Source: Mobula hypostoma (taxonomy: Eukaryota). From it: a stretch of 64,000 bases of DNA. The stretch covers positions 25,358,001 through 25,422,000 of the forward strand of contig NC_086108.1 of NCBI RefSeq assembly GCF_963921235.1. Reading direction: 5' to 3'. The notes beneath the pieces were generated by a model, which worked only from the letters and a program-made list of their open reading frames with translations, did no database searches and was not told the DNA's origin. The position numbers were made by a program, and so were the translations under genes. Positions 1-64,000 of the stretch are shown here, piece by piece. How positions within the stretch are numbered: position 1 is the stretch's first letter; each line of letters begins with the position of its first letter.

Positions 1-70
1 AGGCAGTGCTGACAGAGGTCCATGGTATGCAATTGGGTAAACCTCGATTTCTGTAACTGTATTTGGAAGT

Positions 71-1640
71 AGAAACATAGAAAATAGGTGCAGGAGTAGG
101 CCATTCGGCCCTTCGAGCCTGCACTGCCATTCAGTATGATCATGGCTGATCATCCAACTCAGAACCCTATACCAGCCTTCCCTCCATACCCCCTGATCCC
201 TTTAGCCACAAGGGCCATATCTAACTCCCTCTCAAATATAGCCAATGAACTGGCCTCAACTGTTTCCTGTGGCAGAGAATTCCACAGATTCACCACTCTC
301 TGTGTGAAGAAGTTTTTCCTAATCTCGGTCCTAAAAGGCTTCCCCTTTATCCTCAAACTGTGACCCCTCGTTCTGGACTTCCCCAACATCGGGAACAATC
401 TTCCTGCATCTAGCCTGTCCAATTCCTTTAGGATTTTATACGTTTCAATCAGATCCCCCCTCAATCTTCTAAATTCCAACGAGTATAAGCCTAGTTCATC
501 CAGTCTTTCATTATATGAAAGTCCTGCCATCCCAGGAATCAATCTGGTGAACCTTCTTTGTACTCCCTCTATGGCAAGGATGTCTTTCCTCAGATTAGGG
601 GACCAAAACTGCACACAATACTCCAGGTGTGGTCTCACCAAGGCTTTGTACAACTGCAGTAGTACCTCCCTGCTCCTGTACTCAAATCATCTTGCTATAA
701 ATGCCAGGATACCATTCGCCTTTTTCACCGCCTGCTGTACCTGCATGCCCACTTTCAATGACTGGTGTATAATGACACCCAGGTCTCATTGCACTTCCCC
801 TTTTCCTAATCGGCCACCATTCAGATTATAATCTGTTTTCCTGTTTTTGCCACCAAAGTGGATAACTTCACATTTATCCACATTAAATTGCATCTGCCAT
901 GAATTTGCCCACTCACCTAACCTATCCAAGTCATCCTGCATCCTCTTAGCATCCTCCTCACAGCTAACACCGCCGCCCAGCTTCGTATCATCTGCAAACT
1001 TGGAGATGCTGCATTTAATTCCCTCATCCAAGTCAATATATTGTAAACAACTGGGGTCCCAGCACTGAGCCTTGCGGTACCCCACTAGTCACCGCCTGCC
1101 ATTCTGAAAAGGTCCCGTTTATTCCCACTCTTTGCTTCCTGTCTGCCAACCAATTCTCTATCCACATCAATACCTAACCCTCAATACCGTGTGCTTTAAG
1201 TTTGCACATTAATCTCCTGCGTGGGACCTTGTCAAAAGCCTTTTGAAAATCCAAATATACCACATCCAATGGTTCTCTCCTATCCACTCTACTAGTTACA
1301 TCCTCAAAAAATTCTTTGAGATTCGTCAGACATGATTTTCCTTTCACAAATCCATGCTGACTTTGTCCGATCATTTCACCGCTTTCCAAATGTGCTGTTA
1401 TCACATCTTTGATAACTGACTCTAGCAGTTTCCCCACCACTGATGTTAGGCTAACCGGTCTATAATTCCCTGATTTCTCTCTCCCTCCTTTTTTAAAAAG
1501 TGGGGTTACATTAGCCACCCTCCAATCCTCAGGAACTAGTCCAGAATCTAAAGAGTTTTGAAAAATTATCACTAATGCATCCACTATTTCTTGGGCTACT
1601 TCCCTAAGCACTCTGGGATGCAGACCATCTGGCCCTGGGG
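71..1640 (-). mobile_element. Young 5'-truncated CR1/HER1-type LINE (copy A): RT, 3'UTR and short tail; disabled
   Basis: ORFs 1174..1947, 786..1085 and 159..653 give SPGPDG, NYRPVSLTS, YLDFQKAFDKV, KFADD, YKALVRPHLEYCVQFW and FFTQRVVNLWNSLP. Tail is ctatgtttct. Candidate TSD ggaagt at 65-70 and 1639-1644. In-frame TAG at 1174-1176 and a 5-bp deletion near 1035 relative to copy B. Confidence 0.95.
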
Positions 1641-1944
1641 AAGTTTCCTTGAGTATAGTCTCTGGGATGTTAGAATATTTGCTGCACATACTTTTTGAGT
1701 AGCCCTGTGAGCACAGATAGCAGGCTAAAAATGTATAGTTACATATGGATCTGAACTTAAAATGGGAGAGTAATTGCACTAGAATAAATGTAATTGTCCC
1801 CTGCACAAAATCTATCTCAATTAATTTATTAATATGCAAGAGAATCAGCTGGAAAGGTAAAGTTGTCCCTGAATACTGGGAGAGAGAGAAGGGATGGAGA
1901 ACTGACAGGAGAAGGGACAGATGTAGAATGTAAAAAGAAATTTG

Positions 1945-2238
1945 CAAGAGAAATTAAAAGCAATGCCAAATATTTATGCAATGCATTAGGAAAAGTGAAA
2001 AAAAGGTGGTCAGGAATATTGTAGTCACCTTAAGAGTGGTCAGAGATATTGTAGTCACCTTAATGATGATGGGAATGAAAATAAGAACAGGACAGTGGAA
2101 CTGAATGATTACATTGCATTAGCTGTTGCACTGGTTTCAGGATAATCACGGATAACCTGGTATTGAATCAGGAACTAGTTAAAATTAATTCAAGCAAAAT
2201 AACAATGCTATAACATATAATGGGACAACTGAATGATA
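1945..2238 (+). mobile_element. Ancient degraded CR1 ORF2 fragment (5' part; host of copy B)
   Basis: Degenerate CR1-like sequence preceding the KSPGPD motif (...MGQLND|KS), continuing after 3868. Confidence 0.55.
2006..2063 (+). repeat. 30-bp tandem duplication (2 copies)
   Basis: gtggtcaggaatattgtagtcaccttaa and gtggtcagagatattgtagtcaccttaa. Confidence 0.9.
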
Positions 2239-3867
2239 GGGAAGTGGTGTTAGGTAAATTGAAGGGATTGAAGGCAGGTAAATCCCCAGGGCCAGATGGT
2301 CTGCTTCCCAGAGTGCTTAAGGAAGTAGCCCAAGAAATAGTGGATGCATTAGTGATAATTTTTCAAAGCTCGTTAGATTCTGGACTAGTTCCTGAGGATT
2401 GGAGGGTGGCTAATGTAACCCCACTTTTTAAAAAAGGAGGGAGAGAGAAACCAGGGAATTATAGACCGGTTAGCCTAACATCGGTGGTGGGGAAACTGCT
2501 GGAGTCAGTTATCAAGGATGTGATAACAGCACATTTGGAAAGCGGTGAAATGATCGGACAAAGTCAGCATGGATTTGTGAAAGGAAAATCATGTCTGACG
2601 AATCTCATAGAATTTTTTGAGGATGTAACTAGTAGAGTGGATAGGGGAGAACCAGTGGATGTGGTATATTTGGATTTTCAAAAGGCTTTTGACAAGGTCC
2701 CACACAGGAGATTAGTGTGCAAACTGAAAGCACACGGTATTGGGGGTTAGGTATTGGTGTGGGTGGAGAATTGGTTAGCAGACAGGAAGCAAAGAGTGGG
2801 AATAAACGGGATCTTTTCAGAATGGCAGGCGGTGACTAGTGGGGTACCGCAAGGCTCAGTGCTGGGACCCCAGTTGTTTACAATATATATTAATGACTTG
2901 GATGAGGGAATTAAATGCAGCATCTCCAAGTTTGCGGATGACACGAAGCTGGGCGGCAGTGTTAGCAGTGAGGAGGATGCTAAGAGGATGCAGGGTGACT
3001 TGGATAGGTTGGGTGAGTGGGCAAACTCATGGCAGATGCAATTTAATGTGGATAAATGTGAAGTTATCCACTTTGGTGGCAAAAATAGGAAAACAGATTA
3101 TTATCTGAATGGTGGCCGATTAGGAAAAGGGGAGGTGCAACGAGACCTGGGTGTCATTATACACCAGTCATTGAAAGTGGGCATGCAGGTACAGCAGGCG
3201 GTGAAAAAGGCGAATGGTATGCTGGCATTTATAGCGAGAGGATTTGAGTACAGGAGCAGGGAGGTACTACTGCAGTTGTACAAGGCCTTGGTGAGACCAC
3301 ACCTGGAGTATTGTGTGCAGTTTTGGTACCCTAACCTGAGGAAAGACATCTTTGCCATAGAGGGAGTACAAAGAAGGTTCACCAAATTGATTCCTGGGAT
3401 GGCAGGACTTTCATATGAAGAAAGACTGGATGAACTGGGCTTGTACTCGTTGGAATTTAGAAGATTGAGGGGGGGATCTGATTGAAACGTATAAGATCCT
3501 AAAGGGATTGGACAGGCTAGATGCAGGAAGATTGTTCCCGATGTTGGGGAAGTCCAGAACGAGGGGTCACAGTTTGAAGATAGAGGGGAAGCCTTTTAGG
3601 ACCGAGATTAGGAAAAACTTCTTCACACAGAGAGTGGTGAATCTGTGGAATTCTCTGCCACAGGAAACTGTTGAGGCCAGTTCATTGGCTATGTTTAAGA
3701 GGGAGTTAGATATGGCCCTTGTGGCTACAGGGGTCAGGGGGTATGGAGGGAAGGCTGGGGCGGGGTTCTGAGTTGGATGATCAGCCATGATCATAATAAA
3801 TGGCGGTGCAGGTTCGAAGGGCCGAATGGCCTACTCCTGCACCTATTTTCTATGTTTCTATGTTTCT
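2239..3867 (+). mobile_element. Young 5'-truncated CR1/HER1-type LINE (copy B); disabled
   Basis: ORFs 2220..2750, 2754..3485 and 3508..3771 carry the RT motifs [10 protein letters not shown] and KFADD. TAG at 2748-2750, extra G in the run near 3470, tail (tatgtttc)n. Confidence 0.95.
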
Positions 3868-4129
3868 ATAAATCATTCATTTTCCATATTAAATTAGCAA
3901 GTTGCAAATGACCAAAATGAAATTTCCCTATATTTAGTCACTCTGAACCCTTATCATCAGTTTGTAAATATTACAACTATCAGTCCAATTTTTAAGATAG
4001 ATTAATAGAGTCTTAAGACATAGGAGCAGGGCCTCCACAACTTCTACTACTATCCCACACCGTTCCATCCACACCAGAATCCTCAGACTAGTCCCATTTT
4101 ATTCTCTCTCCAGATTTGACTCATATATT

Positions 4130-4328
4130 AGGGATCATTTATAGTGCCCAAATAACCTACTAGCTAACATGTCTTTGAGAATCAGAAAGAAAGTTGGAGT
4201 ATCTAAAAGAAGTTCACGCGGACACAGGAAGAACACACAAACTCTAAGCAGACAGCACTGGAGCTCAGTAATGAACCAGGGTCACTGGAACTATAAAGCA
4301 ACAATCTACCAATAGCACCCAGTGCATC
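4130..4328 (-). mobile_element. Degraded V-SINE (HE1-like, tRNA-derived)
   Basis: Reverse complement resembles the V-domain (gagtttgtgtgttcttcctgtgtccgcgtg...) preceded by a tRNA-like head with a B-box. Confidence 0.65.
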
Positions 4329-4334
4329 CCCCAA

Positions 4335-5470
4335 ATGGGATGGGAGTGTGAAACCTAAGAATTATAGAATAATTAGCTTTTCATTGTTGGGTACTTAATG
4401 ATAGAATGACCTCAAAGGTTTGCAGTTGCACAGAAAAAGCCAGTATGGATTTGTAGATGGTAGGACAAACCTAATGGAGCTGATAGAATGCTTTCGAAGG
4501 AATGAGTAAAAGCATGAGCAAAGAATGTCATATGTAATATTTAAACACATTTGTTAATTTACTCAGAGAAGACTGTTGATAAAAGATGGAGCCATAGGAT
4601 AAAAAATATTTATTAAACTAGATAGAAAATTGGCTGATAATGGAGTGATGCTCCAATGTGTAGAATGACACTTTTGGACACAGTTAGAATCTGTGCTTGG
4701 GCTAGCATTATTTGGTATGTTCACCACCGAGGATGGCGTAAAAAAAAAATTGTGCAAACAGATTTGTTGATAACACAAAAATAGGCAGAGTTTGTATTAA
4801 CAAAGAGATAGGAAAATTAAGTGAAAAAGGAAAGTTGTGACAAATTAATTTTAATGCAATAAAATACAAGTTCACTGATTTTGCATCTGCAAAGGATGGA
4901 ATCAGGACTTGCTAATGAGTGAAAAGTCAGACGAAATAAGAAATGTTTGGTTGTCCATATGTGTAGATATAGAGAGAGATCAATAAAACATCATAGCTGG
5001 GAAGAAGATGAAGTGAATGCTTAAGTTTAACCACTTCTGCTACACTGTGAACACTTCTTGGCACCACCCCTCAGGAAAGAAAGTTGGAATTGGAGAAAAT
5101 GTCCAATTAATGAAATAACACCTGGGTTTTTAATAACTAAATTCAGATCACATTAGAGAGACATGGAAATTGGATAGTTCATAGGTGATTTGATTGTTTT
5201 TTTAAATATATAAATGGAACAGATAAGGTAGCTATTAGGAAAAAAAATCCACTCAGTAGGATCTCAGGATAAAAGATCATGACCTAGAAATGAGATCCAG
5301 ACACTTTGGGTATGAAGCTAGGAAACATTTCTATACCCAGATGACTGTAGAAATTTGGAACTCTTTTATTTGCAACATAGTAATTAGCACTTGGTTGATA
5401 GTCAATTTAAAGCGAGATTGATGGATTTATAATAATAAATAATATGAATGATATATGGGGAACTGGTAGG
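4335..5470 (+). mobile_element. Ancient degraded CR1 ORF2 fragment (3' part)
   Basis: Remnants such as KPKNYRIIS, SQYGFVDGRTNL and aaacatttctatacccagatgactgtagaaatttggaactc (FFTQRVV.LWNS homologue). Confidence 0.65.
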
Positions 5471-5744
5471 TACTGCTGATCCCCAGATGAAGGAACTGAC
5501 TTTATGCAAGTTGTCCTATACAGTTTAAAAAGTGTTTCAAGACATTAATAAAAAAAATAATATGTTTGTGCTGTTCATTAACAGATGGATACAGTACATT
5601 TTTATTCATTCATTTATGGGTAGTGTCAGGTGAATATTCAACAAAATGGTATAGGGAGTATGTGTGGGGTGTTGCATTATAGGCAGCTGGAGAAAATGGA
5701 TATTCTGAGCTATAGAAAAAATATCAACATTTGGATATTGAATG

Positions 5745-5882
5745 ATTCCTGAAGAAGAGTTTTGGCCAGAAATGTCGATGGTTTACTCTTTTCCATAGAT
5801 ACTGCCTGGTCTGCTGAGTTCCTCCAGCATTTTGTGTGTGTTGCTTTGGAATTCTAGCATGCGCAGATGTTCTTGTGTTTGT
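5745..5882 (+). mobile_element. Penelope-like terminal fragment beginning at a degenerate hammerhead motif
   Basis: ctgaaga...gaaatgtc followed by the tail catagatactgcctgg...tccagcattttgtgtgtgttgc shared with the PLE copies at 10441-11151 and 27880-28930. Confidence 0.75.
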
Positions 5883-6844
5883 GGAACATCTAGATATTTT
5901 TAAGGATATAAACCTTACATAAGCAAGGGTCTGGCTATATCTGGAGATGGCCATGAAGCCATCATCTGACTGAATGCTGGAACAGTGTTGAGAGGCTAAA
6001 TGGCCTATGGCTCTCATTTAGTTATTACACTTCTCTGAAACTTTTTATTCATTAGATCTAACAGATTTAGGTTTATGCGTTCAATTGTGGGAATTATGCA
6101 AGAGTACAATGCAGCACTGAAGCATAGAAGAGAAGATTTAATTCATTAAACAAATAAATGCCTACTAGTGCTAAACCTATTCCCAGTGGGGGAAGAAGAA
6201 GCTGAAATTAACAAAAAAATGTAGCTCAAATATTTTAACTGCTGAAATGAAATAATAAGGTTGATTTAGAGACACATTTTGTGGTTAAAAAGCAAAAGGT
6301 TGTAGACATGATTAAACAAGCAAACCGCAACTTGGAATTAGCATAGGAAATAATTTATTGTGCATAGAAAAACTGATTTTAATGAACCTCTATTTTTAAG
6401 TGAGCTTTCCTCCTCCAGTCTTCTGATCATAAAGATTCTCTCCGATTTTCCAAGGTTTCATTGTACCTGTCCTGATGATACGATCTTCTACTAAAATCGT
6501 CTCTTATTTCTTCTATTTCCCTCAAAGGAAGATGGGAATCTCAGTCATTATGCACCGCTTAGGTCATATGGTCTTTTTCCATGCTGCTTAACTCTATGAC
6601 CCTATGACCAGGTGATAAGAATTTTGAAGGAATCAACAAAGGCAACAACTAGTAGCCTTGTCATCTACATCAGAGCCTTTTGCATCCATATCCCACTGTG
6701 TGATGAGATTGCAAAATAAAAGCTCTCCACCAACGTGTTACTAGTATTTCCCTTGCAAAAGCTGAGCTATTAGCTTTGTTGCCATCTCCATGGAGCCTAC
6801 TTTACCTCTTCTGTATTTACAGCAGTTTTATTTTATAACACAAA

Positions 6845-7797
6845 TGATTCTGTAATGCTGGAAATCCAGAGCAACATACTTTAAAAAAAAACTGGAAGAA
6901 CTCAGCAGGTCAAGCAGCATCTATGATGAACAGTCGATATTTTGGGCCAAAACCCTTCATCAAGAATGGAAAGGAAGGAGTAAGATGCCTGAAAATAAAG
7001 TGGAAGGAGGGGAAGGAGCTTGCTGGAAGGTGATAGATAAAGTCAGGTGGGTGGGAAAGGTAACAGGCCAGAGAAGAAGGAACCTGATAGGAGAGGAGAG
7101 TGAATCAGAACGAGGGCACCAGGGGGAAGTGATAGGCAGGTGAAGAGAAGAGCAAAGAGGCCAGAGTGAGGAATGGAGAGGAGAAAAGAAAAAAAGAGGG
7201 GAAAAATGCTGGTAGTTGGAGAAATTGATGTTCATGCCATCAGTTTGGTCTAGGCTACCGAGATGGAATGTGAGGTGGTGTTGCTCCTCCACCATCAGAG
7301 TGGTTTCATTGCGGCAGTAGAACATGCCATGGACCGAAATGTCAGAATGGGAGGTTTACCACAGGAAAATTCCACTTCTGGGGGATGGAGTGGAGGTCTT
7401 TCACAAAGCTGTTCCCCAACTTATGTCAGGTCTCAACAATTTAGAAGAGGCTGCATTGGGGGCACTGCACAGTAGGTGACTCTAACAAATTTGCAGGTGA
7501 AGTGTTGCCTCACCTGGGAGGACAGTTTGGGGCCCTGAATGAAGGTGAGTGAGGAGGTGGATGGGCCAGGAGGGAGATTAGTGGGAAGGGATGAATGAAT
7601 AAGCAAATCACAGAGGGAGTGATCCCTGCAGAAAGCGTAGCAGGGAAGTTAAGATTTAGGATCTCATTGAAGATGTGGAAGTTGATGTGTTGGATACGAA
7701 GGCTCATGGGGAGGTTGGTGAGGATGAGGAACCCCCCTGTATGGTATCGGCAAGATGGGGTGAATGCAAATATATGGGAAATGGAGGAGATGTGGGT
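6845..7797 (-). mobile_element. Penelope-like element (degraded GIY-YIG region plus terminus); continues at ~8595-8690 and ~9806-9835
   Basis: ORF 6960..7325 (-) CRNETTLMVEEQHHLTFHLGSL..DGMNINFSN, pyrimidine-rich 3' region and terminal motif. Interrupted by two Rex-Babar copies. Confidence 0.85.
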
Positions 7798-8590
7798 GAC
7801 ATCAGCAAGACGAAAGAGCTGATCGTAGACATCAAGAAGGGTAAGACGAAGGAACAGACTCCAATCCTCATAGAGGGATCAGAAGTGGAGAGGGTGAGCA
7901 GTTTCAAGTTCCTGAGTGTCAAGATCCCTGAGGAACTAATCGGATCCCAACATATCAATGCAGTTATAAAGAAGGTAAGACTGTGACTATACTTCATTAG
8001 GAGTTTGAAGAGATTTGGTATATCAACAAATACACTCAAGAACATCTATAGATGTACCATGGATAGCGTTTTGATAGGCTGTATCACTGTCTGGTATGGG
8101 GGGGGCACTACTGTAAAGGACCAAAAGAAGCTGAAGAGGGTCGTAGATTTAGTCGGCTCCATCTTAGGAACTAGCCTACAAAGTATCCAGGACCTCTTCA
8201 AGGAGCAGTATCTCAGAAAGGCAGCGTCCATTATTAAGGACCTCCAGCACCTAGGGCATGCCCTTTTCTCACTGCTACCATCAAGTAGGAGGTACAGAAG
8301 CCTGCAGGCACACACTCAGCAATTCAGGGACAACTTCTTCCCCTCTGCCATCCGATTCCTAAATGGACATTGAACCTATGAAAATGACCTCACTTTTTAA
8401 TATACGGTATATTATTTCTGTTTTTTGCATGATTTTTAATCTATTCAATATAAGTATACTGTAATTTATTTATTATTATTCTTTTGTTGTTTTACTTCTA
8501 TATAATGTATTGCATTGAACTGCTACTGCTAAGTTAACAAATTTCACAACACATGCCGGTGAAAGTAAACCTGATTCTGATTCTGATCCT
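7798..8590 (+). mobile_element. Rex1/Babar-type LINE 3' fragment
   Basis: KTKELIVD, VERVSSFKFL, YRCTMDSVLIGCITVWYG and HALFSLLPSSRRYRS...FFPSAIRFLN; tail (ctgatt)n. Confidence 0.85.
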
Positions 8591-8692
8591 GATCAATAGT
8601 GGAGGATGGGAAATCCCATTCCTTGAAGAAGAGGGACATCTCTGATGTCCCGAAAAGTAAAGCCTCATTCTGGCAACAGATGTGGCAGAGAC

Positions 8693-9806
8693 CTGGGCCT
8701 CTGACCTCCCTCTGCAATTGGATCCTTGACTTCCTAATCAGAGACCACAATCTGTGCGGATTGGTGATAATAATTCCTCCTTGCTGACAATCAACACTGG
8801 TGCACGTCAGGGATATTTGCTTAGCCCTCTGCTCTACTCTTTGTATACCCATGACTGTGTGGCTAGGCATAGCTCAAATGCCATCTATAAATTTGCTGAT
8901 GATACAACCAATGTTAGTAGAATCTCAGGTGGTGATGAATGGGTGTACAGGAGTGAGATATGTCAACTTGTGGAGTGGTATCACAGCAACAACCTTTCAC
9001 TCAACGTCAGTAAGATGAAAGAGGTGATTGTGGACTTCAGGTAGGGTAAGATGAAGGAACACATAGAAATCCTCACAGAGGGATCAGCAGTGGAGAGAGT
9101 GAGCAGTTTCAAGTTCCTGGGTGTCAAGATGTCTGAGGACCTGACCTGGTCCCAACATATCCATGCAATTATAAAGAAGGCAAGGCAGTGACTCTACTTC
9201 ATTAGGAGCTTGAAGAAATTTTGCATGTCAACAAAAACACTCAAAAACTTCTATAGATGTGCCATGGAGAGCATTTGGACAGGCTGCATCACTGTCTGGA
9301 ATTGGAGGGGGGGTGGGGGGTGGGTGGGGTGCCTACTGCACAGGACCGAAGGAAGCTACAGAAGGTTGTAAATTTAGTCAGCTCCATCTTGGGTACTGGC
9401 CTACAAAGTACCCAGGACATCTTCAAGGAGTGATGTCTCAGAAAGGCAGTGTCCATTATTAAGGACCTCCAGCACCCACGGCATGCTGTTTTCTCACTGT
9501 TACCATCATGTAGGAGGTACAGAAGTCTGAAGGCACACACTCAACGATTCAGCAACGGCTTCTTCCCCTCTGCCATCCGATTCCTAAATGGACATTGAAC
9601 CCATGAACACGACCTCACTTTTTTAGTATATATTATTTCTGTTTCACACGGTTTTTAATCTATTTAGTATACATATAATGTAATTGATTTACTTATTTAT
9701 TTATTGTACATTTTTCTTTTCTATTATGTATTGCATTGAACTGCTGCTGCTAAGTTAACAAATTTCACAACACATGCCGGTGATAATAAGCCTGATTCTG
9801 ATTCTG
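8693..9806 (+). mobile_element. Rex1/Babar-type LINE 3' fragment (same family as 7798-8590)
   Basis: LCNWILDFL, TGARQG..LSPLLYSLYTHDC and YKFADDT; same 3'UTR and (ctgatt)n tail. Confidence 0.88.
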
Positions 9807-10440
9807 AGATGGAGCAACTGAGGAAAGGAAATAATATGTTGTGAATTTAATATTTCAGTATTACTTGAGTAATATTGTAAATACTGGATTGTATATTGTT
9901 TAACTATGTGTAAAAGTACATGAATGTCATATGTCATTACACCACCATGTCATATATGTGCGTCTCACCAAAGTGAAAACAAAGTAGACACGCATCTCCC
10001 AGTTACCGTGTTTTTCTTTCAGTCAGTTTTTTCTTGTAGTTACAAACAGTTATGCTGAGGTAGTTTTAAAAAATATCTGAAATGACTACCCACCTGCTGA
10101 AGTGCAGTGAGATATTCGAGTTTTTAAAAAATGTAGCACGTTATTTTTCATTTGCAAGGGGAGAGACAGAGAGATGGCTAAGTTAAAAAAAAGTGCAGCA
10201 CGTGTTCTTCAGAAATTTAGAAAGGTGGTCAAGTTTTAAAAAAAGGCAGAAAACGTATAAAATTCATGAGTTCGTAAAGAGTGAGTACCAGGTGATAATC
10301 ATAAATTAAATAAAGCAGTAATTGCTGGCTATGTTAGAAAGATACACATTTCCATTGCACAGCATATGCATACCGAGTTGATGGATACCGAGTTAGTTGA
10401 GTATTATTTTGAAACAAATGAAGTAACCAATGAGAAAGAA

Positions 10441-11151
10441 CACTTCACCTGTGAGTCGACTGGGGTGATATACTGCGTCCGGTGCTCCCAATGTGGCCTT
10501 TTATATATTGGCGAGACCCAACGCAGACTGGGAGACCGCTTTGCTGAACATCTATGCTCTGTCCACCAGAGAAAGCAGGATCTCCCAGTGGCCACACTTT
10601 TTAATTCCACATCCCATTCCCATTCTGACATGTCTATCCACGGCCTCCTCTACTGTAAAGATGAAGCCACACTCAGGTTGGAGGAACAACACCTTATATT
10701 CCGTCTGGGTAGCCTCCAACCTGATGGCATGAACATCGACTTCTCTAACTTCCGCTAAGGCCCCACCTCCCCCTCGTACCCCATCTGTTACTTATTTTTA
10801 TGCACACATTCTTTCTCTCAATTTCCTTTTTCTCCCTCTGTCCCTTTGAATATACCTCTTGCCCATCCTCTGGGTCCCCCCCGCCCTTGTCTTTCTTCCC
10901 AGACCTCCTGTCCCATGATCCTCTCGTATCCCCTTTTGCCTATCACCTGTCCAGCTCTTGGCTCTATCCCTCCCCCTCCTGTCTTCTCCTATCATTTTGG
11001 ATCTCCCCCTCCCCCTCCAACTTTCAAATCCCTTACTCACTCTTCCTTCAGTTAGTCCTGACGAAGGGTCTCGGCCTGAAACATCGACTGCACCTCTTCC
11101 TACAGATGCTGCCTGGCCTGCTGCATTCACCAGCAACTTTGATGTGTGTTG
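10441..11151 (+). mobile_element. Young 5'-truncated Penelope-like element (GIY-YIG endonuclease C-terminus) inserted in the Gypsy gag
   Basis: GVIYCVRCSQCGLLYIGETQRRLGDRFAEH...EEQHLIFRLGSLQPDGMN is an intact reading frame. 12-bp TSD aatgagaaagaa at 10429-10440 and 11152-11163. Confidence 0.95.
11053..11090 (+). ncRNA. Minimal type-I hammerhead ribozyme motif in PLE terminus
   Basis: tagtc-CTGACGA-agg(gtctcgg)cct-GAAA-ca-TC-gactg: stem I, catalytic core, stem II and NUH triplet. Confidence 0.75.
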
Positions 11152-12749
11152 AATGAGAAAGAAGTGCCAGTTTTGCTTAGTATAATAGGTGGAAGACCAT
11201 ACAGTTTGCTTAGAAGTTTAACTGCTCTAATCAAACAAGTTGAAATGAGCTCTGTTGATATCATGGAAGTAATGCAGGAACTTTTAAAACCAAAACCATT
11301 GTTGATTGCAGAACACTTTATGTTTCATAAATGGAATCAAAAGAAGCGGAATTTATTTCAATAACGTGGCTGAATTGAAGAGATTGTCTGACCATTGTCA
11401 GTTTGGTAATGGGCTTAATAATGCACTGAGAGATCATTTAATTTGTGGAATCTTCCAGGAAAACATTCAAGAACAGCTCCTATGCACAACTCACATTTTA
11501 AAGAGCAGTTGAATCACTGTGGCAATGAAAATATCAGCTACAGAAGCAATTGAGTTGCAGTCCGGAATTGAAACTGAGCTTGAACAAAATTGCATTGGCT
11601 AAACCTGTGGTTCACAAACTGATGAACAAGGATCCCTTGGCTAATGACAGGAATTCATGGCATAAAAAAGTTTGGGAACCTCTGCTAATGATGATGTAAA
11701 AACTAAGAAGAGACAAGCAACATGGCTTACACCAGTAGGAAATGGCAATAATTAAAATGGAATTGGACACTGGCCTGGCTGTTTCAGTCATTCCACAAAA
11801 TGAGTTTGAATGGCATTTCAAAAATACTGAAATGAAGCTTGCAGATATTCAACTAAGAAGTTATATTGGAGAAAAGATAACTCCTGTGGGATTGATATTT
11901 ATAACAACCAACAAGCCACATTGGACTTGTATGTGGTTAGAACAGTGGGGGGGGGGGGGGAGCACTGTGGGGCATGTTTGGCTAACACAACTACAACTTC
12001 ACTGGAGATCCGTCCATAATTTTCATGCCGCCATCCGTGCAATAGAATCAACTGAAAGCGAATTAAAAAAGATACTGAATGATGCCACAGCAGTGTTCAA
12101 GGATAGCAATGGAAAACTCAAGCACATCAAGTTGACTTGCAGCAACTGGTCCATAGCCTCACTGTCTCAAGACAGTGTTAAAAGGGTGAGAAGATTATGG
12201 GCATGGAGCACAAGGCAACAAGTGTGACTTCTTTAAACCAAATAACACTTATTGTGGTCACATCATTGACACTCAAGGATTACACAAGGGTGCTGAGAAA
12301 ATTCAAGCAGTGATGGATATGTCACAGCTGTGGTTCTTTTTAAGATTTGTGAGCTACTGTGCTCACCCGTTGAAATCATTACTAGAAGTTGGAAAGAAAT
12401 GGCAATTGACAAAGCAGTGTGGGGTGGCTTTCCAAAAGCCAAAAGGAAATGGTGATATCAGACACTGTACTCACACATTATGATCCACAACATCGAGTGA
12501 AACTTGCCTGCCATGCCTCACCATATGGTATAGGTGCAATCGTGTCACATGTTATGAGTGATGGCAGTGGACATCATGTTCTAAACCACTGCCGAGAAAA
12601 AATGCACAAAGATTGACAGAGAGGCCTTGAGTATGGTTTGGGGTGTAAAACTCTTGAACCAATACTTATATGGGAGAGAGTTTACCCTCATTACTGATCA
12701 ACATCCACTGGTGCCATTTTCAATCCACAGAAGGTGTTACAGTACACAC

Positions 12750-13410
12750 GTGACTGCACCATCTTCCAGGGTTTAGATGTTCTGACCATCTGAAATATAG
12801 ATAGCTGGTTCGACTACTTTAAAGATTCAGGCCTGCCCTGCTGATTGGCGGTCATGTTTTGGTGCCAAGATTTTAAAATTTAAAGAGCACTTGAACTGTG
12901 GTTTGGTGTTCAATCATCAACTCTGCTTTTGATTCATGTCAGTGTCTAGTTTAGAACTCTGCCCTCATTTCAGTCTCGCATCATTTCTCAATTTTAGTCT
13001 CAGATTCTTCAGCACTTGGGTCCTAACCATCCTTGCTCAGGTCTTTCGTCACAGTACAATTGAGCCTAATGTGGACCAGGCAGGGTATCGGAGCCTTTCG
13101 TCAACTGTTGCCAGCCACAGCAAGAAAATTTCTAGACAGAGCCAGGAGATACACGACCTCCAGGTCACCATGCTCCAACTGTCACAAGGAGGAAGCCAGA
13201 GTGGTCGGGTGATGCTGTGGATTGCTGTGCCATGAGAGTCTATCTTCTGGCCACAGAGAGATTTGGTGGTGACCTGGGTTCCTGCCGTTGCTTCCTCACG
13301 TAGTGTTTGAGCTCCAGCCATCCCGGAAATGTGGCCTTCGTGATGTCTCTCCTGACTGGGAAAGCCCGAGCCTAGGCCACCACACATTGGGAGCAGAGGT
13401 CAGGGAACAG
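12750..13410 (+). mobile_element. Truncated sushi-type Gypsy fragment (putative LTR plus gag start)
   Basis: Broken gag ERFGGDLGSCRCFLT..ELQPS..VAFVMSLLTGKARA*AT..W after a TG..CA-bounded ~300-bp segment. Confidence 0.7.
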
Positions 13411-13589
13411 CCAACAAGGGAAGAATTCTAGTAACGTGCAATTTGCCTCAATCCTTTATCTGACTGGCAATTCATGACTGCACAGAGTAATAACAATGTC
13501 TTAAATCCTGCTTATTTATCTAATGCATTATATTCTGCAGGTAATAATGCATCCATACCTATAAAAACTGACCCAGAATGATGACAGGG

Positions 13590-13880
13590 AGAAGTGAACA
13601 GATCAAATGAGATCAAAAGATAGAGCGAGTTCTTAAAGTTAGGGAATTCAGTATTGAGTCTAGAGGGCTGCACGATGCTCAGATAGATGATGAGGTCCTG
13701 TTCCTCAGTCTTGCATTGTGTTTTGTTGTGACAGTACCTGAATCCATGGAAAGAGTTGGGGTGGGTGATGAATTGAAGTGACAGGCAACCTGGAAACTCA
13801 GGGTCACTCCTGTGCATTGAACACAGGTGCACCACAAAGCAGACACCCCATCTGTCTTGGCTTCTAAATTGAAGAGGAAT
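13590..13880 (-). mobile_element. Old Penelope-like GIY-YIG remnant
   Basis: ORF 13512..13904 (-): CKTEEQDLIIYLSIVQPSRLNTEFPNF. Confidence 0.7.
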
Positions 13881-13939
13881 CATAACTTTATTGTGCTTTC
13901 TCAAAAAAAAAAGTTTTTAATAGCTTTGAACAATGTTCT

Positions 13940-14305
13940 GGAGTGGTGGAGGCTAAGGAGAGAGCTGATAGAAGTTTATAAAATTATGAGAGGCATAGAT
14001 ATAGTAGACAGCCAATATTTCTTTCCTAAGGTCAAAATGTCTAATAATACAGAGCGTGCATTTAAGGTGAGATGGAGGAAATTCAAAGGAGATGTGTGGA
14101 GCAGGTGTTTTTTAAACAGAGGAAGTGATGAGTGCCTAGAACAAGCGGTTAGGGTGGTGGTGAAGGCAGGTAGATAAGGGACTCTGATAGGCACATGAAT
14201 ATGCAGAGAATGGAGGATTATGAACCAGGCAGAAGGGATTAGGTGCCATATGCTTAAATTGTTTGGCACAATATCATGGGCCAAAGGGCCTGTTCTCTGT
14301 TCTAA
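13940..14305 (+). mobile_element. CR1 LINE 3' remnant
   Basis: RLRRELIEVYKIMRGID..DSQYFFP followed by a CR1-type 3'UTR. Confidence 0.75.
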
Positions 14306-15028
14306 ATCCAAAATTCATTGAATTCTGAAAAACTGAATAACCTTGGAAGACACTTAGCAAGTCAGGAAAGATATGTAGAGGAATGAAAGGCTAGCAATTC
14401 TGGTCAATGTTCTTTCACCAGCTGTCAGACAAATTTATGATACATGGAAAGAAACTAGGAAAGGATAGAGCAAAGAGGAAGGTTTGTGATGGAATAGAAA
14501 GCCGGGAGATTAAATGATATGACAATGCAAAGCAAAAGAAGCTGGTAATAGATCAAGCATCTAAAACTGCAGGGTGAAAAGGTATAAATTATGATAGGTA
14601 AATTATTAACTGAAACTACTGAATTGTGGTCTGTACATAGGCTTCAGTGTGCTTCATTGAATAATGACGCATTCCTAAAATTTACCTTGAGCTCCATAGG
14701 AACAGTAGTGGACTCTGTGATTGAGAAGTTTATAGAAAGATACAGATTTTAAATTCTCTGACCACCAGCATACATTTGATGGTCTGAATCCCCTCCTTCT
14801 GTACTCATGATATGTGATGGTAGAAACTAATTAAGTCTTATATCACCATCAATTCGAATAAATAATGAGCAACTAAGTTGCATCTTACAGTCTGAGTGAC
14901 AGTGCTTTTTGTCATTTAAAGGTATGCTTCTTCAGTCCATGGAGTAGTTCCATTATGTTGAAAACTGTGAAAAAAAAGGAAGGTTTTTCTTGCAAAGCCA
15001 ACACCTGTGAGCACACTAAATGACTGAC

Positions 15029-15178
15029 CTCTGGATTTACTTGTAAAACGTTTCCTTTGTCCTCCGGAGGTGCTGCGTGGGAGGAGAGCTGTCTGCTGGT
15101 GGCTGATGTCCACGGGGCTGGTGGCTAGGAAGTTCTCCTTGTATTTATTCATGAGCGACAACTTGGTGGTATCACTTC
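15029..15178 (-). CDS. ASTN2: Internal coding exon of an astrotactin gene (ASTN1/ASTN2 family; homologous to mammalian exon 4, cytoplasmic loop). Paralog uncertain, leaning ASTN2
   Basis: Acceptor ttgattttctttatcccaacAG|GA and donor AGAG|GTcagt; 150 bp, phase 1-1. Encodes (G)[49 protein letters not shown]. This closely matches recalled human ASTN1 [33 protein letters not shown]...QRKR, and its C-terminal half matches recalled ASTN2 ...LRSTSAGKRKRRSKSR. Family call is strong; paralog call about 0.55. Confidence 0.88.
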
Positions 15179-15374
15179 CTGTTGGGATAAAGAAAATCAA
15201 GTTAACCTCTTACAATCCGAACATATTCTTCCCATGACATCGAAGAAGCAGAGCACAGAAATGTTTGTCATTCATACTTCACTCATCAGTCACCTTACAT
15301 TCTATCAGGTAGATTATATAATGTGAAATATTTACACAATGAATCCATAATATAATGCCAATGACTGAGAAGCT

Positions 15375-15615
15375 AAAAACTGCAGATGCTGGAAATCTTA
15401 AAACAAGAGCTGGAAAGACTCAACAGGTCAGGCAGCATCTGTGGAAAGAGAAGAACAGAGTTAATGTTTCAGATGAATGAGCTTTCATCATTGATGAAAA
15501 GTGAGAAAACCTGTTTCTTCACTTCTCCAGTTCTGATGAAAGTTCATCAAATTGAAGTGATAACTCTTTTGCTCTCCACAATTGCTGCCTGACCTGCTGG
15601 TGGTTTCCATGGTTC
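15375..15615. mobile_element. Short palindromic element made of two inverted PLE termini
   Basis: Left arm caggtcaggcagcatctgtggaaagaga...tttcatca is the reverse complement of right arm ctgatgaaag...ctctccacaattgctgcctgacctg. Confidence 0.7.
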
Positions 15616-16289
15616 CTGCTGTTATGCCATGCTAATGTTGAGTTCCAGAATCAGAGTGAGGGAATTAATTTGCAATTTTTGGACTGAAAATTCAGATACA
15701 GAGAGGTTCAACTGTGCTTGCTTGCAAAAGAGACCCAAACACGTTAATAAACAGGTACACCATAAGTATATACCTGGAATTGGTGGCACTTAAATACAGT
15801 AGATTCAGCATCCTAAAGTTATTGTGATAGGTATTTGCTTCTTCCTCATGTTTGCTAAGCTTGCTCTCTAAATAGCAGCTGCCATTTGAAAGGTCACAGA
15901 CAGTTATAAGTAAACTTTCAACTATATTGCTTTGTTTAACTTCTGGTCATAAATGAAAGAAAGTTTTCAGTTCTTAAAATGTAAATGGGAAGCAGCTTGA
16001 AGTTATAAAAGCACTCTTTATAGAACAGCTTTGCATATAGTCTCTGTATTCTGAAGATGCTCTGTTTGTAAAGAGTCACTGCACTTTCTTTATCATTGCT
16101 TAAAAATAGTTTATAAGACATTGGGTGGTTTAATTTGGGCTGTATTAAACAAACAAGCTGACTCTTAAGTTGCTTAGTTTGAGGTAGCTTGCAAAACCAA
16201 TTGGTTAATATCATTTAGCATATCAATAACTGATGTGATTATAGTTGGAAGAGTTTTATGTATTCAGAAGTTAGCTTTACAGCATTAAT

Positions 16290-16990
16290 GGTAGCTAGCT
16301 AAAATCTATGTCAACAAAAAATACTACTAGACTATTTTGCTAAAAAGACATCTGAGGAAATACCACCTGCTTGTGAAGTCACTCAAGTGTGAGAAAAGTA
16401 TATAAATGCAGAGAGCAGTTCGGGTTTATGAGGAATGGGGTAAAGAACATCAAGAAACATGGAAGAACTAGAATCCTTTCCTCCAGCTATGGTTTCTGTG
16501 ATGGACAACTTGATTGTCTGTATCTTTGTTATGCCTTTTTTTAGTTTAGAGGAATTGTATCTGTGTCTTTAATCTCTTTTGTTTGAGAAATGTTTTGTGA
16601 TTTGGAGAAGGTTTGTGTTTTAGAAATGGTTTGTAATTGGGAAATGTTTAAGATAGAATTCTTCTGTGGTTTTAAATGTGTTTTTAAGAGTGTTCTATGG
16701 ATTTAAACATGTATCATTGAAAATAAATGAGCTGTGTTTAAAACTAGTTTGTTAGATGGAATTATCTTCTCCTTGGTGGGGAGAGGGGATTCACCACTCA
16801 AAAAGCAGGTATTGGCAGCTAAAACTCACTGTGGAGAATAATCAGGAAACTGAACTGGTTTTTGAAGATTGGGAAGATACAGTATTATCTCCTTTAAGTG
16901 AGAGTACTCATGTCTATTGATATTGAAAGGGCTTAAGGTTTTCATTTGAGTTTAGAACTTTGTGGTCTGCAAACCCAGAACCATCGCATT
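16290..16990 (+). repeat. Old interspersed repeat, probable solo LTR (copy 1)
   Basis: Collinear diverged homology with 19910-20670 (gaagaactagaat, aacatgtatcatt.aaaataaa, agggcttaa...ttgagtttag). TATA-like tatataaa near 16399 and aataaa near 16723. Confidence 0.6.
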
Positions 16991-17406
16991 GTCCAATGTG
17001 GAATGATCGGGTCTATTGGGCTAACACTCATTGGGATCTAGTTGATCAGTTAAAAGCATAAAGGATTCTGAGGAAGAAAAGCAGAAGGGATGCAGGGAAG
17101 ATGCTTCCTCCGTGTATGGATCTGCAACCAGAGAAAACAGACTCAGGACAAATGGTTAGACATTTAAGACTAAGATGATAAGAAACTTTATCACACAGAA
17201 TTTTTGGAAGGAAGGCTGTGAATACCTGAGTCTATTCAAAGCTCATATTTTTAGATTTTAAGAGATCAAGAAAGTGAAAGGGTATGGGGGTTTTCTGAGA
17301 GAGGATCGGTTCAGCTGTATCTTTAAAATGGTTGAACAAATCCCTAACAATCCCACCTTGTTCTTCCCACTGTATTAAAGGACACGATTATTGCATTCAA
17401 AAATAT

Positions 17407-17800
17407 CAGAATCAGGTTTAATATCACTGCCATAGATCATGAAATTTGTTGTTATGTGCCAGCTGTACATTGCAATACATAACAAAAAACTGTAAATTAC
17501 AGTAAGGAGTACTGGTTGCTGGGGAGGCTAGTGCCTATGATGGATCTGACTGAGTTCATGACCTTCTACAGCTTATTTCGATCCTCTGAGCGCACCACAT
17601 AGCAGACGTTGATGAAGCCAGTTAGAATGCTCTCTATTTTGCATTTGCAAAGACACCCAAGTGTCCTCAGTGACATTCCAAATCTCTTCAAACTCCTAAT
17701 GGAAATATAGCCGCTGTTGCACCTTCTTTGTGACTGCATTGATATCTTGGGTCTAGGATAGATCCTCAGAGATCCTGACACCCAGAAACTTGAAATTCTT
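17407..17800 (-). mobile_element. Rex-Babar LINE remnant
   Basis: IRSLKRFGMS...CKIESILTG; tail (ctgatt) at ~17410. Confidence 0.7.
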
Positions 17801-18159
17801 ACACTCCTAAAGCCACATTGAGAATTCCAATGAAATAAACCTGCATCCTTAATCTCATACATTGCAACCATGTAGTCAGACCACTAAAAGCTCCTGGATC
17901 TACTCACTCGGGCACAGGACTGTTTTTGTACTGCTTACACTTCTGGCAGCATTGTTCAAATCAGCCCTCTCTTCATTTAACTATCGGTAGCAAAGAGGTG
18001 ACCAAAATGCTGTTTTCTTTTTGTGTATACTTCAATTCTAGAATAGAACTCATTTCAGCAAAAAGATACAAAACGAATCATGTAAGTCCTCCTAACAGTG
18101 TTAAAATGTCACACAGAACAAAATAGCAGTCCAACATTGATACAATTGGGGTGAATAAA

Positions 18160-18460
18160 CAGGGTGGCTCGGTTGCATCGTGGTGAGAACAATGCTTTAC
18201 TGTACCGTCAACCCAGGTTCAACTTCCGTTACTGTCTGTAAGGAGTTTGTACTTTCCCCTCATGATCACGGTTTCCTTCGGGTGCTCCAGATTCCTCCCA
18301 CAGTCTCAAGGATACAGTGGTTGGTAGATTAATTGGTCATTGTAACTTGTCTCATGATTAAACTCAGATTAAATCAGGAAATTAGGGGTTGCTGTATGGT
18401 GCAGTTTGAGGGTCCAGAAGGGCCTAATCCGTGTGCATCTCAATAGATCAATAAAATAAA
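18160..18460 (+). mobile_element. V-SINE (HE1-like)
   Basis: tRNA-like head (ggttcaac B-box), V-domain tgtctgtaaggagtttgtac...gtttccttcgggtgctccag..cctcccacagtc, and A-rich tail. Confidence 0.8.
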
Positions 18461-18631
18461 AAGGAAAGAAAAACAAGGGAGGCCCTTGAGCATATCCCAC
18501 CATTCAGGTTGATCATAGTTGACCTATGCTGGCCTCAACTCTTCATTGCCAGCTCTCCAAACTATCAATTCCTCATCACACCTTAAAAGGAGGCAAATAT
18601 ACTTTGGGTAAAAGAAGCATCCAAAAGAGTA

Positions 18632-19329
18632 TGTAGCCCCCATGGCCAGCCTCAGGGTCGCTTGGTTTGCTGTCGTCTAGGGAAACAGCCTCGGCCCCGC
18701 CAAACTGGGTAATCAGTTTGTGTGGATGCTGTGTAATGTACCCCATCCCGCCCAAAGAACAGACAATACACCAGATACGATTAAATGATTTACAGTTTAT
18801 AGATATTACTGGAACTATATAATTAATGGAGAATAAAATATAAAAGGAAAATCAAAGGCGTCACACTTATCAAAGTTCAATCTCTTCGTGCACAAACAGT
18901 TGGAGCTCAGGACCGTTCCTCTTCACCCTGCGACCCCTCGGACCACCTCAACCGGTCGCCTGGGACCAACAATGGTGGTCAACCAGATACTCCACACGAG
19001 TCCATCTCCATCTCCTCTCCTCGCCGAACGCCCCGCTCGGGGTCCGACCCTGTTAGTGGACTCACAGCACCTGGTCAATCCTCTGTCTCTCCCTCTCCCG
19101 CCTTCTGCCCCAAAACCCTGCGCATACAATATCTTACAAGCACACCAAAGCATAACAACTATCCCAATTGGTTCATTTGTCCTCTTATCAATAGATAATC
19201 CAAAACAATCTGCTAGCGGGAGGACTTTCTCAGCAGTTAACATAACAAAGAAGCCCTTTCAATTATAACATAATGAAGAAGGCATTTTAATTAGACTATG
19301 CAGTGACATAAAGAAAAAGAAACCTTACA
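18632..19329. mobile_element. Solo LTR, 698 bp
   Basis: TGTA...TACA termini, 4-bp TSD agta at 18628-18631 and 19330-19333, CpG-rich core. Confidence 0.8.
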
Positions 19330-19422
19330 AGTAGAATCAGAATTAAAATAGCTTTGTACTATATTTTTGCTACAAAACAACTGACAGTAATAATAAATCT
19401 GATTCTGATTTTGACTTGGATA

Positions 19423-19900
19423 TACACTCAGTATCCATTCTATTAGGTACACCTGTACACCTGCTCATAAATGCATATAACTAATGAGCTAATCATATAG
19501 CAGCAATGTGGTGCATTATAGTATGAGACATATTTAAGAGGTTCAGGTATTGTTCAGACCATCAGAATAGGAAAGAAATGTAATCTAAGTGACTTTCACG
19601 TGCAATGATTGTTGGTGCCAGAAACTGCTGATCTGTAGAGATTGTTATGCATAACTGTCTCAAGAGTTTACAGACAATGATGTGAAAAACAGAAAAATAT
19701 CCAGTGAATGGCAGTTCTGTGGGTGAAGACACATTGTTAATGAGTGAGATCAGAGGAGAATGGACTGACTGGTTAAAGCTGACAGGAAGGAAACAGCAAC
19801 TCACGTAACCACATATTACAACAGTGGTATGCAGAAGAGCATCTCTGAAGGCACAGCACATTGGACCTTGAAGTGGATAGGCTACAGCAGACAAACACAA
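19423..19900 (+). mobile_element. Tc1/mariner transposon remnant (TIR plus transposase N-terminal HTH)
   Basis: TA-cactcagt...tattaggtacacc end; broken GKKC.LSDF..AMIVGAR..TVSRVY..YNSGMQKSISEGT..TLKWIGYS. Confidence 0.75.
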
Positions 19901-19909
19901 GACAATCAT

Positions 19910-20670
19910 GTTATGTCACTTAGTACATCAAACATGGTTACAAGTTGGAATGTTTCTGTGCTCAGAGGGTCTGTCCTGACAGCATTAATTGGGGATGTTT
20001 GGGATCTCTGCCTCCTGAAGCTTTAAAACCAGCTATGTGAGTTACTTTTTCCCTACTAGTGTACCTGGAAAACATCACATGCAGAAGTTATGAACTAGTT
20101 GAAAATTGTATAAGTATCAGAAGCATTGGGGATAGTTAGGAATGACAAGCAGAATGACAGAAAGATGGGGTGACTGAAAGAAGAACTAGAATTCATTCCT
20201 CAACCTTCAGTTTCTGCAACAAATCACCTGTTCTTTTGCAACTCATTGGAATGTTCTTCTACTTGAAATGAATTGTACCTCTGTTAGAAAATCCTTCGTA
20301 GTTTGCAAAACTTTTGTAATTTGGGAGTCTTTTATAAATTATAAACCTTCTGTGAATGTTAAACATGTTTTATAAATTATTTGTCTAAATTTAACATGTA
20401 TCATTAAAAATAAAATAAATTGTGGCTTAAACTATTTCAATAGCTTTAAGTATCTCCTACTTGGTATAAAGGGGGGAACCAGTCAAGCAGTGGAGATTGG
20501 CATCTAGACCTCATCACAAAGACTAGACAGGAAAGTAAGTTAGTCCTTGAAGAGCAGATGTATACAGTGTAACCTCCTTATCAGAGGGTACCCATAGATA
20601 TCTACATTGGATAGGGCTTAAAATCTGCTTTTGAGTTTAGGGCTTTTTGACAGGGGACCCATTATCATCA
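19910..20670 (+). repeat. Old interspersed repeat, probable solo LTR (copy 2)
   Basis: Homology to 16290-16990; ends ...atcatca. Confidence 0.6.
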
Positions 20671-21367
20671 GGAACTGATAATTTAAAAACACTAATGCAT
20701 GGAATACCACATAGCCAACTGAAATTTCATACACTCACTATCATTATTTAGATATCTCCACCAAAAATAGCAATTATACCAGAACCGACCTCAAAATGGA
20801 TCTATATGTTTCATGTGTGCTCAAACCCAATCATTGTTAAGTTATCACATTCACCATTTCCATAAAAACAAGGAGATAAATGAAGTTTTCAACAAGAATG
20901 TTGACAATTTCAATATTGCAATATTGTATTTTAAATTTTAAAGTGAGCCGATTGTCAGGAACCCTGACCTCTGAAGAGCACCGACTAGTTCCTGCAAATA
21001 AGTTTCTTTCCAAATATGCAAACTGAAGATGCAGGGAATATCCAATTTGGCTATACATTTTCTGATATATTAACTGTTTCTGATTCCATATTTCCTGTCT
21101 GGCCCACTGAATATCTCCAGAACTTTGTATGCTTTTGATTCAGCCCTCCAGCTTTTCAAATGCTGATCCAGGATTGCTTATAGGCCATAAGTGGGAAACG
21201 TGCTCTGCTCTGCACTCCCTCACCCCCCACCCCCGCCATCCTTCCCACACTGCAACACTCACTGGTTCCACGCTCTGAAGCTAGCCTATCTTCCAGCACT
21301 CATAGTCCACAGTCTGCCATTACTCCCTTAAATATATTCTCAAGCCACAAAAAGAAAATTATACCTA

Positions 21368-21700
21368 CAGTACTGTGCAAAAGTCTTAGGCACATGTAAA
21401 AAAAATTCCGTAAAGCAAAGATGCTTTCAAAAATAATGAATTGAAAAGTTTTTAAGTATCAAAAATACTATAAAGTGCAGTAAACAGTAAAAAAAAATCA
21501 ATTCAATTTTTGGTGCATCCACCCTTTGCCTTTAAAACTGCATCAATTGTCTTAGGTACACTGTCGTGCAGTCCTATAAGAAAATCGGCTCGTAGGTTGT
21601 TCCAAGCATCTTGGAGAACTTGCCACAGTTCTTCTGCAGATTTTGGCTGTCTAGCTTGTTTCCGTCTCTCCAGCCTCGGTGATGTTGAGATCAGGGCTTT
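21368..21700. mobile_element. Tc1-like transposon end fragment
   Basis: TA + cagtactgtgcaaaagtcttaggcac TIR, followed by Tc1-type subterminal sequence (ccaccctttgcctttaaaactgcatcaatt). Confidence 0.7.
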
Positions 21701-22734
21701 GTGGGAGACATACCATCTGAAACCATATAAAGAAATCTAGAGTGCTAAGACTAAGATTTGAAAGTAAAAGATTTACAAGACCATTGGAAAAGAGAATAGG
21801 GGACCAGATTTATTGGTTTGTTCTACAAAGACCAACCACAGACACTGTGCTTTATCATTTAAAGAATGTACATTTTTTGCAATTACTCCGTGAAAGGTTA
21901 TATTGTTTTCTGAGTCAAGAGGTAACAGTGATATTTTAGAAATTATGATATTGAGCTATTCGTGTATATCTGCCTTCATATAGTTAAATAAGAGTTGTAT
22001 TTCACCACCTAAAATCTTCTTAATTTAGAATAAAGCCATTTTCTTTTTAAGGTAAGAGAGCCGCTTGTAACAGCAGGTACAACAGGCCAATTAGTGGTAC
22101 ACTTACTCGACAAGGAATTTAACCAACTGGAAATGAATTTGGGTCCCGCGATTACCAGTTGTGAATTGAAGTCAGACATCAGGAGTCCTCATACTCCAAT
22201 TATATTCCACTGAGTTTTACAGGGGTTGGTAAAAGAACAAGTACTGTGCCAAAGGAATCCCTTCCCAAGTGAGCATACCAGGAATAATGTCTGATCACTT
22301 GACCTTACATTATCTGATCTTTGATACATAATTTTATTCTTTCCAGATTACTTTACCACTACAATTCAAAATCTGAGCTCAACCTAATCAGTTTTTAAAG
22401 CTACAATATCATCAGAATCTCTGTTTTGAAAATCAGAAGTAAGTGATAACCCAAATTCATAATCTTAAAAATAAAAGAAAGATGGGCTGAATTGAACATG
22501 ATATTCATTGATCATGGCTGATCCTCTAATTCCAGTCCAATATTCCATGATCCCAATATGCCTTGATTCTTTTGGGAATTCCCTTGGGTTGCTGAATCTC
22601 AGTTTTAAGATAGAATAGATTATTATTTAGATAGTTTGAGACTAATAGATGTTGGTATTCTAAAAGATTTAATGCACCTGTTTAAGAAACACAGAAAGTT
22701 ATCATGCAGGTATGGCAGGTAATTAAAAGTAAAA

Positions 22735-22970
22735 CACTGCAGATGCTGGAATTCTGAAATTAAAACTGAAATTCTGAAGGTATTTAGCAGTTATGTCAGC
22801 ATCAAGGAGAGAGAAATGGAGTTAAAGTTTTAGGCTGTTGAAAATTACTCATTACTGCCATGTTGGGATAAAAGCTATACCCGGCATCTTTCATCTGAAA
22901 CACTGATTTTGCTTCTTTTTTCCATAGATGCTGCCTGACCTAGTCAGCGTTTCTAGCATGTTCTGTTTTC
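22735..22970. mobile_element. Degraded palindromic twin PLE-terminus element
   Basis: ctgcagatgctggaa... left arm and ...catagatgctgcctgacc..tctagcat right arm. Confidence 0.6.
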
Positions 22971-23963
22971 ACTATAGGCACTGTGTGCTTGATTCAATTA
23001 ACAATGGGATATAAAGGCAGGTACAATTAATGTGGAAATGTGCACGAATAAAAAAGGCTTTTATGTCATGGCAAATGAGAATAGCTGAGATTGGCATCTA
23101 TGTCGGCATCAAATAGATGGGCTGAAGAGCATGTTTCCACACTGTATAACTCTATGGGTCTCTAGGTTAATGCAAAAAGAAAACAGCAAATCTCCATTTA
23201 TTCTAATCCCTTTCAGCACTTATTATTGAAGAAAATGTCAGGGTCATCTTCAGACCTCAAAGTGCAAAGAACCAACCATCAAATTAAGAGTGCAAAATAA
23301 ATTCAATCAGACTAAAAGTAACCAACTGATCAATACATCTAGTCCCTCAGGTTCCATTTAGTTACTCTCAGATAAATCAAAGGAATCCTTGAAAGCAAAT
23401 GAAAATAAATAGTGCGGCTTTCAAAACGAAACAAACTAAATATTTTAGTTTGATGAGAAAACATAACCAAAAAGCAATCTTCACTTTAGCGGGCAGGGAA
23501 CTATCCAGCTTATCAGTTTAATAAACAGACATGATGCAGTGTTCTCATGTAAAACAGGTAGGAAATAATGCAGACCAGTTCATTGTGCCTTGCTAGAGAT
23601 CTGCCGTAGATAAAGGACATTCAAAGTGACTTCCAGAATACTTTGTGGGGAATATTTGTAAGGTCAGAAGAGCACCTCTGGGGTTCTGAGGAAGAGAAAC
23701 TGATACCAATGTATACTAGTACATCCCACTAACCAAGAGTCTACGCAGTTTTCTCAACTCATTCTGCTGATTCACAGCTCCTTACAGAAGCAACCTCAGA
23801 CAGACACCCACCTAAGACCCCAGTGCTTTAATAGGCAAAAGCAAACAGATCCTTAAATAGTTTGGATCTCCCAAATTGAATTTGGAAGCAGGTCAGGTCT
23901 GAGTTAAGCATAATACTAAGTATTGCTTTTAAGTTTCTTTGTAATAAGTTCTGATCCAACTGT

Positions 23964-25373
23964 TGTCATCATGGCTATCCCTCGAGGTCGAGGATGATGG
24001 TCTTCGTTCTGATGATCTATTTATGGGCTCTCAAGTGGCTTATGAGTCTAATCTTGGTTTTGAAAGTTCTTCCGCATTTAGGACAGGTAGTTCCAGATGG
24101 CAGATCGGGCTTTGGTTGTTGCTGCCTCTCTTTCCATTTTCTTCTCTTTTCCTCTAATTCTTCACATCTGTTGGCTTCGAAAGTTGCTGTTCCTTCTCGG
24201 ATGATGACTTGCCAGATTTTCCTGTCCTTGGCATTGGTTTCCCAATTGTTGATGTCAATGTTACATTTCTTCACATGGCTTTTAAGACATCTTTAAATCT
24301 CTTCTGTTGTCCGCCTCTTTTATGTTTGCCTTCTTTAAGCTGGGAGTGGAAGATTTGTTTCGGCAGACGTTCGTCTTTCATCCAAACAACATGACCGCTC
24401 CATCTTAGTTGGTTCTTAATGACAGAGGCTTCAATGCTTGTTGTTTGTGCTTCATTTAGCACACTGACGTTGGTTCTTCTATCTTCCCAGCTGATATTTA
24501 AGATGTTTCAAAGACAGCATTGATGGAACTTTTCAGGTGCCTTCAAATGACGTTGGTATGTTGTCCAGGTTTCTGATGCATACAGGAGCGTTGGGATTAC
24601 TACTGCTTTGTACACTAAAATTTTGGTGTCTGTTTGGATGACACGATCATGAAAGTCTCTTGTTTGGAGACATCCAAAAGCTGTTCCATCGCATTTAAGA
24701 CGATGTTGGATCTCGTCATTGAGGTCGACATTGGAGGAGAGGTGACTTCCAAAATATGAAAAGTGGTTCACGTTTTCCATAGTTATTTCACCAAGTTGAA
24801 TTAATGGTTCTTTCCGATTTGTCTCAGTTGGTGACGGTTGATAGATGATCTGAGTCTTCTTGGAATTGATGTTAAGTCCAAGTTCATGTATGCACGGTTG
24901 AAGGCAGTCAGAATCTGTTGTAGGTGGTTTTCTGAAAGAGCTGCAACACTGTTGTCATCTGCGTATTGGAACTGGATGAGGGAACTCGTGGATGTCTTCA
25001 TTTTGAGACGGGCAAGATTGAAAAGTCTGCCATCTGTTCTGTAGACAATTTCAATTCCTGGGTGTAGGTCGTCCTTGACAATATGGATGATTGTCGCAAT
25101 GAAGATGGTGAACAAAATTGAGGTAATCATGCATCCCTGTTTTACTCCTGATCTAACTTGAAAAGGCTCACATTTACTGTTGCTGACCATGACTGTAGCA
25201 AGCATGCCAACGTGGAGGATTCTCAGGATTCGAATGTACATTTCAGGGATAGGTGGATAGGACATCCCACAGGAGTTCCCTTGATACTGAGTCAAAGGCT
25301 TTGGTGAGGTCAATGAATGGCATGTACAAAGGTTGAAGTTGTTCACGACATTTTTCTTGTAGTTGTCGCATTG
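23964..25373 (-). mobile_element. 5'-truncated RTE-clade (BovB/RTE-1-like) LINE
   Basis: GVKQGC, YRTDGRLFNLARL, QYADD, YKAVVIPTLLYASETW, LRWSGHV..ERLPKQI and CPKCGR..LISHLRAH. 11-bp TSD gatccaactgt at 23953-23963 and 25374-25384. Confidence 0.93.
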
Positions 25374-26535
25374 GATCCAACTGTAAATCACCATTGAATT
25401 GTCACTGAGTTTCATTGAGACTCCCAAATCTATCTCCAAGATGGATAACTATTTGCTGACTTTTAAAAGTTAATAGCTGATTTGTGGTTGTTGTTGCCTG
25501 TGATTAATGGCTTTCAGGAGATGAAGAAGGTAGTTTCCAATATCAGTGTCAGGAATTTTGTTCAAAATTAGAATGTAAGGAGATGCTATGAGACTACTTA
25601 TCAATGACAAGAGATGAAGATAAACTCTGAGGTATCTGTTATGACCAAAGGTTAAGAATTAACCATGAGAACATCATTGATATCGTTTAATTATATAGAA
25701 AACTGAGACTGCAAGGTTTAAATTAGCATTGAAATAAGACAATTTGACTTAAGTCTTCCCGTGAACTGTCTTCAGTGTTCTTGATTCCATCCTACTTAAT
25801 GAACAGAAAATACTACATCCACAATGTGTTTGTATAAAAACTAACAATTTCAATGAGCAGCAACTATTATCAATCAATGATTCAGATAATCACCAAATAC
25901 TGAAAATAACTGCATTTATAAATTTCAGCCAACATCTGCGAGAAGTTCTGAAGCATATAACAGTTGATAAATTTTCCTTGAACTGCAGTAATCACACGAT
26001 TAATGAAAGGGATACATTCCCGGCAAATGTTTCATTAGCAGAACTTCATAAATCATCAAGGCTGAGAAAAATGCTGTATGGACTATAGAATTTTCCAATG
26101 TTTAGGGGTGGGGTACTTTTATTAAAGCGAAACATGGCCTCATAAAGTGAAATCACGTTCCATGGAGTCATTTTCATTGGAGCAAAAATTCATAAATCAA
26201 ACATCTATGTATTGAGGCAGTACTGTACTATCAGTCCCATTATCAAGGGAAGTGGAGCAGACACTTGCATGTGCAAGTTTCAACACCGCAAATTAAGAAA
26301 ACAATCCAGCTGCTTTGGTTGAGAGAGAAATACCCAGAGCAACAGAAGAGTTCATCAATTTGAATATTGCCTAGGCATTCTTTACGTGCACCTTAACTGC
26401 AAAAGGTGTTTATAAATCGCAGTACTGCTGTCATAGAGCATTATATTGTTCTGAATTTAAATATATGTTCAGACTATGTGTAGGAGTTTGAAAAGTCCTT
26501 CTGTTTCAGACTCTGCAACGCACTATTGGATTGAT

Positions 26536-26570
<35 letters not shown>
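26536..26570. repeat. Compound (TG)n(GA)n microsatellite
   Basis: Read directly from the sequence. Confidence 0.95.
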
Positions 26571-27094
26571 ACTGGCAAAATTCAATAATTGTAAATAAAG
26601 TGAAAGCTAAAATAAGTGTATAAAGGAAAATTTGCATTGATAGAGTTCTTCTTGTAAAGCCATATGAGCCCTTCAGCCTGTGGAATTCATGCCAACTGTT
26701 AAGCACCCATGTGCACTTGTGCCATTTTTTACTCAGAAACACCAATGGGACTAAGACAAGACGAGGTTAGCTAAGAAATAACTTTAGACTAATATCATCA
26801 TATAAATGTGATATACTGTGGATACTGGAAGTCAAAGCAAATAAGATTGGATATACTCAACAGAAGCAGTGGCACAAGGCAAAAGAGAACAAGCTTTCAC
26901 AGTTCAAGTCAATGACCTTCAATCAGAAGAAAGAAGTAAGTTAGAGATCCAAAACAAGCAGGATTGGGGAAAGAGGAAATCAAAGAATGGGGAAAAGGAA
27001 AGCCCGTGATAGGTAAAAGAAGATGTAGATTAGATAATTTTTTAAGGAAGGATGCAAAAGTGGTGATATTGAGACATGGGAAATACAAATGACC

Positions 27095-27240
27095 TACCAG
27101 TCATCTTCATAACATCTCACCCTACAGGTACCCTACACTCAGAATGCACTGAAAGATTGCCTTTAGATTATCTCCTCAGTTCTCTATGGTAAAAGTCAGG
27201 CTTACAAAAGTCTGACTTGCCAGCAGGAGTGCCAGTACTC
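27095..27240 (-). mobile_element. Possible ancient DeuSINE/SacSINE-like head remnant (similar remnant at ~26310-26490)
   Basis: ctcagaatgcactgaaag...tagattat..ctcagttctct resembles a recalled DeuSINE head; highly diverged. Confidence 0.35.
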
Positions 27241-27879
27241 AAAGAAAGACAAAGGCAAATCAAATCAAAATCTAGAAATTGTCAAAATGTAACAGCCTAA
27301 GTAAACCCATATCTGCAAAAATATTCAGCAAGTCAACTTTTCACTTGTGTACTCTTTTCTCCTGAAGAAATGTATTAAAAATCAAAAGCAGCTAACAACT
27401 GCTGAAGGAACTGTCTGCGTCAAGCAGTATCCATGAGGGGAGAAGAATTGCCCATGTATCAGATCAAAACTCTGCTTTACAACACTGATTATTGCTCGGG
27501 TTTCCAACATCTGCAGTCTTGTCCCCATTCTACTACAGAACTGCAAAGTCTCTTCAAGGTATGCTGACTTTGAAAATGCTTCCCCCCTTTTCCTGAAGAG
27601 AATTCTGCCAGCTCTCACTGCTCCCTATCTGTAGTTCCCACGACCCTCCGGCTCCTCTTCGACCACATTGCTACCAAGACTCACTACAGTTCTTTCCTCC
27701 CAGACTTGCCGAGTTCCTCCAAAAATTTGTTGCTCCAGGTCCAGCAATGCCATCTTGTGTGTCTCTACCTAAAATCAAAAGTCTTACTTTATTTCTGAGG
27801 GAGAATATACAAAGTGTGAACCAAGCTTTTTGCTTTGACAATTGCTGATTGACTTTTTGTGAGCTTCCAAAATTGCCTC

Positions 27880-28930
27880 AAACATCAGGAAATCTGCAGA
27901 TGCTGGAAATCCAAAGCAACACACATGAAATGTTGGAGGAACTCAAAAGGCCAGGCGGCATCTATGGAAAAGAGTAAACGGTTTACATTTCGAGCTGAGG
28001 CCCTTCTTCAGGACTGAAAAAGGAGGGGTGAAGTCAGAATAAGTAGGTGGGAGGAGGAGAAGAAGAAGTACATGGTGGCAGATGATAGGTAAAATTGGGA
28101 GAGTGGGAGGGATGTAGGGAAACAGGAATGATGAATGGTGAAAGTGGCAGAATTAGCAGAAGTTCAAGCCTTCAAGCAGAACAAGTGCGGAATAAGTGCC
28201 ATACCTACCCCTATACCTCCTCCCTCACTACCATTCAGAGCCCCAAAAAGTCCTTCCAGTTGATGCAACACTTCACTTGTGAGTCTGTTGGGGTCATTTA
28301 CTGTATCTGGTGCTCCTGGCATGGCCTCCTGTATATTCGTGAGACCTGACGTAGATAGGGAAACTGCTTCAATGAGCACCTTCAGTCCGTCTGCCAGAAA
28401 AAGTGTGATCTCCTTGTAGCCACCCATTTCAATTCCATTTCCCATTCCCATTCTGACATGTCAGTCCATGGCCTCCTCTGCTGTCACAATGAGGCCACTC
28501 TCAGGCTGGAGGGGCAACACCTTATATTCTGTCTGGGTAGCCACCAACCAGATGGCATGAAGATTGATTTCTCGAACTTCTGTTAAATAACACCCCCCAC
28601 TTCACCATTCCTCATTCCTGTTTCCCTCTCTCACCTTATTTCCTTACCTGCCCATCACCTTCCTCTGGTGCTCTTCCTCCTTCTCTTTCTCACATAGTTT
28701 TCTAACCTCTCCTATCAGATTCCCCCTTCTCCAGCCCTTTATGTCTTTTACCAATCAACTTCCCAGCTCTCACCTCTCCCAGTTTCACATATCACCTGCT
28801 ATCTTGTACTTCCTCCCTTCCCCCCACCTTCTTACTCTGAACTCTCAGCTTACTGAAACATCAACTATATAATCTTTTCCATGGATGCGGCTGGCCTTCT
28901 GAGTTCCTCCAGCATTTTGAGTGTGTTGCT
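27880..28930 (+). mobile_element. Penelope-like element with inverted 5' terminal copy
   Basis: 27880-28130 is a reverse-oriented terminus. 28170-28585 encodes KCHTYPYTS..FTCESVGVIYCIWCSWHGLLYIRET (GIY-YIG). A direct terminus follows to 28930. Confidence 0.88.
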
Positions 28931-29544
28931 ACAGCATTTTCTGTTTTCTTTTCCATCTTATGTCGACTTACATTATCAGTGTTGTGCCCCACATATATCT
29001 TTTATTACAGAAAAAACTCTCAGTGTAGTAAATGACCCTGCATTTATTTCTCTTGAATTCAGACCAACATATTGCAATTGTGAGGAAAATCACTGTAGTG
29101 GATATAATGAATGACACGAACTATTAGTCCACCAGAATCCTGCAGGAACCTTTGTTATTTAAAGTCTACAGACATTAGCAGAATCTATATCCTCAATGGC
29201 AAGGATTTGTAGTAATGTCTGTCTCTAAGTTTATTTTTCTATTACTAATATAATCTGTTAAACATAAAGAACTGCTTGAGGAATTTATCACAATAATCGC
29301 TATTATATTAGCTGTCTGAAAATTGCTCTCAATATGCATTCAATTTTTCTTAGTGCATTCACGTATGGGATCTGAGAGGCACTGGCAAGTCAGTATTTAC
29401 TGACCATCTCTCATACTAGCCTGAAGAGGGTTCAGTGAACTATCCTGTTGATCTATTGCAGCTCTTCTCGTAAAGGCATCCTATGGTGCTGTTGGGAAAG
29501 AGATCCTGGATTCAGACACAGTGATGAAAAATAATGACAATATA

Positions 29545-29611
29545 CAGTACTGAGGAAAAGTTTGAGGCATGTGTATATAGCTAGGATGCCTAAGACTTCT
29601 GCACAGTACTG
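29545..29611. mobile_element. 67-bp Tc1-derived mini-MITE
   Basis: TA-cagtactg..aaaagtttgaggca ... tgcctaagacttctgcacagtactg; TIR same as at 21368. Confidence 0.75.
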
Positions 29612-29993
29612 AATTTGTCTATCCTGGAGTGGACAGTGAGTCTGTAAATCTGGCAGGAGCAAAGGATGTTGGCAATGGTGAAGGTGGAGCACTGTGGGAG
29701 GGGTGTGGGACAGGTGGCAGAGAAGGAGAGCCAGGGACAGGTGGTGGAACGGATACAGACACACCCAGCCCTGAGACACCAGGCAAGATCATTTGATTCC
29801 AAACAATTGGTTTATTGATCATTACAGAGTGTCTCTCAGGTGCTTCCTATTCCCACCCCTATCCCTGTCCCTTTCCCACTCTCAATCCACAATAGAGACT
29901 CATATCAGAATTAGGTTTATCATCACTCACATATATCATAAAATTTGTTTTTTTCTTTGTGGCAGCAGTACAGTGCAATACCTAAAATTATGA

Positions 29994-30075
29994 CAGCGCT
30001 GAGCAAAAGTCTTAGGCACCCGAGTATGTATGTATATATATACATACATGTGCTTGAGATATTTGTACAGTCGTG
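29994..30075. mobile_element. Tc1-derived mini-MITE with perfect central 24-bp palindrome
   Basis: cagcgctgagcaaaagtcttaggcac ... gtgcttgagatatttgtacag; atgtatgtatatatatacatacat at 30026-30049. Confidence 0.7.
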
Positions 30076-30594
30076 CACTTCCAAGTGGGAGAGTGTATGC
30101 TTTGAAGGTGGTGGTGTTGCTCTGCACCCATGGACCTTGCTCTTCTTGTTGGTAGAAGTCATGTATTTGGGAGTTGCTATCTCAGTAATCTTGGCAATTA
30201 ATAGCAACATATGGTGACTGAGGAGCATTGCACCAGAGTTTGGGATATTGAACAGAGTACAAGGCAAGTGGGATGTTTTGGGCTTCTAGTGGCAAGCTTC
30301 TTCAGGATTAGTAGAGCTACAATAATTCAGGAGTATTCCTTGATACATCTATTTTGCATTGTGGATGACTGAGATGCTTTAAGAGATGAGTCACTCTCCA
30401 TGAGATAGCCAGCATTTCAACCTGATCAGTTTCTATGTAGCTAGTCACTTGTGTTTCTGAGCAATGATTAGCTCCGGCGGTGGGGGGGGGGGGGCGGGGG
30501 GTTGATGGTGAGAGACTCAGCAATGGCAGAGCACTGAGTCTCTCAATCATTTGGGCACCAGGAACAGATAGGTAAGGCTGCTGTTCATAGACTA

Positions 30595-31620
30595 AAGCTC
30601 AGTGTTCACCATAATCATCCACTCCAGCAAGTTTCAAGGCCTGGCAAGGCAGGTACCTTTCTCTGCAACTGGATTCTTGTCTTCCTCATCAAATAACAAA
30701 ATCTACAATGATTGGTAACAACATTTCCTCCTTGCTGATAATCAATAGCAAGGAGTAACTCAAGGCTGAATGCTCAGCCACTTCTGTACTCCCAATACAC
30801 ACATGATTGGCTAAATACAGTTCCAATGTCATATAATAATTCACCAGCAACCTCTGTTGTTGGACGTATCACAGGTGGAAATGAGTTAGCATACAGGAGA
30901 AAGGTAGAACAGCTGGTTAGTAATACTGTAAAGACAACCTCTTAATCAACATCAGTGAAACTAAAGAACTGATTGTTGACTTCAGGAATACAAATGAGGG
31001 TGAACATGTGCCAACCGACACGTGGTGGATCAGTAGTGGAAATAGTCAGCAGCTTTAAACTCCCATATCAGATGACCTTCCCTGAGCCCAGCGATCACAA
31101 GGAAGGCATGTCAGCATTTTCACTTTTTTTTGTAGGTTAAGGAGGTTTGGCATTGTATCAAAGACTGAGCAAACTTCTAAAGATTTACTGTTAAAAATAC
31201 CTTGACCGGCTGTATCATAGTCTGGTACAGTAATTTGAATGCACAGGAACATAAAAAGTTGTAAAGAGAGGTGGGCTCTGCTCAATATATCACTGGTACA
31301 CCCTTCCCCACAATCAGTAGTATCTACATGAGGTGCTGCCTCAGAAAGGTAATACCTATCAGTAATGATCACCAGCATCCAGGCCACACCATCTGCCATG
31401 GGCAGGAGGTACAGACGCTGAAAGTCCCACTCCAGTTCTTGAATCAACTTTCACAACCCCAATCACTGCTCAATAATAGCAATACCATGACCATTTTGCA
31501 CCATGATGGATCCTCTTGTTTGTTCTAATTGTATTCTTTTAGGTATAATTTTGTCTTGATAATTATCTTCACAATACTGTGTATCTGCTGCGATGTATCT
31601 TTGCTGCTGCTGAGCAGTTG
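30595..31620 (+). mobile_element. Old Rex-Babar LINE remnant
   Basis: ctctgcaactggattctt, KTKELIVDFR-like and GCIIVWY remnants. Confidence 0.7.
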
Positions 31621-31984
31621 ACAATAAGCTCGATTTTAAGTTTGAAAAACACCTTTAGTGAAACTGCAGAAAGAAAATGACTGGGCCTAGGCCTCAAGCA
31701 GTGATTCCTTAGTTTGAAAAAATTGACCTCCAAAGACTGCAGACATCTTCCTTTGTGCAAGGTATAATTCAAACCAGTAAATAATGCCACCTTAACTCCC
31801 CTTGATCTGTGTATCCTGGTACTACATTTGGTTACATGCTTCCTTGCTATCAGGGGTAGACAGTCCCAGTAATCTGCTGAATTCAGCTTTATTCAGCATT
31901 CAGTTTGATGTTGATGTTGATCAAACATCAACCTATGTTCGATCAAGGTTATGTTAAGAACTGTAAGTGAAAGGTCCTGGTGAA

Positions 31985-32570
31985 GCATGAACAGCAATAG
32001 TGAGGTTCCGCCACAGTCAGGGTGAAACCAAACACAAAAACTAGAAAGAAGAGTACCTCATCTTCCACCTGGGTAATCTACAACATTGAAATCGATAAAA
32101 ATTGCTGATTAATAAGCACTGAATTCTCTCATTTCCTTTCTCTCTTTCTTTTCTTCTGATCTGCCAGTGTCTACACATGCAATCTTCACCCTCAGCCCCA
32201 TCACCCCATTTCTTTTACCTCCCCCTCTGTTCCCATTTGCCTGCCCCACCTCCATTATTTTATACCACCCTCCACCCTCCTTCTCCATCACGTGTACCCC
32301 ATTGGTACTTCCACCTATCACCTCCTTGCCTCTATTGCTATTTCCTCCCGTTGTCCTCCCCACCCATCTGTCAATCACACCTCCTCACTTATTTCCACCT
32401 TCACTTACCAGCTCCTACCTCACCCCTCCCCTCCTTATTCTATACTACCTAGCTCCCATCTACTCCTTCTGTCTAAATGAAGGGTCTCAACCCAAAATAT
32501 CTACTATCCTTTCCTCTATTCACTGTCTGATGCAGAGTTCCTGCGGCAGTTTGTCCTTATTCTTTGCTGT
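31985..32570 (+). mobile_element. Old Penelope-like remnant
   Basis: KLERRVPHLPPG / cctcatcttccacctggg, CT-rich tract and degenerate terminus atgaagggtctcaaccc. Confidence 0.6.
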
Positions 32571-32744
32571 TAGTGAGACCATCAATAAGTCAGGCGTTGT
32601 GCAACAGCACTGTTGACCCTTTCTATTTATTTGGTTCAAATTAAGAGTATTGTGTGGGGGTGGTTTTTTCCTTGATTAGAACACTCTTGGATAGGGGTTG
32701 GCACAACAGAATAGAGGTTCCTCAACATTGTACAGTACCTGCAA

Positions 32745-32980
32745 CCTGGGCTCAATTCCTGCCACTGTCTGTAAGGAGTTTGTACGTTCTCCCCCTTACT
32801 GTGTGAGTTTCCTTTGGGTGCTCCAGTTTCCTCCCACAGATCAAATACGTACCAGTTGGTAGAGTAATAGGTCATTGTAAATTGCCCTGTGATTAGGCAA
32901 AGGTTAAATCGAGGTTGCTGGGCAGCATGTTTCAAAGAGCTGGAAGAGCCTATTCCACACTGTATCTCAATAAATAATAA
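32745..32980 (+). mobile_element. V-SINE (HE1-like)
   Basis: V-domain and tail as in 18160-18460. Confidence 0.8.
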
Positions 32981-33379
32981 AAAGATATATCTGAGTATTT
33001 TTCCTCATTGTCAGATTGATGCCAGTGTTGCAACTATATTGAGAAAGCTTGGTCAGAGGCATTTTTAGTCCTGGAGCACCAATTGTCAGTGTTGCAACCA
33101 GACTTATGCTCCCTTTACTATATACAGTTCCCTGCCACAGTTTTTACACCAGCTGGAGTGAATCAGATTAATTGTAGCTTCTGAGATCATGGAAACTTTG
33201 TGAAGAAGTTGAGAGAAAGGAATAGATGCATCAGTTGAGAGAGGGAATGTGGAGTTATTGAAGTTGCCTTGTTTGATCTGGTACTGCCATTTTTAATGTA
33301 ACTGGAGTTATTGTTGTGAGTTTTAAAGTAAGTTTCCTCTTGAATTGATATCACAATAACTCATCTCCAGCATATTTTT

Positions 33380-34000
33380 TTAGATTATGAAGACACGTAG
33401 TCCTCTTTATTGTCATTTAGTAATGCATGCATTAAGAAATAATACAATATTTCCTCTGGTGTGATATTACAAAGCACAGGACAGACCAAGACTGAAAAAA
33501 CTGACAAAACCACATAATTATAACATATAGTTACAACAGTGCAACAATACCATAACTTGATGAAGAAGTCCATGAGCACAGTAAAGTTCAAAGTCTCTCA
33601 AATGTCCCACATCTCACGCAGACGTGAGAAGGAAGAAAAACTCTCCCTGCCATGCCGACCACAATCCGCCTCTGAGTCTTCTGAGAACTTTGAGCTCTGA
33701 TCAGCTCTCTGACACCGAGTACTGAGTGCCATCTCTGTCCGAACGATTTGACCTCCTTCTCAGTCACCAAAAGCAGGCAAGGCCAGGGATTTTGAGGCCT
33801 ACCCTCCGAAGATTCTCGACCACGCAGTAACGACAGCAGCGAACAAGTGTTTCAGAAATTTCTCCAGATGTTCCTCTGTGCTTTCACGTCCATTCTCCAT
33901 CAAATCAGAATTGTCCATAGTCCCTATTTAACAGATACGATATCATTTATCACCGGAGGGCTGCGCACGTGCAGGCGCGCCGCCATCTTCTCCTCCCGCC
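33380..34000 (-). mobile_element. ~620-bp non-coding retroposon with CpG-rich, YY1-motif 5' end and LINE-like 3' tail
   Basis: Minus strand starts GGCGGGAGGAGAAGATGGCGGCGCG and ends ...gacaataaagaggactacgtgtcttcataatcta(a)n; no substantial ORF. Confidence 0.6.
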
Positions 34001-34184
34001 TATTGTGAAGTGATAAGACATACTGTATTTGATTCATTGCAATAGAATTAAAATTCTACTTATAATAAAATAAAAAAAAGGCTTACAATGTTGAAAATGA
34101 TCAAGATATATCTTGTCCACAAATGTTGGAGATCCATACTCCTTGGGTGTAGGTGAAATTCTACCCTCACCTACACACAAGGAG

Positions 34185-34365
34185 TAATTTACAACTCCAA
34201 TTAACCTAACAATCTGCACATCTTTGAGATGTTGGAGGAAACCAAAGTACCTGCCAGAAAGCCTTGTGGTCACAGGGAGAACATATGAACTCCACAGGAG
34301 GTCAGGATTGAACTAGCATCACTAGTGCTGTGAAGCACTTATTTTACAAGCTGTGCCATTGTCCT
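34185..34365 (-). mobile_element. V-SINE remnant
   Basis: Reverse-complement V-domain and tRNA-like head. Confidence 0.65.
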
Positions 34366-35239
34366 GTCCTTCAATTTTTTTTGTAATGAATATCAGCTAA
34401 TTGCTAATCCAATCTACTTGTTCAATATGCCTTTTGAATATTTTCTTCTGCCGTTTTTACTCAATGCAGTGTACCAGATTCAGAAATGTTATTGTTATGG
34501 GCAATAGAAATATATCCAGATTAACTTGCTGTTTGGAATTTGTTTGTAGAAAATGTGCATCAATAGCATCTCTGTTGGTCCTCCAAGTGAACAATGGAAT
34601 AGCTGAAGTATGTTACATGCTTAAGATTAATCTCTGACAAATGATGCAGTTAACTGATCTGTTCCTAGTTCTGCCAAAATCAGGGAATACCTATAGTGAG
34701 CTACCGTCTTTCTTATTTTACCTTTGGTTTAATCACCTAACTCAAACTGATCCTACCTTTATTTAACCCTTACAGATGGCCTCAACTCTCTGCAGTTGTT
34801 TTTCATTGCCCCTTTGGACCTTCCCTAACCACTCTATCTAATCCAAGAGAATCTCTTTACACCACCAGTGCCCAAAGTGTCATTCTCTTCCCTAATCCTT
34901 GGACATCATCCCAGTACCATTTTCCCTCCCTTCCGGGTCTTCTGCACAGTCCAACCCTTATCCTTCTGGCCAATTCCCAGCCATTATCTGTTCTTCAGCC
35001 CTGTATTTTTGCACTAGAGTTTACTGTTCTCATCATCTTCTTCCACATAATCAACTACAGTCTATCTATCCATTCATCATTGTCATGTTATGGTGTCATA
35101 GAGTATTGGAGACGTAAGCCATGGAAACAGGTTCTTAAGCACAGTGGGTTTGTGCTGAACATCAACACCCGCTGATACTAATCCCATTCTCATCTAATCC
35201 CCTCCCACCCACACATTCCATTCTCATCTGCACATTTTA

Positions 35240-35600
35240 GGCAATTTACAGTGTCCAGTTAACCTACTAACCTGCACTTTGGAGTGGTGCAGTAGTCAAC
35301 CTGTGTTCAATCCTCACTGCTGTCCGTGAGGAGTTCTCCCTGAGACCATGTGTGTTTCCTCCGGATGCTCTGGTTTCCTCCCGCATCCCAAACATATAAG
35401 GTTAGTAGGTTCATTGGTCACCTGGGTGTAATTGGGCAGAATGGTCTTGTCAAACCAAAAAGACCTGTTACTGTGCTGTATTTCTCAATAAAAAAACACT
35501 AAAATCTTAGCGTTACAAGATAAAACTGCAGAACCTAGGGGGAATCTACATAGTCACAGGAAGAATGCACAATCTCCACCCAAACAGCACCAGAGGGAGA
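35240..35600. mobile_element. Nested V-SINEs (plus copy ~35282-35495 inside a minus copy)
   Basis: V-domain gtttcctccggatgctctggtttcctccc on the plus strand, flanked by reverse-complement V-SINE pieces. Confidence 0.65.
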
Positions 35601-35629
35601 CTTAAACATCAAATCTTCTTAATAATAGT

Positions 35630-36055
35630 ATCTTATTTATAGCATACTTTTCACACCAACAATGTGCTTTACAATCGGATAAAGTGCAAGCATGAAACAA
35701 AAGACAAAAAGATGTGAGATAAAAGCAAGGTTAAGTAAATAAGTTTTAACTGATCTTACATTTGTAGATCAATTAAAAGTTTCAACTGATTCTGCATCCG
35801 TGATAGTTTTAGGCATTGAATTCTACCGCTTAGGAGTGTAGTTCAAAAAAGCTGACTTGCCAATTATCTTTTGGGGGAGATTGTTTTAATTTAGAGCCTG
35901 GCAGAAGACGAACTGAGAGCTCTAGCAGGATTATAAAGCAAAAGCGATTCTGTGATGTAATCCGGTCTCAGACCATTGAGAGCTATAAAAACACGTAAGG
36001 GAACTTTAAAATCAATTCTGAAAGATCTCAGAAGCCAATGCAGTGTCAGAACCAC
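35630..36055 (-). mobile_element. L2-clade LINE 3' remnant
   Basis: Minus-strand translation HWLLRSFRIDFKV..LNGLRPDYITESL..YNPARALSS, typical of the L2 ORF2 C-terminus. Confidence 0.75.
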
Positions 36056-36061
36056 TGACTC

Positions 36062-39020
36062 TGCCACGGGATCTGGGCGCTCTCACAGACAGGCTGTCGA
36101 TTGGGATTCACAATCATGTTTGTGAGTATGCACGTTCCAGCTAATTAATGTTTCATTGTGGTGGTATTTTGCTCCCATCGACTCATTTCAGTCTTGTTGA
36201 GTCTTGACCAAAAGCACAGTAATGTCAATGCTTTCCGTTTTCCTTTGTCCTTGTTCTAGGAAAAAAGACTACCATTCACATTGACGCTATAAAGGATCAA
36301 TCCTTTACTTAGTGTTAAGTGTTTGCTTCCAAGTCGCAGTGCTGTCATTAACTTTCAGTTTGAGAGTTTTACTTAACAGTCCTGTTAGCCTAGCATTTAT
36401 TATTTTTCCTTTAATTCTACCTAGTTCTTATTAAAAGTCAGTGAACTGTTCACCTACTTCAGTATCTCTCCCTCTTCACATGGGCCATCACGGCACATCC
36501 TTGTCAGCAAGGCTCAACTACAAAAAACATGGACCTGGTGGAGATAGAACAGTTGACCATGGTCTTGACATTTGTTGGTCATATAGGAGAAAAGTTACAG
36601 TCAGTGGATGCTGCAATGGTAGAGGTGACTCATGCAATGCGACAGCTAGTTGCCGAATGACAAGTTCAGCCCTAACTGAAGTTCATGGAGAAGCTAAAAT
36701 CGGCATTGCCTGGGTTGGCCAAAGTGGCTTGCACAGTATAACAGCTATTTTCAGAGCAACGTGCCCAGTCCAAGCAGGAAGGACGGATGTCAGCTCTTGC
36801 AGCGACAGTTCAGCAACTCACCACGGACAGTCAGAATCAAATGAAAATGATTATTGCTCTTTCAGCCACAGTTCAGCAGTTCACTACCGAAAGCCACTGT
36901 TACCACAATAATCAGCCTTCAGTAAGGTCAGTCCCACTCTCAACATCTTCCACATCCTCCTTTTTAACAGTGTCAGCTCTTACAGTGACAGTTCAGCCTC
37001 AGACAATATTGCCCTGACTCCCATGACCAGACCAGAACTGAGTATTCCTCCATCAGGCAGTGACTCTGATAGCTGCAGGGATTTTATTGCCCAGAGTAAG
37101 CTGATGTTTCAAGCCCAGCCACACTGGTTCAGTGATGATGCACATAAACTGGCTTACATGGTGTATCTCTTAGACCGCTATTCAGCCTGTTCAATGCTCT
37201 ATGGGAACTAGGTTCCCTCACAGCCCAGCCATTCCAGAAACTTCTTGTCGAGTTCAAGAGAGTCTTTGGTCTTTCAGTATTGGATCAGGAGGATACCCAT
37301 CGACTTCTGGATCTTCGTCAAGGGAAAGAGACAGTGAGAGTCTACATAGTGAAGTTCTGCATGCTTGTGGTTGAGATGGGGTGGAAGGAGAGATCTCTTA
37401 TTGCTGCCCTCCAGCATGGACTGAGGGCAGGGGTCTGCCATGAGATCGTAGTGCATGATGAGCCTGAAAGCTCATCATAAATCTGATAAATCTAGTCATT
37501 CAAATTGACAACCAGGCAAAGGAATGGCGCAGAGAAAGAATGCTCTGAGCTTCCTACCCCTTAGATCACCATCTGTCTTCACCCCCTTCCACTTTACACA
37601 GTATCCAGTCTGCAGAGAAGCCTATGCAGGTGGGGCACATGCATCTATCTCAGGAGGAACATGACTGGTGCAGGAGAACAGGTTTTTGCCTCTGCTGTTG
37701 CGATCTAGGACACTTCAGGGATCTTGTCCTGAGTGACCAGTAAAAGAGGATACCCGTCAGCAGGAGGGTGAGTTCTCCCTGCAAGCATCTTCCTCTAATC
37801 ACGTAATAATCTCAGCTACCTTGTCATGAGGGTCTCAGACCCATGACTTTCAAGCATTTATTGACTCAGGAATCTCATGGATATCTTTCTGGCTCAAACA
37901 TTGAGAGTTCCGACTCAGCAATTGAAACAGAATGTTAATGTTAAGGCTCTGGATGGTTGACCTCTGGGTAATGGCAAGAGCCAATTTTCTACAAAACTAC
38001 TCCAACTTGTTCTAGAAGGCAAACATAGGGAAAAGCTCTCCTTCGTTCTTGTTGATTTGCCTGAACTGTAGCTGGTGCTTGGCCTTCCCTGGATATCTTG
38101 CCACACCCATGCATCGATTGGCCCCTAAAGGTGCTCCAGAACTGGAAACTGGCATGCCTGTCTACCTGTCTGGATCCAGCTCAAACCCCTATCAGTGTGT
38201 CCCCTTCTGTGTCAACCACCAATGTGGACTTGTCTGGTGTTCCAGCTGAATATGCTGACCTTCTTGAGGTCTTCAGTAATAAGAAAGCAACCTCCCTGCC
38301 GCCACACTGGCAACATGACTAAGCCATTGACCTCTTATCTGGTACTAGTCTTCTCCAGGGCTGGCTTTTTCCCTTCTCTTATTCAGAAATGCTGCCAATG
38401 GAAAAGTACATCAAGGAGTCATTGACCTTAGTATCTGTACGTCAACGTCGCCAGCAGGGATGGACTTGATTTTGGTGAGCAAAAAGTATGTCAAGCTCCA
38501 TTCTTGCATTGATTATCGGCCCCTCAACAACATCAGAGTGAAGAACTGTTACCCTCTTCCCTTACTTGCCTCTGTGTTTGAACATCAACGATGTGAACAA
38601 TATGCTCCAGGATATGTTGAACCAATTTGTTTTCATGAATTTGGACAACAATCTTATCTATTCCTGCTCTTGCTAGGAACACATCCAGCATGTCCTGAGG
38701 GTTCCAAGCCAGAGAAGTGTTATTTTCATAAAGAGCAAGTGTTGCTCTTGGTCTAGATCAGAAGTTCCCAACCAGGGGTCCACAGATCACTTGCTTAATG
38801 GTATTGGTCCATGGCATAAAAAGGATTGGGAAACCGTGGTCTAGATACTCACCCCTTCCAGTGTTCAAATGGACTCATGTAACGTTCAGGCAGTCACGGA
38901 GTGGTCCAAACCATCTACTGTCAAACAGGTGTGATGCTTCATAGGGTTTGCAAACTTTTATCGCCGCTTGATCAGAAACTTTGGTTCCATCGCAGCCCCC
39001 ATAAATGCATTAACCTCAAT
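36062..39020 (+). mobile_element. Degraded sushi-ichi-type Ty3/Gypsy retrotransposon (5' LTR ~36062-36496, gag-pro-RT remnants)
   Basis: TGCC...GGCA LTR. CRDFIAQ..FQAQP, RLLDLRQG..V..YIVKF, EPMQVG plus degenerate CCHC, AFIDSG, VPAEYADLLEVF..ATSLPPH, CIDYRPLNNI.VKN.YPLP, KPEKC and GFANFYRR. Confidence 0.9.
38759..38838. mobile_element. 80-bp hAT (Charlie-type) MITE
   Basis: TIRs cagaagttcccaa / ttgggaaaccgtg; perfect 8-bp TSD gtctagat at 38751-38758 and 38839-38846. Confidence 0.88.
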
Positions 39021-39804
39021 GTAATAGCCTTCTCTGTGCTGTGGTTTGCTCTAAAACTTGAATGAAACTTTTCTCAAACATTGTTCTCATTCAGAAAGTT
39101 GTCGAGTTGGTTGAAAATGACTTTCTCAAAAATCTCGCCCAGGAAGGGAAGATAACATCTTCTCATATCATTTATGAAATCTGATGATGTTATTCCGACA
39201 ACATCTCTTAAATTCACTGTCTCTTCCACTTAGCATGATGAGCGGATGTAGAAAGTTAACCATGACACGGTCTCCTCCAAGACAATTAGTCATTACTTGG
39301 AAACTTAGCACTATTCCTTGTTTGGTGCTTGTCTAAATCCTCGAGCTCACCACCCAACATCTAAGAAGTGCCTTTACCAAATAGATTGCAATGCTTAAGA
39401 AAGTTGCTCATCACCAATGTTTAAAAGCCAAGGAGAATGTAGATAAATGAAGCCTGTTAACAATACCCAACATTCCTAAATGAACAAAAAGACATTATTA
39501 CACATAAAAATCAGGGAGAGAAGCAAGTACACAGGGACCACTGTGCCTCATGAGGGATAGCTGGGTACCATCACTGCTGATGAACTGCACAAGTCCCAAA
39601 AGATGTAACTGTTTGTCTCATGGGAGAGGCTAAAACCTGCTTGAACTCCTCCCCATTCCACCTGCTGCTGTTGCATCTATTGTCATGGCACTGAAAGGGC
39701 AGGTCCTTGTGTTGATTCACACTGACCGCATCCTCCATGATATTAAGTGGGACAGAATGAAACAGATATGCCAGCTCAATGTGAGATATTCGTGTTACAG
39801 TGGA

Positions 39805-40495
39805 ATTGGAATTGACTTATTATTGTCACATCTACTGAAATGAAGTGGAAAACTTGGTTTTGCAAGCCATCCTTATAGATCATTTCAAAACTTAAATACA
39901 TTACTCAGAGAGTGGTTGGTGTGTGGAATGCACTGCCTGAGTCAGTGGTGGAGGCAGATACACCAGTGAAATTTAAGAGACTACTGGACAGGTATATGGA
40001 GGAATTTAAGTTCGGGTGTTATATGGGAGGCAGGGTTTAAGTGTCGGCACAACATTGTGGGCCGAACGGCCTGAAATATGCTGTACTATTCTATGTTCTA
40101 TGTTCTATGTTTTATTAAGTTAATACCAGGGAAAAACAATAACAGAATGCATAATACAGTAGTGTTTCAGTTATAGGTACAGACAAAGTGCAGTGCTAGT
40201 AGACAATAAGTCACAAGGGTCATGACAAGTTAGATTTTGTCAATCTTTAACACACAAGAGAGCCATTTAAGGATTTGATGATGGGGGATTGAAGCTGTCC
40301 TTGACCCTGGGTAGTGTTGTGCTTTCATATATTTTATCCAATTGGAGTGGGGAAAAGAGGGAATGCCTGAGGTGGGTGGGGTCTTTGACTATGCTGACTG
40401 CTTTTCCAAAGATGTGAGAAGTGTAGATAGAGTCTATGAGGAAGGCAGGTTTTTGTAATGGTCTGGGTTGTGTCCACAACTCTCTATTGTTCCTT
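39805..40495 (-). mobile_element. Rex-Babar 3' remnant containing a plus-strand CR1 3' end (39905-40110)
   Basis: KAVSIVKDPTHLRHSLFSPL on the minus strand; inner cagagagtggttggtgtgtggaatgcactgcc ... (ttctatg)n. Confidence 0.75.
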
Positions 40496-41359
40496 GCTGA
40501 TATCAATGTATCAGCAGCAACATGACTATTCCAAGGCATGCAATATCTGCCATCAAATTATTGAACGATACTTATTCGATGAGAGGTTTAGAAAAGCAGG
40601 CCAATAGCAGTATCAAGTGCACCGAATAACAATATGATAACATTGTGAAGGACAGCATAGTAAATGTCAGATTACCTTGCGATAAACAGAACACAACCAA
40701 CTGGTAAATCAAGGGTCAGTATTCCAACTGTCCAGTTGTGAATGGTGATGGAAAGCTAAACAATCAACAGGAAGCTTCACAAATTGCCCCATTGCAGTCA
40801 GTGGCAAACCTGTTTCATGAGAGTGGTCATTGACAAAAGGAAAATCTCTCCACTGGCTGGAGGCAAATGTAGAACAAAGGAAGACGGATGTGGCTGCTGG
40901 AAACTAACCAGCTCAGATGCAGGTTAGCATGGCAGGTATTTTTCACGTACAAAGTCTTTACCAGAACTTCAGAATATAAATGAGGAGCAGGAATATTTCT
41001 CCCATTCAAAAGATCTTGACTGACACCATTTTTATTTCTGCTCCACTTTCTAGCTTGTTACCTATAATTATTGATTTTCCTAAAGATAAAAATCTGTCTA
41101 TCCTGATCTTATTCATCCAAAGCTCTCTAGTGTAGAGGATTTTAAATATACACAACTCCCTAAGAATAAAAAATATCCTCCTCATCATAGTCTTATTCTG
41201 AAAATACCCACTAGTTCTCTGTTTTCCCACAGGAGGAAACATTTTTTTAAGGACTTCCATTCAATAAAACCTCTAAACTGGTATTCTTTGCTGATTATTG
41301 CTTAATATTCAGATTCAGTCTCCACTTGTTAGAACTGGACAGTATTCAACCTTGCTCGA

Positions 41360-41670
41360 TAAATTAAAGGCATCCGTTAGTCTTGCGAGACCATGGATCT
41401 GTGCCTGGAAAGTCTTCACTCTCCAGGGCGTAGGCCTGGGCAAGGTTGTATGGAAGGCCAGCAGTTGCCCATGCTGCAAGTCTCCCCTCTCCACGACACC
41501 AATGTTGTCCAAGGAAAGGGCATTAGGACCCATATAGCTTGGCACCAGTGTCGTCGCAGAGCAATGTGTGATTAAGTGCCTTGCTCAAGGACACAACACA
41601 TTGCCTAGGCTGGAGCTCGAACTCACAATCTTCAGGTCGCTAGTCCAATGCCTTAAACACTTGGCCACGC
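41360..41670 (-). mobile_element. tRNA-derived CORE-type SINE with RTE-like tail
   Basis: Head gcgtggccaagtg..aagg (A-box) and gagttcgagct (B-box); core gtgttgtgtccttgagcaaggcacttaa; tail ...ggtctcgcaagactaacggatgcc. Confidence 0.75.
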
Positions 41671-41691
41671 AATAAGGGAAGTGATATTTAC

Positions 41692-41895
41692 AACAATGAA
41701 CAATCTGCTAGAGGACCACAAACAAATCGAGCAGCATCTGTGAGATGAAAGAAACTGTTGACGTTTCAGGTCAAAGTTCTGCCTCAGGATTTCATCCCAA
41801 AAAATTGACAGTTCTTTTCTCCCACAGATGCTGCTCAAACCACTAACTTGCACCAACAGATTGTTTGTTGCTACACATCTCCAGTCTCTTCTCTC
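41692..41895. mobile_element. Palindromic twin PLE-terminus element
   Basis: aacaatctg..gagcagcatctgtg..aactgttgacgtttcagg | ttgacagttc..cacagatgctgctc..cagattgtt. Confidence 0.7.
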
Positions 41896-42511
41896 TGCAA
41901 TATTCATAACATACTACTCTGAGGCTATAATATTCTTATTCTTATTCTAATAACTTTCCCTTTATATTCAAGAGCAATTCCATTGCTCAGTCCCCTTCCT
42001 AGAGATTACCCTTGACCAGAACTTAATTAGATCATTGAGAGAATTAAGCATCAGATACAAGAATTCCTTTGGTAGTTGACTGACTGGTCATTGATTTCAG
42101 TAAGGGGCAGTGGACATGCTGCTAGCTACATCAGTGGTGTTGAGTTTGGGAGGACTAAGACCTTCAAGTTCCTAGGTGTGACCACCACTAATAGCCTATC
42201 CCAGACCAACCACATTGATGTCATGGCCAAGAAATCTCATCAACACTGCTGGATCTTCAGGAAGCTAAAGAAATTTAGCATGCCCCTGTCAGCCCTTACC
42301 AATATTTACTGTGCCCCGTAGAAAGCATATTATCTGGAATGCATAACACTGCCCTGCATGTGACAAGAAGCAGTACTGCCTTGTCAGCAAATGCACACAT
42401 CATAAATGAATAAAGACCAATAGTACACCTCATAAACATGAGAAAGTCTGCAGATGCTGGAGATCCAAAGCAACACACTCAACAGGTCAGACAGCATCTG
42501 AAATGAACAGA

Positions 42512-42549
42512 TAGTCAACGTTTCAGGCCAAAACACTTCTTCAGGACTA
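42512..42549 (-). ncRNA. Minimal hammerhead motif in PLE terminus (42435-42570)
   Basis: Minus strand: tagtc-CTGAAGA-agtgttttggcct-GAAA-cg-TT-gacta. Stem I perfect, stem II weakened. Confidence 0.6.
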
Positions 42550-43701
42550 AGAAGGAAGGGGAAAGGTGCCAGAAATAAAATACATATTTCACAATAAACC
42601 CTGGATATTGGTATCTTGTTTATTAATAAGAACATAGAACAGTACAACATGTTGAGCACAGCTTTGTGGGCCGAAGGGCCTGTATTGTGCTTAGGTTTTC
42701 TATGTTTCTAAGTTGCTTGTACAGCACTAGATAAGCTATTTGGTCCACAACATTGTGCTGATCTTGATGCCAACTTATGCTCAATGTCCTCCTCTTCTGT
42801 AAGTCCAAGTGCCTTCAAGGGTTTCTGTCAATCATATAGAATGCACCAAAGCTGACAACAGACCGTATCGAAGCATCACATAAAAGAGAGAGCTAAAAAA
42901 ACTATACAAAATAAATTATTTCTATGGAATTTGTTTTCTTTGTTCAACCTATTTCCCTGTCTCATCGTTTTTACTATATCCCTTGCATGAGGCTGCTTTC
43001 ATTTCTATTTGTTTTAGTAGCCTGAGAATGAATTCCCCACCCTCACACCTTTCCCTTCTGTATCACTCAGCTCCAGATGATGCTCAGGACACTGTTGTCT
43101 CCCCTCCATCCCCTCCCTGCCACTTCAATTGGTAAGGTTGTTTGCAAAAGTAAAATTGAACTCCCAAGCTGTTCATAGTACATGGAATTTAAATTCATAA
43201 GACCGGCCAAATGCTTCAGGATTTCTCCTCTGAAGAGAATAAATCCCAAGGCATGCAACTAACTTGTCTAGTTATGGCTGGCTTTTTCAGTTCAAATTAT
43301 TATTTCATGCAATGAATAAGCTAAATTGAAGCTCCTTCCTTTCATAAACAGGCAGAGAAAAAGTGTTTCAATCCAGTCTGATTTATACCTGCTGACACTC
43401 CACCGGCAATTTACTTCTATCCATGGGAGCTAATGGGAAGCTGAACAAGAACTTTATTCAGTAAGTGAAGAATGGATTGAACCAACCTACTTCAACCAAA
43501 GCTTTCCAAATAGAGGAATAATAACACTTATGAAAGGAAATGATTATTGATTATGAATCATGTGTTTAAACGTTATGCGTCCAATGTCTTTAAAAATGGT
43601 AAATAAAGGATATGGCAAGTATAACTTTGTTGCACAAACCATGATTTGCTATGAAAATTATTTGAAGAAGAATTGTTATACAGTACAGAAACATGCCCAA
43701 T

Positions 43702-43781
43702 CAGGGCTTCCCAACCTTTATAATTGCCATGGACCCCTACCATTAACAAGGGGTCTGTGGATCCTGGGTTGCAAGCTCCTG
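43702..43781. mobile_element. hAT MITE, same family as 38759-38838 (opposite orientation)
   Basis: cagggcttcccaacc...gccatggacc...ggggtctgtgga..ggttg...cctg; TSD not evident. Confidence 0.7.
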
Positions 43782-43884
43782 GTTCAGGCTCATCCATGCT
43801 GACCATGTTGTCTATTTGAGCAAGCCCCATCTGCCTGCATTTGGCCCAGATCCCACTTACTATCCTTTACTTATCTAAATCCTG

Positions 43885-44035
43885 TTTCCTCCCCCAATCC
43901 AAAAACATACTAGTTAGAAGGTTAATTGGTTATTGTAAATTGTCCTGAGATTTGGCGAGAGTTAAGTAGGTGGGTTGCTGGGCTGAAGGCCCTGTTCCAT
44001 GCTTTACCTGTAAATAAATAAAAATAAAATAAATA
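43885..44035 (+). mobile_element. V-SINE 3' half
   Basis: gtttcctccc..tccaaa..ggttaattggttattgtaaattgtcc, with (taaaa)n tail. Confidence 0.7.
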
Positions 44036-46299
44036 AAATATCCATTAACATGTGTGTTTGTACCCATTACTGCCCTGGCTTGTGTATCAACTAGGATGCA
44101 CCGTCCATGGTCGGCCCCGATCACAGGGGCCCGTCATACGTACCCGTCTCTGGCACCTTGTTGCTTTTACTAATCTCTCTCTCTGTGGAAAAAGTTATGT
44201 TTCAATGTTATAATTTGGTCTGGTTAACAAGAGCAAAGTTTATCCAACAATAGGCACACTTGTTTTTGAGTAGAACAAAATGAGAATTGCAACATCTTGT
44301 TTTCATCAAAGAAAATATTACTCACCAGTGAAGGGGTGGTATGTTTTGATATAACAATATGGGTTGCAATAAGCTTCACTCAAATACTTTTATTTCATGA
44401 AGGTGATGACCTTTCATACTTGCTTTGTGAAGCTTACATTAGCTCCATCCTCTGCTGAGGAAAGTAAACAATATTTTTATTACTTGAACCATATGGGAAA
44501 TAATAGAGATATTGAAAATGTAGCATGGTTCCCAACACATTCTAATGTGCAATCGCAATAAATGAGATATCCCTTCAGGGGAAATAAATATGATCCACGG
44601 AGACCTCGAAAGAAAGTATCATGACAAATGCTCCAGATTGTTATCAATTTTCTAGAAGTGTTCCTAAATCGATCACCATAACCATCAAAGCTGAACTTGG
44701 AAGTTATGTAAAATGGTATTAACTTATTTCATACCTGCACCTCAATCCCAAACTTCCACTGTCTTTCAATGCACTGAGAGTACTTACTAAATAATCACGA
44801 ATGACTAGCTTCAATTGTGTAAATAGAGCAACACAACTTTATTGAGTCATTTTCAGTCATTTTAGTCAGTTCAGTCACAAATGGGTGTTTGGACCCAAAT
44901 TATAAATGTGCTTTCTTATCCAAGAAATTGCATATTGCATTTGAGGTGGAGTTCTTTAAAATGCCAGACAGACAAGACAGTTTACTTTTGATCTCTTTTT
45001 TTTACAATATTTACTGGAGCAATGCATGTTATTAGTTCTTGCACTCAAGTCCGAAGGCTTATGAGTCAAGGTTCCAGTTCCCATGCGCAACATTTTATTC
45101 AGCTACTGAAGATAAGCAGTGTGTTCCCACATAATTGTCCTTCATTCTTGAAAAGATTGTTATGTCTATTGCTACTGAGACTTCAGGTCAAAAGATTGTT
45201 TTGATCACTGAATGGCTGATGAAAAAACATCAGCATTGAGTGCACTGCAGAGATATGTAGCAACCAGAATATGATCACGGAAAAACAAACAACCACTTTT
45301 AATTCTGCTATCCAATATCCTGGGCCTCTACTCATATAACATAGAACCTATTATGAGAACTAATACTTTATAATGATCAAATCAGTAAAATTGGATTATG
45401 ATTACAGGCCTTAATGGAAATGTAATTTTTGGACTTGACTCTCATAATTGTGAGCATAATTGCGCTTAACGGAGGAGACATCTTGTTTATTTATATTAGT
45501 AATGTTAGTGAAACACTGGCAAAAGCTATTGCCATCAACATAGAGATTAGAGAACATTAAATGTCTGATTCCAGCTTCAAATTTCAGCAACTTGTTTTTC
45601 TGCTTTTGGGTGCTTGAGAAAGCCTTTCAGATTGCATTTTTCTAAAATATTTCCTTACAAGCTGGAAGGAAAATGTTCATAACTATTGAGTCTATACTGG
45701 CTGTCAATGCAATCCTATCAGACCTATTCCCCCACTTACTTTCAGTGTGCCCTATTCTCATTCATAAGCTTGTCAATCCTGCTTGTTTTTCCAATTACCC
45801 AACTTAATACCAGGCAATTAAGTTCATTAAAATCATGACTGTGGGATATGGAAGGAAACCCAAGTACTAAGGGATTGCAGAGACAGCAGCCAATGTCAAG
45901 ATCTCCCTGGCTCAGTGAATCTGTATGACTGCAACACTGCGTGCTGTGCAAATGTTCCCAAATTTTGGGCACATTTGCAATGCATTTTAACAACAAAAAG
46001 TAGAATAGGCTACCGCACATCAAACTCTCAAACAGTTCTATCTGCTTTATGATTCATTTCCAGACATGCTGAACATTCTCATTCTCGGACAGACCCTGGA
46101 GCTCTAGTCAGATGCTTGTTTCCAAATAGGGATAAACCTATTCTGCTGTATGTTAATAAAACAACAAAAAGGTACAAATATTCTAATAAGCAAGTAAAAC
46201 AATCATTATATTCTGCAGTACTGGGTGACAAACCCAATTCACTGAATTACCCTACAGAGTTTGGTCACTTGAACTGAATATATGATATAGTAGTTGATG

Positions 46300-47955
46300 T
46301 TGGAAGTGTGGTGGATGTTCCAGGTATCAGTGGACATGATGTGTGCGAAGTTGCGATAACTAGAGAGAAGGTTCTTGGGAAATTGAAAGCTCTGAAGGTA
46401 GATAAGTCACCAGGACCAGATGCTGTACACCCCAGAGTTCTGAAAGAGGTGGCTGAGAGATCGGAGGCATTAGTAATGATTTTTCAAGAATTACTAGATT
46501 CTGGAATGGTTCTGGAAAACTGGAAAATTGCAAATGTCACTCCACTCTTCAAGAAGAAAGAGAGGGAGAAGAAAGGAAACTATAGGCCAGTTAGTCTGGC
46601 CTCAGGGTTGGGGAAATGGTGCCGTTGAATATGAAGTATGAGGTCTCAGGCTATTTGACACACATGATAAGATAGACCACAGTCAGCATGTTTTCCTCAA
46701 GAGAAGATCTTGCCAGACAAATCTGTTGGAATTCTTTGCAGATAGAACAAGCAGGATAGACAAAGGAGAATTGGTTGATGTTGTTTACTTGGATTTTCAG
46801 AAGGCCTTTGACAAGTTACGACACATGAAACTGCTTAACAAGCTATGAGCCCATGGTATTATAGGAAAGATTCTAGCATGGATAAAGCAGAGGCTGATTG
46901 GCAGGAGGCAAAGAGTGGGAATGAAGGGAGGCTTTTCTTGCTGGCTGCCATTGATTAGTGGTGTTTCAGGGGTCTATATTAGGACTGATTATTTTTATAT
47001 TGTATGTCAGTGATTTGGATAATGGAATTGATGGCTTTGTTGCAAAGTTCACAGACAATATGATGATAGGTGGAGGAGCTGTCAGTTTTGAGGAAGTAGA
47101 AAGGTTACAGAAGGACTTAGACAGATTAGGAGAATGGACAAAGAAATGGCAGATGGAAAATTGTGTCGGGATGTGTATGGTCATGAACTTTGGTTGACTA
47201 TTTTCTAAATGGAGAGAACACACAGAAACCCGAGGAGCAAAAGGACTTGGGAATCTTTGTGCAGGATTCCCTAAAGGTTAGTTTGCAGGTTGAGTCCGTG
47301 GTGAGGAAGGTAAATGCAATGTTAGCATTCTTTTCAAGAGAACTCGAATATAAATGCAAGGATGTAAGATTGAGAGTTCATAAAGCAATGCAGAGTTCTC
47401 ACTTGAAGTATTGAAAGCAGTTTTGGGCCCATTATATTGGAAAAGATGTGCAGAAACTTGAGAAGGTTCAAAGGAGGTTCACGAAAATGATTCCAGGATT
47501 GAAAGGTTTATCTTATGAAGAGTGTTTGATGGTTCTGGGCCTGTATTCACTAGAATTCAGAAGAATTAGGGGTGACCTCATTGAAACAAATCGAATAGTG
47601 AAAGGCCTTGACAGAGTGGATGTGGGAGGATGTTTCCCATGGTAGGAGTGTTTAAGACTTGAGGATGCAGCCTCAAAATAGAGGAGCATCATTTTAGAAT
47701 GGAGATGAGGAGGAATTTCTTTAGCCAGAGAGTGGTGAATCAGTGGCATTCTTTATCACAGGCAACTGTGCTGGCCAAGTTTTTAATTATATTTAAGGTT
47801 GAGGTTGATAGATTCTTGATTGGACAGTCATGAGGGGATACAGGGAGGAGGCAGGAGATTGGAGCAGCGAGAGAATTTGGATCAGCCATGATGAAATGGC
47901 AGAGCAGAGTCAATGGGCCAAATGACCTAATTCTGCTCCTGTATCTTATGGTCTT
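46300..47955 (+). mobile_element. Older 5'-truncated CR1 LINE
   Basis: VLGKLKALKVDKSPGPD, NYRPVSL, YLDFQKAFDK and LEKVQRRFTKMIPGL; many stops and frameshifts. Confidence 0.9.
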
Positions 47956-48099
47956 AAGTTTATGCATTCATCCTCTGAAATAGGTATTGGTATTAGTTTA
48001 TTATTACCAAATACACCACGATGCAGTGAAAAACTTGGCTTGCATACAGTCCAAACACATCAAATCATTAACAGTGCATTGAGCTAGAATAAAGTAAGA

Positions 48100-48240
48100 C
48101 ATGCCGGTTGGTAGGTTAATTAATCATTGTAAATTGTCCTGTGATTAGGATAGGGTTAAATCAGGGGTTGCTGGGCAGCGCAGCTTGAAGTGCCGAAAGG
48201 TCCTATTCTGTGCTGTTTCTCAATAAATATATAAATAAAC
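48100..48240 (+). mobile_element. V-SINE 3' half
   Basis: ggttggtaggttaattaatcattgtaaattgtcc...ctcaataaata. Confidence 0.7.
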
Positions 48241-48364
48241 AAGCAGCAATGCAGATTAAAGTGTGAAAGGTACTGAAAAAGTGCAGTGCAGGTAAACAAT
48301 AAAGTGAAAGATCACAAGCAGGTATATTGTCAGACTATGAGCCAATTTTATAGTATACGACAGT

Positions 48365-48620
48365 CATTCTCCCTCTCCGGCCTGTTATTTCTTTCATGAA
48401 TCAACCTCTCAGCTCTTTACTTCACCCTCTCTCCCTCTCTTCAGGTTTCACCCATCACCTGGCACCTTGTAATTCTTTGACCCCTCCCCGCACCTTCTTA
48501 TTCTGACTTCTCTTTCAATCCAGTCCTGATGAAGGGTCTCAACCTGAAACGTCAACTGTTTACTCTTTTCCGTAGATGCTGCCTGGCCTACTGAATTCCT
48601 CCGGCATTTTGTGTGTGTGG
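48365..48620 (+). mobile_element. PLE 3' terminus
   Basis: CT-rich tract, hammerhead, then tagatgctgcctggcc...ccggcattttgtgtgtg. Confidence 0.8.
48521..48558 (+). ncRNA. Minimal hammerhead motif
   Basis: cagtc-CTGATGA-agg(gtctcaa)cct-GAAA-cg-TC-aactg; palindromic ACGT in helix III, one stem-I mismatch. Confidence 0.7.
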
Positions 48621-49764
48621 TACAACGGGGTAGAAGCTGTCCTTGAGGCTGGTGGTATGTGCTTTCAGCCTTTTATATTTTCTGCCTGATAGGAGAGGGG
48701 AGTAGAGAAAATGTCCAGACCGAGTAGCTCCTCCAGCAGATTGTTACCTGCCTTTTTGTCTTCTCTCACTGCCTTATACATGGATCCATAGACTAATTGC
48801 AGCTGAATGTGTGATGCACTTAAAGACTTTAAAATTTATTGCATCAGGTGCTCCCAATGCGATCTCCTCCACTTTTGGGGCAATAAAAATGGCAATTGCT
48901 TTGCCGGACACTCCCATGTCATTTGCAAGGGTAACCCTGATCTTTCAATTGCCTGTCACTTTAATTATCTAGCCTACTCCTAACCTTTGACCCCTCTACA
49001 CATTTCCAATGAAGTTCAGCACACACTTGTAGAATGGTTTACTATATTTAATTAGGTACAGGACTTAACATCAAATTTAAATATTCTAGGTAGTCATACT
49101 ACAGGGACTGGCATTGGAAATCTTACTAATACATTAATAATCTAGATGTGAGTGAAGGAATCAGGATTAGTAAATGCACAGATGATACAAAAGTCAGTAG
49201 TGCTGTTAATAGCAGGAAAGATAGTCTTAGGGAGTCAATGATATTGAGCGGCTGGTAAAAAAACTCAATGGTGATGTTCTTTCAGATGACAAATCTAAAG
49301 CATGCACAATGAATGATAGGACTTTGTTGAGTACTGAGGAACAGGGAGATCTTTATGTTCCAAGAAACCTTATCCTGAGCCATGATCTCCAGATGGACCC
49401 AAAATCTGAGATATAGGACCCCTCCCAACTATATAATTCCCTTCACAGTTAGCCCACTTGCCTCAGATTCCTTAACTCTTTGCAGAGTTCTGCAGGTTGC
49501 CAGTCCTTTTCCTGTTTTACACATGGTGGAACCTCTCCAGCTCTTCACTCCAACACTCAAGCCTCTTTGAAAGCTCTTCCTCACCAGGAAAGTTCTAATA
49601 GGCCCATCAATTCTCATTCCTTATCCTTGGCGAATTCTCTCGAACACCCAAGCCCAGCCTCAGGCAGCATATTTTCAATCACCTTGTGATTTAAGATAGT
49701 CACATTTCACCATATTTACACTATTCCAATGTGCAATTTTGAAGGTACGAAACATATCTAGGCA

Positions 49765-50200
49765 AATATGAGGCTGAGGGATGACCTTATAAGAGGAATA
49801 TAAAACCATGAGGGCATAGATAAGGTGAATAGTCCTAGTCCATTTCAAAGGGTAGAGGAGTCTAAAACTAAAAGCCTACATTTAAGGTGAGGGGGAAAGA
49901 TTTAATGAGAATGTGAGGCAACATTTTTTTAAGGAGGAATGTTTGGTATATGTAACAAGCTACTAGAAGAAGTGGTAGGAGCAGGTACAATTTCATTGAC
50001 AGATATTTGAACAGGTACATGGCTACGCTAGGTTTAGGGCAGGGGTTCCCAACCTTTTTTATGCCATGATCCCCCACCAATAACTGGTTTAAAGGGATAT
50101 GGGCCAAATGCAGGCAAATAGGACTAGTTTGTCATGTCATCTGGGTCAGTATGGAAAATTTGGCCAAAAGGGCATATTTCCATGTTGTGTAACTCAATGA
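49765..50200 (+). mobile_element. CR1 3' remnant containing an internally deleted hAT MITE (50040-50086)
   Basis: RLRDDLI..YK.MR.IDKV remnant; caggggttcccaacc...ctg flanked by gtttaggg / gtttaaag. Confidence 0.7.
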
Positions 50201-53200
50201 TTCTATGGAGAATAGTTTTCGCTTCATCAAATTTGTATTCATCACACTCTTGAAAAGAATCAAATTCTTTGATATCATCATTTGCATAGTTTTCTGTAAA
50301 TGGCCTTAACCAATGATCACTTGTCCTCTGCATGCATACCAATTAAGAAGCTTTATTATAAGCAGAATAGTTCTCCAAATACATTGCTTAAGAAAGGCTA
50401 TTTATAGGGTCTGAGGACAGGAGGTTGGAAATGATGCGTTAAAAAATACAAGGAAATTATAACGGGAATGCTATCTTATTCTTTAAGAGCTGACAATGTT
50501 GATATGACCAGATTGTACAAAATAAATCCTAACACATAATTAGAGGACAGAAGGATAGAATTGGCATTGAAGGAAAAGCAGATGTAGAAAATCCAAAATA
50601 AAAGCTGAAAGTGCTGGAACAACTCAACATTTCAAACAGCATCTGTGTAAGAAAAAAAACTGTAAGTACCCTTCATACAGAACATCATTAGAAATGGTAT
50701 GTTTCAGGAAATTTTTCAAATGAAAAATACTTGCTCCTAAAGGGGACATGAATCAGAAAGCCATAGACCCAAAAGAAACATCCAAGTTATTTCATTATTT
50801 CAGAAAATTCTTGTTTAAGAGTACAATTGAAAGTTTGTGAAATATTTGCCATCATGGGTTTTCAACAAACCCATATCAGCTGTGCTCTTAAATTCATTGA
50901 AAAACATTTCCAAATGTGAAAACATGCTACTTCCTCAAAAGTATTTCTTATTTTGAAATCTTTGTTAACATTGAAACTACTAAGAAGTAATTTAACAGCT
51001 GATAAATTTTACAGTATGGTTTTGCATTTCACCCTATGCAAATGTAATGAAGAAGAATATTACTATTGCCAATCTCTTTCAAACTCATTCCTGGCACAGA
51101 TTGCTGGTTATGACTAAATGTATATTAAAACCCTTGCTTTGCTGAAACTGATAGATTAAACTCAACATTACCTATGTTTACAAAGGATCAAAAATTAAGG
51201 TTATCAAGGGATGATCTGCAGGATGTAAATGATCAGAAATGCAGAGCTCACAATTAACAAGTTTTGATCTTGAACATTTATTTAGTGAAGGAAGAGGGAA
51301 AGAGGAATTTCAGCTTTTTAATGTATTCTCAGAAGATCAGGTGAATCATATTTTTGTGAGTGGCCCTCACTTATTTTGTGGCAGAAATAAGCTAAGGACT
51401 TTTCACTTACTTTTTCATTCATTCTCCTACATTTTCTTAAGTAATAGCTAAAAAATTAATATTACAGTGATTCTGATGACTCCTTTGATATTCTGACCAG
51501 TCCTCTCACATTTTTAAAATAGCCATCCGAATGGGGACCTCATTCATCAGTATATATGGTCAATGAGTAAATATGCCAGGACATGGAATCAAAGTCACTT
51601 GTCACATTAATGGCTTTTGTAGGGTTAACCATAATAAGCTAGGTTTCACAACAGCCAGTTGGAGATAATATATAATATTGCAATGCCATATAAAGGAATT
51701 AATGACTTAAATGACATTAATGTGTAATATAGTAATTATATCACTTCATGTAATGTAGACGAAACATAAACATTGCAGTCTATGCCAAGTGGTTTAAGGA
51801 TAATTACAGAAGAAAAGACATCCCATAGGATCCAAGACTTCTATTAGAGTACTGTATTCCAGTAACTTATAACAACAATGCTTAATTAGAAAATATCCTT
51901 CAAGGACAGGCAGTTGTAGGCACATGAACAAAATGGTAAAGAATATTACAAACTACATGTAGAACTGATTTTGTTGCCTTGAAGGCCAAGTGGATATCAA
52001 ATAGCATACAAGTTAAGTTCCACATGCCTAACTATTATTTCAGCTTTATATTTGGAGTAATTTCTAGGCTATAAAGCATTATTGACCCAATAATTTCATG
52101 GAAGTGTCAAGTCAACCTTGATGTTAATTCAAGGCAAGTAAAATGATGTGTGTGCTCGGAAATCCTGCCTTTACAATTCATTTGGGAACAGCAATGCTGC
52201 TTTATAGAGCATTGTGCGAAGCTCACACAGGTTGTTCACTCCAACATGTGTGAGAAAATCTCTGTTGCAATGTCAGTCCCAAAAAGGCTTTTGTCCTGGT
52301 GCACACATTACACTGAGGAATCAGACAACTCGTAGACTTGCAGCTGTGTATTGATACCACAATGATAAAAGAAACTAAGCAAACAGATTACTCAGGAGGT
52401 CATCAGACATTTTATAAAATGATTTAAAAACAAATTGCAATAGTACTGCTACATAATGCATTGAGCTCTTGTATCAATAAGATTCCGGGGATGTTTTTAA
52501 AATTCTTGGAAAATTTTAATAGGTTCAGTGTTTTTAGAGAAATTTGGAGGCAAAGAGGGTGGTCTACAGGCTGCTGGTCACATTTCCTTTAGTTATCAAT
52601 GAATGAAGTTGCTTTACCACCTGTATGGGTCATCAGAATTCTTCTTCATTCTGGTAAGGCTCACAATTAGAAACTACCTGTTGTGATTGTCAGCTCAATT
52701 TGCAAGGAACTCATCACTATGACAGAAAGGAAGCAGCATCATTTTCAATTTAATCCTTGTTCTTTTTAAAATACTTTTTCGGACTGCTCATTATGTAACT
52801 TCTAACAAAGGTACTTATTCACAACTATGTTTGAGGACTCAGATTGCTCCATCAATTTTCCCCAAACACTAAACAGATTTCTGCCAATCAACTCAGTGCA
52901 AGGTGTTGCAAATATTTGCAGCAGATATGCCCGTAGCTTGAGATAGACTGCTGCAGGTTACTATCAGTAACAAACAACAGCAGAAACAAAATATTGATCT
53001 CAGCCTTAATTGAAGATAATTACAGAATTGAGGGAAATAACGTTCCTGGACTACCTGCAAGGTCTCTGATTCACTGAATAGCTAAAATCTACCAGTTTTG
53101 TCTTGAAACTGCTCAGCGATCAAATCTCCAGAGCTAACTTGGGTAGAAAATACCACAGGCAGTGGGATGTTGGATGCTTGACATGAAAAACTTTCTGCCC

Positions 53201-53426
53201 ATCTCTGTCCTGACTGGCAACCCCTTACTTTGAGATGGTCACCCCTTGTTTTAGACCCCAGCCAGGGGAAATATTACCTCCACTTCCATCAAGCCTTATC
53301 AAATGTACTTTCTGTACATTTAAATGAAATTACTTCTCTTCACTCTCATCTCAGCTGAGCATCTGGAATGGCAAAAGCCATTATCTCCATTTACTGATGG
53401 AAACAGATCTGTATACAATACTCCAG

Positions 53427-53617
53427 ATTGTTGTTGTTCCTCTCTGTGCCTTGTGGTGAATCGAGGAACAACCTTGCCGTTTCTTTAGCACCTGTCTTTT
53501 TTTTTATGAGGCTGAGTTGCTAGTTTGATGCTCAACGCAGTGTGCAAGGCACCGGCTGTATTCGAACCCAAGACCACTCGCCTCGAAGTCCAGTGCGGAT
53601 GAACCACCGACCAGCAT
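53427..53617 (-). mobile_element. tRNA-derived SINE with (caa)n tail inside a degraded minus-strand CR1 (~53155-53770)
   Basis: Minus strand gggttcgaatac B-box; ttgttgttgtt tail on the plus strand. Confidence 0.6.
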
Positions 53618-55914
53618 AACATTCCGGATGCAATATCAATAATTATAATCGGAGTAGAGTATTTATAGACTTGTGTTCAATTTTTCCTATAATAAAGGTC
53701 AACACCCCATGCATGTTGAGCCTGCACATTAACTTTCAATAATTCATGTACAAATCAGTCAGAACCCTTTGACCATCATTCGCTTTTGCAGTTCTGATGA
53801 AGGATCATTGATCTGAAACACTGATTATGACCGTCTTTCCACAGACCTTCTGAGAGTCCCCTGAATTTTCTGTTTTTGTTACTAATCAGTGGTTAGTCCA
53901 TGAAGCAGTGCCTGTTACAGGATGTGTTAAAAGAACTGAGCATTGAGCTTTGGGATCTCAGCCATCTCATCAATTCAGTGATTGATACCACAAATAGTCT
54001 AGTTTTGACTCTGCAAGGTCAAAGCAACATTTTGGCTAGTGCGAATTGTACCACAGATGTACATGTATGTCCAGAATGCCATGCTGCAACTAATTTGGAA
54101 AGACCAAACACACAGAGGTGATTACTATGGAGGCAAATACTTCAATCCATTGCAGGAACAAGCGAGAAGCTGCCTCTACAGACCATCTGTATAAAAATGA
54201 AACAGCTCTTATTTAGATTTCTCCCAAGTGTTCCATTCACTGGAAGATCTTCAAATAACCTTTATGTGTCAAACTAGCCAATCTGTCAAACGTAATAAAC
54301 CGATTACAAAATTGCAGTACTTGATTCGTAGCACTAGAGGACAATAAAGCAGTTGTATTGTTTGCCAGCAAGCTTGAGATTGAGAACTGCAACAGTGCAA
54401 CAGGTCTGCATTCAATGGAGCATATTAACACTAAACAGTGAGTGAACTTTTAAGTAAGAAGACCACATCTACAAACCATTTCCGGCTAACATGGGAAAGA
54501 AGGGTCAGGATGCAGGGGACAGCATTAAATAAATGCAGAGCATTTGCAACTACTGTATGTCTTGTAGGGACTAAAACAAGGAACTTTGGGTTTGTAGATT
54601 TGAGAAATTACACTATATAGGATGAAATTGTCTGTACAGCATGGCCACAGGACATTCAGCCCAATTCATTCAAGGCTGAAATTTGTACGTCTTCAGCATC
54701 TGCGCACCTTTCATCAAGGAAATCTATCAGCAGAGCTCTCCATCCTTATCTTCATCATACTCTTATCCAGCAGTTCCTTAACTGCACCCATGTCTTCAGG
54801 AAATCCATGTAGAACTGAGTTGCTCATTTTCACTGTGTTTAGGGAGAGGAAAAGATAAAGGTCGGCAAGCATGTGTTAAACTGAGGGAACGAGTGAGCAA
54901 AGGCTGTGAAATATTGGATGATTTGAGGTAGGGAAGCTGAATATTGAAGCTAGGCTGCCAATGACAAAAAAAAGCTTTGCTAATAGGGAAGGTAGATCAG
55001 GAAATGTTATAGCAACTCAAAAATAGGCCTTAGGATTCAGTAGGATGTTAAAATTTGAAAACAACTTACATTGCAAAGAGCCACATGATGAAAGAAGATG
55101 AAGTTAGCAATAAAAATGATTTTTGGTCAGAATTAAGAAATGTTGCCTAAGAACTTACAAAGTCATAGAGCAAAGGGCTGATACTCAAATATGTAACATC
55201 CTCCCGAACCCTTCAGAAGTTTAATAGAACTGATAGGATTGGAGAATTAGAAATGATCATTGTTAGCTAATACTGGAACGGGGATATCACTAGTTTTCAC
55301 TGTGGCAATAGCAGGTGAACCAGGTGCTCTATTTGTTTTTCTGAAGCCTGGTAACGCAGAGAACAAAAATGTATTAATTCCTGATATAAATAAATTGTCA
55401 TATTAGTACATATAAATATTGCAGTGATTTCTCTTTATACCAAATTTTATATATGCTTATTATGTATAAAGAAGAATCGAGACAGAACTACAATGATAAA
55501 ACTGTTTCAGCAACATAGGTGAGAACAGGTGTAGACTACATTGACTGTTTTGTAGATTACATGTACACTGACTATAATATAATTTTGTACTCTCTTTCCT
55601 ACTCCCACACTAAATTGTCTGGTCTTGGCCTTCTTCATTGCTATGGAGAGATCAAATGCAAATTGTAAGAACATTTCATTTCCAACCCAATGGTATGAAC
55701 ATTCGATTTTCCAAGTTCAGATAACCCAAATCCCAATGAACTGTTCCCACACACTCATCTGTCCATCTAGTTTTCTTCTCCCCTTGTTCACCTCTTCAAT
55801 CACTTCCCCCTACTTGGCTCCATCTATTAATCATTTCCTCCCCATATGGTTCCACCTATCAAACACCAGCTTGTATCCCACCTCCTCGTGTATGACTATA
55901 CTCTGTCAGTCTTC

Positions 55915-56210
55915 GGGTGGCATGGTAGCATAGTGGTTAGCGCAACACTTAACTGTACTAGTGACCCATGTTCTATTTCCTCCACTGTAAGAAGTTTCTA
56001 TGTTCTCCATGTGACTGCAGGGGTTTCCTCCTGGTGCTTCAGTTTCCTCCCACAGTCCAAAGATATACCAGTTGGTAGGTTAACTGGTTATTGTAAATTG
56101 TTCCATAATTAAGCTACGGTTAAATTGAGTGTTGCTGGGTAGCCTGGCTTGAAAGGTTGGAAAAGCCTACTCTGCACTGTATCTTAATAAATAAATAAAT
56201 AAATAAATAA
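55915..56210 (+). mobile_element. V-SINE with (taaa)n tail inside an old PLE remnant
   Basis: gggtggcatggtagcatagtggttagc head; V-domain; (aaat)n. Confidence 0.8.
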
Positions 56211-56961
56211 ATCTTCCCCTTTCCCTCTCAGTGCTGACGTAAGGTCCTGACCCAAAAGGCCAACTCACACCTGTTGACTCCTCAGATGCTGTCTGAGTCA
56301 TTGAATTCGTCCAACACTATGTTTAGCTCCAGGTTCCAGCACTGGCAGAATTTGTATCTCCTCACGCTTGTCTCCTCCTTTGTTCCAAGATGGGCAGCTT
56401 GGAATACCACACAGCTTGAAAGTTACATGAAAACTGCATTGCATGATAGCTTCAGAAGGTGCTCCAGCATCTCCTCCGGCTCTATCATTCCACAACATTA
56501 ATATTGCAGGGAAAAGGGATGATTCACCTTTGCTTGAGAAAGCTTTGTTTTGACAATACATTTTGAATAGAAAGCACAATAAGCCCAGTTAGCAATACTT
56601 TTACAGTGAGGGAGGAGTGTGTGAAGGATTTGACAACTGGATGCATTTGTTTAGAAGTGACACTGAAGTTTTCTCTGTACTGTCAATCCTTCAAGATTAG
56701 TTGCTTTAGGAGATAGAAATAGACCAGGAAAAAGCAGGAGCTAATGACCTGTATGATCTACAGTATATTAATCAATGCAGCAATAATTTCCCAGGTAACA
56801 GTATAAGCTTAATGCAATAAAGCCATAGAGAGAGGAAACATAGAAACAGGCCCTTAGGCCCTTTGGCCCATTGAGTCTGTACTGAACATCAACCACCTAT
56901 TTATATTAATCCTACACCAGTTCCATTCCAGGGGTAATTTACACTTGCCAGTTAACTACCA

Positions 56962-57335
56962 GGGCGGTGGGATGGAGATAATTCTCTACCAAGGGAGGTA
57001 TAAGGCACTCCTTCCCTCCGTTAACCTGCGGGTCACCATTGGGCAAGGCGTCGCACCTGGTTAGTCCCCTGAGCAGAGACATCTGAAGCCATGGAAGAAG
57101 GTGATGGATGGACGTATGAGCATGTCACAAGTCCTGGTAATATGATCACTGATGTCAGGCAGATGATCTCTGAAGAGCATTGATAATGGCTGGGAGTCAC
57201 CCATCTTGTAAAGACACTGCCCAGAAGACGACAATGCCAAACAACTTCTGTAGAAAAATTTGACAAGAACAATCATGGTGATGGAAAGAGCGTGATCACC
57301 CATGTCATATGATATGGCATATAGTGAATGAATGA
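56962..57335 (+). mobile_element. Non-autonomous RTE-related SINE-like element
   Basis: RTE/BovB-like 3' end aatgccaaacaacttctgtagaaaaatttgacaagaacaatcatgg, (tgaa)n tail; second copy starts at ~63905. Confidence 0.65.
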
Positions 57336-58227
57336 ATTAACTTACCAACCTGCCTATCTCTCATGGGATGAAGAGACAAACAAAAGCACCCACATGGTCA
57401 CAGGGAATACATGCAAATTCCACACAGAGGTCACTGAGGACTGCATGAACCCAGATTCTAATGATACGAAGCAGCAGTACTAATAGCTGTATTATTGTTC
57501 CATTCTATAGATTTGAAGAAGTACTCATAATGATGATGTCTGAAGAAATGTTTGAGAGAATTGCATTTAGAACTGTGGGCTTGGGTGAAAAAGTTCAGTC
57601 GCTAATTTGAACAAGGTTGAGGACAGTCATGCTGGTGAAGGGATGGGGCTGCAACTTAAAGTCATTGATGAGACAACAGGAAACAACATGGTTAAAGAAG
57701 GCCCAAAGCATGACTGGAGGGAAGTTTCAGGATAAGAGCAAAGAAATCACGAAGATTCATGGGTGTTTGAACTTTAAACTACAAGGGGGGAAAGTCATGA
57801 GTTCCACAACATAAACCTGAATTCTGCATTCAGTGAAATAAGTCACAACTATAAGAACATAACAATTTTCCAAAGGAATACCCTAGTGCATGGACAGCCA
57901 GAATAATTGATGAGATGGAAACAGCAATGTATTTTTATTGTGTTAATAATTGGGTTTGATACACTTAAGTTTGAATCAGAATAGCTCCAGGTTTCAATTA
58001 GCTATACAAACACATCAAACAATTCTACATCATTGATACAGAGAACCAAAGCAAAAGGTTAAACTTGAATCAAATGGCTTTACTTAACTCTAAGTTTACA
58101 GTGTTGCCAATCTCACTGTTTGTTCATCCAGTGCGGTGTTGACAAGTGTAAGCTATCTACAAGTTTGTCAGCACAGTATAATTATTTGCCTCCTGAAGGC
58201 TGACTTGGGCATGCATGTCATCAAGTA

Positions 58228-58685
58228 TAACCAATTCTATACGGCCACAATTGAGAGCATCCTGACTGGCTGCATCACTGTCTGGTATGGGAACTGTAGC
58301 TCCCTTAATCGCAGGACTCTGCAGAGAGTAGTTGTGAACTTCCCATGATTCAGGACATTTACAAAGACAGGTGTGACAAAAGGGTTCGGAGGATCATTAG
58401 AGACCTGAGTCACCCCAACCGTGATCTATTCCAGCTGCTACCATCCGGGAAACAGTACCACAGCATAAAAGCCAGGACCAACAGGCTCCTGGACAGCTTC
58501 TTCCACCAGGCCATCAGACTGATTAACTCACATTGATGTGAGTGTATTTCTATGTTACATTGACTGTTCTATTTATTATAAATTACTATGATTGCACATT
58601 GCACATTTAGACGGAGACGTAACATAAGGATTTTTACTCCTCGTGTATGTGAAGGACGTAAGAAATAAAGTCAATTCAATTCAAT
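58228..58685 (+). mobile_element. Rex-Babar LINE 3' fragment
   Basis: FYTATIESILTGCITVWYGNC and LFQLLPSGKQY..FFHQAIRLIN; (attca)n tail. Confidence 0.85.
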
Positions 58686-59171
58686 ATAATGCTATTATTT
58701 GAATACTTTTTAGATCCGTGACTGCAAAGATGTAACCAATGTATAATGTTGAAACCTCATGGGCTACCTACATATGGAGAAGGACACTGTTGGAGCAATG
58801 TACTTCTTTTCTGTCTGTATTGTATTTTGTGTTGTGCATTTTTATTGTGGGTTATGGTAACTTGTCACTTGGGTGGGGGTGTGGTAGAAGAAAGTGAGTA
58901 TGGTCACATATTCACGTTTTGTCCTCATTAGTTTTTGTTGCTGCTATTCACTCAAATTCCAATTATATTGCTAAAATTGTCAATTTCACTATCACTAATT
59001 TGGTTACACTAATTCTGACATCTCTCATTTTGATCACTCGTCTTTGCTGGTTTTGAAATAAAGGATCAAAAATACCTTTTGCAACTTGGAACTCAGTTGT
59101 TTGGAAGCATGTCAGTGGTTTTGGTTTGTTTTCTTCAAGTAATCGCTACAGAAACATTGAAAAAGAATAAT

Positions 59172-59385
59172 GCATACAAAATGCTGGAGGAACTTGGCAG
59201 GCCAAGCAGCATCTATAAAAAAGAGTAAACAGCTGACGTTTTGGGCTGAGAACTGATGTCCCGATGAAGGGTCTTGGCCTGAAATGTTGACTATGTACTC
59301 TTTTCCATAGATGCTGCCTAGACTGCTGAGATCCCCCAGCATTTTGTGTGTACTTCTCTGATTTCTCGCATATGCAGATTTTTTC
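59172..59385. mobile_element. Palindromic twin PLE-terminus element (clearest example)
   Basis: acaaaatgctgg..gcagcatctata..aagagta..gacgttt | ..gaaatgttgac..tactctttt..atagatgctgc..ccagcattttgt. Confidence 0.8.
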
Positions 59386-60204
59386 TTGTTTATTGAAAGA
59401 GAATGTTTGATCCAGTTAAAAACATTCCATGTTACGCGCCAATACTTTAAAGGAATCAACTTAAAGAGACTCTAAAGAAAGTTTAATCTGTAATGGGACA
59501 AAAGATACAAATCAATAAGATTATAGCAATTTTTCAATAATCTTGTGACTTGAATAATGAAATTCAACAAGAGAGTTATAATTTACCATAGATTAACCAT
59601 ATTGTACATATTTACATAGTGCAAAAGGTTTTACTAATCTCACTATCCAGAATGTGATTGAGCTCAGGCTCATGGTTTTGAAGTGCAGTTTCATTTCTAA
59701 CCACATCTTACACATCTTGAGGAAAAAAATGGCTTGAAATGTGTCCTGTAAGAGTTCAGCCATGCTCAAGAAAGTTATTAGGAGAGAGAAAGGGATAAGA
59801 TTGGTCTGTGGGAAGACGAGTTTCAGGTTGTACACTGCATACGTACTTGTATAATAAATGTACTTTGAATCATTGCAGGTGAGTTTGTGACTGGTTGCCT
59901 GGAAGAACACTTGAAATAGTGATAAAAACCATGATAAACACTTTCTTATAACCATGCAACGTCTACACTCCAAGATAAGACAAACCCTCAAAGGTGAGTA
60001 GTCCTTTTCATTAGATGTATTATTAAGGATAAAGTTAAAACAGATTTGTAGAGGCTACGTTGATGCAGGAAAGACAATCCACTTGCCTACATTGTACAGT
60101 ATCCAAATTTTTTTACACAATTAGTCATTATAAAGCTGCTGAGAGATTTAATACAATAAAATACAAAATGGTTCTGGGAAGAACTGTATGAATTGATGAT
60201 TGAA

Positions 60205-61200
60205 AAAATCATAATTAGATTTAAGATCACTGACATATGACATGAAATCTGCTGCTTTGCAAGACAGAGAATTCCTATATAATTGCAAAAATAAATAAAT
60301 AATGCAATAGAAGGAATAATGAGGTGGTGCTCACGGGTTCATGGACTGCACAGAAATCTGATGGCAGAAGGGAAGAAATTGTTTCCAAATCACTGGGTGT
60401 GAGTCTTCAGGCTCCTGTTCCTTCTCCCTGATGGTAGTAACAAGAAGAGGGTGTGTCACAGATGATGTGGGTCCTTAGTGATGATTGCCACCTTCTTGAG
60501 GCATCACCACTTGAAAATGTTATTGTTGTCAGGAAGGGTTGTGCTCATGATGGAGCTGCCTGAGTCAATATTCCTCTGCAGCCTCTTGTGAGCCTGTGTT
60601 TTGCAGTCTTCATACCGGGCTGTGATGTAACCTGTGAGAATGTCCTCCTTCACCTATCTACAGAAATCTATAGAAGTTACTTTGGTGACATACCAAATCT
60701 CCTCAGGCTCCAAATAAGTTAGGACAACTGGTGTGCCTTTTCCATGTTTGCATCAATGTGCTAGGCCTAGAAAAGACCCTCTGAGGAGTTGACTGTAAAA
60801 AGCTAGAAGCTGCTCACCCGATCCTTTCCACCACTGACACTTCAATTAAGATTTTTCCTTGATAAAGTCCACAATTAATTCCCTGGTCTTGCTGACATTG
60901 AGTTTGAGGATATTATGGTGCCACCACTCGGTCAGCTGATCTATCTCACTTCTGTGTACCTCTGTTACCATCTGAGATTCCACCAACAGCAGTGGAGCCA
61001 TCAGCAGATATACAGATAGCAATTGAGCTGTGCTTAACCACACTGTGCAGAGAAAGTAGTGATTGTAGAGGATTTGTATAAGCACGCATTCTTGAGGTGC
61101 ACCTTCAATGAGGCTGAGATGCCACTGCTGATGGATATGATTGTGCTCTCTCGATAAGGAGGTTGAGGATCCGTTGGTAGATCGAGACATGGAGGCCTCT
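60205..61200 (-). mobile_element. Old Rex-Babar LINE RT and 3' end
   Basis: GAPQECVL and LKLNVSKTRELIVDF; 3'UTR matches other Rex-Babar copies. Confidence 0.75.
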
Positions 61201-61324
61201 GAAGCTTGGTAATTAGTATTTGTGGATGGCACCTCTTTGTTCGCTGCACCCAAGAGAACCATGAAATGTTCTCATTTAGAACTACTACAGCTGAAATCTA
61301 CAGTCAAAGTTACAGGCACTTCAG

Positions 61325-61700
61325 CTGCGTTCCCATCCTCGAACATTTGGCAGTCAACTGTTGCCTATTCTACCTGCTGAGTTTTCCACGCTCATCTTGA
61401 TTGTAATGTACTTTCCACCCCTGGCAGACATCAGACTGACACTGGGAAAACTGAGCTCTGTGATCAGCAGTCACAAGGCAATACATCCAATCATTGTGAG
61501 GAACGTCAACCAGCTTGCAGAAGTCTCTGACAAACCATACCCAACAAGTCACCTGTGGAATCAATGAGGAGCCAGCTTGATCACTGTTACACCACCATCA
61601 AGATCGCTGATGGAGCCATCCTACAACCATTCTTTGGTAAGTCTGATCACCCAATTGTACCTATTTTTCTAGAATACAGGCAGAGACTGAACACACATTA
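61325..61700 (+). mobile_element. Rex-Babar-type AP-endonuclease remnant, inverted relative to the adjacent RT
   Basis: LEHLAVNC..FYL..EFS..VMYFPP.AD, LDHCYTTI and FGKSDH remnants. Confidence 0.65.
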
Positions 61701-63144
61701 GCAAAGATGCTGTATTCTTACTAAGACTACATCTATTGGCCTGTAATAACAATAGGAATAGAATCAGATAGGCATAGAACCATTTAGTGCTGAAGCAGCT
61801 GTTAAGACCACTAAATCAGTGCCAACTGTCAAGCACTAATCTTGTACTAATCTCATATTATTCTCCCCACTTTCCCATCAACTCCCCTCATGTTCTTCCA
61901 CTCACCTGCACTCTAGGGGCAATTTACAAAGCTGAATTAATCTACCATCCCTTAAATATACAACATTTGCTTAACTTGTTGAAGTGTACCAGCAAAGAGC
62001 GTTAACTCTATTATAGCTATAGGACAGCTCTTTACAAAATGCATGGCCAAGTTCCTTTTGTTGAGTAAAATTATTAGAGAGTTGATTGAAATAGTCATGT
62101 TCACTTCTATAACTCCCAGCATTTAAAAGGAACAATGAGTGAAGTTGCTAGTTTTGGAAAACCAGACACTTTATTGCAAAGATGAGTATATTTGTCTGGG
62201 TGTAAGAAGACAATATGAAGTTACTGTACCATATCACTCTCTGGTGCATAATATCCTGTGTACAAAACACATTATCTTTTCAGCACATGCCTTAGTCTGA
62301 AAATAAACATGATATCTGAATATTAAACTGTAAAAGAAATAAAAATCTAATGGTCTGTGTATAAAATTTCATTCCACTTGAATGATGAAAATGCTGAATT
62401 TGACTCAATTAAAGAGGATGTGCGAGAATCAAGACTGATTTGTGGTGACCAGAAGAACTGAGTATAAGAACATAGTTGTATTTGTTACCCCATTCTGCCG
62501 CTCAATGAGCTGGGAGGCTCCAAACGATACTGTGAAACATTTAACGAGAAAAGTGAAGGGCCACTGAAAAGTGCCAGTGGATCCCCAAAGCCCTTTCATG
62601 ACTGGGAAAGAAAGGATAAAATAATTTGAATTACCACAAAATAAATGAGTCAGAAAAGAAAAGTCCAGACAAGGTTTTTGTACAATTCAGCACTCATCTC
62701 AACCCCAGAATGAATTAATGATGCACACATATGTTTTTCAAAGCCTGAGGCTTGGTAACACAGCTAGCAATACAGCTTGGTAACAATACAAAATTCAAAG
62801 AATTACTTGAAAGCTTAGTGGACAAACTCATTTCAGGTCCAGCATTTCCAGATGCACATAAAACCTGAGGGAGAAGCTTACAACAGCATGAGCTTTTGGC
62901 ACAGCCACATTACAGGAAGCACCAATACAGGAAGCCACAAGTAGACAGAAGAAGATGCAGATTAATCAAATGGCCAGGTCCTGCTAAGAAAGCAGACTTA
63001 ATACTGTTTGTTAATGGAAACAAAAAGATTAAAGTCCAGACTAAAAGAAAGATGATCTCATGAGTGCAGACATAGAAAAATGCCCTTAAAACAGATCATC
63101 AAAGTTTCTGGTGAACGCAGCAGGTTCAAACCATGAATGAAACA

Positions 63145-63480
63145 TATGGAACAAATGATAATGGAACAGTAGAAGAACCAATCAGGTTGATGGTATAGTG
63201 GACTGTAAAGGAGACTCTAATCTTGTTGTAACAGACAATCAGGTTGGAAAGTGGTCAAAGGAATTGCAGATGGAATTTAACTCAAGTGCAAAGTGATATA
63301 TTTTTGTAAGTTAAATTTGGATGGGGCACACACTGTGAATGATAGGGTCCTGGGGAGTGTTATAAGACAGAGAACCTAGGAATGCATAGTTCCCTGAAAG
63401 TGCCAGACTTGTCAGACAAGGTGGTGAAGAAGGTACTTGACACACTTGTCTTCATCAGTCGTGGCAATAAGGGTATGAGA
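63145..63480 (+). mobile_element. Degraded CR1 RT remnant
   Basis: W.KELQMEFN..KC.V and QR.LG..VH.SLK remnants. Confidence 0.6.
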
Positions 63481-63904
63481 GTAGCATTGGAACAGATTAG
63501 GACAAAATCTTGATACAAAGTCGCAAAGTACTGATGGCACATGGATGATATAAACTTGAGGTCAGCATAAATCAAAAGGGCGCACTAATATCTACGTTTG
63601 TATCCACTGCCAGTTTATCTCCAATGAAATAATAAAGCTAAAAATATGTTTAGGTTGTTAATTGACTCTAAATGAAATGCAATGTGTTATATTTATCAAA
63701 ATTCTTTGCACAATTAGATTGATGCAATTCAGAGGATGAAGTAGGAACGGAGCCTTGTGGGGTAAAGGGTCAAGCTGCAGGAATACTTCCATAGTTCTAA
63801 TATTCCATTGTGGAAGACACTATTGAATATATTGGATATTGGACATAGTGTTGCTATAACAGAGATGTTGAGAGACATGGAAAAATACACCTTGGTGATA
63901 TTGT

Positions 63905-64000
63905 GTGGCGGAGTGGATACTTCTTTACCAAAGGAGGTGTAAGGTGCTCCTTCCCTCTGCTAGCCTGCAGGTCACCGTTGGGTAAGGTGTAGCACCCACA
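63905..64000 (+). mobile_element. 5' part of second RTE-related SINE-like copy (runs off the window)
   Basis: Matches 56965-57060 (ggaggtgtaaggtgctccttccctc..cctgcaggtcacc..gggtaaggtgtagcacc). Confidence 0.7.

What the first reader, a model, noticed from the sequence alone, without database searches (positions are those of the whole stretch)
15375..59385. Recurrent short palindromic elements centred on the hammerhead: candidate non-autonomous PLE 'twin-terminus' family
Seen: at 15375-15615, 22735-22970, 41692-41895 and 59172-59385 (possibly 27380-27525), two PLE termini are joined back-to-back with no coding sequence. In the clearest cases the inversion centre is at or just 5' of the hammerhead motif. 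Solo fragments at 5745 and ~53790 also begin at the hammerhead, and 27880-28930 shows the same inverted architecture with GIY-YIG sequence still inside. Established: PLEs often have an inverted 5' terminal copy. Inference: a ~200-250-bp MITE-like, ribozyme-delimited retroelement class, or a stereotyped abortive-insertion product. Either would form RNA hairpins in whichever direction it is transcribed.
Basis: partly seen in the sequence, partly recalled or inferred. Interest (0 to 1): 0.7.

Follow-up and report, generated by a model that had tools for sequence, protein, structure and literature searches.

The report
Penelope run-off palindromes, not a MITE
These ~200-base mirror-image repeats are real stubs of a Penelope-type jumping gene, each built anew where it landed rather than copied from one mini-element, and they likely form when both cut DNA ends copy the element's RNA and run off at its start, a few bases in front of the ribozyme motif and not at the ribozyme's predicted cut site.

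Summary
The palindromes are real: four of five window loci hold two head-to-head Penelope-like (PLE) ends; 27380 is doubtful. About 70,000 short pairs are estimated genome-wide (26 in 1.264 Mb). They are not a MITE family. Pairs carry 13-15-bp target duplications (105 of 143), exactly one tailed arm (131 of 143), nearly all-different junctions, and mirror-image versions of one junction. They are the short end of a continuous series that includes 27880-28930. The 5' ends pile up at the hammerhead's 5' edge (about 10-fold over upstream), with a sharp limit at A(-4) and excess G before it; there is no peak at the predicted cleavage site. Tail polarity excludes simple fold-back, and some pairs have arms from different sequence variants, so two RNAs can be used. 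Best reading: both nicked strands prime at two fixed RNA sites and run off at a capped RNA start (inferred; a protein roadblock at a splice-acceptor-like site is the rival). The layout is in print; the base-level edge and two-template evidence were not found in five searches. The scan noted these elements many times before, in this and other genomes.

The parts
59156..59168 (+). Left target-site duplication of the 59172 element (13 bp, 12/13 match to the right copy)
59169..59251 (-). Tail-less PLE arm, about +96 to +11; lacks the hammerhead core
59258..59391 (+). Tailed PLE arm, -3 to +130; hammerhead motif at its 5' end (one core change), tail about 59357-59391
59392..59404 (+). Right target-site duplication of the 59172 element
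15368..15612 (.). Older head-to-head pair: tailed - arm (15368-~15507) and tail-less + arm (~15511-15612); centre about 22 nt 5' of the core; no clear TSD
22725..22968 (.). Degraded pair: tailed - arm (22725-22857), ~25-nt spacer, tail-less + arm; no clear TSD; weak hairpin
41691..41894 (.). Older pair: tail-less - arm ending near -2, + arm starting near +10 with decayed tail
27375..27525 (.). Doubtful pair: significant - arm to about -5, plus a + tail fragment that does not beat shuffles
27880..28930 (.). Long pair: inverted tailed arm 27880-28144 (-135..+130) and direct tail-less arm to 28930 with a broken GIY-YIG frame at 28266-28580
5745..5880 (+). Solo tailed stub starting at -2 to -4; TSD-like 14-mer at 5726-5739 and 5885-5898, a few extra bases before the element
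53786..53883 (+). Degraded solo tail-less stub starting near -5; TSD uncertain (11-mer lies 26 nt from the start)

Best explanation
Each palindrome is one independent insertion of a Penelope-like retrotransposon, likely made when the element's enzyme nicks both target strands 13-15 bp apart, primes reverse transcription from each nick at two fixed internal RNA sites (+95 and +130), and joins the two cDNAs head to head after they likely run off at a capped RNA 5' end at A(-4), the front edge of the hammerhead. Shown from sequence: TSDs, one-tail rule, two fixed 3' ends, variable junctions, pile-up at -4..+15, no peak at the predicted cut site, occasional arms of different variants. Taken from PMC11167929 (another PLE, in vitro): both strands are cut and extended, RT starts at two internal sites that bound the tail, and cleavage is not needed. 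Inferred: simultaneous priming, use of two RNAs in a minority or more of events, joining by microhomology or short fill-in, and the cause of the stop (RNA start about 0.55, roadblock about 0.3, other 0.15).
For: Layout: 38 head-to-head pairs, 0 tail-to-tail, 2 tandem among 203 termini in 1.264 Mb taken without regard to content. One tail in 131 of 143 pairs (29 of 34 unbiased), against 49% expected from 61 of 142 tailed solos. TSD in 105 of 143 pairs vs 1.6% of shuffled flanks; 13-15 bp in 59 of 83 strong cases. Stops: 0.024 per nt at -9..+5, about 0.002 upstream, 0.0035 at +16..+30. Exact genome counts: non-G at -3 516, non-A at -4 614, G at -5 217, A at -5 109, Y at -5 3624, purine at -6 167; true ends in samples of 30 each: 22, 20, 28, 27, 3, 23. 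Solo ends at -5 (about 61) equal what chance extension of -4 ends predicts (about 53), so the limit is -4. G:A at -5 is 217:109 against a genomic 0.72, as a copied cap would give; A(-4) sits in a YYANWYY initiator-like context (motif recalled). No shared exon-like sequence upstream of 70 solo ends and no spliced junction in 334 arms. Tailed arm stops >10 nt short of its partner in 55 pairs, beyond it in 22. Discordant arms: 5 of 31 at a family-B G/T site, 12 of 53 at a family-A indel. ORF-continuing upstream termini also stop there: 10-11 of 43 within -15..+9 (36 of 43 inspected).
Against: No RNA 5' end was seen: only contigs were available. 380 of 422 ORF-continuing termini that reach -4 carry on to -9, and their stop rate (about 25%) is half that of family-B arms overall (25 of 47); a start at -4 therefore needs a second population of longer, multimeric templates. 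Position -4 also coincides with the 5' strand of stem I and a branch-point/pyrimidine/AG acceptor-like motif, so the cause is confounded. The extra G often lies in the TSD or in the partner arm. Duplicated first bases, expected from template jumps, are weak: 4 of 70 vs 2.1% background. The tail lag is not significant in the unbiased set alone (14 vs 7, p 0.19). Discordance at the B site is only p 0.022 against the all-substitution background, family A is old (10.6% arm-arm mismatch), and later gene conversion was not excluded. Four of the five window pairs show no clear TSD. 109 of the 143 pairs come from loci picked by similarity or pattern.
Confidence: 0.72

Rival explanations
1. Same two-primer insertion, but the cDNAs stop at -4 because of a roadblock on a longer RNA: splicing factors on the acceptor-like AG and pyrimidine tract, or the element's protein holding the hammerhead fold, like a telomerase template boundary.
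For: Branch-point-like CTGAC/CTAAC, pyrimidine tract and AG lie directly 5' of the core; in D. virilis the intron ends at the 5' end of helix I (PMC4209133); PAc hammerhead folding is protein-assisted (PMC11167929). Most ORF-continuing copies pass -4, as a leaky block allows; several stop at -6..-25.
Against: A block does not by itself explain the G excess at -5 or the sharp limit for solos. Family B has a different acceptor-like context yet shares the -4 ends.
Confidence: 0.25
2. One cDNA folds back on itself and copies itself (self-priming), as proposed for inverted pLTRs in PMC3846280.
For: 42 of 101 short junctions overlap by microhomology; arms mostly share variants (identity 0.854 vs 0.782 permuted).
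Against: Fold-back of a sense-templated cDNA needs the tailed arm to be made first and so to reach further 5'; it stops short in 55 pairs and reaches further in 22. Loop-less symmetric junctions occur (B131 82132). Some arms differ at diagnostic sites. The antisense-template version of that paper was not tested directly.
Confidence: 0.1
3. A non-autonomous MITE-like or retrozyme-like family: one palindromic master is copied as a unit and its centre decays afterwards.
For: Similar size and centre at many loci; some arms show later internal deletions; four junction triples occur twice.
Against: Junctions 97 distinct of 101 (BLAST end noise inflates this somewhat); one repeated junction is a mirror pair in tail polarity (B061 48126 vs B101 50546); tail-tail, tail-less and cross identities are equal (0.787, 0.778, 0.782); every subfamily and age class makes them; sizes run continuously to over 1 kb.
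Confidence: 0.05
4. Hammerhead self-cleavage sets the RNA end that the cDNA runs off.
For: A few junctions sit at +28 (L268, L340, L342, L343).
Against: No excess of ends at +16..+30; most arms include the core 5' of the cut; the +28 cases are explained by the 5-nt stem-I microhomology with -5. PMC11167929 found cleavage dispensable.
Confidence: 0.03

Closest known systems
Endonuclease-bearing PLE insertions with an inverted 5'-truncated copy, one-sided 30-40-bp tail and TSD (PMC8557442; Pen2a_Av in PMC3846280; passages read)
   Same: Head-to-head termini, tail on one arm, TSD, microhomology junctions, tandem 3516-bp unit with RT and GIY-YIG in the genome.
   Different: No coding part; both arms stop at the hammerhead's 5' edge; tens of thousands of events; TSD 13-15 bp rather than 8-10.
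PAc (Poseidon, Anolis) in vitro system, PMC11167929 (parts 1-2 of 4 read)
   Same: Two RT start sites bounding the tail; both strands cut and extended; cleavage not needed.
   Different: That text does not describe inverted products or a stop at the hammerhead; this element looks Neptune-like.
Opposite-strand dual minimal hammerheads 100-700 bp apart in Schistosoma (PMC4209133, passages)
   Same: Two minimal type-I motifs on opposite strands, ascribed to truncated PLEs.
   Different: Here they abut, and junctions, tails and TSDs are mapped.
Animal non-LTR retrozymes (10.64898/2026.07.22.740005, part 1 of 5 and passages)
   Same: Non-coding, hammerhead-bearing, PLE-derived.
   Different: Retrozymes are direct tandem repeats; these are inverted and are not copied as units.
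L1 twin priming (recalled, not from a call)
   Same: Both target strands prime; inversion with microhomology and TSD.
   Different: Twin priming copies different parts of one RNA; here both arms copy the same segment from two fixed start sites.

Membership tests
EN+ Penelope-like element insertion | Parent element with RT and C-terminal GIY-YIG | tested here: met
   L385 unit: RVT_1 E 3e-5, GIY-YIG E 2e-4, both below Pfam gathering scores; frame broken in two places; GIY-YIG remnant in window
EN+ Penelope-like element insertion | Tandem organisation forming pLTRs | tested here: met
   Two termini 3516 bp apart in L385
EN+ Penelope-like element insertion | Minimal hammerhead in the pLTR | tested here: met
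   Core, stem II, palindromic ACGU and stem I by inspection; no Rfam hit; activity untested
EN+ Penelope-like element insertion | Inverted 5'-truncated copy, one-sided tail, TSD | tested here: met
Neptune clade | Zn-finger-like Cys motif between RT and EN (PMC8557442) | tested here: met
   CxxxxCxxC before the GIY-YIG in L385, by inspection
Neptune clade | RT phylogeny | not tested
   no named reference RTs fetched
MITE or other non-autonomous family | Copies descend from one master and share its internal junction | tested here: not met
MITE or other non-autonomous family | Symmetric terminal inverted repeats | tested here: not met
   one arm is about 35 nt longer in 131 of 143 pairs
Non-LTR retrozyme | Direct tandem units each with a hammerhead | tested here: not met
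   pairs are inverted; 2 tandem vs 38 head-to-head
Non-LTR retrozyme | Unit ends set by self-cleavage | tested here: not met
   no excess of ends at +16..+30
Non-LTR retrozyme | Circular or small RNA | not testable with these tools
   only contigs available

The most novel reading that the evidence does not exclude
The PLE protein works as a dimer that can hold two RNAs, primes both target strands at once (one at +95, one at +130, the tailed one trailing), and ends both when the first runs off a capped RNA that starts at the hammerhead's first stem base. Inverted pLTRs, the one-sided tail and the 13-15-bp TSD would then be one two-ended reaction, and the stubs a genome-wide record of the element's transcription start.
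Probability: 0.35. Interest if true: 0.7.

Novelty: new member of a known kind. Interest (0 to 1): 0.45.

Why it matters
How PLEs make inverted ends and a one-sided tail is called unresolved in PMC8557442. These stubs give tens of thousands of natural products with measurable ends, and they separate the models: tail polarity argues against fold-back, discordant arms against a single template in all events, and the end map against ribozyme cleavage. They name a base (A-4) and two start sites to test in an existing in vitro system. They also warn that repeat catalogues may mislabel such stubs as MITEs, and they seed many long hairpins in the genome.

Tried and rejected
Rfam scan: no hammerhead hit. 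First chaining run was wrong because references held inverted arms; redone. First marker calls by regular expression covered too few pairs; redone by alignment. A spliced exon 1 upstream of the stop: no shared 10-mers of that kind among 70 solo ends, no junction from the donor-like site at -624 in 334 arms. RNA: no RNA holder listed; laying contigs of four runs showed no GT..AG joint among the 15 joints displayed (245 not shown) and cannot show starts. I first read the 9 of 43 ORF-continuing copies missing -4..+9 as mutation; direct inspection showed 6-7 of the 9 are true ends. No intact family-A element was sought. Four '-13' ends are alignment overlaps of one -4/0 junction.
Full report
Setting. 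The window is G000:C50:25358001-25422000 in a 3.48-Gb genome. Positions are counted from the first C of the hammerhead core CTGATGA (0); the predicted cut lies after +27 by canonical numbering (recalled).

Observation. Four of the five cited loci are two PLE ends head to head, each arm beating 100 shuffles; 27380 has only one significant arm. Each confirmed pair has one arm ending near +95 and one with a tail to about +130. Only 59172 keeps a clear 13-bp TSD. Long hairpins form on both strands at three of five loci. 27880-28930 has the same layout with a broken GIY-YIG frame on the strand of the hammerhead motif. The parent is a tandem 3516-bp unit with RT, a Cys-rich linker and GIY-YIG, Neptune-like by the linker; no tree was built.

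Unbiased sample. I took 1.2 Mb in twelve 100-kb blocks plus the window. Of 203 termini, 76 form 38 head-to-head pairs; none are tail-to-tail and 2 tandem. With a stricter gap rule there are 34 pairs, 26 of them short, or about 71,000 (47,000-105,000) per genome for the families my references detect. Adding 109 pairs from similarity- or pattern-picked loci gives 143: 131 with one tail, 9 with none, 3 with two. TSDs are found in 105 of 143 against 1.6% of shuffled flanks, mostly 13-15 bp.

Family or independent events. 97 of 101 short pairs have distinct junction coordinates; 42 overlap by microhomology, 4 are blunt and 55 have extra bases (BLAST ends are noisy). One junction recurs as mirror images, the tailed arm at 0 in B061 and at -4 in B101, which copying of one master cannot give. 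Tailed and tail-less arms are no more alike within class than across. Partners are more alike than random arms (0.854 vs 0.782) and share a major family in 94 of 96 pairs. So each pair is one event, made anew.

Where the arms stop. The stop rate is 0.024 per nt at -9..+5 and 0.010 at +6..+15, against about 0.002 upstream and 0.0035 around the predicted cut; dropping 7 ends with pyrimidine-rich flanks changes little. Exact genome-wide counts with samples of 30 each put roughly 380, 410 and at least 300 visible ends at -2, -3 and -4 and about 130 at -5. For solos the -5 count matches chance extension, so -4 is the limit. G precedes A(-4) twice as often as A does although the genome is A-rich, and T precedes that G in 12 of 20 solos against 2 of 17. 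That fits a copied cap plus an added base, but the G often also lies in the TSD or partner arm. No exon-like shared sequence or spliced junction was found.

Test against my reading. If all RNAs began at -4, copies that run on into the ORF should start there. Most do not: 380 of 422 reach -9. Inspection of 36 of 43 such copies on C1 found 10-11 ending within -15..+9; the other 7 reach at least -9. That is a clear pile-up but half the 25 of 47 seen for family-B arms overall. An RNA start at -4 thus needs longer multimeric templates beside it; a leaky roadblock at the acceptor-like site or the protein-bound hammerhead fits this too.

How the inversion is made. Fold-back would need the tailed arm to reach further 5'; it stops more than 10 nt short in 55 pairs and reaches further in 22 (14 vs 7 unbiased, not significant). 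Arm lengths are correlated (unbiased 22 short-short, 5 long-long, 2 mixed; the looser rule gives a few more mixed pairs). Arms differ at diagnostic sites in 5 of 31 family-B and 12 of 53 family-A pairs, fewer than random pairing and more than simple mutation at the B site, so two templates are likely used in some events; gene conversion is not excluded. With the in vitro results of PMC11167929 this supports two primers, two fixed starts, and joining when the leading cDNA ends.

Literature. Read: PMC11167929 parts 1-2 of 4; passages of PMC8557442, PMC4209133, PMC2377424, PMC3846280 and PMC8969392; part 1 of 5 and passages of 10.64898/2026.07.22.740005; no supplements. The inverted copy, tail and TSD are described there. 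Five searches did not return a description of ORF-less stubs stopping at the hammerhead's 5' edge; the library lacks most subscription papers and Repbase.

Earlier scan notes, seen after my reading was formed, report the same elements and similar readings in this and other genomes; they are not independent support. Two propose one RNA copied twice, which the discordant pairs here partly contradict.

Verdict. A real, abundant, stereotyped by-product of a known element class; not a new mobile family. Its value is as a natural data set on PLE insertion. Interest 0.45.

Noticed in passing
window 70-3860: Head-to-head inverted pair of LINE 3' ends, 1.58-kb arms 96% identical with a 641-bp spacer; RT-like frames and a short repeat tail that look CR1-like (label recalled). 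A similar two-ended layout in another retroelement class; an older relative lies at 46377-47961.
   Followed up: partly
L381:498-1072, L382:525-973, L383:548-1000, L386, L387, L390, L393, L402, L404: Short direct units in which the element's first 200-335 bases are joined to positions -19..-180, with a different junction at most loci; 285- and 310-bp tandem spacings also occur. Retrozyme-like, possibly from template jumps to an RNA ending near +290.
   Followed up: partly
L385 (G000:C2:157231900-157236700): Young tandem 3516-bp unit with two breaks in the frame; 422 exact-pattern copies of the young subfamily continue into the 5' region, suggesting recent activity.
   Followed up: partly
L181 and L241: ORF interior joined directly to -4 or -3 without a GT donor, as if a cDNA that ended there jumped to another part of the RNA.
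   Followed up: no
reference positions -30..-3 in all subfamilies (e.g. window 48490-48525): Branch-point-like, pyrimidine tract and AG directly before the hammerhead, as at the D. virilis intron end; a strong donor-like site lies at -624, but no spliced copy was found.
   Followed up: partly
   Followed up: partly
family-B pairs, position +83: All 5 discordant pairs differ in the same direction (tailed arm T, tail-less arm G); unexplained.
   Followed up: no
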